A DNA stretch of 56,951 bases, filler included, from Sluysia triapertura (Eukaryota): NCBI GenBank assembly GCA_046118255.1. It is 4 parts of 4 records of this genome, joined end to end, with 100 filler letters (N's around TTAATTAATTAA, not from the genome) between each part and the next. Parts side by side here need not be neighbours in the genome. Positions count along the whole stretch, not along the records: positions 27,177 to 38,363 come from JBJNIA010187700.1; 3 more parts are not named here. The stretch is one strand, 5' to 3'. The position numbers and the translations under genes were made by a program. Shown here one piece after another: positions 1 to 56,951 of the stretch. Numbering within the stretch: the first letter of the stretch is position 1; each line of letters opens with the position of its first letter. The notes beneath the pieces were generated by a model. It ran no database searches, was not told the DNA's origin, and saw only the letters and a program-made list of their open reading frames with translations.

Positions 1-1375
1 AGATTAATATTATTATTAAAAATTATTATTATTATGTACAAATCATTTTAAACATCATCGTTATTTAATGGTATTGCACATTATACTTTATTTTACTTTC
101 TTTTTTTGATTTGTTTTAAAAGATATATTTTGTCGAAATTATACCTTGGATATGGATTGATAAATAACGATGATAGTAAACAAATGGAATCAGAGAAATT
201 TGTCATAATAACGTAAAATGTTACAATAATAATATTTATTCTTAATTAATTGTTATATTTAATTGTTCGTTGTGTGGTAAAAGTTAATATTTAAGATCAT
301 TTTTCGTATTTTATACCAATCCTTGTATTTCTTAGTCCTGAGTAGCCTGAAATTATAAAATAAACATAATTTAAAAATTAATATTAATTAATTATGTACG
401 AGACTACGTAAAAGTATTATTGATCGGAAAATAAATTTAAATATTAGTGGAATGTAACAGTGTCATGTGTTAAGATAAAGAATTATTAAGACATTTTATT
501 TTGGAGAATTGATTATTTTATATCTCGATTAAGTGACAAGAAATCAAAGAAAAACGTTAACAATATTTATGAACCATACTCATGTGATGAAAACTATAAT
601 ATTAACTTACATACAAATCTAAAAACAGTGGGAATTGTGAGTTGAGGCTGTCAAAATGCACTTATCATCGACATAGAAACACCTAATCTTCTAAAATCTA
701 ACTTCGTACAAATGTTTATCACTTATGCTATTTTTAGTACAAATTACATTCATGATATTCAGTTTATGTGAAACTAATTTAAAAATTTCTTTTAATTTTT
801 TCTGTGTTTGCACACAACTCTATCAACAATGATGTTTATACAGCATTACGTATGTTTATACTTCATAATTATATTCCATTTCGTTCTTTGTTTAATAAAA
901 TTTAATAAATTAATTTGCAATTATTTCCAGTCAATATTACTTCATTATTATGAATTATAAATCAAAAAATTATACTAGTACAGAGTGATATTAGTAAATT
1001 ACACTAATCATATTATTTTCGGTCAATACACTTTTGGCAAATATTTAATTTAAGTTAATTCTTATAGAGGATAATGTTTTTTTAATTACAAAATAATTCT
1101 ACTCAATCTAAATTTAATATAATTTATCTTATGTATTATAATATTCTAAATCATGTTTTAAGATAATTATGCTCTTAAAGTTTGATTTCATATAATTGCT
1201 ATTGATTCTATTGATTCTTATTTTAAAATGATTCTATTGTTTATAGTAGTGAGGTTTGATGTTTATAAGGTTTAATTTCATATTGTCTCCATTGAATCTC
1301 ACTTTAAAATGATTAATTATACAATTTCAATTTAAATTTGATTATTTGTTACTAAATTTTGAATTTTATTAACAG

Positions 1376-2511
1376 TGTGTAAGCTCATTTTAAATTGATA
1401 CTAAAACATTATAATCTTAGTAATTTTTTGAGCATTATTATTTTAACATTATTTTAAGATGAATAATCATTTTTTTAACATTATATTTTATTAAATCGTT
1501 AAAAATAGTTTATTTTTTAAAATGAACATTTAAAAATGAGTATTATATTTAAAATTCTTTTACAAAATAATTACAAAATCTTACAAAAAAATTTTTTAAC
1601 GTGATTAGTTACCCCACTATAATGAGGGGAATAATTTATAATTAAACTAATTAATTAAATTAAATTAATAAATTAATTAAATTAAATTAAAATAAATTAA
1701 AGATCTTATTTGGATTTTAATTTTAAAGTATTTGAATTTTTTGTATCTTGTTTATTGAGTCAGAATTTTGTGTAATCTAATATACATAAAGTTTCTTAAT
1801 TCGTTATTATCATCAAAAATAACTTTAATAACAGACTAAATCATTGTTAAGTTGATAAGCACACTGTTAACAAATTTTGAAACGAATAAAATAAAAAATC
1901 CGATTGATTAAATTGAATTAAAAGTCAAAAGACCCTCTAACTTACGTTAAGGATAATAATTATTATTTATCGTAGTAATAATTTTTATTAAATTTGCAGT
2001 TGAGTGTAGTTACAGGAACACCCTCTTTACTGTAACCGGACCCTGCTCAATTTTACGTTGCCATAGTTTAACATAGCACTCCTATGTTAAGAGGAGTATT
2101 TCAAAATAATTAATAAATTTTTAAATTAATTAATAAATTAATAAATAAATAAAAATTTAAATTAATAAATTAATGAATACATTGTTCAGTTTTAAGGCAA
2201 GAAGAAATACATAATTATTACAAATAATTAATAAATGATAATAATTTAATTATTTTATTTTCAAAAAATTTAATTATTCCAAAGTAACTCATTTTGAATC
2301 TTAATAAAATTATCAACAATAAATATACGAAAATAATTAAAATCTTATGCCAAAAATAATTTTATTGGCTTCGTAAAAAGAAACTATAATTTTAATATTT
2401 CGTTTATTTATTATTAATTTCAGTTTAAAAAGTGAATAATAATTGCTCAATATATCATTATTAATAATACCATAAATATTTTCAGTATTATTCTTTGAGC
2501 TCTATCTTACA
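1376..2511 (+). mobile_element. Solo LTR-like element (~1.14 kb)
   Basis: Begins TG(TGTAAG) and ends CTTACA; flanks AACAG/AACAT resemble a 5-bp TSD with one mismatch. A-rich AAAATTAC-type repeats and the motif AATATTTTCAG(T/C)ATTATTCTT are shared with the element at 35728-36930. No ORF. Confidence 0.5.
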
Positions 2512-2736
2512 AACATAGTATATAATAAAGTATGTCATTATTAAATCGAAAGAAAAGGAAACTGAGAAAACTATTTCTTATTTCTTATTTTTCTGGTTTC
2601 ATATTTTTTATACGTTATTTAATAAATTTAGCTTATGACATTTAACACTCTAACTATGATTGTTATCAATATGCAATTTAACAGTTATTTAGATATTTTA
2701 ACTACTCCTATTTTTCATGGAGAGACATTATATATA

Positions 2737-3659
2737 CTCTGTTTCAAAAGTATAGGTGTACAAAAAACAATACTCGCATAATGTCGGATTTAGAGCTAAA
2801 CTACAGTAAAACAACAGTATGAAGAATATTAAAGTCGAATTCATTAAACCTCCACTTACTGATGCTCATAAAAAAGCAAGAATTAACTTTGCCGAAAATC
2901 ATATTAATAACCACACTGACTGGACCACGATAATATTCTCAGATGGGAAGAAATTTAATTTGTATGGCCCTGATGGTTATAAATATTACTGACATCATTT
3001 AAAAGATTTAAATGAAATATTTTCTAAGAGAATTTGTGGTGGATGATTAGTTGTGGTATGGGTTGTCATAATTTATGATAAAAATCTAGCTTTACGTGTG
3101 GTTCCATCTATTCTTAAAGGACTATGATTTGATAAAAGAAATATGTTTCATGATTTGATAAAAAGAAGTGTGTCAAACTTCCAGAAAATATTAATGTTAT
3201 TTTTCAGCAGGATAACTTTCCTTGTCAACACTTAATAGGTTCAGTGGAGATGGATTAAAAGTGTTAGTCTGGCCAGCAAAATCACCTGACCTCAATTCAA
3301 CAGAAAATTTATAATCTAAATTATCTTTTAAGGTATTCAGTCAAGGAAAACTTTAACAATAACAATATGCCCGAGTTAAAAAGTGCAATGGATGCTTGGA
3401 AAATATTGAAATAAAAAATGTAAATATATAGATAAATTCGATGAACAAAAGGTTTGTAGATATACAGAAAAACTCAGGAATATCAATAAAATACTAATTT
3501 TGTATAATACGTTGCATAGTCTCTTAAATAAAAAGTTTGTATAATGTGTCTTTTATTTTGAAACGAAATTTCTTTAAATAAATTCAATATAATAATTAAA
3601 AGTGTACTAATATTGGAAGCTATAAATAAGTATTATTTTATTCGTGTTTTATTTATTAA
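2737..3659 (+). mobile_element. Degenerate Tc3-like (Tc1/mariner, probably DD34E) transposon, internally deleted
   Basis: TA followed by CTCTGTTTCAAAAGTATAGG terminus. Disrupted transposase motifs WTTIIFSDGKKFNLYGPDGYKYY (Tc3 FSDEKKFNLDGPDG), FQQDN and WPAKSPDLNSTENL, with stops and frameshifts. Second copy at 29090-30075. Confidence 0.9.
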
Positions 3660-4446
3660 TGTAAGAATGTGTAGTTAAAAAAGGCTTTTTAATTTATACT
3701 TATTCTTTACTGTGAGTTCCGTAATCTTAGACTTACTCACTTAAGGGCTAAGTTATAAGCAGTATTTTAGAAGAATTTATATGGAGGTATAGTAAGCTGA
3801 TATTAAGTCAATTAAGCTTTCCTAGATTACTGTATTTTAAGTGAAACTAGTGTCGACTCTTTAATTTAAAATTTAAAAATCGGCTCTTTAAAATGAACAG
3901 AATCTTTTGGGCAAAAATAAATTTTATGCAATATTAACTTAGGCTTAACTGTTAAAAATAAACTTAGTTCTTTCAATTTATAGGTTAGAACAATCTTGGT
4001 TACTTTTGTTTAATTTTGATTTGGGTTTTTTGTTTAGAGGTGGGGTTATTTAATTTTGTCTTACAAGTTTAAAATATCAAAAATTCAAAATAATTTACGT
4101 CGATTTTACAACCGTGTTTCAAAAGCGGTGTTACTTAAATCTCTTTATCTTTTCTCTATGAAATTTTACCTGGATTTTGCGACCGAATAAAATCGGCGAA
4201 CTTATGTTAATTAATGAATGAAATCAAGTAAGAAATAAAATATATTAGTTGCACAAAATGATTTTTATATAGGAGATAATAAAGGTTATATAATAAATGT
4301 ATAAATATTTTAATAAAGATTATGAATATAATCTTATATTAATCAATTACCTCCCTCTTAAAAAGGGGTTGTTAAAAAAATTAAACTAATCATTTTACAA
4401 TCTATTAAAATTGAGGAAAACTTATGAAAACAAACGAACGGTTACA
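3660..4446 (-). mobile_element. Solo LTR-like element (~790 bp) abutting the Tc3 right end
   Basis: TGTAAG...GTTACA termini; flanks ATTAA/ATAAA (4/5 TSD match); CTATATAAAA TATA box on the minus strand near 4262-4272. Homology between the two Tc3 copies stops at 3660. Confidence 0.5.
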
Positions 4447-6169
4447 ATAAATGGATTATAGATAAATTCCCAAAAAATTAAATAAGAGTCCAAAATTCGA
4501 ATGGGCCTCAAATAAAAGTCCAAATTAATTGCCGAATAAAGTGGATAAAGTTCCAGAAGTTCCTTGAAGATCGTGGGACAAAAATTGACTATCGGAATAT
4601 CATAAATAATTAATTTAAAGATTTATTCAATAAAATATTGCTATGTTCACCATCTAAACTCCATTTGGGAAAATTTTGATAATATAATAAAATATTAATA
4701 AATATTTATCTACTTATGAAAATAAGTAGATAATTAAAAAGTAAAATTTGAAATATTTTTACTTAAAACAATTAATTTTTTAATTTTAAAGTTACTCATT
4801 TTAATAAGTAACAAAATTTTTAATTTTAAAATTTTATTGGTTTAGTATAAAAGCAAATGGAATTGCAATTATAAATTTGTATCTTGAATTCGACTCTAAT
4901 TTATTATGATTTTATGCGCCTCTAAATTACCATTGTGAAAAAAGTTGAATACGACAAAATTAATAATTTTCAATTTTAAGTTGGTTTTATTTCCAAGAGT
5001 ATAATCATTTTAAAATCCCTGTTTCTAAACTTCATTCCCTCATTTAATGAGGAAAATGTATCATTTAAAATTTCGTGCTTTAGAATTACAGAACTAAAAG
5101 ATTTTAAATCAAAAATGATATTTCTTCTCTAATTGTGTTTATATGTAATAATTTTGCTTTTCATTTTAGTTTTACCATAGCTCGATTTTAATTACTGCAC
5201 TTATAGTATCGCATTTATCCTTGTGAGTGTTCGATTAATAAATATATGTAAAAACAGTTAATTTGTGGTAAGTTAATTTAAATAATCCAGATTGGAATGT
5301 TCATGAGTAAAAGAATAAACCCTCTATATATATGAAGTATTACCATTAAAATAGATCTATAAATTAAAATACGTTACATAACTTTAAATTCATAAAACAG
5401 TAAGAATAATTAGAGTTTACACATTAAGATTTATTCACTTTTAGTTACACGTACTCTTACACGTAAATCGTATAATGTAACTGAACCACATTAAATTTTA
5501 TTTTGACGTATGTCAAAAATAAAATTACACAGCGGATTTGTCTTTAAGATGCATTTGAAAAAAACGTTCATTATAATAATTGTTCATTGTAAGTGGTACA
5601 TAATAATAGTAATTTGTAAATAATAGTAAGTCTTGTATAATAATTGTACTTTACTTTAGGTCTTCCTTTTTTATATAGTGTTTTTTATTCTACATAGTGT
5701 CTTTTAGTCTAGTAAAATCTGCACTACTATTAATTAAGTGAACGAACAATTATTGATTATACTATTGATTGAATAATTATTGATTAATATAGAATTAATT
5801 ATGAAACTTTATGATTAAATTTGTATGTTAGAATTTGTTTGAAATATTTCGAATATTCATTGTTTTATTCAACAACTTATTTTTAGAAAAACATTATTAT
5901 TTGAATAATTTTATTTTAATTTGGATAATTGCATTCGGTTAATTTTTATAATACTATGATTATTCATCATTTGGACAATATTATATTTATTTATTTGAAT
6001 TATTATCAAAGTCAAAAAATATACTATAAATATAATAGATATTTGTGATTCAAACACAAAAAATACAATTTTCTGGCAAGTGATAACTAAACAAAAGTTT
6101 TTGTAATGAACCCAAAAGTGTGGTAATCAAATTCGAATTCGATTTACAATCACAGTTTCCTTTTTGAGC

Positions 6170-6835
6170 TGAATAATATTTCTAATTGTGGTAGCAAACT
6201 TACTAACCTTAATAAATTTTACAAAAATCCTACCTCAAGCATATTAAAATCTCATAAATCTTCAAAATATACACTACACATTTTTAAATCTATTTTAAAA
6301 CCAATCCATCATAACTAAAATCGTACCCTTTAACAACATACCACAACCTTGTAAAATTCATCACAATCGTTTTTATATCTTATTTCTTTCAAATCCACAA
6401 AAATAAACTTTCACTTTTCAAAACACCTCAAGTCTACAATCTCATATCAAAAGTACATTAAACAATTCACCAAAAATATTTACTCGATATCTCACAACAT
6501 CCAAACTACAATAACATCTCAAACCATTGAATCACATTAGAAATTCATCTAAAATATTTCAATTTTCATCAATAACAATTCGATTTAAACTATATTCTCA
6601 ACAGTCTATAATCACCTTCTGAACATACAAAAGTTAGACTATAACATACTTACTTTTACACGTCAAACTACGCCTTCATGACATATTAATAGCTCATCAC
6701 CTAATAACATCTTAAACTGGAAACATTATCCCATTTAAAACATTAAAGTGTATGATAACTTCCACATAAACATTCGTAGCGCTTCAAAATATTTAACACC
6801 TAAAAGTATTTTTACCTGACATAATAATAACACTT
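6170..6835 (+). repeat. G-depleted C/A-rich cassette leader (dispersed repeat)
   Basis: Aligns by eye with the reverse complement of 34780-35430, e.g. CTCACAACATCCAAACTACAATAACATCTCAAACCATT vs CTCATAACATCCAAACCACAATTACATTCAAAACCATT. Confidence 0.8.
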
Positions 6836-6838
6836 CGC

Positions 6839-6916
<78 letters not shown>
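6839..6916. repeat. (ATT)n microsatellite
   Basis: Direct reading of the sequence. Confidence 0.98.
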
Positions 6917-6967
6917 CATTTCAACATAATTTATTTCAATTTAAATTTTAATCATGTTGAGTTACTG

Positions 6968-7152
6968 CCATCATCAACAGTGACATTTGCTTTATAATTA
7001 CAATTTCATGTCAATGTTGATGATGGTTGTCATCACAGTATAATTTAACTCATCAAAAGCAATAAAATAAGCTAACCGATCGTATTGGCTGAAAATCCAA
7101 ATCAGTTATTATACTGATTTTCTTAAAATGCTTTTGGTTGGACAACAAATCA
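6968..7152 (+). promoter_or_regulatory. Cassette hairpin plus degenerate CCAAT-type inverted block
   Basis: 19-bp stem CCATCATCAACAGTGACAT/ATGTCAATGTTGATGATGG with one mismatch (6968-7026), then TATTGGC...TGGTTGGACAACAAATCA, homologous to 34482-34651 reversed. Lies about 120 nt upstream of ATG 7275. Confidence 0.55.
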
Positions 7153-7274
7153 AGATACAAAAAATTCATTCAGCACAATTTTAATTTTATTCTAAAAATT
7201 TTTAAAACTCACAATTTTAATTTTGATACAAAAATTTTATAGCTCATAATTCTTTGTACTGTTAATGGTAAAAA

Positions 7275-7890
7275 ATGTCATACAATTTTAACTACTATAA
7301 AGTTGATGATCTTAAAGATGTTGTTGATGATCTTAAAGATGTTGTTGATGATCTTGAATATCATAAAGATAAAGATTATGACAATTATATTAAGAGTCTT
7401 AAAGATAAAAATGATGACTGTTATTTCAAACATCATTAAAATGATAACGAGTATTTTATTAGTTTTAAAGATGATAAGGATGGTGTCAAGAATCATAAAG
7501 ATAAAGATTATGATAATTATGTTATGAATTTTAAAGAAAAAAATGATGACGGTAACAACTATTTCAACCAATATGAACATGATAATGATTATGCCGAGCA
7601 TTATAAAGATAACGAGAATAAAGGTGACTTAAGATTTGTTAAACAATATAAAGATGATGATCACAATTCCAAACAATATGCTGACGAGGATGATTATAAA
7701 GTTCAACGTAACCATATTAATCACTATGAAATGAATTTTCCTATGGACTAAAGTCATCGCCTTTTGTCCATACTCTACAGATGATCAAGGAATTTGTTTG
7801 ATGAACAGAGTAAAGTGTCAACGAATCGGAAATCAATGAACTTATCAAGAGTGTTAATGTGTGGATAGTTACATATACTAGAAAAGAGTT
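7275..7890 (+). pseudogene. Acidic D/N/K-repeat protein with Unkempt-type CCCH finger remnant (disrupted)
   Basis: ATG 7275 MSYNFNYYKVDDLKDVVDDLK..., in-frame stop near 7437, continues into ORF 7524-7751, then frameshifts into VIAFCPYSTDDQGICLMNRVKC (C-x9-C-x6-C). Homologous to 33342-34330. ORF 8026-8229 (…IIFNKTSTSPK) resembles IIFNNIRIKPPK near 42405. Confidence 0.65.
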
Positions 7891-10142
7891 GATAACAAAA
7901 ATTGATAAAGTAATAATTATTTTTATTACTATAATAATATTTATAATTATGATTTTTCTTCAGGTAACGAAACACGGATTCAATTAAAAGATATATGCAG
8001 AATAAAATATCTAAATATTAACATTATGAACTTAGAAAATTTTAATAAATTTTTTGATGTTTATATTTGTTTGTTAGTTAATTATAAACCAAAAGTCTCA
8101 TTAACTCTGTTAACTTTAATAGTATTTGAAATATATTTTAAAAGAATTCAATATTCAAATAAAGACCTAAAAGATTTTTATTTAAATTTAATAATAATTT
8201 TTAACAAAACATCAACATCACCAAAGTAATCGTTAGTTTTTTTGTATAAGTTATACTTTTTACGTACATTTGTAAATTCATACTCAAAATTTTTATCATA
8301 GAACCATTTAAAAGGGTCTAGAAAAATTAAACAAATTTATAGTATAACATTTTAACAATTTTCTATCATAATAATAAATTTGTAATATATGTTTTTAATT
8401 CAGTTTCAGGTATAATATTATCAAGAATAAAAAATTAACAATTGAACTTATGAGAATATAATTGTTCGTTAATATCATTAGATTGAAAAGCCAATCAATA
8501 AATAAAAGTACATTCATGTGGTTAAATGTTATTAATTTAATTTAATTGTCGATTTAATTCTCATTTTTCTGTATTTAACATTATATGGTTCAACAAAACA
8601 CTGCTTATATCTATGCTATGTTTGATGGATAAAATATGTCAATTTTTCATTTGTATTCATTGTAATAAAGAGTGAATTTATTGTTAGATTACGTCAATTA
8701 CTAGTCACAGTTAAACGAAAGTTATAATTATTTTAATTAAAATTATATAAACACTTGCATAATTATATAATAGATAATTTAATTTTATATTTAAGAATCA
8801 ATTAAAGATTTGATTATTTGTTTGTTATTCTTGAATATTTAAATTATGTATTATGTATATATGATTAAATGTTTAAATGACGAGTAAAGCATTATAAATC
8901 AAAAGATAAAAAATGACGTATAGTTTATTTTATAATTAAATAAACATGAGATGAGATAGAAGCTATAGAAAAAAATAAATAATGAATGAAATAATTAATT
9001 AATTAAATTATTTACAATAGCAACAATTACATTCAGATAAACTCTGTTCATATTAAATTAATTTCGACCTTATAATTTAATATGTTCAAGTTTAATAATC
9101 TAATAAGTGTTTTAATAGATTACTACATCATCCGTTTCATTTTTGACCTTTAAAATAAATTAGTTGTCCTATAAAAAGGAAAACAGATGAAGTTTATGAA
9201 TCAAATTAACATTTGTCCTAATATCTCTTGAAATCTCATTTTTTTAGTTTAAATCTTACGCATAATTTTCCTTCAAGGTCGTTCAGTATTTTGAGCAGCT
9301 TAAACAAATACGTACATAAAATCAATTTTCGCCCAAAACGATTAATAATTATTAAATTATTATTTAATAATTTATCAACTAAATTATGAAAATCATCAAA
9401 CTAAATTTTAATTCAAATTTAGTTTTATTATCTCTAAACTTTTAGAGATAATCAAATTATATTTAATCCTTTATTTAATTTTCAATATATACTATCAACC
9501 TTTTTATGTTGCTTCGGTCAAATTATAACATAACTATGGCGTGACATAATCTCCACAAGAAGCAACATTAACTAATCATATGATCGAATTTAGTGATAAT
9601 TGACCAACAATATATTCAAAACATCACTACTTAATAAGTGCTCAACGGAAAGATCGATAGAATATCTACTTATTTTTTACTCTGGTAAGTATTTGGTAAC
9701 GACATTCTGTCAAAAACAAAATGTAAATAAATAATCAATTTGAACGTTTAAATGCGCAACTGAACCTTGAAAATAATTTTCCATTGATATCTAAAAAGAA
9801 ATATACGAATACTCAATAGGTTGCAAAAAGCCATCTATATCACTGTTATATAGGAAATTCAATTATAATAAATGATGCTAACTCCTTTTTTACAATGTTA
9901 ATAATCGTATTTATATATTTCAATTAAAGTTTTTTAAAGAAAAAAATTAGGGCTATTTGACACTGTTAACACTGTCAAAACTCATTACCGCTAAAATTAT
10001 TTATTGGACTGTTTTCATTGGAAGATAAACAATTGTGAAATTGTCACATCATTATCGATTCATTTTTACAGATATAGAGTTCATATCTATAATTATTTCA
10101 AGGCACCATATCACCATAGTTCAAGTAACGTAATACCACAAA

Positions 10143-11381
10143 TATTGGTGCATAATTTCGTGCATTTTTTTACAATTATGAAAAATAAAATCAAGAAAAA
10201 AATTCCAAATAACAAAATGAATTTATTAAGTCAATAGAAAAAATAAATATCTCAGTCTCAGTCACAAATATTCTTCGCCACAATCGATCACTTCCTTCTA
10301 CCGTTCCAGCAGTTTGTCAATCCCACGTTTGAAGAAGCTTAGTGATTTTTGGTGGAAAATTATTCAATCCCCACGTTGTTATTGCTTCTTTGTTTTCAAA
10401 TGTGAGACCAGAAAGATGGTTCGACATGGAGTGGAAAAGATGAAAATCTGTTGGAGAAGGGGAAGAACGTACCAGCCAAGCTCTTCAGTAGCCAAGTTTG
10501 TCATTATGGCGACATTGTCATGCTGTAAAATTATCTGCTTCTTATTGGTCCTCTTCGTTTTGATTGCAGTGTTTACCCGCTTGAATTGTTTGCAATAAAG
10601 TTCGGCTTTAATTGTTTGGTATCTTGGAAAAATTCCGTAATTAATAACACTAAATTGGTTCCACTAAACGCATAACATGATTTTGCGTTGGTGAACTTTG
10701 GGTTTTCCACGTGGTTGTGGTTGCTTTTGAGGACATACCCAAGCTTTTTTGTGTATCAAATTTACATAGAGGCACAATTTCTGATCACCTCCTATGATCC
10801 TGGAAAAGAAAGATTGATGCTGCTGCACAGCAGATTAATGGCAAACGAGTAAAGATGCAGAAATACAAGCACGTTGATTTTTGTGACTTTCTTTGAGAAG
10901 GTGAGGTACCCAAGATCCAAGCTTTTGAACTTTTCCCATATTCTTGAGATGTCGAGAAATAGTGGTGCGATCACAATCACATGTGTCGATTGACGTGGAT
11001 CATCATGAATCAATAGGTTCAAACAGTCTTCATCAAAGTCACTAGGTCGGCCGGACCGAGGTGCATCGTTTGAGTCAAAATTTCCACTATTAAATTTCGA
11101 AAACCACTTTTGTGTTGTTTGTTTACTGAATGCCTTTTCTCCACAAACGCAACAAGTCATTTAGAAGCTGATTAAAATAGAAAAGGAGTAGATGCCGGAC
11201 ATGTTCATTTTTATCTACCTCACACTCCATTTTAAAGAGGTTAATGAAAGCGAAAGTTAGTCTAAAATGATTTAAATAGATAATTCAGCTGAACTAATAT
11301 AACTCAATCAGTTAAAACAAGAAGTTGGTGTATTTTCTTTGCAACAAATAAAACCGCACGAATTTATGCACTAACCTAATA
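10143..11381 (-). mobile_element. mariner (DD34D) transposon, near full length, inactivated
   Basis: TIRs TATTAGGTTAGTGCATAAATTCGTGCGG / TATTGGTGCATAATTTCGTGC. Transposase motifs EHVRHLLLF, KWFSKFNSGNF..D.PRSGRP, WVPH, HQRKIMLCV*WN, LQHDN, LGWYVLP, with frameshifts. Confidence 0.95.
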
Positions 11382-11426
11382 CTTCGAGATAAAAAATATT
11401 AAGAAATAAAAATAATTACTGTAATA

Positions 11427-11427
<1 letters not shown>

Positions 11428-11484
<57 letters not shown>
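11428..11484. repeat. (AAT)n microsatellite
   Basis: Direct reading; explains the poly-Leu ORF 11376-11573. Confidence 0.97.
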
Positions 11485-11485
<1 letters not shown>

Positions 11486-12485
11486 GTGGAAAATAATAAA
11501 ATAAGAATAAAAAATAATATAATGATATCATAAAGAAAATTCCAGAAGATAAATCTCCCTCTTCATTGGTCATTAGCTAATATCTATACTAGTTTTCAGA
11601 AAGAAATTATCATTTGATTTTTGTATTTAAAAATATGAAAATCTTTTGGAAAAGATGTAATTCTGTCAAATGTTAATTAGTATTAGTAAGTTTATACTTT
11701 TAAGTTTTTGAGGTTTCATACAGAATCTGTAAATTATTAATCTTTAGTTCGGTTTTCGAGTTAGAATTTTAACTATTTACATCAAAATTTAATTAAAATC
11801 TGTGGTTAAAAGTTGTCATTGATTTTGTTAATTGATTGTTAAAAAATATTAATTAATTTTGGTGTTTTAACTTTGATATAGTTAACGAATAAGAAGTAAT
11901 AAGAGAAGAAATTAAGTCGACCTTCAAATTACATATACTGTATAATTTTATAAGTTGTCATCGCTACAGACGTATTAAGCCGTTGATTAAAGCCGAACTC
12001 ATTAATCAATTTATTTTGTTAATCTTCAACCAAATTGAAGATTAAAGAATACATAAAAATAAAAATTAGCAAGTGTAAATAAGACTTATATTTTATAGTA
12101 ATAATTCAAGAAAAACTTTCTAAAATTTCTGATTCTTCTTCAAATTTATACTAACTCATATTTAGCAGCTAAAAATTCTTAATCGACTGTTTGATGGTAA
12201 CACAAACAAAGTTATTCTGTCAAAAAACGTACTACTACGTCAGCAGCTACTGAATTTCGAATAAGAAATGATATATTACTACGTCAACAGCCAGTAATGA
12301 GTTAAAAAAATCTAAATGAAAATCGAAAAAATATTTTAAATTATTTACTTAAAATATTTAATAAAATATGACTCATTATTACTAATTCTATTTTCAACCG
12401 CACATATCTAAATACAATTTTAAATTTAAATTTTATCACTATAAATATGTGAATTTGAAACGTATTTTATTTTTAATTTTAAATA

Positions 12486-14633
12486 CAGGGTGGTTGCTAG
12501 AAAAGCGGTAAATATGTCAAAGAGCTATTTATTTTTTTACAAAGAATAACCTTTATAATTTATAGTTTTAATCTTTGTTCTTTTTAAAAATTAAACACCT
12601 TCAAACACTATTATATTTTCGAAATTAAATTAAAAATGTGTTGAAATGTTTCCTTGTATCGACAGGTTTCTTTATGAACTCTTGCTAATACTATTTTAAA
12701 TCCATTGTCAATATACTCACTTCTTTATAATTTTAGTTAATATTTAAACTCTTTAATGAAGCGTTACTATTTTTCAATGCTTTCGAATTACTTTATAATA
12801 AATTCTTAATTTTGATTAATATGCACTTTTAGTCTTCGACAATAGTCTAAATATCTTCACTTATATAAATTATTATTCGTCAATAACAACTTAAATTATT
12901 TTACCTTATATCGTATAAACTTTTACAAGTTATATTTATGCTTTAGATTTATTTATCTAGGAGAATGAGATCGGATACTCGTTTCGGTGACCTGAAATGG
13001 AAATGAAAAGTAAGTTTTGAATCTGATATCAAATAAAATCAAATCTTGTTCTATTAAAAGTCTGACCTTAATAGAATTTATTTTACAAGAATAATTAAAT
13101 TCAATTTTAATAACAAATATTATTTTCAATTATTACGTAATGTTATTTTAATCTCCTCCTTTGGGGCAAAACTCTTTGTAAAAATTCAAATACAAAAAAA
13201 GTTAAATTAAAGTTTCAAATAAATTTTTAAAAATGAATGAATATTATGTTACATACTCATATTGCTCAAAATGTGGTCCGTTAACTTTAGATCAGCGTCT
13301 TAACCTAGAAGTCCAAGCTTGTGCAGCGTTGTGGAGGATATCTTTGAGGTATCTTTCGAAGCTCTTCTCAAGCTCGTTTTCAAATCATCACTTCTGAATC
13401 TCTGTTTATAACAAGCTCCACGCGCAGTAATCCATGACATTTAAGTCTGGATTTGGAGGGTCAATCTTCCGATTGAATGAAATCAGAAATAGTTTGCTGA
13501 AGAAATTGAACTGAAGCCTTTGTTGTGTGAACCCTGGCGCTATCCATATTTGGTCGTTCATTACATTTCGTATAACGCTGAACATCTGTGGACACATCTC
13601 TTCACAATAAACTTATTGGTTTATTGTTTTTTCTTCTTATCTTCAGGACTCTGATAATATCCATCAAGAAATCGAAGATCCTTTTTACTGTACCGTGAAA
13701 CTGCAGCATAACAAAGAACAGATGGCTGAAAATTGTCATATTCCACAAGCAGATCTTCCTCATATATGTCAGTTTTTACTCGCAATGACAACCTTGCTTC
13801 GTCCGAAAACGATACTTTTTCTAAGCACACTTGATTTAAAGCAACTGATCACTGAAAGCGACTTGTTTTTGCGCATTTTCCTATGTCGCTTGCTGAGGAT
13901 GTTACGTTTTATTCGACGGTAGCATTTCAGTTCACTTTTTTCGAGAATTTCAAACACTGATGTTTTCGATATATTGTGATGTCGAGCGATTTCTTGTTGA
14001 CTGAAATGACGTATGTTTATTGCACCATGTCGCGCATATGAAACAGTCAAATCTTTCACTGTGGCACGTACCTCGTCCGAAATTCGTTTCTTTGAACCCG
14101 TTTCTTTTTGGCGTGTACCAGATGTTTCAGAACCTTCTCGATTCAAAGTTGCAACATCATATTAAATTGAAATCGTTATAATCGTTGAAAAAAATTGGTA
14201 ACATTTTGTCAGTTTCCAAGTCGGATTTTCACTTTTGCAAAAAATAATCACTTGCTTTTGAAAGTCTGAAAGCTTTTTCCTTTTTCTTTTCACGATGTTT
14301 GTATCAAATGGAACCTAAAACAAATCAAAATAGCACGCATTTTATTCAAGATCTCCTCTGACCCTCAAATTTTCATGGATTACTTCGTTTAGAGCTTGTT
14401 AATCACCGAGATTCAGAATTGGCTATATGACATAAATTCTACTGATGATTTGAAAACGAGCTTGGGAACAACTTCGCAAGATACCTCAAAGATACGCTTC
14501 AAAACGCCATACTAGCTTGGATTTCTAGGTTAAGACGCTGCTCTAAAGTGCACGGACGACATTTTGAGCATCTATGACTGTAATATAACATTTGCTGTTT
14601 GACAAATTTTTCGCTTTTCTAGCTACCAAAATG
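12486..14633 (-). mobile_element. maT/DD37D Tc1-mariner element with rearranged ends
   Basis: TA-flanked TIRs CAGGGTGGTTGCTAGAAAAGCG / CGCTTTTCTAGCTACCAAAATG. Disrupted minus-strand transposase (~13255-14300) with an HTH (SQQEIARHHNISKTSV), FSDEA, DSARVH and PDLNVMDY; about 37 residues between the 2nd and 3rd Asp after restoring a frameshift. About 0.7 kb insertion at ~12530-13245. Confidence 0.85.
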
Positions 14634-15544
14634 TATATATTTTCTAATATCACAGCATAAATTTATAAGACTTATTAATAATTAAAAATTACTTTTAGAA
14701 AGTCTAGTAATGTTGTTTAATTTTTACATAATAGAAATAAATTTTACTTCTATTAATATTTGTTTATTTAAGGAAAATTCCACATAACTTAACTTTAAAA
14801 ACTCAAAGCTAGAACTTCTTTTCGATGTCCTAAAGATAGAGTTATCATCTCGGTCTACAGTTTTATATCAATTGTAATCAGTTATACAATAATTTAATTA
14901 ACATTATTTTTATCATTATATATCAATTTAAAATGAAACTAAAATTAAAAAAGAAATAACTCAAAAATGCTTTTAATTATAAAAAGCAAAAATGGAATGA
15001 AAAATCACGCAAAACATGTAATAAAATCTTTTATATTCTATTAAGTATAGAAAATACAAATTAACTATGTTAGAATTAATTAGAATTAACATTTTGTGTT
15101 GTACATATGTCTATAATTTATTTTTTATTTTATTATTATATTTTTGCAAAATTTTGAATATTATTATTATATTTTGAAAAACAAAATTATTTAACAAAAA
15201 ATTGTTTTTGGAATCTGGATAAATTTAAATATTTTTAAATTTAAACCTGAAAAATAATTTAAATCAAAAAATAAATATCAAAATTAATTTAAATATTTTT
15301 TAGAAACTAAATAAATATTTTACTATCATCTTAAAAAATATTTTTAAATTTAAAGATTAATTTTGTTTTAATGAATCAATTTTATTAATTCAACAAAGAC
15401 CAAAAATGGCTTCCAGCAAGGTAGTATAAATAATTTAACTTTTTGACCAAGATTTTAGAATTAAAAATTTAGAGAAGTAAAGTAGATTGGAAGTCAAGCA
15501 GATAATTTCATTTTTAGCAGTTGAGAATTAAATTAAAGAAGATT

Positions 15545-15644
15545 NNNNNNNNNNNNNNNNNNNNNNNNNNNNNNNNNNNNNNNNNNNNTTAATTAATTAA
15601 NNNNNNNNNNNNNNNNNNNNNNNNNNNNNNNNNNNNNNNNNNNN
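15545..15644. other. Artificial contig spacer (N44-TTAATTAATTAA-N44)
   Basis: 100 nt with a six-frame stop linker; identical spacers at 27077-27176 and 38364-38463. Confidence 0.98.
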
Positions 15645-15943
15645 TGATAACTATATGAATTTATTACCTTTCAGTCTAAAAATATTATTATAGTATGTAA
15701 AAAACCACTAATAAAATCAAAATTATATAAAAAATTAACGTATAATATCAATTGGAAAAAACTATAATAGCAGCATTAAAAAACATAAAGACCACCAAGT
15801 CGAGCTAGCAGATTACTTGTGCGATATTGTTTATTATCAAGTTATTCGTGGACATTGTTTGCAGAAACACTATTTATTATCGAATTATCTGGCATGGCTC
15901 GTTTTCCGAACAAAACCTGTTATCGAACGATTCTTATTCATTA

Positions 15944-16154
15944 CATGTAAGTTTTAGTCTGAATGGTAAAATATAAAATTAATAAATTCTAAATTTGGTA
16001 AACTATAAAATAGATTATAAAATTGAATATAAAATTGAATTTCAGTGTTGATTTTCGTTTATATTACTTATATCTGTATTATATAATTTTGCTGTTTAAT
16101 TCAGTTATAAATAATTTGAATTTTATTGTTAATTTCCATTCAGACTAACACATG
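15944..16154. repeat. MITE-like foldback (~210 bp)
   Basis: CATGT..TTAGTCTGAATGG at the left end is inverted to CCATTCAGACTAA..ACATG at the right end. Confidence 0.6.
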
Positions 16155-16749
16155 TTATTTCAATAAAGTTTTGTTTAGCTCCATTTGTGTTGGTAAATAA
16201 ACAGGGGTTGAATATAGAGTAACCAAATGAATTAAAATTGGTAAAGTTTTAATAATGTTAAATTAAAATTTTGATAAAGTAAACAAAGCTTTACGTTATA
16301 ACCAAAAAACAACAGAGATTTAAATAAATAAAATTTGCGAGATTTAAAGGAATGATTTTTTATTAATCATTTCCATCTCGAACAACTGAGACGAGTATAA
16401 GACTCACGATATTAAAGATAAGTATTTTAGATTGAGTTAACTTTAAACGAGTTAGGCAATTTAATATTAGTGCATAATTATCAGCACTCGCCAAGGACGC
16501 TTACAATAAAAAGAACTCAACGTAGAATGATCCAATAAACACACACTACGTTAGTATTAGTAGAAGTTCTTTGTATACATGTAACTTTATAATGAAATTA
16601 GTCATTTTGATTATGGACTGTGACAATAGTGTCGTATAAAGTGATGTGATGTTATTGTTCATAAAGGTTGATTTGATTAAATTTATCATATATAATGTGT
16701 ATTATATTATGTGAAGTATATTTGTAAATTATGTTTGTGAATTTTCAAA

Positions 16750-17700
16750 GACTGACATATCAAACAGGATTTGCACCAATTTTTTAAAGTCTTTGAGCGC
16801 AAAACTTCATATTTAGCTTTAGTTCCAGAATGGGTCGTATTATGTATGCATGTTAAGCTTTAATTCGTAATTGTTAGCCTAGTGATGGACCTGATAATTG
16901 ATTATCAAAGCAGATTCCTTCACGTAATGTAGGTGCAGCACTGAATTGTGAAATCCATTGACCATTGGATGGGTTTTGTCATAGGTATTGAACGGTGGAC
17001 GTCGGTAAAGTCTGCTATTGATTTCTACTCGGAATAAAGCATCTGCAACCACATTATCTTGCCCTGAAACGTATTTAATATTGAAATTGAATTAGGGCAC
17101 ATATCTGATGTGTCGTTATCATACATAGGATTTTTCATATTGAAAATCTGCAGCAACAGTTTATGGTCTGATCTTAATATGAATTGATCCATGATCAGTA
17201 AGTATTCAAAATGTTTTACTGATAAATAAATAGTCAACTTATGTGAAAAGAATTAGATTGGTATTGTATAGCGCCGATTGCCGTATTGGCGTCTCCAGTC
17301 AGAATAAAGGGTAATTATCGCAGCGGAAAGATTAAATTTTTAATGTTCATAATCGATCACTTTGTACGATAAGAAGATGTCAAAGATGTTTGATCCCATT
17401 TTATTTACTGAGATTTCTTATCTGAGGAAAGAGCTGTTAATGGAGCTATAATACTAGATAACCTAGATATAAATCTGCGGAAATAATTTACCATGCATAC
17501 GAAACTCCGCATTTGATTATTGTTGCTGTCGGGTTTCAGAAGTTTATTGAAGTTTGATTTATAGAATTGACATTTCGTTGGTTTAATGATTAAATTATTG
17601 TCGGCCAATTTTAAATGAATTTGATGTTGTTGAACATCTTCTGACGCGATTATGATGACATCGATATATGTCGCTTAGAATGATAGTCCTTGAAGGATTT
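16750..17700 (-). mobile_element. Ty3/Gypsy pol remnant (RT, RNase H, start of integrase)
   Basis: YIDVIIIAS (YxDD-derived), LIIKPTKCQF, MRSFVCMVNYFRRFI...APLT, PFILTGDA, KHFEYLL...FILRSDHK, YVSGQDNVVADAL; many stops and deletions. Confidence 0.9.
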
Positions 17701-18628
17701 GTGTCGGGTATGTAGTGGTTAAACCCTTTAAACCTGTCATCGAAATGAGGCTAAGGCTAGAAATGTATTGGTCTTAAGGAAAATTAAAAGTACAGAAAGC
17801 ATAATCAAGCACAAACAAACTTCACTGAAAAAGAACGGTGCCACAACACTAAATTCACTAGATAAAACGAGTTAACACTATAATCAATAAACTCTAAAAA
17901 TATTAACACAAAATTGTAGCCCATGTAAACATAGACAATATTATCAGTCATGTTAACCATTTAACAATTCATTTATTTGTGAAATTTCTTTCAAAGATTA
18001 TTAGTATTTTTGTTTCATAATTCGATCATAAATTAACTTTTTATAATAATAATGATAAAAGTATGTTTTTCAACATTCATCGTTAATTTAATAATTGATA
18101 ATAAATTAAGAATTTAATTTAATAATAATGTACTTGAAGTGTTATTGCGAGTATCAGGAACAGGTAAATCACTTATTAGGTTAATCATATTAGTGAAAAT
18201 AATATTTGCATCAATAGTTTCAATATTACATTGAAAATGAATCTGACAATGGCATTAGATAAAAAAACTCATTGTCTGTATTCTATTAATAATCAATGAC
18301 TGTACAATGAGACGTACCGTATCTGCATTAATGAACTTTAACATTTTAAATTGATTTTTACACAAAATATGAAAATAATATTTAATACAAAATTTAAACT
18401 AATATTTTATCATTCGAGTAATTAATATACATGACATAGTTATTTAAATAGTTAAAGTACTTGAGAAAATGTAAACACATTTCGTATTTGCTTAAATACA
18501 TGAAATTACAGTTTCGATTGTTTTATTTATTAAAATGTTAATGATAAAATTCTAGTAAACATTTAAAAATATTAATACAAATAATTATTCATTTATAAAT
18601 AATTCAGAATTGTATACAATATAATAAT

Positions 18629-19735
18629 TCATTGATTAGTGACTTTTGCATATTTAATTAATTTATGCGCATGACATAGAGATATGTCCAACATTAATAT
18701 TACATAAATTTCTTTCCTAGAGATAATTAAAGACTTTAAAAGCTCGAATAGTATGGTATGTATTAAGTTTACTTTGTCATAATAATATGTATATGGATGA
18801 AAGCATTTTGTAGTTGGTATTAGGAAAAAGAGAGCAAATAAAAGGTTTATATTTCTAGCAAGTCGTACTTTTGAATGCATACATTTAATAAGATCCATAT
18901 TGTATGCGACGATCGAAGAAAAGATGTTTCAAACTGCAAGGTAACTTGTTCGTTTTATTATTCTCTCCAGAAGTAATTAATAATCCTTTTTTGAGATTAA
19001 ATAGACTTAATGAAATATTGGTTAGTTACTTTCGTATGATGGTTTAAGATCATATTAATTGCTTAAAATTGATTAATTTGTTCGAATGAGGTCTGCTCTT
19101 TATAATTGGATATTTTGATATAATAAAATGTATTTTTAAGATTTGTTTTTGTTGTTTACACTTTTATTCATTTTTAAGCATTATTGTGCATGTAATGAAT
19201 AGACTGAAATAGAAGTCTACTAAGCATATCAAAAATTTTCTATCCCTCGTTAAAATATCTAAGTCCTTGCCCTATCGAACATAATTTTTCGACGCATTGT
19301 ATTACTTTAAAGTTTTAAAATATAAACCAAAATTTGACTCGACATTCGATTTTCGACATCGAAACATCAAGTTATTCTACGATTGTTGTTCTAGTTGGGA
19401 CATTTCAATACAACCAGTATCTGGTGATTTTCGCATTATAATCGTAAAAGTTTCTATGTAAATAGCACCACATCAATTTTCCTAATTCTCATATAAATTT
19501 TCTGCCACCATTTAGGAAATCTTTAGGTGCTTCAAATCCGTAATCTATAACACGCTCTTGTTCCTGTGTAATGAATAAACTTAAATAAATTCGACGCATT
19601 CTCTGTTAAATGTCATGCACATTTTAAATAATTTTCTTTTTAATTCCAACTCAATGTTCAATTTATAACATTTACAAATTTTCTTGTCAATGATTATAAT
19701 ATTCACAAAATTTATTTGTTTCGTTTTGCATTCCA
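18629..19735 (-). pseudogene. Disrupted paralog of the unknown ORF family at 31201-32751
   Basis: Collinear motifs: VIDYGF vs IIDNGF; DLKPSYESN*PIFH vs VFKPSYNPESLFH; IIKRTSYLAV*NI...NMDLIK vs IIRLFQSSDDFWSY...NELLK (TGA where Trp sits); LIHTILFEL vs VIHKLVQHL. Confidence 0.55.
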
Positions 19736-20624
19736 TGTTTTATTCATAATGCTGACTGTGTGCTAATTAAAAGTGATAGTGATTCTGGCATATTCCTTTC
19801 ATGTTTGATAATTTCTTATTTTTGTAAAACTAAAAACGTATTTTTCTATATTTTATGATGTTTTAAATTAGAAAATGTTTATTCATAGATATTTAGATAT
19901 TGTAATTTTATATTCAATGATATTCAAAAATGAAAGTTCTTACAATGTCATTATATTTTCTTTTGTTTTATTTTCATTTATTTTTAAAGTTAGATGCATT
20001 TATGAAGTATTTCTTATTTTCGGATTTTTAAGCTGTAATCTTTTTATAAAGTTTTAGATTATTTGAAAAAATTATTTATACTTAATTTTTATATTTAAGA
20101 TTATTTTTTATTTTACGCTTTTCATTGATGCAACACATGAACATTTATTTATCGAATATTTTCTGCATCAGCATTTGAAATTCTACAAATTATATTGAAT
20201 CTTTTAATGCATTTATTAAAATAATAGATTTGTTGTTTTTTGGTTGGTTTTAATACGATCTTCAAAACTGAAATAATATTTCTGATAAAATATCAATTTA
20301 AAAGTCTCTTATATCTATCACAATATGGGTTCGGAGATGGAGTAGTATGCTTGTGAGTTTTAATTCAAAACCCTTTGATAAAAAATCAGTTTTGTAACGT
20401 TTATTAAATCAAATGGGACAAATTTTCTTAATATTTAATTAAGTGTAAAATTTTATCTATTTACATATAAGAATAATACAATAATACTACACTGCACTAA
20501 CTTCAAATTAAATAATATTCGTAGAATTAAATAATGTTTACTAAAATTTCTTATGTTTTCATACTATTTCCTCTATTCAGGTTCTATAGCCAATAATTTT
20601 TTATTATCGTATTAAAAGATCCCT

Positions 20625-20802
20625 TTACATAATATTTCGTTTTCTAACCAATCTATTTCTATCATATTTTATATACAGTAATCTTATACTATGACTATAT
20701 AACTGATTTATAACAGTAATCGGCTATACAACCATAGTATAAGATTCACTGTATATAAGATATGATAGAAATAGATTAGTTAGAAAGTGAAATATTATGT
20801 GA
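20625..20802. repeat. Near-perfect palindrome / MITE (~180 bp)
   Basis: ACATAATATTTC..TTTCTAAC.AATCTATTTCTATCATAT..TATATACAGT is mirrored by ACTGTATATA..ATATGATAGAAATAGATT.GTTAGAAA..GAAATATTATGT. Confidence 0.85.
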
Positions 20803-21245
20803 CGTATTTTTGCGATATGTGTTATTTTTCATATTACATACTTCTTTATTTATATCCTCCCGGTTAGATAATATTTGCATGTGCCTGCTAGTTAGTTACT
20901 TTTCCGCTAATTTTTTTGCCTCCGTTTTATCCTTAATATTTTTGGAGGCTAATTAAGTGAATCGATTCATGCATTATTCCTTCAAACTTATTTATCAGTT
21001 TCTATCTTCTCGAATGTTGGCGCTATTTTTGATCGCTTTTTGGCATACAAAAAGATGTTTTTGATGGGTATATGGATATTTTCATAAATCGTAGAATATA
21101 CCTTTTATATAATATTCTACAGTGTTTTTTAAAAATTTTATGGAATTACAATAGATGATTGATTATCTTTAAAGTATTATTAAATTATGATACAACTTCA
21201 ATATTATTGATATGCTTCAATAACATTTACATTTTGCAATTTAAG

Positions 21246-21985
21246 GTATCTTCAAAAGATGCAGTTGATGCTCTAAGTAGCTCCTCTTGCACAGCAACCA
21301 ATGAAGAAAAAAATCCAAAATCAAATGACAAATTAGAACCACAGCATCATCAAGGTAGTCCACAAAGACAAATTGAGCAACCTCCACTTCCTCCAATTCC
21401 TAAGCAGCAACAATCAACACCAATACAGCAATGTAAGGTAGCTTCACCAATTAAATCACCGACACGAAATAAGCCATTACTGAAACAAAGCAGTGGTAAT
21501 TTTGACAACAAAGGCTTTGTTATTAATAGTAATAATGTTAGAGATAGTTTTGATTTTATTTTACGATTGGATAAAATTTGTTACCTAAATGTGCAAAGTA
21601 AAACTTTAATGTTATTGTTTCTTAGACATACATTTTCCTTATAAAGTTGAAATAAATTATTAATTATTGTAGATATTTATTTAAATGAGAAATCGAAATT
21701 TGTCACTTTTTATTTTGCCGAAATAAATTTAGATTTAAATTATAAAAATATATTTATTGATTGTCAATTTCAGCCGTTCTTGGCGGATATGGAAGAAGAA
21801 AGTCACTATATAAATGAAGACTACATACCGACTCCCTTAACAGTTAGTGATGCGTGCGATGGTGATGAAAGTGATAATGATGATAGTGATGGTGAAGGTG
21901 GTGCCGCAATTGTTGGAGATGAAGCTGATTCTGAGTCCAGTTCTATTGATGATGAAGAGCTAAACACTTTAGCACCTGCTAGGAA
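21246..21985 (+). CDS. Two internal exons of a host gene (Pro/Gln-rich exon from 21246; acidic exon 21774-21985), possibly neurabin/spinophilin-like
   Basis: Elevated GC and coding-like composition; AG acceptors ending at 21245 and 21773, GT donor at 21986. The acidic exon ends ...DDEELNTLAPARK, reminiscent of the acidic-PAPSRKIHF PP1-docking region (weak). The donor of the first exon is uncertain. Confidence 0.6.
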
Positions 21986-22199
21986 GTAATTTTTCATTTT
22001 AATGAAAATTCGTAAATTGGTCATCTTACAACAATAGGTTTTACTTAATTCATTTTAACAATTTAATGACTTTCGAAAATATTTGATATATTCAAGCAAA
22101 ACAAATAATGACAATTTTCTAATTTAACTCTTCGAAATCCCAATAGGAATTATATTTTTCCAAAATATATCATATAAGATAATTAAATTGATGTAAATT

Positions 22200-23230
22200 G
22201 TAATATTTAAACAAATATTATGGAGGAGAAATTTCATTGACTAAGACTAATGTATTCTATTTATTGAAAATGAAGAATTTATTGTTGGAATCGAATGGTA
22301 TTTGAAACCATTATAAATAAATATCGGGCGTTAAAAATAGAAAATATTAAGAAAATGAAAATGGATAATTTTTTAATAAAGATTAGTTAAGTTTATATTG
22401 TCTTAGATTATTCAATGAAAATAATTTACAATTTTCGTGAAAAACAGTAATTTAAGACAGAGAAGATCTTTCTATAAATAAAAAGTTGCTTCTGCTAAAA
22501 ATGAAGTAGATATACCAATGGAAGAATTTCAATTTCAATATCAAATGAAAGTACAAAATTAAACAGCAATCTTTTTAAGCAACAAAATGGTTTAGTAAAA
22601 TAGTCAAAGTATCAGCTAGAAAATATTAAAATTCATCGATTGGAAATTATTATTGAATCGATAAAATAATATTTGAAAATTAATTAAGTCAGAATTTATA
22701 ATATTCAGTAATAAAAATAGCAACAATCCTAAAATAATGACAAGATGCTAGAAGCGAAATTGAAAGTACGGAATATAGTAGGATACTATAACATTTTAAA
22801 AACTTAACGTGGAAGAAAATATTAATTGTATTATAAAGTGTAAGTATCAATTAAATAAAATATCAAATATTTGAAAATTTATTAATGAAGATACAGCTAA
22901 GCTAATTGTTCATTCATTGATAACTAATAATGTAAATATATTGTACTTAGTACGAAAACTGCAATCATTATTGGTTCAATCAGCATGACCAATTTTCCAA
23001 GTGGTAATAAGATCTCATATACATCTTATCTTAAAGAATTACACTGTTTACTAATAAAAACAAGAATGGAATTCAAAATCATGACAATAATTTATAATAA
23101 TGCTTCCATTGTATCTTGGAAATAATGCAAAATAAAGATTATAGAAATTTATGCACAAACCATTGTGATAATACGATTGATGATAGGTTGTACATCGTTA
23201 ATGTTTCCAAAAGTATATTGGAGTATTATG
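22200..23230 (+). mobile_element. L2/CR1-group LINE ORF2 3' remnant
   Basis: NEDTAKLIVHSLIT..., KLQSL, SHI.SYLKELHCLLIKTRMEFKIMTIIY match the L2 C-terminal pattern (AKTLVHAFVTSRLDY...HITPVLKSLHWLPV..RIEFKI). The 5' boundary is approximate. Confidence 0.7.
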
Positions 23231-23339
23231 AAATATTTAAGAAAAAAGAAAATGATTTAATGATTTTTATTATGTAGCAGATATTAGAGCAATATTATTT
23301 AATATGCATGCATGTATTTTTATTATTAATATTAATATT

Positions 23340-23340
23340 A

Positions 23341-23380
<40 letters not shown>

Positions 23381-23414
23381 GTTGTTGTTGTTGTTATTAT
23401 TATTATTATTATTA
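23340..23414. repeat. (ATT/GTT)n microsatellite
   Basis: Direct reading. Confidence 0.95.
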
Positions 23415-24199
23415 TAAAATTTGCTTTAATCTTCCAATAAGCTCTCTGCCATAGATATTCAATGATTATTAATAATTTCATAATCATAAATAATGACAGA
23501 TATATATAATAGCACTATAATAGCACTCATGAAAATTATTCTGTTATTAAATATGTTTATGAACTGCATATGGTATTGTTGACGACTTTTCTTTTGATAT
23601 GAAATTATGTGCTTTGATCGTACATGAAAGGTGTGGTTTATGGGACTTCAAAATTTCGCGAGACTAATGCCATTTTGAATCATAATTAACGTTGTTGATT
23701 TGAACATGCAAATGATTTTGGTATAATTTAAGATAATTATTGATAGTTTGATGACAAAAAATCATCAGAGAATTTATTTTGAGTCATTTCGTTAATAAAA
23801 TCTTAATTTACTTTTTGTAACTTCAGAAATGTTAAATTTTAAATTTGAGAGAAAATTTTTACTATCTATATAAATCATTCATTAGTAAATCAATTTTATT
23901 ATAAGATAGCTTCAAAGCTTGGTTAAGATTTATTTCAATTCTGATTCTACAGATTAATATTCCTTTACGTTTTGAAGTTATTTCGATTTCAATTAATAAT
24001 AGGCGCAAAAATTCAACTTTAACCTGAATAGGAGGATAATTTACCACCCTTTAATAATAATAAGAAAATAATAAACACAATTATGGATTATAATACGTTG
24101 TAATGTATAATAATAATAATAATAATAATACATTTTATGATAAGAGTAAAATAGAAAATGCTTACGAACAAGTTTGAACAAAATTTTATTGGATACAGA

Positions 24200-24765
24200 A
24201 AGAATGTTAATGACTCGTAGTATTACTTGGTTTTACGATTATAAGATTTTCGAATTCATTGATAATAATAGTCTTTTCAAGAGCATAACTTTGACGAATA
24301 TTATTTTGGACATCATACTTAGGAAAATCGGTTACAACATTAACACAACTTGAGCTAGTGAAAACAATACCTCTGTATTCAAGTAATCTACACATGCGCT
24401 GCGAGCAACACAAACTTCAACCTTCGGCATAACTCGTAGCTGGCATCTAACATGTTAAGATAATTGCTTGTCATTGTCTGAATAATTTTTTATCAATACA
24501 TCGTTCTGGTTTTTCTGTCATAAGTACTATGGGATATTTCGTTTCTGTTAGAATTAATAATATCGTCAGTGATGACTTCATTGACGATATGCCATCTTGT
24601 TCTTTACTTTTAATAATAACTGTTCAAAAATTGCTAGAATGAGACGTTCAATTTCGAAATAACGCTAGATCTGCGCTGGCCAAATTTATCCTTAAATTCA
24701 GATAAAGTTAACCGACCATTTTCATCATTACCCAATAAATTGAAAACAGCTTGCAATTGTTCTTT
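24200..24765 (-). pseudogene. EF-hand-containing gene remnant (RASEF/CRACR2-like EF hand)
   Basis: After an AG acceptor: KEQLQAVFNLLGNDENGRLTLSEFKDKFG (EF-hand loop with the first Asp lost), followed by stop-interrupted coding-like sequence. Confidence 0.45.
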
Positions 24766-25146
24766 CTATTTCTTTATGTAACCTAACTGTTATTAAACAT
24801 CTATTTAGCTCTTCATGAAAATAAAATACTCATAAATCAGAACAAATTCAGACTATTATATCGTGAAAAGTTATTGATTTTTAGTTGCTCTTAAAATAAA
24901 ATAATGAAACATTTTAAATGAGATTAAATATTAAACATTTTATATATTAAATTTTTAGCCATTTTGTTTTGCAGGTAAATTTTTTAATTACGTTACTCCA
25001 ATGAAATGTGAATTGCAAGCTAATGTAGCATTTCATTGGGCAGACAGCTAAAATTAACTGCCACATTGATGACGTAGAATAATGGTGGTGATGATGAAAA
25101 TAATAAAATGAGGACTATAATTGTTTATGCTTTGACTTTCTAAATG

Positions 25147-25169
25147 TATTATTATTGTTGCTGTAATTA

Positions 25170-25239
<70 letters not shown>

Positions 25240-25241
25240 TA
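25147..25241. repeat. (ATT)n microsatellite
   Basis: Direct reading; explains the poly-N and poly-L ORFs. Confidence 0.95.
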
Positions 25242-25267
25242 TTAGAAATTAATTTATTAAACTCTAG

Positions 25268-25953
25268 CGGTGTCAATATGTTTGCAATGCTGAAAGGAAG
25301 TTTGCCGTTTATCGTAAAACCATTTTCTTTGGAAATTCTGAAAACAAAAATGCTTAACAAAGAATATACCAAATTTCCGGATCATATTAGTACAGGTGAA
25401 TATAATTTTTTACTATTTTCATCTTACTTACAATTGTAAATAGCATAAAATTTTACAAATAATTAAAACAGAATGCCGTGAATTGATATTAAAATTTCTT
25501 GACCCTAATCCGATAACCCGAATCACCTTGACAACAGTTCAACTATCATCATGGTTATTAATGAAAAATTCTTTCAATGATCATACTGAAACTGCAATCA
25601 AAACTTTTATTGTGCCAACTGAATTAACTCAATTAAATCATTCTTTAGTTCGTTATATGAATGAAAATTTTAATTATCCAAAATCAGATATCATTAAAAG
25701 TGTAATTTCGAATATTCCTAATTCTGCCAACAGTTGTTACAAACTATTATTAGAACAAATGCAAATACAGCAAAGAAAATCATTAGCAAATTTGAAGAAA
25801 TCGATGTCAATGACGTTAGACAATATTGATGTTTCTTCCAGAAAACAAAAGCAACAACAGCAACAACAACAACATGACAACAATTATCATTACAACAATC
25901 AACGTGACAATTTGCAGTCAAGCATTAATAAAAGAATCTGTAAATCATATGAA
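25268..25953 (+). CDS. HUNK: HUNK-like AMPK-related kinase, exons 25268-25395 and 25472-25953 (kinase C-lobe end, UBA-like domain, polyQ)
   Basis: GVNMFAMLKGSLPFIVKPFSL..L..KM matches HUNK GVNMYAMLTGTLPFTVEPFSL..L..KM. A 76-nt GT-AG intron gives STECRELILKFLDPNPITRIT; UBA-like SDIIKSVISN...YKLL; GTAAGT donor at 25954. Confidence 0.85.
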
Positions 25954-26869
25954 GTAAGTTTTATTAAAATTTTCAAGCATAATTTTTTCTTATGGAGATA
26001 ATGTGTTACATTAATATTTAATTTTATTGTTGATTTGTTTTAAAGTAAATTGTTTCTTTCTATGAAGAAGTAAATAGATTTGAATTTTATTTTAATTGAT
26101 ATTGTGGGGTAGTAAAATATAACGTCTTTTAACTAAATAATGTCTACGAACTGCGATTCAACTTGCGAACAAAATTGTGTGAGTGATACAATTTTACTTA
26201 TTTGTATACTGAATTTTATTGTCTTTTTCATTCTGTCTCATTGTAACTCTGGTTATATTATTTGCCATACGATCCAATTACATATTCGCTATATTAGCAC
26301 GTCATGTTAGCCTTGTTTTGTATTATGAGTGTTCACTAAGAACCGTAACACTATTGTCTATACTTTATTTGCTAGTTTTCTACATTCCTCAAACGACCCA
26401 ATCATATTACATTGCAGTTCATTAAACCAATGATGTGATAACGATGTATGTGGTAACTTGAGCCAATACAATATCTTTATCACGATATCCTACATTTTCA
26501 ATTGTTCTTCTCAAAGTCATTGCTGCATCATTATTTCGAACTGATTTTTAATTTTGATTTTGGATATCTTTAGTAATACTTTTTCTTTGTTTTATTTTCA
26601 TTTAATAAGGTTAAATAACTAACAATTGATAATGATTAATAAATACTCTTTACCAAATGAATGTGTCGTACGAATTCTGCAATTTACCAAAATTAATACT
26701 ACCTCTGTTGAAAATGATATATGATGATAATAAGTCATTTGTTTATGAACAATAGAGAATCAAAATAATTTTTGGAAAGTAATTGTTGAGTTTATAATTT
26801 ATAAATAACTAGCAATTTCTGAAATTTGTAATTTTTGGCTGCCTACCAACAGTGCTATTTTCTTTTCAG

Positions 26870-26995
26870 AGAAATCAAACACGTTCTGGAGTAAAGTACA
26901 GAAATTTAAGTGACGAGGAGAGAAATGCCATCCTGCAAACACTTCTGATGCGATCTAACAATAGGAAATTGCCAAACGGAGCAATTAAAATGCAC
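26870..26995 (+). mobile_element. Fragment resembling a DD39D mariner transposase N-terminus
   Basis: NLSDEERNAILQTLLMRSNNRKLPNGAIK resembles the L(S/T)D.ER..I...LL..S.NGKL..G motif of plant/oomycete DD39D mariners. It also follows an AG, so it could be an exon. Confidence 0.45.
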
Positions 26996-27076
26996 TTTTG
27001 AAGCAATTGAAACTGCTCGCAATGTATTACGAGATATGTAATAATATAATTTGTAATAAAATATTTTCATAAATAA

Positions 27077-27176
27077 NNNNNNNNNNNNNNNNNNNNNNNN
27101 NNNNNNNNNNNNNNNNNNNNTTAATTAATTAANNNNNNNNNNNNNNNNNNNNNNNNNNNNNNNNNNNNNNNNNNNN
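27077..27176. other. Artificial contig spacer
   Basis: N44-TTAATTAATTAA-N44. Confidence 0.98.
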
Positions 27177-27264
27177 GATCTGTTAGGCTGTTTAAAGCTA
27201 CTTTTAACCCACTGATGTAGAACATAGTTTCTGTGGGACCCATCGTCCCATTGATAGTCAAAGG

Positions 27265-27740
27265 GCTAAGTTTGGGGAAAGTTTAAAGACGTGTGTGTAA
27301 CCTTCAAGATGAGATAAAGATATTTTTAATGCTAAAAGAAAATGAAGCTTTTCCTGAATTATTGAATCCAAGTTGTGATTTAGCATTTTCTTTGAATTAG
27401 TTGTTCATGACTTAATCTAAAAATCTCTTTGAAATTTGATCATTTTTCACCGTGAAACAATTCGTGAAAATATCTTTGCATGAATAACATAATTCGAGCA
27501 GAGATTTGACTGCTTCAAAAAGAATTGATAAAACTTTATCCATTGTCCGAAATAATTTTTCAGACGTTCTTGTTGACACACAATTAGAAATACTTAATTT
27601 ACAGTGTGATGAAATATTACATGATAATTATCGAGAAAAGCAGGAAGATTCTTTAATGAATCTAAATAAATGTACAGCACGATCAAGATTGAATGATTCT
27701 CATTTGGAGGCTGTGTTAATAATATCCAGTCAAGTATAGA
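27265..27740 (+). mobile_element. hAT (SPIN/Charlie/GTF2IRD2-type) transposase remnant
   Basis: LSLGKV*RR..NLQDEIKIFL, CDLAF, QLEILNLQCD, SLMNLNKCTARSRLNDSHLEAVL (hATC dimerisation region). Confidence 0.85.
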
Positions 27741-29089
27741 TTTCAAAAAATAAGCATTATAATTATTCTAATTGGATGTTTTGATTACTTATAATTATTT
27801 GGAGATAGGTTTATAATATTCAATGGTCTCAACATCTCACATATTGTTTCATTTTTTTCTTCATTTTCCAAATAGAGTTTAGTTAATGAGTTTGATTATT
27901 GAGTTAAGGAAAGAATTTTATTTATAATTTTGATAATTTTTCTAAAGTTTAATATTAATTTATTTTATTATTAATTTCGTATTATTGAATAATAACTTTT
28001 AGAATTTTTTCGGTTTCCGTTTTAAGAAAAATATTTATTCAATTCTAATTGTTTTCTAATTATAAAGACAGCTTCTATTTGTTTATACATTGTTTTCAGT
28101 TGTCTGAGCACACCTTTCACCTATCCATATTTATTTGTTTTATTATAATAATTAATAATATTAATAATAATAATTCAGAATTATATTTTTATTTACTTTA
28201 TTGTAATAGTATAGTTACAACCAAAAACTAGAACCAAAATAATGTTATGATTTTCATTCTGGATAAATCTTCGTTGATATGAAACAGAAAATGATTTTCT
28301 AAATATTGACATTCACAAATCAAAATAAAACTTCGCGGAAAAGTAATTTTATCATTAAATAAATGACTAATATGTTTTGTTTATTTTTGTTATTTTAGGC
28401 CCAAATTTAAATTTAATATTTAAAGTTTACGTTTTATTTATAATTAGAAATACCTGTAATTATTTATTATTTATTCATTTTTATATTTAAATTTATTTCT
28501 AATACAATTATTATCTAAATTAAATTATTATTTATCGAAAATAAAAACAACCATTATTATTACTATTATTATTTCCAATTGATGCAAATAGTCTGTCTAA
28601 TAAATTCAATTAATTGATATCATGTAATCGAGTTACAGAAAACTGTACGTAATGAAGAAAAATTCAATCTAAAGAGCTTAACAGTCTTAGAAATATCTGC
28701 AGCTTCAAAAATAAAGCTTAAAAATGTGAATCATTCTAAAAAAAATGCACTTAATTTAAATAGAAAACATAAAAGTAGCAAATGAATGAATTTACGAATT
28801 AATCGGAAGAACAATAGAACAAATATAAACCAATCTAAATAGAATAAAATAAATGATTCTTATGAATATCATTAGTAAAATGATAATAAAAATAATATCA
28901 ATAAATATTTGTATTAATATTATGAGGATTTTAATGTTAAAATTACTTCTTAACCTCAGAAAATGAAAACTTAATGAGTTCATTTATAGTAAGCTACTTA
29001 TAACCATAAATATTGGAACCTCAGGATCATGGTTCGCTTCTTTGCCACTTTGTAACTAAATCTGAGAGTAAAATAATCATAGTTGAATA

Positions 29090-30075
29090 AACTATATAAG
29101 TATAGGACAAACACAATTTATATTATAACAAATTAATAATAATATTTAATAAATACAACACGAATAAACTATTACTTATTTATAGTTTCCAATTTTAGTA
29201 CACTTTTAATTACTATATTGTATTCAGTTAAATAAATTTCGTTTCAAAAGTATAGGGCACATAACGCAAACGTTTTATTTAAGAGACTATACAACGTATT
29301 GTACAAAATTAGTATTTTATTGATGTTCCCGAGTTTTCCATTACCTTTACACACCCTTTTGCATCGAATTAATATATTTAACTTTTTATTTCAATCTTTG
29401 CCCAAGCGTCCAATATTGTATTTTTTAAATCATATATATTGTTATACTGTTTTCATTGACTGTACATCTTAAATGATAATTGAGACCATAAGTTTTCTGT
29501 TGTATTGAAGTCAGAGGATCTTGCTGACAACTCTAAACTTTTAATCCGTCTTCACTGAACTTATTAAGTTTAGTTTTAGATCGATGACATTGATATTTTC
29601 TGTAAGTTTGACATACGGAATTACTACTTATCACCATAGTAGTAGTAGTACATATAGTAGTTATCATAGTACTTATCACCATTAAGAGTAAAGCCAGCTT
29701 TTTATTATAAATTATGGTAGCCCATACCATAATTGATTCTCTTAGAACAAATTCTCTTAGAAAATATTTCTTTTGAATCCTTTAGATGTCGCCAATAAAC
29801 ATCATGACCTATTTCTTCTCATCTGAGAATCTTACTTTGTCCAGTCATTGTATCAAAGTTAATTATTTCTATTTTTTGAGCATCAGTAAGTGGAAGTTTA
29901 GCAAGCATTTTAATGAATTCGATCTCACCACTATTTTTTAATATTCTTCATACTGTTGTTTTACTGCAGTTTAGTTCTAAATCCGACATTATGCGAGTTG
30001 TAGACAATGTTGTATTTTTCGCCCTCTTTTTCTACCGATTAGAAAGCGTCTTAGGACAGCCAATTTGTTTAACTA
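29090..30075 (-). mobile_element. Second degenerate Tc3-like copy
   Basis: Reverse complement aligns with 2770-3660 (e.g. ACTCGCATAATGTCGGATTTAGA, GTTTCAAAAGTATAGG) and retains extra 5' coding sequence (GCPKTLS, GRP-like). Confidence 0.88.
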
Positions 30076-30094
30076 AATGAAATATAGAACAGTT

Positions 30095-30640
30095 TATCTG
30101 TCAAAGTTAAATCTTATTCACAATCTTATAACATACACTTCACATTTACATCCAATACCACCAATTTACATCAACAAATCCATCAAAGACACGTAACTTG
30201 ACATTCACAACAATCAAATAATAGCCACATTTGAAATTATCCACTTTACACCTTCGAATCAATCATAACACCTTAATTTCAGCATTTATCATTACATAAT
30301 CATCAACAACACAAAATACAATACCACTTAAAAACAACAATAAAACAAATAACCTTTCAAATATACCAAGAGTTGTATTATAAATTACCTTTTCACATTT
30401 ATTAAACCACACTCTTCTCAATAGGTCTTTTATTCACGATTTTCCAATACTCAAATATCGCTCTCAATCAAGAACTTAAATCATCATCTAAAAATCCATT
30501 CTTGCATTCTCCATTTCACTAGACGACATAAAACTACTATCATACCTTGAAACGTTAATCACATATATAAATTCATTTAAACTAATCTTTATTCAGATAT
30601 TTTAGCTTCAAACATATTTAAATTTATTGCAATATGTTCA
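30095..30640 (+). repeat. G-depleted C/A-rich cassette leader (left arm)
   Basis: Only 7 G in 30121-30360 by hand count; starts with TGTCAAAGTTAAATCTTA, similar to the boundary TGTCAACATATAACCTTA of the right arm (reverse complement near 35390-35407). Confidence 0.7.
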
Positions 30641-30935
30641 GAAATCATTAGGAGCTAAAGCAAGTCCATGTCAGTTTTTAAAGAATACAAGAAGTTTATG
30701 CAGTGTAATAACAACAATAACTACAAAATTGCTCAGCGTGTTATTACATTCAATATTATCAAATTTTATTTCATTTTTAATTTAAAATGTCTAGAAATCA
30801 AAGAAAGAGACAGAAAGATCATGTGGGTTTCAACAAGACTTTATGCATTTTTAAATATTTTGTACTAAAGTAATATTAATATTAATAATAATAACATTAT
30901 TGTGATTATTATTGATATAAAATATATATATCTAT

Positions 30936-31096
30936 CACTATCAGTAGCTAATTCCTGTCAATACATTTTAATTAACGTTACTACTGATAGTGGTTAGTTC
31001 ATTAATTTGCATCATAAATAGTTTACTATTATTGGCCATCCACCCAGAATAAAATTCATTATTTTTCAGACAAACAATTCTGGTTGGATGACCAAT
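30936..31096 (+). promoter_or_regulatory. Hairpin plus inverted-repeat CCAAT promoter-like block
   Basis: Perfect 12-bp stem CACTATCAGTAG/CTACTGATAGTG (30936-30992), then ATTGGCCATCCACCCAGAAT...ATTCTGGTTGGATGACCAAT (31031-31096), about 105 nt before ATG 31201. Confidence 0.65.
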
Positions 31097-31200
31097 CACC
31101 GGTCATCATCTGCAAAAATTAATTAAAAATAAAAATTACTATTTTATGAGACATAAACAAAAAACTGAACTTTAATATCTTCATTTTAATTCCTGTTGAT

Positions 31201-32751
31201 ATGTCCGATTTGCGACTTGCGAAACATTCAATATCTGTTAGTAAAATTGATTTCAAAAGTGGTAATGTGACAATTATAATTGGTATATCTAATTTATCCA
31301 GTCTACTGGAAATCAGCCAGTATTTTAGTGATACTTCATTTATCGAATCTTACAATGAAACATTCTGGTTTAATGGTTTAAATAGCGTATGCACCGTCGT
31401 AAAACCATTTACTGCTGCTAATATTTTATTAGAAGATCAATGTTTGGAAGACTATAAATCAATATCAATATCGAATTTCCATATGAGTAAAAGCCATAAT
31501 GATTTATCCATTAGAAATCATAATGGAATTCAGAAGTTAAGATTAAAGTTCAATGTAGAACAGATTAAGTTGATTATATTAACTATTTCAATTTCAAATG
31601 ATATATGGCGATTACACTTTCCTGAATGTATAGTTTATAATATGAAATCAAATTGTATACAAGAACAAATTGTTAATTTAGACTTTGACAATCAAATTGA
31701 ATGCGAAAACTTGGTTGAATTAATTTTAAGTACTATTAAAAATGTGTATTCTGGTAAAATTTATGTCATTATATCTTCAGTTATTACCAATAACAAATAT
31801 AAAGTATTATTTTTGTGCCTTATTATATTTGTAATGCTATAAAGTTTACAAATATATTAATCCTAATTTAATATCTATTTTGGGCGTATATTCGTTCATG
31901 TATTCTGATAATGAATCAGTTGATTCACTTGATAATTACGATTTTATTTTGATGTTGTCTTCTATTTCTAATCGAGACGCCATAGCAAAATTGAAAATAA
32001 ATTTTAGTATAATTATAGATAATGGATTTCATTCTGCGTTGATTCAAAATTCAGAATGTCACAATTATATGATTACAATAGAACCTATTTCTCTACGTGA
32101 ATATCGATCCAATACCACGAATTTACATTTGTACCCATTATGTTACATTAGGAAGTTAATGTATAATTTAGTTGAATTATCTAGTAAATGTATTTCAGTT
32201 AAAGATAATGAAGAAGGTTTTCTATTTGTTCAGTTAGCTTTACATCAAAGGGCTGAAGTTTTTAAACCGTCTTATAATCCTGAATCACTTTTTCATGCTC
32301 GAATTAATTTAGTTTGTCCAGAAATATTTCAGACTCGAAAACAAAAACTAAAGATTATCAGATTATTTCAAAGTAGTGATGATTTTTGGAGCTATGAACT
32401 TTCAGGTTTCGGTAATGAACTTTTAAAAATGAGTTGTTTTGATTGTGTAAAAGCTAATTCATTAACCAGAGCTTTAAATGCAGTATGTGTAACACCAGTA
32501 TATACGCCTACGGTCCTGCTTCAAAAACGTATGGAGTTATTCACAAGCTTGTGCAACATTTAAAAAGACTCTCTTCTATATATTCAGCAAACAACGGTCT
32601 TGAAATTTTATTAGAATTGTATTGTTGGTATGCTCAGAATTATCACAATAAACCAAGTGATATCAAGCGAGAATACAAGATTAATATTAAAACTTTGCGT
32701 TCATCTCTTAAATTACGAAAGACATATGAAAAGTATTTAATTGAGAAATAA
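31201..32751 (+). pseudogene. Unknown ~500-aa protein split into three frames (possible MATH-like N-part and Mab-21-like C-part)
   Basis: Consecutive ORFs 31201-31842, 31880-32563 and 32485-32751; paralog at 18629-19735. Domain suggestions are motif-level guesses. Confidence 0.65.
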
Positions 32752-33341
32752 ATTGGATTGAATGGCGGTAACCGAGAATCTAAAAACATGACCCTTTTGA
32801 AGTGAAGCAGAATGAGGTACGTGGGGATACAGCAACAAAATTAATAGTTTATATATTAACGTCAAATAAAAGTTTTGTATTCATTTATACGTTTTTTATT
32901 TATTTATATAATTTGTTTACAAATAAATTATGTAGTAGTTCTAAATGCTTTATCTTCGCTGAATACAATATTGATAATATTAGTAAAGATTATATGAAAT
33001 TTATATTTAAACTTGAAAGATTTTTTTATCAATTAAGACTAAATTCAATAATTTATTCACAAATATATTTAAATTCTCTCAAGACTAATTTTATAAATTC
33101 AAACTCAACTTTATAAAATTTAACCATAACCCCACCAAACTTGACCTAAGAAGATTTGCTGCTGCAGCCTCAGTTTTTATTCTTTTTTCTGCCTTTGTGA
33201 TCCATCCTTTATTTTGTGTTTGTCTGTACTGTAAATGTGTGTGATGAATTTTTCATTTATGTAATCGACTTATATCATTTTTATCTTGTTGTATTCCCTT
33301 CTTCCTCCCACAACTTTCTGTCTCTCAAATTCGCTTATTTA

Positions 33342-34330
33342 TCATTGAATTCTTGTCAGTCGGATTGGTCGAATAATTCCAATACTCTTGAGTAATTCTG
33401 CAATTCTGTATATATGATTACTATAATTTGCTTCATCTTTATTAAACTTTAATTCGTAAATAGAATGTGCGTAGTGGCAGCATATTCCGTGAATTAGACA
33501 TATCTCATTGTTATCGATACAGAATAGACAAAGAGCAGTCACATTAACATTTTTATAATTTTTGAATTCGTAATGCTTATCTTTATCATCGTTAAGTTTG
33601 AAATCATTAATTTTATAATCAAGTAAATAAAGATTATTATTATCGTCATTAATTCGTAAACATTAATTTTGTAATCATTAAGTTCGTAAATATTGTTATT
33701 ATCGTCGATAAACTCATAAAGATTAATTTTATAATCACTAAGTTCGTGAATATTAATATTATCGTTGATAAACTCGTAAACATTAATTTTATAATCATTA
33801 AGTTCATAATAATTATCTTTGTGATTGTGAATTTGGTAAGCATGGTCTTTATCATTGTTAATTTCATGATCATGATCTTTACCCTTGTTAGCTTGAATAC
33901 CATCATCTCCGTCATTATTAACTTTGCCATCATCAGGTTTGCCATTATTAGCTTGATAAACTTCATTCCTCCATTGCCAATTTTGTTATCATCATCTTTG
34001 TCATTGCTATCTTGATAATCATTATCTTTATTATTTTTAATTTCATCATCATCATCATCATCATCATCTTCATCATTATTAGTTTGATAATCTTCATCTT
34101 TAACATTGTTAACTTCGTTATCATAATCTTCATCATTGTTACATTGAATACCATCGTCATTATCATTGTTAATTTCTGTATCATCATCTTCATCATTGTT
34201 AGCTTGATAATCTTTATCTTTAACATGATTAACTTCTTTATCGTCATCTTCATCGTTGTTAACTTTGAGATAATCGTGTTTACAATAGTTAGATTTAACA
34301 GAAAATATGCTTTATTTTTCTTGGATTTAC
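33342..34330 (-). pseudogene. Acidic 10-aa-repeat protein with Unkempt-type CCCH zinc finger (frameshifted)
   Basis: The minus strand reads NNDEDDDKEVNHVKDKDYQANNDEDDDTEI... (30-nt tandem units), then VTALCLFCIDNNEICLIHGICCHYAHSIYEL = C-x9-C-x6-C-x3-H. Frameshifts near 33965 and 33650; no clear start codon. Confidence 0.7.
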
Positions 34331-34481
34331 CACCTCAATTAGTTATAAAAGTACAAAAATCTTTTTTAAAATAAAATACATAATTTTTAATTACTGCAAA
34401 ATTGTGTTATTAAACAAAGTTCGTTTAAGAAACGATCCAAATTTTTAATTACGTCACATTTTTGTGATCAAGCCACTACTG

Positions 34482-34651
34482 ATTGGTCATCCAACCAGAA
34501 GCAGTGATACTTGCTCTGGTTGGATGGCCAATAGGATCACATAATTATTATCATTAATAATTACCGAAGATAAAATCAACTATGATGACAACCATCATCA
34601 ACAGTGACATTGAATTGCAAATGTAAACCAAAATGTCATTGCCGATGGTGG
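34482..34651 (-). promoter_or_regulatory. Inverted-repeat CCAAT block plus hairpin (right arm)
   Basis: ATTGGTCATCCAACCAGA...TCTGGTTGGATGGCCAAT (34482-34532), nearly identical to 31031-31096; hairpin 34592-34651 is homologous to 6968-7026. Confidence 0.7.
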
Positions 34652-34779
34652 CAGCTACTCAGTTGATTATCCACATCATTAATAATGAATAATAATGAAA
34701 ATAATAATAATAATACAATGTTATTATTATTCTTTTGAATCTTAATAATATTTAACATATTTAAATCTACTAAAAAATT

Positions 34780-35430
34780 TAATGTCTTTGATGATGTGTG
34801 AAGGTTAGATGTTATTTAGATGTTAATATATCGTAGGTTAAAAGTATGTTGAAAGAGAGTGATTTCGAGAATGAAAAGAAGATAAGTTATAGTGTAGGTT
34901 TTAGTATGTTTGCAAGAATGATTATAGAATGTTGAAAATGTGATTTATTTTCTTGATGTTTATGTAGTGATGTCTTTATGTGCTGTAGAGAATTAAATGA
35001 TGCAGATTATGAATTTAGAATATTTGGATTGCTTTGAAGATGTTTGTTGGTTAATATCGAATGTGATTGTGTTTGAATTGTTAAGAAATGAAAAATAAAA
35101 TATTTTGAATGAATGTTTTAATGTAATTTAATGGTTTTGAATGTAATTGTGGTTTGGATGTTATGAGATTGTGGGTTTAATTGATTTTAACGGATGAAGA
35201 TGTTTAGTGGATGTAAAAGAGATAAATATTGGAATATTAAAATGTTTATAAATATGGTTTCACATACAATGTGTTGCTTAATTTATTATTGTTTTATGTT
35301 GATTTTAGAATGTAAAAGTCAGGTTTTGAAGGTGTGTGTTATGTTGAGTATTTTGGGAAACGTGGGATGTGAATTTTAATAAAATTCATTAAGGTTATAT
35401 GTTGACAACCACAATATAGATAAATGATTC
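34780..35430 (-). repeat. C-depleted G/T-rich tract = cassette leader on the minus strand
   Basis: 2 C in 35041-35220 by hand count; reverse-complement homolog of 6170-6835. Confidence 0.8.
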
Positions 35431-35727
35431 GATTTAGTCTTTAAATACTGATATTGATGATATCCTAAAATTATGACGATCGAACTAAAGACAATTTTTA
35501 TTTATTATATTAGACCACGTTATTCAATTGCCGCAAACTCAACTTGAAAAATTCAACAAAATAAATGTGAACTCAATTTAAAAACCCAAAATTAAAATGG
35601 TGTCTCATAACTATGAAATAATTGCTATTTATATCCATTAATATCGATTATTTTATGATCTAAAATCCATTAATGTTCATTAATATATGGTTGATCGATT
35701 AAAATGCTTTAAAATTATTTATAAATC

Positions 35728-36930
35728 TGTAAAGGTGTAAAACATTTTATTTTTGTTTTATATTTTATGTATATTTAAAAAATTTTCAAAACTTGCAAAG
35801 TATTATAAAAATTATTAAAAAATTACAAAAAATTATTATTATTTTTTTCTTTAAAAAATTATAAAAATTATAAATAAAATTACCAAAAAAGAATATTCGA
35901 GAAGAAGGAGTTGTTTAATGAATTAATTTTAATATACTTGAATTTATACGTACAAAAACTATATAAAGACAAACAAAGAATAACAGACGACCGTTTTGAC
36001 AATTCGAACTACAAGTGCAATCGCCATTTTATTATCTGTTAATTTGACTCATCGTTTCGGTTTCTTTTTGGCGATCAAAGGCATTAGCGATTCAATTCAA
36101 TTATAAAGCAGAATTATATCTCGAGGATTCGATTAGAGAGATCTCAGCTCCAAATTCTCTTCAATCCGATCAATTAAGTAAACAAAAGACATTCCTTCGA
36201 CTTCGAATATTCGCTCATCATTTATTAAATTATTGATTAAATAGTGAGTTTACTTTAAATAAAGTGAAAACTCCCTAGAGTTAAAATCTCCATGTAAAAT
36301 ACCTAATTTTCAGTTGGCCATTAAGATCAATTACAAAAGCACCTTAAAATATAAAATCATCGTCTTTTAGTTGGCCCTTAAGGTCAATTATAAAATCATT
36401 ATTAACGGGTAGAGTCTTCGGGCTAGACCTCTTATTATAAATAATTTAATATTGTTATTATAATTATTATTATTTGATTAACATTGTTTATATTATTATT
36501 TTTCATAAGCTTATAATTGTTTTAATATTAATTTCGTCATACATACCTTTTGTTATATAATAAACTTTTAAGTTTTAGTTCATTAGAATAGTGATTCCTA
36601 GTAAATAATTGTAATTTAAGGATAATAAAGAAATACTTTTTACACTAATATTTTCAGCATTATTCTTATATAAACTTAAAAACAGACGTCCGCATTGGTC
36701 GTTGTTAGCGTTATATTTTATAAGTTATTTGGTTATCTGTCGACGTAACTGACGATTTTGTTAAATTAAAGAGTATTTTTTATACTGCTAATCTTTAGGA
36801 TTGTTCTCACGTAATTTTACAGGTACGCCATTAGTAAGTCGTATACTGTAAACGGATTCTGAATAATAATAATTTATTTTGCTGATAGTTAAGTCTTTTG
36901 TTAAGAAAAACACCAGCAATATTATATTTA
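35728..36930 (+). mobile_element. Solo LTR-like repeat, copy A
   Basis: Starts TGTAAAGG; TATATAAAGACAAACAAAGAA, AGTTGGCCCTTAAGGTCAATT, GGGTAGAGTC..GGCTAGACC and TTTACAGGTACGCCATTAGTAAGTCGTATACTGTAAA are all shared with 50560-51904. Confidence 0.65.
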
Positions 36931-36984
36931 ACTGAAGAATATATTATTATTATTAAATCATTCAGTGAAAGTTTAATTAATGAG

Positions 36985-37060
36985 TAGGGCTGTTCCTGGT
37001 GCACAGGTAAAATTTTTAAAGGTGACCGGTGCAGGGAAATCCTTCAAAGTCACAGCCCTA
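36985..37060. mobile_element. Miniature hAT-type MITE (76 bp)
   Basis: TAGGGCTG...CAGCCCTA termini; no clean 8-bp TSD. Confidence 0.5.
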
Positions 37061-37481
37061 ATATTAAGTTATTGGATTTTACAAATGAATTGTCATTCAA
37101 GTGGTTTTAATTTATGACGCTCATTGGATTAAAATTAGTCAATTTTATTTAAAATTTACCTTAAAAATACAATTGTTTTGAAGCTTAATGCATTTAATAT
37201 TATTAAATTTCTATTATACGCAGACAAAACATAACATCATTAACACTCTTTGTTGTGATAAACTATAATACAAATTTTGTCAATGAAGTAAACTTATATG
37301 ATACTTAATTCAAAATATGGACGTTTTGAGCGTACAATTCTAATATAATTTATCAATGTTCATAGCAGTAAAATAAATGGATAACGTTTTAAAATATACA
37401 AAAAAATTTAGAATTATTTGAGTTAATAAGTTATTCGAATATTATTATCACTATTATTATTCACACAGTATTTTGACTTAC

Positions 37482-38336
37482 ATTTATTGTTTTTAGGTTA
37501 GGACAAGTAATCGAATATCTTGCAATGGTCATTTGTTTTAATTCATTCCTTGAAACCATCATCCCATCTCCATTATTTAATAAATACTTTGGTATTTCAT
37601 TTTTGAGAACGTCTTCTAACATCCTTTCACCTTGATCATTAAAAATATCTATTAACTTTCCTTTACCACTACTATTTAGTAAGTTATAAAGTTCATTGCC
37701 TCGAATATTTTCATTTCTTCTTAACCATACAAAATCATCAGGTTCTTCATTTGAAATTTTATATGTTTCCAGTGAATCTGTGAATGAAATCATTGATGAC
37801 AATCTTTTTGTTTTATCAGCCACATAATTACTAAAATTATTAATGGTTACACTACCGAATCTGCGATACGTACTGTTTGAATCTTCATTTTCTAAACTGT
37901 TGGGATTAAGGTGCCTATTAGCCGATTTTGGTGATAAAGCCTCCATTAAATTACTACGATTAGAATTAAGAGAAACACGAGGTGAGACATTAAACACTGT
38001 TACAGAAGGAGAGAATATTCGGGAATTGATGATAATTGTTGAATTGTTCTGATTAAGTTCCGGTGATACTAATTTTTGAGAATTGTTACTATTATTACTA
38101 CAATTTATGTTTTCAATAAAACAACAACAAACGACTTTTAAAGAATAAAATCTATTCGTATTATTTCTAGAATTAGAATTTTGATTAATATTGGTGTTAT
38201 AGTAATTGTTTTGTTCAACAATATTAATAGATGGTGTTACAAATCCAACCGAATCAGAATACGAAGGTGGTGGACAAATTGGATCTTCCGATAAAGTAAT
38301 TGTTTCTAATTTAAAATCCTTTTCATTTTTCAACAT
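37482..38336 (-). CDS. First coding exon (285 aa) of an invertebrate TRPV channel, Inactive/OSM-9 type
   Basis: ELYNLLNSSGKGKLIDIFNDQGERMLEDVLKNEIPKYLLNNGDGMMVSRNE resembles the pre-ankyrin N-terminal segment of Inactive/OSM-9/Nanchung (LYKL....GG.L....N.GG.....I......YNDGKG..I.R.E); GTAAGT donor at 37481. Confidence 0.7.
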
Positions 38337-38363
38337 AATTACTAATAATATTCTAACTCAAAT

Positions 38364-38463
38364 NNNNNNNNNNNNNNNNNNNNNNNNNNNNNNNNNNNNN
38401 NNNNNNNTTAATTAATTAANNNNNNNNNNNNNNNNNNNNNNNNNNNNNNNNNNNNNNNNNNNN
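38364..38463. other. Artificial contig spacer
   Basis: N44-TTAATTAATTAA-N44. Confidence 0.98.
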
Positions 38464-39128
38464 ACGACCACTACATTAATGCGTTCAACCAGATTATAAG
38501 TAGATGTTTATCACAATTATCGTCCAGTGATTGGTACTACCGAATACTTAACTTAGTTAGAGTTAGTCACATTTTGATTCAATTAATTTGTTTATCTAAT
38601 TATTTTGTAGATAATCAAAGAATCTTTCGGATCTTGAAATGGTGGAAAGTCGAATATAACAGTTATAATGGTGTAATCACTTTTCTTTTTCAAGTTAATA
38701 TTCACATTTTTGTATTAAAAAGATCTTAATTTTAGTTTATTTTATTTGTGTTAAAACTAATTAATGCCATAAGAACTAACGATGCAGTAAAAAAGTAACC
38801 TTAAATATAGGTTCAAAACATATTGTTATTTTAGAAATTCTAGAAATTATTATGAAAATTACAAGAAAATTAAAAGCTTTATAACAATGAGATTAAATAA
38901 AGCTATAAAGATATTCTCTTATAGTATACTTAACTTTAGACTGAATAGTTTTCGGACAAATTCTGCATACACATTCGTAATCTTTAAGATACCGTTTAGT
39001 ATAATCCTCTTTAAAAAAATTAATAATCCAACTTATATCTTAAAGATAACTACCAAATTTACAAATTCAATTTCAAAACTTCTTCTAAAACATTATTCAT
39101 CTCAAACAAAACATATAACTTCCATAGT

Positions 39129-39185
39129 AATCACGACTGATATTGTTCTTTCCAATTTACTTTGAGTCGTGATTGGATAACCAAT
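39129..39185 (+). promoter_or_regulatory. Inverted repeat ending in GATTGGATAACCAAT (cassette promoter variant)
   Basis: 10-bp perfect stem AATCACGACT/AGTCGTGATT whose right arm runs into TTGGATAACCAAT (cf. TTGGATGACCAAT); preceded by a G-poor tract (~39000-39125) and followed by ATG near 39299. Confidence 0.55.
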
Positions 39186-39298
39186 AGCAGGACACAGAAA
39201 AATTAAAAACTAAAAATATAGATAGTAGTGAAAAAATTAAATTTTACAAGTGAATTCTGTGGAACTTTTTCAAAAAAAGGATTTTAAATTTTTAAATA

Positions 39299-40743
39299 AT
39301 GATAGATGCTAATTTTTCACAGACCTTCTCTATGTTTAATAAGTTACACCAAAGAAATTATTTTCATATCGTCATAATGATAACATTATTAACGTTATCA
39401 ATAGTGGATATTCTAATTCAACTGTTAGCGATTTGAGTATGATAATTAATTCCGAACCGACGTTACCAAATTCAACAATAAATGCTACTTTAGTAGATAT
39501 TGGAAAAAGTCAATTTATATTGCTTACACTTTCAATTATGTTAAATAATGAGCAACAACCTATCGATTTTAGTTTTCAGATTGACTACATTCAAGTAGGA
39601 CCATCTGTAAAGACAGATTTTTCGATGCAGGAACCGACAACAGTTCAGAATATATTTCGTCTTATAAGTATTATGTTACAAAATTCAAATTGTTTTCATG
39701 ATAAAGATGTGTACTTCGGCCATCCGTATTTATTAGTTACATCATATGAATTGATCCAATCTCTTAACTTAGCAAATTATTATGCTTATAATACCCATTA
39801 CTCATCTATCGTTTCTCTAACAACGTTGCAACGTGAAAAAGTCAAACAAGAAATAAGTCGTATTAACAAAGAACGATCATCATATAATGATCTTGTCTTC
39901 CTACAATCAATCGTATATAGTTATATGAATTTATCATTAGAGAGTATGTTAAGTTTAGAAATGGTTTATGTCACACTTTCAAGTTACGTATGTCAAAGTT
40001 GATAGTTATTTCCTTCTCAATGATCAACGATGTATCAATATAAGTAATGGCAATTTACTCAAGACGCAAAATATTCAACTTATAATTAGTAATTTAAAAG
40101 TTAATGTGGTAATGACCAGAAATGTTGAATCAAAACGATACTTTCCCTATAATGCTTTTATTTAAGATGTTTCAAGCATGAATTTAACAAGAGCCAAGTA
40201 TTTAATGTGTATAATGACTATGACAAAAGATACTGGAATCAATATGAAATCAATCAGTATCCTTATTTTAGTAAATTGCTACTGAGAAGCTTAATAAAGA
40301 ATGAACTGATCGACAGAGGATTTCTGGATTTTGTTAACAAAATCTGTGGCGAAATCGAATCAACTAATGTAAGCTTTAATTTCATATATGTGTTAATTTT
40401 TATTTTAGTTCATATGTTTCGTATCCGGATCAGTGAAGCCCAACAGTGTTCTCTGCAGCAAAAAGGGTCTGCAAAAGAAATAAAGGGAGAAAACAAAATC
40501 TTTAATACTAATATGAATAACGTTTATTCAAAATTCACGACATTAAATGTTTTATTAATAAAATTATGTATTATTAATTGTGAAACCTTTTCGTTCTTTG
40601 TAAATCAGAAATTAAATTTTTTACGTTTTATGGAAATTAATGACGATAAATCTTTTAATTTTGAAATTCAATTAGTCAAATCAATACCTAAAGACATGAA
40701 AGGCTATAAACTGTTGAAAAATCATAAAGCGAAAGAAACTTAG
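39299..40743 (+). pseudogene. Disrupted gene containing a beta-1,3-galactosyltransferase (GT31)-like segment
   Basis: INKERSSYNDLVFLQSIVYSYMNLSLES matches E...Y.DI......D.Y.NLT.K; YVKVDSYFL matches (Y/F)VMK.DDD.F; NQYPYFS matches YPPYCS. Multiple frameshifts; candidate 40-nt intron 40369-40408. Confidence 0.65.
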
Positions 40744-41613
40744 TATTCAAATATCAAAAGAAAAAAATTGACGAACTCCAAAATAATTTTATATATAATT
40801 CTTTTAAAGCGTAGTAGTAGAACGATCTTTAAGACGTTAAACTTTTTCTATGAGTTGATTCAAAACGAACGTATTGACACGTGTATTATTTTCTTATTTG
40901 AACAACAATATTCTAAACTTGTATTAAGGTATAAAACCGAAAACAACTATAAACATCCCAAAGACTTATACACCCCAAATTGGTGTAAGGAGTATTACTC
41001 CCCAAATTCATGTCGGGAGTATACCCCCATAATATGATTTTCAACTTGATTGAAAAATATTACTTCCTGTTTTTAGTAACATTAAATTTATAGTATTTTG
41101 GAATGTGACATTATCGTTACTTTAATGAATAATCATTGAGATTTTAAGCTGCACCAGATTTTTTTGTGACAAATATTAATAATTCTTGCACATTCTTAGT
41201 GTCTTTACATTTATTTCTGTGTGAAAATTCAGAATTTAGAACCTCTATGTTCAACTCTAACTTAATGGATAATAATACATATTCAAAAGTAACGCTAATC
41301 TCAATGTCGTATTTTAAATGTATCAATTTTACCCAACCACATTTCAATTTTTCGCCAGTGTGGTGACCAACCTTATCACTCAAAATTCCAATTCGTTACA
41401 TCACAGTAAAACCTGTCATTTAAAACTGTCAACAAATCAGGGCAATCGTGACCTCACAATAATTTCATTCTCAATTTAAATTGTACTTACACAATTAAAA
41501 TTTTAGTCTCAATTACTTTGGTCAAAAAATATTATTTTAACAAAACATTTTCCTCAATCAATCTAAAAAAGAGATTTAACAATCAATACTTAATTGATTA
41601 AAGGTTAACAATA

Positions 41614-42090
41614 ATGAATTATTATGATGAGAATATTTTCGAAAATACATTTTTTCAATCACCTATGTTAAACAAGAAAGAGAAGAACATCATTATGTAC
41701 CTCATGAAAATTCTTTTCGAAATATAATTTTGATTATTTAAGCCACGTACTTGTACGTATAAGTGCGGAAAAAACTTTAGACGATACTGTATCAAGTGAA
41801 TATAGTTATCAGCATTGTCCCAAAATTGCAGGAATTACAGAACTTCCCTATTATTTACATCATTACAAAACCGGACAATGTCTCCATGGTACTTCAGATA
41901 CTGGTGAGTGCCTTGTGTATGGTAAAGGCTGTATATATTCACATGGTTATACTGATTCTCAACATGCTTTCTATGATGACAAGATATTCAACGATCATTC
42001 GGAACGTATTACCAACTTAATATCTACATTAAAATTAAGATCGACTACAATAATAGTCAGGCATTTCAAAATGATCCATGTACTCGTATA
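41614..42090 (+). CDS. Unkempt-type CCCH zinc-finger protein fragment (spliceable; may be a pseudogene)
   Basis: ATG 41614, candidate 46-nt GT-AG intron 41697-41742, then open frame GITELPYYLHHYKTGQCLHGTSDTGECLVYGKGCIYSHG, closely like Unkempt GDTERRYHLRYYKTGICIHETDSKGNCTKNGLHCAFAHG. Missed by the ORF track. Confidence 0.75.
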
Positions 42091-45000
42091 ATTGAGAATG
42101 CTGTATTCAACATAAATGATCAAAGTTTTTTTTATTAAGGTAAATCATTATACTATACAACTTTTATTATATTATTATGATCATATTTTTATTTTTTAAG
42201 AATTCTATTAAGTTTACGGACCATAGCATTTTTGAAAATAAATGAAAATTTATTATTACGCAGATCTTGTGTCCATAAACGAATTTTTATAAAAATTTTG
42301 ATAACTTCATTTAATAAATGTCTTAAATGCTATTTTAATATTTTCTTAGATGTATACATAATTAAAAGAATTAACAAAGTGAAGAACATGTTTCAAAAAT
42401 ATTAAATTATTTTTAATAACATCAGAATAAAACCACCAAAGCCAGATCACCTAACGTTGATTATAACATATCAACTTTTTAATACACATATTAACAATAT
42501 CAATAAGTTCATTTTGGACCATATATCTTAAACCAAATTAGCTACACAAATGCTATATTGCACTTAGACACACATCATAAAATGACATATAACGAAGTCC
42601 ACGACGTTTCGCATGTAAGCGAAGGAAATGATTAGTTAGAAGATATTTCTTAAAGTTAAGTATTGCTTTTATTACTCATTGAATTCTTTACAAAGCAACT
42701 TGTTGTTCAATGTTACTGGATTATCGTTTATATAGACTAGATAAACTATGAGCATTCATACTCAATTTTGTCAACTTATTTTGTATTCTGGTTATTATTA
42801 AAATAGTAACATTTATTTGTTCAAAAATTCAAGTTAACAGATTTAGCAGAATTGCTAAGCATATTTAATTTTCTTAATAGTTGTTTGCCTGACGAATCTA
42901 TCAATGATATATCATCTGCATGGGCCAAATGTTATTAGTGATTTAATTTTGTCTTGGTGTAAAATTATCATTATTATTCATAATGTTGTAATAAAAATTT
43001 TAATGACTTGATTTATCGTTATAAATAGTCTTCCTCACAAACGAATTGATTGCGATTGTATATAATCTAATTTATTTTAAAAGCGTCTTTAAAACGAGTC
43101 AAGAATTTCACATTTCAAATTTATTGAATTTCTGTTGTCAAAAAGTGTCAATATAGTGACTCTCTTTATCGAATATATAAGTTGAGAGCAGTAGAAATTT
43201 TTGATAAACATAATAAATAAGCACAGGGTACGGTGCTAGATGCTGCAATACCCCATACCTTGTTTGCACTAAATTTGAAAGTGCCACATAATGGTAAGTT
43301 ACATTTTTTCTGTTATATCTCGTTTAAAATTGAAATATCACAAATTTATTTTATACTATTTTATTTTTTATAAGTTTGTTCATTCTGAAGTCATACATAT
43401 AAATAGAAAAATCAGTGGGGTAATTGAAAATGTTAATAGCACCAATATTTTAAATCTTATGAAAGATAATCGAAATACGTATTTGAGTCACTTAAATTTG
43501 AAGAAACTAATAAAAACTAATAATTTATACACTTTCGAGTGTCAATACACACATTTATTGATTTTTTATAATAAGCACCATTCTAAAAATGAAATGACTG
43601 TTTCTAATAGCGATATCAAATTACGACATTCGATGAACTTTTTTGCATTCACAAAATTTGAAATAATATCGTACTTCAGAATCTGATTAACTTATATATT
43701 AAAAGCTCTCACCTCTGTTTGCAGAAACTATCATCTAACCATACGATGACACTGACACTCGTTATGAACGTTCTCGCACTTTACCTTATAACAACCATAT
43801 TTTATCAACTCCTAATATACTTGCTACAGTATCCTAATATTCTAATATAGTAACAAAAGCAATATTTTTGTTTCGTCTTTTAATTTAAATTAATAACAAT
43901 AACTCAATAATAAAATTATTTAATTTGAAATCTCAATATAAGTGCAATAAACACAAGATCAAATACAAATTATTACAATGAGTTTTTCTTTAACAATAAT
44001 ACAAATCATTTTAATACTTAGTAAGTCCTTACTACTACCTAATTTATTTCAATCTAACCTTAAATTTAAAACCTCTAATAAAATAATAGGATTCTTTTTT
44101 ACTCTTATGTTTTCGTCTAATCCGTAACCTTATCCATTTGTTGATTAAGTGTAGTGCTTATTTTAAAATTACTGATGTGTAGCTTTATTTTATTTTAGAA
44201 TTATTAAGTTATTTTGAAGATTACATTTTGTTAATTTTGCAAGTTTTTCCTGAGAGTTCGCCTATAGCCTGCGATTTAAGTTGACAAATCAACAACGTAT
44301 TTATAGGTTTTGAATCTTTCCACGAGTTACTGGTTTTTTCAGTCGACTATTAATGTGTTTTGCAATGACTCTAGTTATTACTTTATTGTAACTTTTTTTT
44401 ATTCTACGAATAATAAATTATTTCTCACTTTCTTTAACAATTTTTCAAGCGTTATCTTCCGCTTTAAAAATTATGCTTATTAACTTCAGTCACTGTTTTT
44501 TCTCTTGTTTCAATACTTCCGATTTATGTTACTTTAATTACTCTCTTTGTCAAATTCAGAAATTACTAAACACCAGGAAAATGTATTCACAATAGTTGTA
44601 ATCTAACACAAGAAAAACACAAAAATCTATGCATACATAATAATAGCAATAAACCAATTTATTACAAGAGAATATTAAACTCTTATTGCCTTTACGTTAT
44701 TTTTAATTAGATTTTATCACTAGCTTAAGCTAGCGTGAAATAACTACAAATTTTAAATATTGTTTTGTTTAATATTTGTTTAATATTTAATATTTAATAA
44801 ATGGATTTACAAAATTAATAAACAATAAGTTGATGATCAAAGTTTTCTCGATCAGACGAATTCCAAAAGAATATTTTAATGGATGAACACAAAATCTACG
44901 AATAATTTTTTTATTTCTTCAAAACTGATAAACACTAAGTTTGTGATTAAAGTTTCTCGATTAAACGAATATGCATGAAATTTTCGATTCTTCGAGGCAG

Positions 45001-48000
45001 CAAACTAAAAATCTTAATATTTCTTTGTAATAACAATTGTGTTATTCAGTTCTTATGAGTCTTATTTATACTTGTTTTAGGCATTAACATTTAATTATTT
45101 AATTCAAAAAAATTGTAATTTTATCTAAACATTTAATTACTGCTGTTTTTTCCAGAAATATAATCAAAATTTTCGTAGCGTATGTTTCGGTTTTTTATTA
45201 TTTTAATTGCAATTAAAAATTGTTTATTTAAAAATTATTATAGTAATATCGCGTGTAATTGTGATCCCTCATTGTCAAACTCTTTTCTTTTACAATTTAA
45301 TATAAAATTATTATTACAATGTGAATAAAATGTATAATTTAAATTATTACAAAATGAAACTGAAAACCTTCGTAGTATAAAACTAGTAGAAAATACTCTA
45401 TACATTAAAACAAGAATTTTCCCTATATACATTAGATATTTAGTCATATTGTTTTGTCATAGATATTTAGTTTAACTTGGATATTTGGTAACATTATACA
45501 TTGAACAAGCTAGAATCTACTGGATATTAATTCATTAGTAAGTACCTAAGTTAACCTTAATTAAAAATGTTTAAGCGTTACATGTTGTCCCTGTTGCATT
45601 TATATGGCATTATAAAATAAACTTTAACTTGCTAAGAGTTTCATTTACTTTTAAATTTAGAGACTTACATAAACTTTGCACTTCTGCTTATACCATCAAA
45701 GATGAATTCAGAACTAATATTCACATTTAAAGACTGGCAATCATTTTTTCAATTAATAGACTATAAAATAAAGGTTACCTAATATATCTTTTGGAGCTAA
45801 CCGTTTGTGATTTTACAATAAATCGAATAAAATATTACAACCTTATAAATTTGTCTAGAATGAATAATTTTTAATAATGTTATACCAGGAACCAAAGCGT
45901 AATTGTAATATCTAAAATAAAGTAATAAATGAAATTATTTTTGCTAGTATTTTCTTACTCTTGCAGTATATGTTTTATAAAATGTCAAGAAATAGTCTTG
46001 AATATGACGCTTTTGTCTCATATTCATATTTTCTTGTGTGAATAATTAAAGCCCTTCAATACAGTAGTCAATGGGTTTTGTTAAAACAGTAACGTTATAC
46101 TTGACAATTAATTTTTGCCTTAATGTTTTTACAGTTGCACTTGCATTTGCATTGACAGTATCCTTTAAAAATTGCACATATTATATTGTTAGACCTTTTT
46201 TTGTCTACCTTCCTTCAAATAAACTTTAATTACAGTTAAACTGTAGTCAATTTAATATTTATAATGGCACATACCCACTTAATATAAATCAATTATTCTT
46301 TGACGAATTTCATTTCAAAGCATGTAAGGGTTGCGTTTAGTTTATTATTCAATAATTTATTTACAAAAATTCAAAATGTGGGTTCAAAATGGATTTCACG
46401 TTCCTCCGCAGTGGTGAATCTTTGACCACAAAGCTAATTCAGTGTGGTCATCATCATACGAATAATAAATTTTTCATGAAAATTAATGTTTTTAAATATT
46501 GAATGAATTTGAAATGCATTTCACAATTGCATGAATCGTTTTTAAATGTTACAATATAAAACATTTATTATCCGAATTGTAAATAAAGAAATAATTATTA
46601 ATTATTTTGAAACCAAATTATACTAGCTTGCATTACTCCATCTCACATAATGAAAATAATTTCAAAATATTGATTAATAAAACTATTGAAAACTACCATA
46701 ATCTTTAATTAAATGATGCTGGGATAATTTACAATTTCAAGCTCATAGAAATGTCAATTTCTAACAATTTAATTCATCTTATCAATGTATCTTATTCATC
46801 AAACATACTTTCTGATTAAATTAGCACGATCAAATATAATGTAAGACAATATAGTTTTAAAAGATTTGAATAAAGTATTTTCAAGAAAATTGTAAATACT
46901 AATATGTTTGGCAGCGCCTTTCTCATTTGACGTCATTTAATTATATGGAGCTCCTTTATATCTTGAGACTACAAATAATAAAAAATGAAATGCGTATTTT
47001 CCTTTAAACTAAATTTACTTTAATAACTCCATAAATTCTTCAAAAAGTTCAACTGTGAGAAAAAGAAAAAAAATGATAAATGGCTTTGAATATTATTTCT
47101 TCTATTTTTTAAAATAGAATATTTAGCAAGAAACCAAACACATTCTATTAATTCATGTTTAATACCATTTTTATTATTTACATGTGCCTCTAAATGATTT
47201 ATCTTTAAATGACTTGCAAAATAATTGTCAATTTTTAAGTAGTAAACGGACGAATCACTCCACATTATTATATAAATGTTGCGTGCGCTCTAATATTAGA
47301 ATTAATGTTTCAATATTCAAACATTTTATTAATACTATTCCAAAAACTCAGACTTTTAATTCCATTACAATAATTATTTCTAGAATTCAACGAAATTGGG
47401 TAAGTATACATTATTAAGCCTTTCTTGTCACTTTTAATTCGCCTAGAAAAATACTTTGCGTTTTTCGACATCAGAGTGGCGATTAAAATTAAAACATAAT
47501 AATAAACAATAATTAAATACAAAATAATTAAACACAAATAAAGCAGAACGAAATAATCATAAATTTATCTAATTACTCAGCAAATTTATTTTATTGCCAT
47601 TGAATACAACTTGAATTATAGTACCTTTGCCATGCCATTACTATTAATAGGATGATAAAATCTTCATAATTATTCTTGCATTTTATGTAACTTGTAAAAT
47701 CAAATAAACAAACTTTAATTTTTCATTAAATTATCTTTGAATGTTTCCATTATCTTTGATTAAAGTTAGTATTTAACCATAATTAGAACTTGATGATATT
47801 TATTTTTTCACATGACTCACGTTCCTAAATATTTGTACTCAAATTTAATTTCCTTTTCACTAAAACATTTCACTTCTAATTAATCTTTATCAAATTTTAC
47901 CATTCATTTTTTAATGTATATTGCCATAATTCATTTGATAATAAAGTAATCCTTACCGTCTAAATCTTAGTTCACATTAAAGGTAACTTCATTTTGAATC

Positions 48001-48820
48001 GTACTTTTTTTACAAAAATCATTTAATTTATGTTACCTTACATCATTTTAATTTTTAAATTAATTAACAAGTAAATATTTAACTATTCTTAACCTTTTAA
48101 GTTTAAAAACTTCTTGAACATAATAACAATTTAAAGATATGCAAGTACTCATATATATACTCAGTTATTTTATTATTGTAATCATTATTATTACTGTTTA
48201 CTTCATTATTATTTTACCATTAAACATGAGTACGTAAGCATGACCATAAAAAGCGTGGTATTCCAAGTGCACCTATATTTTGTAATTCTCAAAACGTGCA
48301 CTATCCCTCATCTATTTTTATGAATCATATTATATTAATATCTGAACTGTGAATAAATTTACAAAACAGATACAATCTCGTTTTGGTACTTTTTATCGGC
48401 TTTATACATGTTAATCGCAGTAAGGGATTAAACAAAACCGTTGCAATATTTTATTCTTTAATTCCATATAACATCGACTTTTAATAGTCAAATATACTTA
48501 AATAATCAATGTCTTCTGATTTTATTATAGTTAAATCCTCTTTCGGCCTAGAATCCTAATTACTAAGACTGAACACTTTTGCAAGGATTGCAACTGTGAG
48601 TAGTTTTACTAATAGTATCATGTAACTGTCAAATAATTCAATACACAAGAAAAATATAAAGATATGGTGCATAAACCAGTAAAAATACCAACATTATAAA
48701 ACGAATATTATAATTCAAATTTAAATTTATTCATATTGTAGCATTTAAACCATTATAAATTTTATTGAATCTCAGGCATATAGTTTAATGTTAAAATCAG
48801 AATAAATTTGAAAAAACTAC

Positions 48821-49089
48821 TTAATATAAAACAATATATAAAACAAACAGATTTTTATGCTGTAATCCAAGAACATCGCAATATTCATCTAAAGTTATAG
48901 TACCACTATTATCTTTATCAAATATTTTCATCCACTTCTAATAACAATTTTAAGTCAACTTACAAATTGTACTTCGATAAAATTAGGTTTATAATTATTT
49001 TCTTCCATATATTTTCTTAATTCATCACAAGTTATTTCTCCAGAAGAATCTTTATCAATTTTGAAAAACGCTTCAACAAAATAATCCAT
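48821..49089 (-). CDS. Two-EF-hand calcium-binding protein (resembles the N-domain of flatworm tegument allergen-like proteins)
   Basis: Exon 49089-48973 MDYFVEAFFKIDKDSSGEITCDELRKYMEENNYKPNFIE, 35-nt GT-AG intron 48972-48938, exon KWMKIFDKDNSGTITLDEYCDVLGL...; two canonical EF loops. The 3' end may splice further. Missed by the ORF track. Confidence 0.9.
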
Positions 49090-49471
49090 ATTTTTGTTTT
49101 AAGTATATCTAACTATGATACCAATAAAAATAAACTTACTTAGTTTAGTAAATAATTTTTACACATCTGATATTTCTTTAATGTAATGAATTTTTCAAAT
49201 ATAATGTTTAAATAAAACGCAGCAAATAAGTTTAACGTTTTTATTAATCAGCACATATATATATGTGTGATTTGCTGCACTTTATTTAAACAATATATAA
49301 GAAAAATTCATGATATAAATAGATTAAATATTGATTATTAAAATGTTAAACCGAATTTTTTCGTCTTATTAAAAAATATATTTGACATGTTCATAATTCT
49401 TAAAAGTTATTTACTAAACTATGTTTGTTTTTACTGCATTATAATTAAATATACTTGCAACAAAAGTATGG
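49086..49471. repeat. Long imperfect palindrome covering the EF-hand gene promoter and ATG
   Basis: CCATATTTTTGTTTTAAGTATAT...TAGTTTAGTAAATAA is inverted to TTATTTACTAAACTA...ATATACTTGCAACAAAAGTATGG; inner arms TGTTTAAATAAAACGCAGCAAAT / ATTTGCTGCACTTTATTTAAACA. Confidence 0.85.
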
Positions 49472-50559
49472 CTTATAACGTTTATTGATTTCAAGAAAAT
49501 AGTACATTATACACCACTTAATGATATGCAAATATTTAATTTAATATGGTGAATTACATTTTATGTGATGATTGAATTAAATATAAATAGAGAAGGAATG
49601 GGCCTGAAGTGCAACCAACCTGTAAAAATTACACAATAAAATATGGTAAATATTTAAAAAGCTGTTATCAATCAACTTTCAACGCAAGAGCATCTTGAAA
49701 TATGTAATCCATAATACATTCATAAAATTATTCATTATTACTTTAAGTTATTTGATTTCCAGCAAGATATTTGTTGAAATGCTTTTGATATGCCTTTTCT
49801 TTGTTGATATTACATATATTTGTGATTTATTACAGTAAATGCATATCTGCGCATTGGTGGGTTTAGCTAAAGATAAGGAGGAATATAAGAATTAAAACTC
49901 GTGGAACAACAATGAAATAAACAGCACTGAAGAAAAGATAAAGTATTATGATGAATTGTGATAACAAAATCAGTGTATACAATATTTGAATCAAAATGAC
50001 AAAATGAAAGATACGAATAAATAACTCTTTATAAGGTTTTATTTGTTAAATATTAAAGTACGTTTGGTAATTAATTTAAGTAAAATTTGCTTAATTTGAT
50101 AACTTAATGAAAAATGTTTGCAGATGATAAAATAAGATTAAAATTAGTGTATAATGATGAGTTTTATCAGTAACGTACAAATTATTTATTTTAATTAGTT
50201 TGTAAAATTTAAAATTAAAGTTAAATGTGTTCCGATATTTAAGTATAAGTAAAGTATGTATTAAATTGATGTTCATTACGATACTAATTCAAATATGTTA
50301 TTGAACTCGACATGCAACGTACGGTTGACGCACAACATATTATACAAGAAATTTATATGAAAAATAAATTTAATATTTCATAAATTCTGCTTTTAATTTA
50401 AGTCAATAAATTGCGTTAATGATAGAAAATTCATATAATTGTGTGTCTTTGAAATTATTAGTAATAATAAATAAATATCAGTTTAATTTACTTAAATTGA
50501 ATCTCAATAATTTCAATACTCACAAATTATCACAACTTTTTTTATTTTAAAAATGATAT

Positions 50560-51904
50560 GTATTCAACCCATATATTACGTTTTCAATTCAAAGTAAAAA
50601 ATTTTATTTTTAGATTTTTATTTTTTTATTATTTTGTGTAAAAAATAAAATTATAAAAATATTATAAAATTTATTAAAATTGTATTATTTTAAATTACTA
50701 TTTCAATTATTATAAAATTAAAAAATACCTAAAAAGAAACTTCTCTAAAGAAGTTTGTTTAATTAAATTAAATTTTAAAAAATGTCTTTATGTCTATATA
50801 AAGACAAACAAAGAAATTAGTACGCCATATGTAAGTAAAAACTCCATAATTAAAAAACAAAGCCGAAACTCAATTCGCCAGATAAAGAAATCGTAAATTA
50901 GAGTTCGTCAATTTTGGTAAAGAAAATCAAATTATCTGCGACATCATTCGGCCCGCATTATTAATTCGTGCACGTCAGTTTCAAACTTATTCTTCCATTT
51001 ATTTTGTGCGATCCCGCGTATTCGATTAGAGGGTTTGCATTTCCTAAATAGCAGCAACTCGATCGTTCAATCTAAATTCAAGCAACATCACCGGAAATGA
51101 AATTATATTATTAATTAAATTCGTAAGTTTGATTTGCATAAGTTTATAAACTCCCATAGAGCAATAAAATCCACTTAAAATACTGTTTTCCAAGGTTGGT
51201 CATTAAGGCCAATCATAAAATCAAACTAAAATATAAAATCTCAAATCTTTAGTTGGCCCTTAAGGTCAATTACAAAATCAGTATCACAGGGTAGAGTCTT
51301 TTGGCTAGACCCTTATTATAGTTGAATTATTATTGCTATTATAAATTTATCATTTTTAATATATTTGTATTATTAACATTCATTTTTCGTTGGATTTTTA
51401 TAAATTTATATTAATTTTATTTTAGTCGTATTTTTGGTGTAATAAAAATATTTTTTTGAATCCTTTTATTTGAATTAAGTTTGAATTAATTACTCTTTTT
51501 GAATTACTCTATTTTTCGAATAATTTACAATTAAATATAAATTTTTAATCTAGGATTTATTGATTGTAATATTATCTCATTAAGTTTTAAAAGTTCTAAA
51601 GGTTTAGATTTCAAGATATAAGAGACGACACGTTTTTATACCATCATTATTTACTTGATTTTTATATTAATTAGTTTTAAGTTATTTATTGTTAATTGAC
51701 ATAAAATAATTGACGATTTTGCCAATTATTGTTAAGTTAAGGTAAAGAATATTTTTGTACGATTAATTTTGATAACTGTTTTCACGTAATTTTACAGGTA
51801 CGCCATTAGTAAGTCGTATACTGTAAATGGACCAGAATAATTGATTATTTTGCTGTAGGTTAGGTTGTTAGATTAAGAAAGACACCTAGAATTATTAATA
51901 TACA
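50560..51904 (+). mobile_element. Solo LTR-like repeat, copy B
   Basis: Collinear with 35728-36930; TATA box near 50795 followed by TTAGT; ends TATACA. Left boundary approximate. Confidence 0.65.
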
Positions 51905-52032
51905 TGCCTTTTATTTAAAACGAAGCCCTCTTCGAAATATTTACGGATGTCAGCAAATAATCAGTATTTTAATATATAAAAACCATACAAATTCTTTGTT
52001 TTATATTCAAGAAACAACAGAAAAACGAGAAA

Positions 52033-53183
52033 TGTTACGTGATATATTCAAAGTGCTGTGGTTTTATGTCCTAAATTTAACCTAATCAGCAAAATAGATA
52101 AGTAGCGTTCGCCAACAATATACGACTTACAAATGGCGTATTTGTAGGTACATGAACGTAATTAATGTATAAGAAATTTAATGGGATACCTTACTAGCTA
52201 ATTAGAATCATTATAATTAGAAAAATCGGTGTGTTTCTTATTTGTAAGACGTATTTTATGTTAAGACGTATTTTTTATTTTAAAAAATTATATGAAATCG
52301 TTCAACAGTTAGTGTTCCAATTCTTTTTTAAATTATAAAATATGCAACTAAATAACAAATAGTCATAAAACCTATTGTAAACAATGTTAGCAAAGTTATA
52401 CAAAATAATGGTAACAACAATAGCAATAATGTAACAATAAGTTATTTATACGATGATAATAACAAAAAATGTGAATTTAATATGTGGATAAATTAAAAAC
52501 AATGATAATAATAATAATGAGAAAGACCTAGTCTAATAAAGGCTCGGTAGAATTTTTATTAAAGAGTTTAAGATGATTTTATCATTGGCCTAAGGACCAA
52601 CGGAAATACGAGTAGATTAAGTAATATTTCTTAACTCTTGTGAGTTTGCACAATTTATAAAACTTAGACTTGAATAATAATCGACACGATAAATTATGAT
52701 TTTCCATGAATATTTGTGTGACTTGAATTGCAATCTGGACAATTATTTTGATATACCAATGGTCGTCTGTGAATCGTTGATAAAATTCGTTTTTGATCAA
52801 AAATTCGTTGTACGTAAATTCGTTGTTCACTCACTCGTGAAATTTTCACTAACTATTTTCTTTGTGAATTTCTTTTTGTGTAACTACTATTTTTGTAATG
52901 ATATGTATAGTATAACCGCCACAAAGAGCCATATTAATTTTTTTGATTTATTTAAACTATTTAATTCTGGAATGCTCTTTTTTAAAATAATTTAATTTTA
53001 ATCATAATTTTTATTATAATTTTCTTAAGTAATAATAATTTTTATAATTTTTAATAATATTTTTAATTTTTACAATATTTATAATTTCTTTACAAATGAC
53101 ATAAAATATAAAACATAAATAATAAAATATAAAAAAACTTTATACAAACACAATATCATAATTAAATTTTATATAACCTTACA
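52033..53183 (-). mobile_element. Solo LTR-like repeat, copy C (diverged, tail-to-tail with copy B)
   Basis: Minus-strand termini TGTAAGG...GTAACA; carries TACGCCATTTGTAAGTCGTATA and TTGGTCCTTAGGCCAAT homologs. Confidence 0.65.
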
Positions 53184-54773
53184 AAAGTTAAAAAATGTTT
53201 GAGCATAATTTATTATTTTAATATTCTAATTCACAATAAATTACTTGATTTAAGTATTACTCTTCTGAAAATTAAGAATTAATTTCGTGAGAGCAATTGG
53301 ACACAAAAGTTATGATTTTAGATTTAGAAGGACGATTGGAAAAATTTGAAGCAAATTTTATTAATATTTAACAAAATGTTTAAATTAAAAATTATTTCTA
53401 TCTCATGCGATTTGCAGTTAATCAGAGTGAAAATCAAGCATCGTATTTGGATGATGATGACGATGACGCAATGAAGTATATGGAAGATTTAATAACTGAG
53501 CAATACAGGAAAGAAAATCATTTTTATAATGTGATTATGCAGACACATCATTTTGTTATAATAGCAAAAAATATTGGATGCTAATATCCAGAAAATTAAA
53601 ATCAAATTTAGTGAATCATGTTATGAGAAGTTAAGGGTTCCAGAATTAGTTTTAATGACTTAGGATCAATCATACAGATGTCACAATTTAATGTCGAAAG
53701 TTTATCACTAATGGAAAGAATTATGTTAATCAGTCTTGTATTTAAATTTAATTTTAAAATTTAAATTGAATTTAAAATTTAACGCCATCTTGAAGTCTGG
53801 CAAAACTTTAATAGATTTTAACATGGTAATTGACCCGAATAAAAAATAACCAAATGATCAATTACATTAATTCCACAAACAAAAAGTTCTTAGTCTAACT
53901 ACAATCAGGAACTTTTAATATATAAGCAAATTGATTTCAAAATATTACTGGTTTTATACTAGGTTTACACGGTATTTTCATTAAAAAATAAATTTGTTAA
54001 TCATTTTTTATTGGTTTAATAAAAGTTCTGAATAGAAAATTGATTTCTTTAAATTCAACTCTATTTGAGTATTTGAATGCACAAAATTAATTAAATACAT
54101 CTACCTGGTATTCGTATTTATAAAGGTAATAAAAATGCAAAAAATATTATTCTATTTGCAGTCTTATTGTAACAAAAACAATAATTCATTGTGTGATTAA
54201 AAGGTGTTTTTAGCTGCAGAAAGCAAATATGCAAATAAATAACATTATAATGAGCTCTAAGAACTGTTAAAAAGATGCAGCTAATTAAACATACAATGTT
54301 TAGAACAAGTATAAGTTAAAATAATCAATTTATAACGAATCATATGTTATATAAGTTGCAACACAAGTATGAAAAATTATAACAATAATGGTAGATAGTA
54401 TCAACAATATAGATGTGATGGGCGTAAGACGTTAATTTTGATCAGATTAATTAAATTATAGAAATCTAAAAAGGTATAAATGTTTAATTTAAAAAAGGAT
54501 TGGACGTAAGGTCCTATATTGCATTATTTAGTATAAAAATTAGTGAAAACTTATACTTTGGGAGGATTAATTTAAGAAATTTCAAATAATTATCCTCAAA
54601 CAAAAAAGAACTCAAATAATGTCATGTATTGCAGTGATAAAAACAAAATTAATATAAAATTAACTAAAACCAATCACGGTTTTGCAAGAATTTAATAACT
54701 TTTGTAGTCTAAGAAAATGGTTATCAAAGACATCATTTTGGAATCCGTGAATATGATCTATTCCAGCCGCTTA

Positions 54774-55783
54774 CTAACCATACAAACAGCAGGTAGGATA
54801 GTAGCTATATAAACTATGTGGCATACAACCTTTGAAAGGAACAATACTTTTTGCACAACTACAAAATTTAAAATCTATAAAACCAAAATTGAAAATTTGA
54901 GTTACAGTATGATCAAGTTTATCGAAAACCACAGAAATAGCACAATTTGGTTTTCCTATTTGTGAACACATTAAAATTATAAAATTGTACAAGTTTACTG
55001 AATCATTTATTAAACCCATATTGTCTAAATTTTTAAAGTCACTATTACTAGATGTAGAAATTCTGATAGAACAAGAAAAATCAACTAATCTCATTTAATT
55101 TTCTTGCGACAATCTCTTAAATTTAAAATGATCAACTAGGAGTTCGTCAGACTCCTTATAATAACAAATGTAGTTTCGTAGAACATTTTCATTTACCGAA
55201 AATTTATAATCATTGATAAACATATTTGTTAGATCGAGTGGCATCAATAAAGTAGGAATAAAATTCTTACTAATTAACATAATTTGAAAATTGAATAAAC
55301 ATTTAGTAAAGTTTTCATGCAAACAAAAATAAAAATTATGGAGATTATACAAAACATTAGATAACACTGATAAGACTTCAATGTTTGAAAAATAGCAATC
55401 TGTTTCTTACATCGCCGACATTATTCGAAGAAAATCAGCTGGTTTCAGCATACCACAGTACAATTTACAATTCTACTCCGTAATTCTATCAAAACTTTTA
55501 CAAAGATAAAGTAGAATCTATACTTTATAATCTATAAACTACATTGCACGGATTTTGTGTCAGAATCTTCTAAGTTAATTCCATTTATTTGTACCGTTTT
55601 TCTATTATTTTCAGAAGTTTTTTGAAAATATATACTTTGATAGTTTAATGTTAGTTTATGAGCTTGAATCACTGAACCCATTGTTTTGAAGGCAACATCA
55701 GTCAAAAATCTTTCTCTTTGGAAGTGAGACATAATCTTAAAAGCACATCCTTCTTTTTTTGTAAATTTTACAATTTTAAACAT
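54774..55783 (-). pseudogene. BTB-BACK (kelch-like family) pseudogene
   Basis: FQRERFLTDVAFKTMGSVIQAHKLTLNYQSIYFQK is a BTB signature; then MLKPADFLRI and NFQIMLISKNF...INDYKFSVNENVL (BACK-like); stops and frameshifts, no obvious introns. Confidence 0.8.
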
Positions 55784-56179
55784 TTTTAAAAAATCCTCAT
55801 AATTATACCATGATAAAACAAAAATGTAACATATACTTATAATTTTACAATTATCAAAACTATATACAAATTGCGGTCAAAAAGTCAGAAAAAATATATA
55901 AAATAATAGTTATGATTAATCAATATTTAATATACAGTTGTAAACAAAAATTGAAGCTTTATCATTGAGAATAAATTTTATCAATGATTTAAATATTTCA
56001 TAAAATTTTGGGATTTAAATTACCAAAGATTTTATAAAATATTAGTATTGGTTATTCATAGTACGTACCGTGTAAAAATAAATAGCAAAATAAAATATAG
56101 AGAAACAAATCAGCGCACTAACTGGCAGTGGTCACGAATGTCGGCGGTACATTGTTTAATTATGTCTAGTAAATAAATT

Positions 56180-56951
56180 ACGTGATTCTAAATTCTCTAC
56201 TGCATTTAAAGCGCATCTGGCCTTTTCTTCTTCGTCGGTATCTATCAAAAAGACTTTCTACTTTTTGTGATCTATTCCATTTGAAAGCATATATATGTAA
56301 TTATGTCCTAAACCCGCACCTGCTACTTTTATTGGTAGCAGACTGGTACAAAAAAGCATGTTCTAAATTCCAGTTATTTTGTTGAAGCATTAATTTTCTG
56401 GAAACAAAGCATAATACATTATTTAATACATATGTCAAAGGTTCCGATCTTATCCATAATGTTACAGAAATTTTTATTGAATTATTTAATGATGTACACC
56501 CGTATTTTAAAGAAAATATAAAGGTTTTAATTAACATGTAAGCATCATAAGCTTGGACAACAAAATATTTTCCATTACATCCACCATAGCTAGTAAATTG
56601 CGACTTCACTAAACATGCATGACGTATCACTTTAAAAAGTACCGTAAATTTTGAGTTTCCAGTTAATCTTCGTAGGTTAACTGTTTTACTATACATCGTT
56701 AACAAGATCAAACTCGTAAGAAGCATAAAAGGTTTTACAAAGGGTTCTGCTTAAACATTTTTAAAAATGCGTACGTCTACATAATAAATTATAGACGAAA
56801 TTAGAATTTCACGCGTGCTGCTAAGGTGGACGAAGGAGGCGATATCAACAAGAACACGCATGATTCATTTATAATTGCAAGAAAAGTAGTACTTAATGCT
56901 AAGAATAAAACGTAAAATTGCAAGTGAGTCCACCAACGTATTGGTCTTACT
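56180..56951 (-). pseudogene. Disrupted coding region of uncertain identity
   Basis: Long nearly open frame. The 5' part (PIRWW...PPSSTLAAREILISSI...VR) weakly recalls phosphatidylserine synthase; the 3' part (YMLIKTF...LTYVLNNVLCFVS.....NNWNLE) weakly recalls a Mab-21/cGAS-like C-terminus. Confidence 0.35.

What the first reader, a model, noticed from the sequence alone, without database searches (positions are those of the whole stretch)
6170..42500. Multicopy gene-cassette system: one cis-architecture carrying different host-derived cargo
Seen: the order G-depleted leader, AAT tract, hairpin, inverted repeat ending in TTGGAT(G/A)ACCAAT, ORF about 100-200 nt downstream recurs at 6170+ (contig 1) and at 30095+ and 35430- (contig 3). 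A shorter version (G-poor tract plus inverted repeat) lies at ~39000+ (contig 4) and more weakly at ~41200+. The downstream ORFs are unrelated to one another: Unkempt CCCH plus acidic repeats, an unknown family and a GT31-like gene. Most are disrupted, and some keep candidate tiny introns, which favours DNA-level copying over retroposition. No transposase, RT or Rep/helicase is linked to them. Inference: a non-autonomous gene-capturing element or a portable promoter module feeding a birth-and-death gene pool.
Basis: partly seen in the sequence, partly recalled or inferred. Interest (0 to 1): 0.8.

Follow-up and report, generated by a model that had tools for sequence, protein, structure and literature searches.

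The report
Duplicated G-poor promoter shared by genes
A one-kilobase stretch of non-coding DNA, almost free of G on one strand and ending in three hairpins, was copied in front of two unrelated genes of an AT-rich animal genome, most likely as a borrowed promoter and not as a jumping element.

Summary
Three copies (A 6171+, B 30093+, C 35430-) are real homologues. Each has a 490-640 nt tract with 3-4% G, an AAT/ATT hairpin, a hairpin with compensatory changes and a CCAAT inverted repeat (degenerate in A), 105-170 nt before the gene start. D (39003+) shares only the motif and composition; E (41366+) is not supported.

A and C carry the same cargo (acidic repeats plus Unkempt-type CCCH finger), so they are a plain duplication. 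The one solid case of different cargo is B. Its 'unknown' ORF is a catalytically dead, full-length DEAH/RHA helicase relative with 453 stop-free codons, so it was under selection for a long time. The GT31 label for D found no support.

No target-site duplication, terminal repeat or CTRR end was found. Best reading: an upstream control region copied by DNA-level rearrangement and swapped between two gene families. That is a known kind of event. The odd part is that G-poverty persisted after duplication (A/G 11 vs C/T 64 differences; controls 71 vs 65), which implies a strand-specific process. The rest of the genome and RNA data could not be searched, so a mobile cassette or a non-coding RNA is not excluded.

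The parts
6171..6836 (+). Copy A G-poor leader (G 4.4%); homology to C starts at 6171
6821..6916 (+). Copy A AAT/ATT hairpin with the 3' arm expanded into a (TAT)n microsatellite
6964..7030 (+). Copy A hairpin 1 (12-bp core 6968-6979 with 7015-7026)
7083..7152 (+). Copy A hairpin 2, degenerate (CCAAT broken)
7275..7963 (+). Cargo A: ATG 7275, D/K/N-rich repeats with an internal stop, frameshifted Unkempt-finger remnant (about 7755-7850), candidate 54-nt intron 7910-7963
   Evidence: (25 of 2000 shuffles vs C)
29146..30070 (-). 5'-truncated Tc1-type transposon abutting the shortened start of copy B
   Evidence: left end read from the sequence
30093..30595 (+). Copy B G-poor leader (G 4.1%); aligns to C from 35198, so it lacks C's first ~230 nt
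30876..30921 (+). Copy B AAT/ATT hairpin
30934..30994 (+). Copy B hairpin 1, with 4 of 12 core pairs changed on both sides against A/C
31030..31098 (+). Copy B hairpin 2 with two opposed CCAAT boxes; 3' arm identical to C over 21 nt
31201..32751 (+). Cargo B: full-length, catalytically dead DEAH/RHA helicase-like gene, frameshifted near 31835 and probably near 32500
   Evidence: second frameshift read from the ORF list
33345..34315 (-). Cargo C: acidic repeats plus Unkempt-type CCCH finger, frameshifted; converges on cargo B
34479..34535 (-). Copy C hairpin 2, the top-scoring stem among 19 listed for the window
34592..34651 (-). Copy C hairpin 1 (two G.U pairs, one mismatch)
34698..34736 (-). 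Copy C AAT/ATT hairpin
34787..35430 (-). Copy C G-poor leader (G 2.8%)
39003..39185 (+). Possible remote or short copy D: 132-nt G-poor tract, 10-bp inverted repeat 39129-39174, CCAAT 13-mer 39173-39185
   Evidence: not alignable
39299..40743 (+). Cargo D: broken ORFs of unknown family, hydrophobic N-terminal stretch, candidate 40-nt intron 40369-40408; GT31 not supported
41614..42091 (+). Unkempt-derived gene E, closest of the three to the Pfam model; no demonstrable module upstream

Best explanation
The block is a ~1 kb upstream control region (promoter plus upstream tract). DNA-level rearrangement in a transposon-littered region copied it and swapped it between two gene families. SHOWN: homology of A, B and C; position at gene starts; two unrelated cargoes; long selection on the B frame; persistence of the G-poor strand and of the stems after duplication. 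INFERRED history: the block belonged to the old pseudo-helicase gene (B). An inverted duplication placed it in front of an Unkempt-derived gene (C), and A is a further copy of that unit. E is an Unkempt copy without the block. INFERRED function: the two opposed CCAAT boxes of hairpin 2 act as NF-Y-type sites firing in both directions, forward into the gene and backward across the tract. The backward strand is often single-stranded (non-template strand or R-loop), so C-to-T and A-to-G changes keep it G/T-rich, the other strand stays G-poor, and the inverted repeats are kept paired by template switching or selection.
For: Leader homology z about 20. Homology stops at the tract start: upstream flanks 22 of 300 shuffles, spacers before the ATG 20-56 of 300. 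There is no codon periodicity in the leaders. A/G 11 vs C/T 64 differences in the leaders against 71 vs 65 in three control repeat pairs, Fisher p=6e-8. A, C and T contents agree within about 1% across A, B and C despite 28-40% divergence, as expected of a stationary asymmetric process. B has 0 stops in 453 codons, where neutral drift at 0.2 substitutions per site gives 13.4 on average and 0 of 300 runs had none. A relative with likewise degenerate motifs exists elsewhere (P0001). RRCCAATSR (recalled NF-Y consensus) is met in B and C. Hairpin 2 folds better on the backward strand (C -42.3 vs -37.1, B -28.4 vs -21.8 kcal/mol). G+T excess on non-template strands by deamination is described in PMC10030826 (passages). 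Precedents: PMC3371713 (abstract) and 10.64898/2026.08.09.743762 (section 13 and part 1 of 3 of section 4).
Against: No transcription data, so promoter activity, start sites and antisense RNA are all untested. The skew is far stronger than I recall for ordinary transcription bias. Under a G-free-ancestor model the A/G deficit is significant only for B-C (6 of 44, p=0.014) and not for A-C (5 of 31, p=0.13). RRCCAATSR is common (9 matches, 4.0 expected), A has lost it, and no TATA box follows in 5 of 5 spacers. An 18-bp stem is much more than a CCAAT site needs. Hairpin 1 folds equally on both strands. The stop-free B frame could instead reflect recent capture from a parent locus. The direction of the swap rests on three copies. 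Three copies in 57 kb may mean many more genome-wide.
Confidence: 0.5

Rival explanations
1. A non-autonomous mobile cassette (rolling-circle or retroposed) with an outward-reading promoter inserted in front of genes or carried them along. Its single-stranded phase explains the skew. B and C could also be the two long inverted ends of an old MuDR/Pack-MULE-like unit with two convergent genes.
For: A-C homology begins sharply at the tract start. The 5' length varies (B lacks ~230 nt; D would be ~130 nt). B and C form an inverted pair around two convergent genes, the layout described for MuDR in PMC3310237 (passages). The substitution spectrum is strand-asymmetric. A TC dinucleotide lies near the start of all three copies (by eye). 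3 of 3 firm copies sit at gene starts.
Against: Longest flanking direct repeat 6-8 nt in 6 of 6 tests (null 95th percentile 7-9). Longest end-to-end inverted repeat 8-10 nt or none in 5 of 5 tests (null 9-11). No CTRR within 40 nt after hairpins in 6 of 6 junctions. B and C arms are only 62-67% identical and offset. There is no second leader behind any cargo and no Rep/Hel or MULE domain among 26 ORFs scanned. Ends this old may have decayed.
Confidence: 0.2
2. The block is a non-coding RNA gene or a structured 5' leader: an unstructured G-free RNA followed by two miRNA-precursor-like hairpins, which was duplicated together with or next to the genes.
For: Stems with z -2.9 to -5.5. One arm is identical over 21 nt while the loop varies (hairpin 1 A=C, hairpin 2 B=C). 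Hairpin 1 has 4 of 12 pairs changed on both sides plus G.U pairs (20 of 500 shuffles; none to one in slid registers). The G-poor strand is nearly unfoldable, -11.5 to -25.3 kcal/mol per 500 nt against -78.5 +/- 14.6 in 60 background windows. ACAT, TTCA and CATC words are enriched (copies are not independent).
Against: No Rfam family reaches its threshold; the best are two miRNA models at E 0.11 and 0.92, far below gathering scores. B's hairpins lack a lower stem and have 24-26 nt loops. Both arms of hairpin 1 differ in B, which would change the mature sequence. The two hairpins prefer different or no strands. Three sequences cannot separate selection from template switching.
Confidence: 0.2
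3. The tract descends from mitochondrial DNA (control region or rRNA) or from a degenerate telomere-like repeat, which would supply the strand skew, and was later exapted.
For: A/C-rich versus G/T-rich strands and C/T much greater than A/G match mitochondrial strand asymmetry (recalled; numbers).
Against: No Rfam rRNA or tRNA match. No codon periodicity. No 5-6 nt period, CC is depleted (0.65) and CCCTAA occurs 0 times. Independent insertions would not land at gene starts.
Confidence: 0.07
4. Plain duplication of one gene family, with the B match an artefact of shared low-complexity composition.
For: True for A versus C. D and E are explained by composition alone.
Against: B-C leader z=21.2 against local-composition shuffles and a 21-nt identical arm. 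B cargo is DEAH-like and unrelated to Unkempt.
Confidence: 0.03

Closest known systems
Promoter acquisition by segmental duplication (LRRC37 from BPTF and DND1; PMC3371713, abstract and start of introduction read)
   Same: One upstream region is shared by unrelated genes after DNA-level duplication.
   Different: Those are recent, near-identical primate duplications with tested promoters. Here copies are 28-40% diverged, activity is untested, and the block has an extreme strand skew and covarying hairpins.
Drosophila 'tinkering loci' (bioRxiv 10.64898/2026.08.09.743762; abstract, part 1 of 3 of section 4 and section 13 read)
   Same: Clustered, broken duplicates of unrelated genes among transposon relics, spread by ectopic recombination at DNA level.
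   Different: In the parts read, the shared substrate is transposon sequence of any class; no single recurring promoter block is described there.
MuDR / Pack-MULE (PMC3310237, passages read)
   Same: B and C: long inverted arms with inward-facing putative promoters around two convergent genes.
   Different: Arms are ~1 kb, only 62-67% identical and offset; no 9-11 bp TSD; no transposase.
Non-autonomous Helitron-like elements HLE1 and HLE2 (PMC11417382, passages read)
   Same: Hairpins, microsatellite, host-gene neighbours, no TSD.
   Different: No hairpin+CTRR end, no 11-18 nt terminal inverted repeats, and stems are longer with large loops.
HeT-A 3' UTR promoter (PMC1636488, passages read; the A/C-rich strand bias of HeT-A is recalled)
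   Same: A non-coding tract whose 3' end would drive transcription of the downstream neighbour.
   Different: No retrotransposon ORF, no tandem array, no telomere context, no TSD.
DEAH/RHA helicases (DHX35, Prp2-type, HrpA), for cargo B
   Same: Colinear match from motif II to motif VI.
   Different: Walker A, DEAH, SAT and motif VI are replaced, so it is a pseudo-enzyme; the analogy to Drosophila Bgcn is recalled, not tested.

Membership tests
Helitron HLE1 | 3' short hairpin followed by CTRR | tested here: not met
   0 CTRR in 6 of 6 40-nt junctions after the hairpins, both orientations; at the outer ends 0 in A and 2 in C, not conserved
Helitron HLE1 | 5' TC, insertion between A and T | tested here: inconclusive
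   TC near the start of A, B and C by eye, preceded by A in 2 of 3; A-C similarity runs ~10 nt further out
Helitron HLE1/HLE2 | Autonomous RepHel partner with the same ends | not testable with these tools
   None among 26 ORFs scanned; the rest of the genome is not available
HLE2 / Helentron-associated elements | [quoted passage not shown] | tested here: not met
   Longest 8-10 nt, within the null, in 4 end pairs for A and C
Pack-MULE / MuDR-like | Inverted long arms facing inward around captured genes | tested here: met
   B (+) and C (-) flank two convergent genes
Pack-MULE / MuDR-like | Terminal, highly similar TIRs of 100-500 bp | tested here: not met
   62-67% identity, ~230 nt offset, no shared 8-mer at the outer ends
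Pack-MULE / MuDR-like | 9-11 bp TSD | tested here: not met
   Longest 8 and 6 nt, null 95th percentile 8; B's outer end may be deleted
LTR-flanked or LINE-mediated retrocopy | Second LTR behind the cargo, or TSD around the unit | tested here: not met
   Leader HMM gives only the 3 training copies at E below 1; no TSD in 4 of 4 tests
LTR-flanked or LINE-mediated retrocopy | Intron loss in the cargo | tested here: inconclusive
   Candidate GT-AG introns in A, D and E; none found in B or C by the pattern used; parent genes unknown
miRNA precursor cluster | Stable hairpin with one conserved ~21-nt arm and variable loop | tested here: met
miRNA precursor cluster | Match to a described family | tested here: not met
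   Rfam: 2 matches at E up to 1, both far below gathering score; hairpin-2 arm 14-mers in 0 papers
miRNA precursor cluster | Mature and star reads with 2-nt overhangs | not testable with these tools
   No small-RNA data
CCAAT-box (NF-Y type) promoter | RRCCAATSR site upstream of the gene start (consensus recalled) | tested here: inconclusive
   Met in B and C, not in A or D; 9 matches in the window vs 4.0 expected
CCAAT-box (NF-Y type) promoter | Start site 60-100 nt downstream and NF-Y binding | not testable with these tools
   No CAGE or ChIP data
DEAH/RHA helicase (cargo B) | Homology over the two RecA domains | tested here: met
   Profile of P0001 plus B part 1: DHX35 top at E 0.0096, 6 of 8 PDB hits DEAH-type. 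HrpA/HrpB profile ranks P0001 first (E 2.4e-4) and B part 1 second (E 0.043) of 389 targets; 0 of 300 shuffles. B parts 2 and 3 alone were not significant and are tied in through P0001 (part 2) or by eye (part 3).
DEAH/RHA helicase (cargo B) | Catalytic motifs I, II (DEAH), III, VI | tested here: not met
   Motifs II, III and VI replaced in B or P0001 (alignments); motif I judged by eye
Unkempt CCCH (cargo A, C, E) | UNK-type CCCH finger PF25427 | tested here: inconclusive
   E 30.3 bits and C 17.3 bits, both under the 31.1 cut-off; A only by alignment to C, 25 of 2000 shuffles
GT31 glycosyltransferase (cargo D) | GT-A fold homology with DxD motif | tested here: not met
   No Pfam, PDB, Atlas or homologue hit; model pLDDT 39.5, no fold match. 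A Fringe/Cosmc-like stretch is seen by eye only (recalled).

The most novel reading that the evidence does not exclude
An undescribed kind of mobile promoter cassette. It is a ~1 kb non-coding unit with no standard transposon ends, whose G-free strand and three hairpins are needed in a single-stranded DNA or RNA phase. It lands at, or carries off, the starts of host RNA-regulator genes (Unkempt fingers, dead DEAH helicase) genome-wide and puts them under one shared programme.
Probability: 0.15. Interest if true: 0.85.

Novelty: new variant of a known kind. Interest (0 to 1): 0.48.

Why it matters
Promoter swapping by duplication is known. This case adds a distinctive, easily searchable marker: a 500-640 nt tract held at about 3-4% G plus covarying hairpins, not in Rfam. 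It links two fast-evolving RNA-regulator-like gene families, one an apparently conserved pseudo-helicase. One genome scan plus RNA-seq would show whether it is a local accident, a spreading regulon, a new non-coding RNA or a new element, and what keeps a nuclear tract so strand-biased.

Tried and rejected
Leader as decayed coding sequence: no codon-phase or lag-3 signal, six-frame translations full of stops.

B and D as one family (an idea from motifs seen by eye): not significant.

Further copies in the window: HMMs and covariance models return only the three training copies and their reverse strands as clear hits; the next best are E 0.21 (R1) and 0.039 (R2, 5528-5610, poorly paired). Candidate leaders at 43600, 47650 and 49600-50400 are not alignable.

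Telomere-repeat or tandem-repeat origin: rejected. tRNA/SINE head: 0 genes. Phage or plasmid relatives of the module and of P0001: none; PHROGs gave one weak row.

Word-index homologue searches for B part 2, E (longer proteins only) and D part 1 found nothing, so the host taxon was not established beyond animal-like. Single-sequence AlphaFold models of P0001 and D were unusable (pLDDT 35.0 and 39.5) and their fold searches gave nothing. The first three-row protein alignment misplaced B part 1 and was dropped. The permissive BLAST was mostly AT-rich noise and its output was cut; only its top A-C rows were used.

Paper searches on the contig spacer, Unkempt expansion and DEAH pseudo-helicase gave nothing relevant. 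No eukaryotic genome collection was available and the viral and metagenome contig collections were not searched, so copy number and outside relatives stay unchecked. No supplements were read.
Full report
Setting. The window is four contigs joined by N-spacers at 15545, 27077 and 38364, with 25% G+C. It holds mariner, Tc1 and gypsy relics, a BTB gene and Unkempt-type fingers, so it is animal-like; the taxon was not established. Whether the contigs are neighbours on a chromosome is unknown. I call the five sites A (6171+), B (30093+), C (35430-), D (39003+) and E (41366+).

Observation. A, B and C are the three strongest G-poor/C-rich segments of 15 (85.3, 68.6 and 58.6 bits; maximum 14.6 in 20 shuffled windows), with 2.8-4.4% G against 12.4%. 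Their leaders align far better than dinucleotide shuffles that keep local composition: A-C z 19.8, B-C z 21.2, A-B z 4.0. All three have the order leader, AAT/ATT hairpin, hairpin 1, hairpin 2. Hairpin 1 keeps 35 of 36 cells paired, with 4 of 12 pairs changed on both sides (20 of 500 shuffles; three sequences only). The 3' arm of hairpin 2 is identical over 21 nt in B and C and degenerate in A.

D and E. D has the 13-mer with one mismatch (0.09 expected per window) right after the fourth-ranked segment, but it does not align to A, B or C. It may be a remote copy or a convergent layout. E is not supported by any test.

Cargo A, C and E. A and C align continuously from the leader through the acidic repeats (cargo 0 of 300 shuffles, finger region 4 of 300), so they are one duplicated gene. 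E carries the best-kept Unkempt finger (E 4e-7) but no module.

Cargo B. A search of 1.84 billion representatives gave 1 hit, P0001 (E 1.7e-4). It matches both frames of B in order (1e-9 and 7e-11 pairwise), so B is one gene with a frameshift. A profile of P0001 plus the first frame puts DHX35 first in the PDB (E 0.0096), with 6 of 8 hits DEAH-type. A profile from E. coli HrpA and HrpB plus 18 of 80 fetched HrpA loci ranks P0001 and B's first frame first and second of 389 targets, colinear from motif II to motif VI with the catalytic residues replaced. B's second and third frames were not significant on their own. B is therefore a pseudo-helicase gene starting 105 nt after hairpin 2. It has no stop in 453 codons, where neutral change at the module's divergence would give about 13 (0 of 300 simulations without a stop).

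Cargo D stayed unidentified. The GT31 label got no support from Pfam, PDB, Atlas, homologue or fold searches.

Is it a mobile element? No TSD (6 of 6 tests), no short terminal inverted repeat (5 of 5) and no CTRR after the hairpins (6 of 6); the defining features are taken from passages of PMC11417382 and PMC3310237. No second leader follows any cargo. B and C do form an inverted pair around two convergent genes, as in MuDR, but the arms are 62-67% identical and offset by about 230 nt, and B's start abuts a truncated Tc1. Old ends can decay, so this lowers the idea without closing it.

What keeps the skew? In aligned leader columns A/G differences number 11 and C/T 64, against 71 and 65 in three control repeat pairs (p=6e-8). 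Against a strand-symmetric model p is 0.0015 (B-C) and 0.022 (A-C) with present composition, and 0.014 and 0.13 if the ancestor had no G. Base composition is nearly the same in the three copies. The tract shows no coding periodicity and no telomere-like period, and has no Rfam, tRNA, phage or plasmid match. The G-poor strand is almost unfoldable. A G+T-rich strand is the known mark of a strand left single-stranded, such as the non-template strand (PMC10030826, passages). Hairpin 2 holds two opposed CCAAT boxes and folds better on that strand. I infer a bidirectional promoter whose backward transcript crosses the tract. Selection for a G-free RNA is the alternative. Neither is shown.

Verdict. 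The block is most likely an upstream control region copied at DNA level and swapped once, or twice if D counts, between gene families (0.5). A mobile cassette (0.2), a non-coding RNA locus (0.2) and an organellar origin (0.07) remain open. Closest precedents are promoter gain by segmental duplication (PMC3371713, abstract) and tinkering loci (10.64898/2026.08.09.743762, abstract, sections). I found no description of this block itself: the hairpin-2 arm occurred in 0 papers, and keyword searches (listings only except where cited) returned only general precedents. The library lacks most subscription papers and supplements were not read. The finding is real but smaller than reported. The maintained strand bias and covarying stems are what is worth following.

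Noticed in passing
35700-36950 + and 50560-51920 +: A second, separate non-coding repeat (77% mean column identity). It has a 46-nt identical hairpin block near 36806 and 51781 and 57-bp tandem near-palindromic units at 36313/36370 and 51195/51252; no Rfam match. Weak further hits to the hairpin block lie at 5445-5514 and 1946-2051 (E 0.13 and 0.27).
   Followed up: partly
30150-30171 and 32107-32128: A 21-of-22 nt match on the same strand between the B leader and the B reading frame. An antisense RNA from the leader would be complementary to the B mRNA; it may be chance.
   Followed up: no
2737-3659 + and 29146-30070 -: Two decayed copies of one Tc1-type element, 73% identical.
   Followed up: partly
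10140-11380 -, 12480-14640, 16880-17700 -: Mariner relic; Tc1-like element with ~200 bp inverted repeats; gypsy-type RT/RNase H relic.
   Followed up: no
20627-20800, 49081-49476, 8745-8878, 9392-9464: Long imperfect palindromes, MITE- or foldback-like.
   Followed up: no
43725-44086 +: A weak G-poor segment (13.5 bits, within the null) spanning an ATG at about 43979 that begins a hydrophobic signal-like stretch (by eye). G-poor tracts may be a general mark of gene starts here.
   Followed up: no
24900-26001 +, 54700-56750 -, 37464-38357 -, 21159-21989 +: Host-type genes: kinase-like C-terminal exons (by eye; no Pfam hit), a BTB-domain gene (E 1e-5) and two unidentified open frames.
   Followed up: no
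P0001 (347 aa, single-member cluster): A degenerate DEAH helicase relative from another data set, 27-31% identical to cargo B, suggesting an unannotated pseudo-helicase family.
   Followed up: partly

Follow-up and report, generated by a model that had tools for sequence, protein, structure and literature searches.

What kind of element sets two convergent genes between mirror-image arms? Positions 30095..35430 of the window (the whole analyzed stretch of 56,951 nt from Sluysia triapertura) raise this question. A sequence-only reading had described a mirrored ambisense unit of about 5.3 kb, likened to Pack/foldback elements and to ambisense densoviruses, and had left it between one element with ancient long terminal inverted repeats (TIRs) and two independent cassettes lying tail to tail. 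The host is an animal, probably a flatworm, and its genome is AT-rich. The unit, which has no strand of its own, is present in many copies and carries two genes between inverted arms that have degenerated. We read it, at a probability of about one half, as a DNA transposon with long TIRs and promoters in its arms, resembling MuDR and the Pack-MULEs, a resemblance that stops short of shown membership of the MULEs.

The mirror-image organization is evident already from base composition. The left leader (30095..30800, plus strand) is poor in G and rich in C and A (A 40, C 21.5, G 6, T 32%), and the right leader (34740..35413, minus strand) is G-poor on its own strand. Per 200 nt, 7–8 G stand against 45–50 C at 30101–30500, and 42–48 G against 4–7 C at 34801–35400. 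The C-rich and G-rich leaders noted earlier thus reappear: over 600 nt, no part of the window is more strongly skewed than these two and a third arm, which lies at 6.2 kb. ACAT occurs 53 times over the three leaders where 23 are expected; a tandem period was searched for in the leaders and not found. Whether the arms have anything alignable in common beyond the palindrome had been made a point of refutation by the sequence-only reading. They do: outside the palindrome, the leader block at 30119..30357 (plus strand) aligns with 35173–34936 of the right arm (243 nt, 68%, E 2e-15). The local alignment score of the leaders is 102, and none of 100 controls made by local shuffling exceeded 50. Against this, their global identity of 66.7% is close to the 61.7% seen after shuffling, with a score of 326.5 against a shuffled maximum of 335. 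The aligned block is shifted by about 215 nt relative to the termini, which match each other poorly and have only a short motif in common. This motif, TGTCAA..AA(C/T)CTTA, had been noted at both edges and is indeed there, by pattern search at 30099..30115 on the plus strand (TGTCAA..AATCTTA) and at 35407 on the minus strand, where the right leader terminates in TGTGGTTGTCAA..AACCTTA; with one mismatch it occurs at 7 places in the window, so that it is weak on its own.

Further inward, an AAT/ATT microsatellite-like stretch (30863..30925, plus strand) recurs at an equivalent position in each of the three arms and is followed by two hairpins. Hairpin 1 has a 12-bp stem and a 35-nt loop on the left (30935..30993, plus strand, z -3.7) and a counterpart on the right (34592..34651, minus strand, z -2.4). 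Across the three arms, 4 of its 12 pairs have changed on both sides, and pairing is kept in 97% of cells despite these changes. Such double changes can also come from template-switch repair, without selection. Hairpin 2 is built from the near-identical CCAAT palindromes recognized earlier: on the left (31031..31096, plus strand, z -4.8) an inverted pair of CCAAT-containing boxes lies 105 nt upstream of an ATG, and the right copy (34482..34532, minus strand, z -5.9) is identical to it over 21 nt. All four occurrences of the inverted box TTGG-N4-CCAA in the window fall inside cassettes of this kind, and hairpin 2 with its boxes is a candidate promoter. Homology between the arms thus extends over the leader, the microsatellite and both hairpins, giving inverted arms of about 1.1 kb. 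A comparison of the window with Rfam found no known RNA family, such as a ribozyme, at the gathering score.

The arm hairpins sit 750–950 nt inside the termini, and no stable terminal hairpin is formed (-3.0 and -7.8 kcal/mol over 150 nt), which tells against an endogenous ambisense densovirus. Size and convergent layout had prompted that analogy, and densovirus integrations are common in flatworm genomes, according to portions of PMC6880638; the same portions describe tapeworm elements with tandem NS1 and VP genes and a clear helicase domain. Here the gene frames hold no Walker A/SF3, HUH or PLA2 motif and no Parvo_NS1 match, and the copies are tens of diverged genomic ones. This origin is largely refuted and very improbable.

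Is the unit one element, or two that happen to face each other? Depth, which here is the summed depth of one run's contigs and does not equal copy number, is 12.6 at 30021–30023 and 19.7 at 35458, and inside the unit it reaches hundreds to thousands. By contig depth the exact ends are uncertain, at 30024–30099 on the left and 35413–35457 on the right, where homology to the 6.2 kb arm extends to 35430. Over 30666–35277, which takes in both genes and their junction, the per-site value is mostly 490–1,340; in the leaders it rises to 11,000–17,000 (leader bins 13,800–16,900), and in the unique flanks, represented by five zero-difference flank contigs, it is 10–19. This pattern fits one multi-copy unit of roughly 35–95 copies within a larger end-sharing family, since a family of many members with common ends and differing insides would show higher depth at the ends than inside. 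Many copies with low-copy flanks in this one run, and a second member in the window, mark a dispersed mobile element. A Tc1-like relic adjoins the unit, and the relic's frame stops at the unit's left edge. An 8-nt repeat, a possible target-site duplication, lies at 30081 and 35413; 14.6% of 5,000 random window pairs also share an 8-mer, and homology with the 6.2 kb arm continues past this repeat. Local dips in depth occur at 31821–31832 (34), 33971 (53), 33214 (69) and 32051 (378).

The junction between the genes (32752..33120) carries AATAAA on both strands (plus, 32865 and 32922; minus, 32895 and 33052), which are candidate overlapping 3' ends, and its binned depth of 841 lies between neighboring bins of 921 and 611. 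In addition, a contig joint of depth 32 connects 30391 to 34905 on opposite strands, a switch from left arm to right arm near their homologous register. The even depth across genes and junction and the position of this joint favor one element with long, ancient TIRs over two cassettes, of the two options that had been left standing. The competing idea is that one-armed cassettes, each with leader, promoter and a single gene, move singly and came to lie tail to tail by chance or target preference. It draws on the 6.2 kb member, which has no partner arm in the window, on two further cassettes at 38.8 and 41.3 kb that are arranged head to tail, and on the pieces listed (8 of 19,147), among which no contig bridges 32870–32920. 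Against this, no unique spacer interrupts the junction, both genes end within about 370 nt, and depth peaks in the leaders at the 5' side, whereas retroposons truncated at the 5' end would be expected to show the reverse. We regard independent cassettes as improbable, more so than the two readings weighed below.

The left gene (31201..32751, plus strand) encodes about 480 residues in three frame pieces, 31201–31842, 31835–32563 and about 32548–32751. The open reading frame reported at 31201 is therefore present, with 213 aa, as the first piece of a longer, broken gene, and the first break may be an intron. A stop-free run in it counts 242 codons against at most 171 in 300 shuffles. The copy studied here is broken, with both genes disrupted. 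No library searched contained a relative of the left product. The middle piece had 0 matches among 1.84 billion representatives; two pieces compared with the Atlas, at a recognition below the reliable level, gave no homolog; a word-indexed search among longer proteins gave none for the first piece; and the third piece had no match in Pfam, PHROGs and PDB, the sole libraries searched for it. Word-indexed searches with the 41.7 kb finger ORF described below and with a host exon at 37.5 kb likewise gave no homolog. Metagenome contigs held no relative by pattern or by protein. Two AlphaFold models made from single sequences, with no alignment, reached pLDDT 33 and 30, too poor for a fold test, one for a jelly-roll capsid included; Foldseek with one of them returned nothing under E 0.25, the model being too poor for evidence. 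Resemblances of the product to MULE, hAT or BED domains, seen by eye against consensus motifs, were rejected for want of library support.

In agreement with the sequence-only reading, Pfam, PDB and motif searches of gene pieces and frames found no SF3, HUH or recognized DDE motif, nor any PLA2, polB, RT, integrase or tyrosine recombinase. Could this orphan nevertheless be the unit's own recombinase or replication initiator, with the hairpins as its binding or nicking sites? The unit would then be self-mobilizing and the earliest example of a kind of mobile animal DNA not yet described, whether a transposon or a segmented virus that has integrated, with skewed hairpin ends of 1.1 kb, swapped genes, an unrecognized mobilizing protein and an Unkempt-derived RNA-binding protein co-traveling as a regulator or anti-silencing factor. 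In favor of this, the left gene accompanies the unit at an even depth and has retained long reading frames, a host-derived passenger should have relatives in a search as large as that for the middle piece, hairpin 1 has kept its pairing, and a second orphan of similar size stands behind the same CCAAT box next to a finger gene at 38.8–42.1 kb. Set against this, neither a catalytic motif nor a fold could be assigned to the product, the two orphans show no similarity to each other, and the absence of matches weighs little because the host's own proteins are very divergent. This reading is unlikely, if the least so among the alternatives.

More doubtful than that is a viral source, a bidna-like DNA virus with several genome segments that were integrated and amplified; the unit and each of the other cassettes would represent separate segments. 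Segments of Vesanto virus share inverted terminal repeats and differ in their genes, as described in portions of PMC8363768, and size, common ends with varied content, and a skew from C-rich 5' to G-rich 3' would suit a linear replicon. The arms are just 60–68% alike in parts, however, the left gene likely has an intron, and tens of diverged, indel-ridden genomic copies would require a route of amplification. There is no match to polB, NS1, capsid or glycoprotein genes, and 2.9 million viral contigs yielded no relative by three protein queries or by a gapped DNA pattern of the palindrome. A 19-nt match in one viral contig of 53% GC was dismissed as chance, with no second half-site and no protein similarity.

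The right gene (33120..34311, minus strand), by contrast with the left, does show a homology. A convergent gene had been placed at 34330, and its orientation holds; the clean reading frame does not, as no intact ATG remains and the coding sequence is interrupted by several stops and two changes of frame. A finger in it had also been overlooked: 10-residue repeats rich in D, N and K are followed, at 33530, by a CCCH finger of Unkempt type with the spacing C-x9-C-x6-C-x3-H, and then by a helix that its paralogs have in common. By profile and pairwise comparison (PF25427, E 0.0045; 5ELH, E 0.67; z 7.2 to the 41.7 kb paralog) the finger is homologous to Unkempt. The window contains three such fingers. 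One belongs to the truncated member at 6171..7820 (plus strand; 60% over 1,250 columns, E 2e-60), which has a right-type arm, D/K-rich repeats and a decayed finger. Another lies in the gene at 41340..42091 (plus strand; PF25427, E 4e-7; 5ELH, E 1e-7), behind a short C-rich stretch; its protein suggests that it belongs to the family. The more distant cassette upstream (38790..41037, plus strand) has a weaker C-rich leader, a TTGG-N4-CCAA box at 39173 and broken ORFs of about 510 aa without detectable similarity to the left gene (z below 0.8); a homology of the left gene to this 39.3–41.0 kb gene had seemed possible by eye and failed shuffling tests. A large element spanning 38.8–50.3 kb was dropped because of an EF-hand host gene at 48.8–49.1 kb. 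In the literature searched, mostly without subscription papers, no described element carries an Unkempt finger.

How, then, might a long-TIR transposon of this kind work? The stretch would be a single copy, now decayed, of a dispersed DNA element whose long terminal inverted arms have degenerated. The two hairpins and CCAAT boxes at the inner end of each arm would act as promoter, and both genes would be transcribed convergently, in the manner of MuDR, up to poly(A) signals that overlap. The right gene would stem from a fragment of host unkempt with the third CCCH finger, later gaining acidic repeats, and its product probably binds RNA; the left gene stands as an orphan. Movement would most likely be cut-and-paste, by a transposase that binds the arms and is supplied in trans by an autonomous relative outside the window. 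Mutator elements and MULEs are marked by a DDE transposase (MULE domain, often with SWIM or FLYWCH) and an 8–11 bp target-site duplication, and non-autonomous members lack the transposase by definition. Speaking against the MULE-like reading are the poorly matching termini, the arms out of register, the missing transposase match and the local dips in depth. The arms of 1.1 kb also exceed the stated MULE range of 14–500 bp, for which a table lists up to 640 (PMC6446971).

Long-TIR elements that carry genes are well described in plants and much less in animals. With tens of close copies and perhaps about a thousand end-sharing relatives, the family would account for a considerable unclassified fraction of this genome. 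Should the orphan prove to be the mobilizing enzyme, it would represent a transposase or an initiator of replication not described before; a merely non-autonomous Pack-type family would be a modest addition. Tapeworms are reported, in portions of PMC6880638, to lack a canonical piRNA pathway, and if the host is a parasitic flatworm, an RNA-binding protein borne by the element would bear on how element and host control each other.

Among known systems, the endogenous densoviruses of flatworms (EmuDNV) and the ambisense densoviruses resemble the unit in size, likely host group and multi-copy decayed integrations, whereas the genes of EmuDNV are tandem and those of the unit convergent, without SF3 helicase or terminal hairpin. 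Drosophila Vesanto virus, as portrayed in portions of PMC8363768, has up to twelve segments of 3.3–5.8 kb; their inverted terminal repeats are alike, their genes differ, and several of them lack replication genes. This virus and the bidnaviruses match the unit in their 3–6 kb size, common terminal inverted repeats and varying gene content; their segments are free and the set includes polB, NS1, capsid or glycoprotein genes, in contrast to the decayed genomic copies seen here, where none were found. The element's fingers have the C-x9-C-x6-C-x3-H spacing and the preceding YxLxxYK linker of the N-terminal CCCH cluster of Unkempt (UNK, PDB 5ELH); they differ from it in being single, repeat-borne, preceded by acidic repeats and followed by the paralogs' helix, and no RING domain was seen with the finger genes. 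From MuDR and the Pack-MULEs the unit departs in its Unkempt-type cargo, in gene pieces that match no MULE DDE, SWIM or FLYWCH domain in Pfam or PDB, and in arms that are strongly strand-skewed, partly alignable and out of register. MuDR itself has two convergent genes transcribed from TIR promoters, and Pack-MULEs carry gene fragments, according to portions of PMC3310237. It is this layout that the unit matches best, as the Pack/foldback analogy had anticipated: about 5 kb in length, with promoter-like boxes in long inverted arms, a convergent gene pair that probably includes a fragment of a host gene, and ends that are commoner than interiors.

The 5.3-kb unit at 30095–35430, in which two convergent genes lie between inverted arms, is a real, multi-copy and unclassified two-gene element. 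Its arms have the mirror-image organisation that the sequence-only reading had described. From the outside inwards, each presents the TGTCAA..AA(C/T)CTTA-like motif at its edge, a leader of about 700 nt whose inward strand is almost devoid of G, an AAT/ATT stretch, a first hairpin and a CCAAT hairpin. The proposed homology also extends outside the ~50-bp palindrome, with 30119–30357 aligning to 35173–34936 at 68% (E 2e-15) and a local leader score of 102 where 100 locally shuffled controls reach at most 50. This similarity is patchy, global leader identity being 66.7% against 61.7% expected by composition, and relative to the unit ends the homologous leader block is shifted by about 215 nt. 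A third, truncated arm (6171–7820, +) resembles the right arm more than the left arm does, and runs collinearly into the same gene as the right arm over about 1.6 kb (60%, E 2e-60).

Across these three arms 97% of cells in the first hairpin are paired, and four of its 12 pairs have changed on both sides. For both hairpins together this holds for seven of 30 pairs (reached by five of 500 shuffles; at most one pair in slid controls), counts that come from only three sequences, from which the structure itself was drawn. Such double-sided changes could also be the product of template-switch repair. The TTGG-N4-CCAA box occurs four times in the window, always inside these cassettes and about 105–115 nt 5′ of the reading frame wherever a start can be placed. 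A 22-nt direct match with one mismatch between left leader (30150–30171) and left gene (32107–32128; E 0.006) is probably chance.

Abundance was read from summed contig depth at 80% likeness in one run only, possibly that of the source sample (0.47 of words shared). Depth is 10–19 in five flank contigs that show no differences, and values of 12.6 at 30021 and 19.7 at 35458 bracket the unit. Inside, the listed sites reach 1,246 (30666), 1,773–4,925 (31262–31452) and 785–1,338 (32170–32597) in the left half, and 804 (33176), 928 (33435), 708 (33883), 1,197 (34151) and 491 (35261) in the right. Four spots are low, namely 34 (31821–31832), 378 (32051), 69 (33214, within a 72-nt stretch skipped by a contig of depth 704) and 53 (33971), while leader bins rise to 13,800–16,900, with 11,116 at 35202. 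Summed depth cannot be taken as copy number, but a rough reading would be 35–95 close copies of the entire unit, plus up to about 1,000 relatives that have leader boxes in common, some of the latter perhaps through cross-matching of low-complexity sequence. One contig joint of depth 32 connects 30391 to 34905 on opposite strands near the homologous register of the arms, which fits an arm whose outer part is left-type and whose inner part is right-type. Among the matches listed (8 of 19,147 pieces), no contig bridges the gene junction.

The choice originally posed, one long-TIR element or two independent cassettes, thus falls towards one element through its even depth. Independent cassettes appear quite improbable, even though the 6.2-kb arm is unpaired and the cassettes at 38.8 and 41.3 kb (38790–41037 and 41340–42091, both +) stand head to tail. 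In the former, a leader rich in C and one compact ATTGGATAACCAAT box accompany an orphan gene (about 510 aa, broken); an Unkempt-finger ORF (41708–42088) follows it head to tail.

The left gene starts at 31201 (+) as first read, yet is no single ORF: its roughly 480 aa are spread over three frame pieces that reach 32751. It holds an open run of 242 codons, longer than any in 300 shuffles (at most 171), and the first frame break may be an intron, because family depth falls to its lowest spot close by. No piece has a relative in Pfam, PHROGs or PDB, the middle one has none among 1.84 billion representatives, and those tried have none in Atlas, word-indexed, viral-contig or metagenome searches. 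AATAAA signals lie between the two genes on both strands. The right gene is indeed convergent, but no intact start remains, and two frame changes as well as stops interrupt it. Its product is built from 10-residue repeats rich in D, N and K, a C-x9-C-x6-C-x3-H finger weakly matching Pfam zf-CCCH_UNK (E 0.0045), and a helix. It aligns, helix included, with the 41708–42088 paralog (z 7.2), for which the E values are 4e-7 against zf-CCCH_UNK and 1e-7 against Unkempt's third finger (5ELH). A third, decayed finger lies at 7765.

The left flank is a Tc1-like transposase relic (29146–30063, −) whose frame ends near 30063, truncated at the element's left end. It is 73% like a second relic (2772–3659, +), both with summed depths of 15,000–57,000. 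An 8-nt direct repeat that may be a target-site duplication occurs at 30081 and 35413, but shared 8-mers turn up in 14.6% of random window pairs, and similarity of the right end to the 6.2-kb arm continues past it to 35430.

The window has 25% GC, few genes, ATT microsatellites, and Tc1/mariner and gypsy relics, including a Tc1/mariner-type element of about 1.35 kb (13240–14592) in which the transposase has decayed and the inverted repeats of about 150–200 nt are 84% alike. A very abundant unclassified repeat (36128–37243, summed depth up to 85,000) has a second copy at 51100–51900 and an internal 57-nt duplication. A low-copy exon (37464–38357, −) is similar in its C-terminal part to the N-terminal end of the TRPV channel Inactive (sole PDB match, E 0.04), and a BTB-domain gene in several pieces occupies 54777–55876 (−; Pfam BTB E 1e-5). 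At 48850–49090 (−) a 35-nt intron divides an EF-hand pair that presumably resembles flatworm tegument-allergen-like proteins; a 126-nt hairpin (49186–49311) lies just upstream. The exon and the EF-hand pair make an animal host probable and a flatworm likely.

Which kind of element could this be? Its gene frames contain no Walker A, HUH, PLA2, polB or GIY-YIG motif, in line with the earlier failure to see HUH, and its ends form no stable hairpin. The likeness to ambisense densoviruses is thereby lost, and a densovirus is barely credible: tapeworm densovirus insertions differ in having NS1 and VP in tandem and a clear helicase (PMC6880638). Since Vesanto virus, whose segments of 3.3–5.8 kb number up to twelve, likewise combines common ends with differing content (PMC8363768), amplified viral segments of this type are retained as a distinctly unlikely alternative. 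The unit is best filed among long-TIR, gene-carrying DNA transposons. We give a probability of about 0.5 to its being such a transposon, moved by an enzyme that would bind the arms and would most likely be supplied in trans. That the left gene itself is an unrecognised mobilising protein is conceivable but unlikely, and for a new class the chance is about one in five. The literature searched (few subscription journals, no repeat databases) yielded no description of such an element.

Among known systems, MuDR shares the layout of two convergent genes between long inverted arms, promoters in its long TIRs transcribing both (PMC3310237). Pack-MULEs, described there and in PMC6446971 as carrying host fragments, share the layout of a fragment-carrying element. 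The unit is MULE-like in layout and a possible rather than a demonstrated MULE: its gene pieces gave no transposase match, its inverted arms are alike only in part, and its 8-nt repeat could be chance. The MULE model also gives no account of the near lack of G on the inward strand of every leader, through which 700 nt beside three hairpins cannot fold. Possible causes of this skew are strand-specific mutation, while transcription runs outwards or ends are processed, and selection that keeps a single strand unstructured. The skew makes each strand C-rich at its 5′ end and G-rich at its 3′ end, as in a linear replicon.
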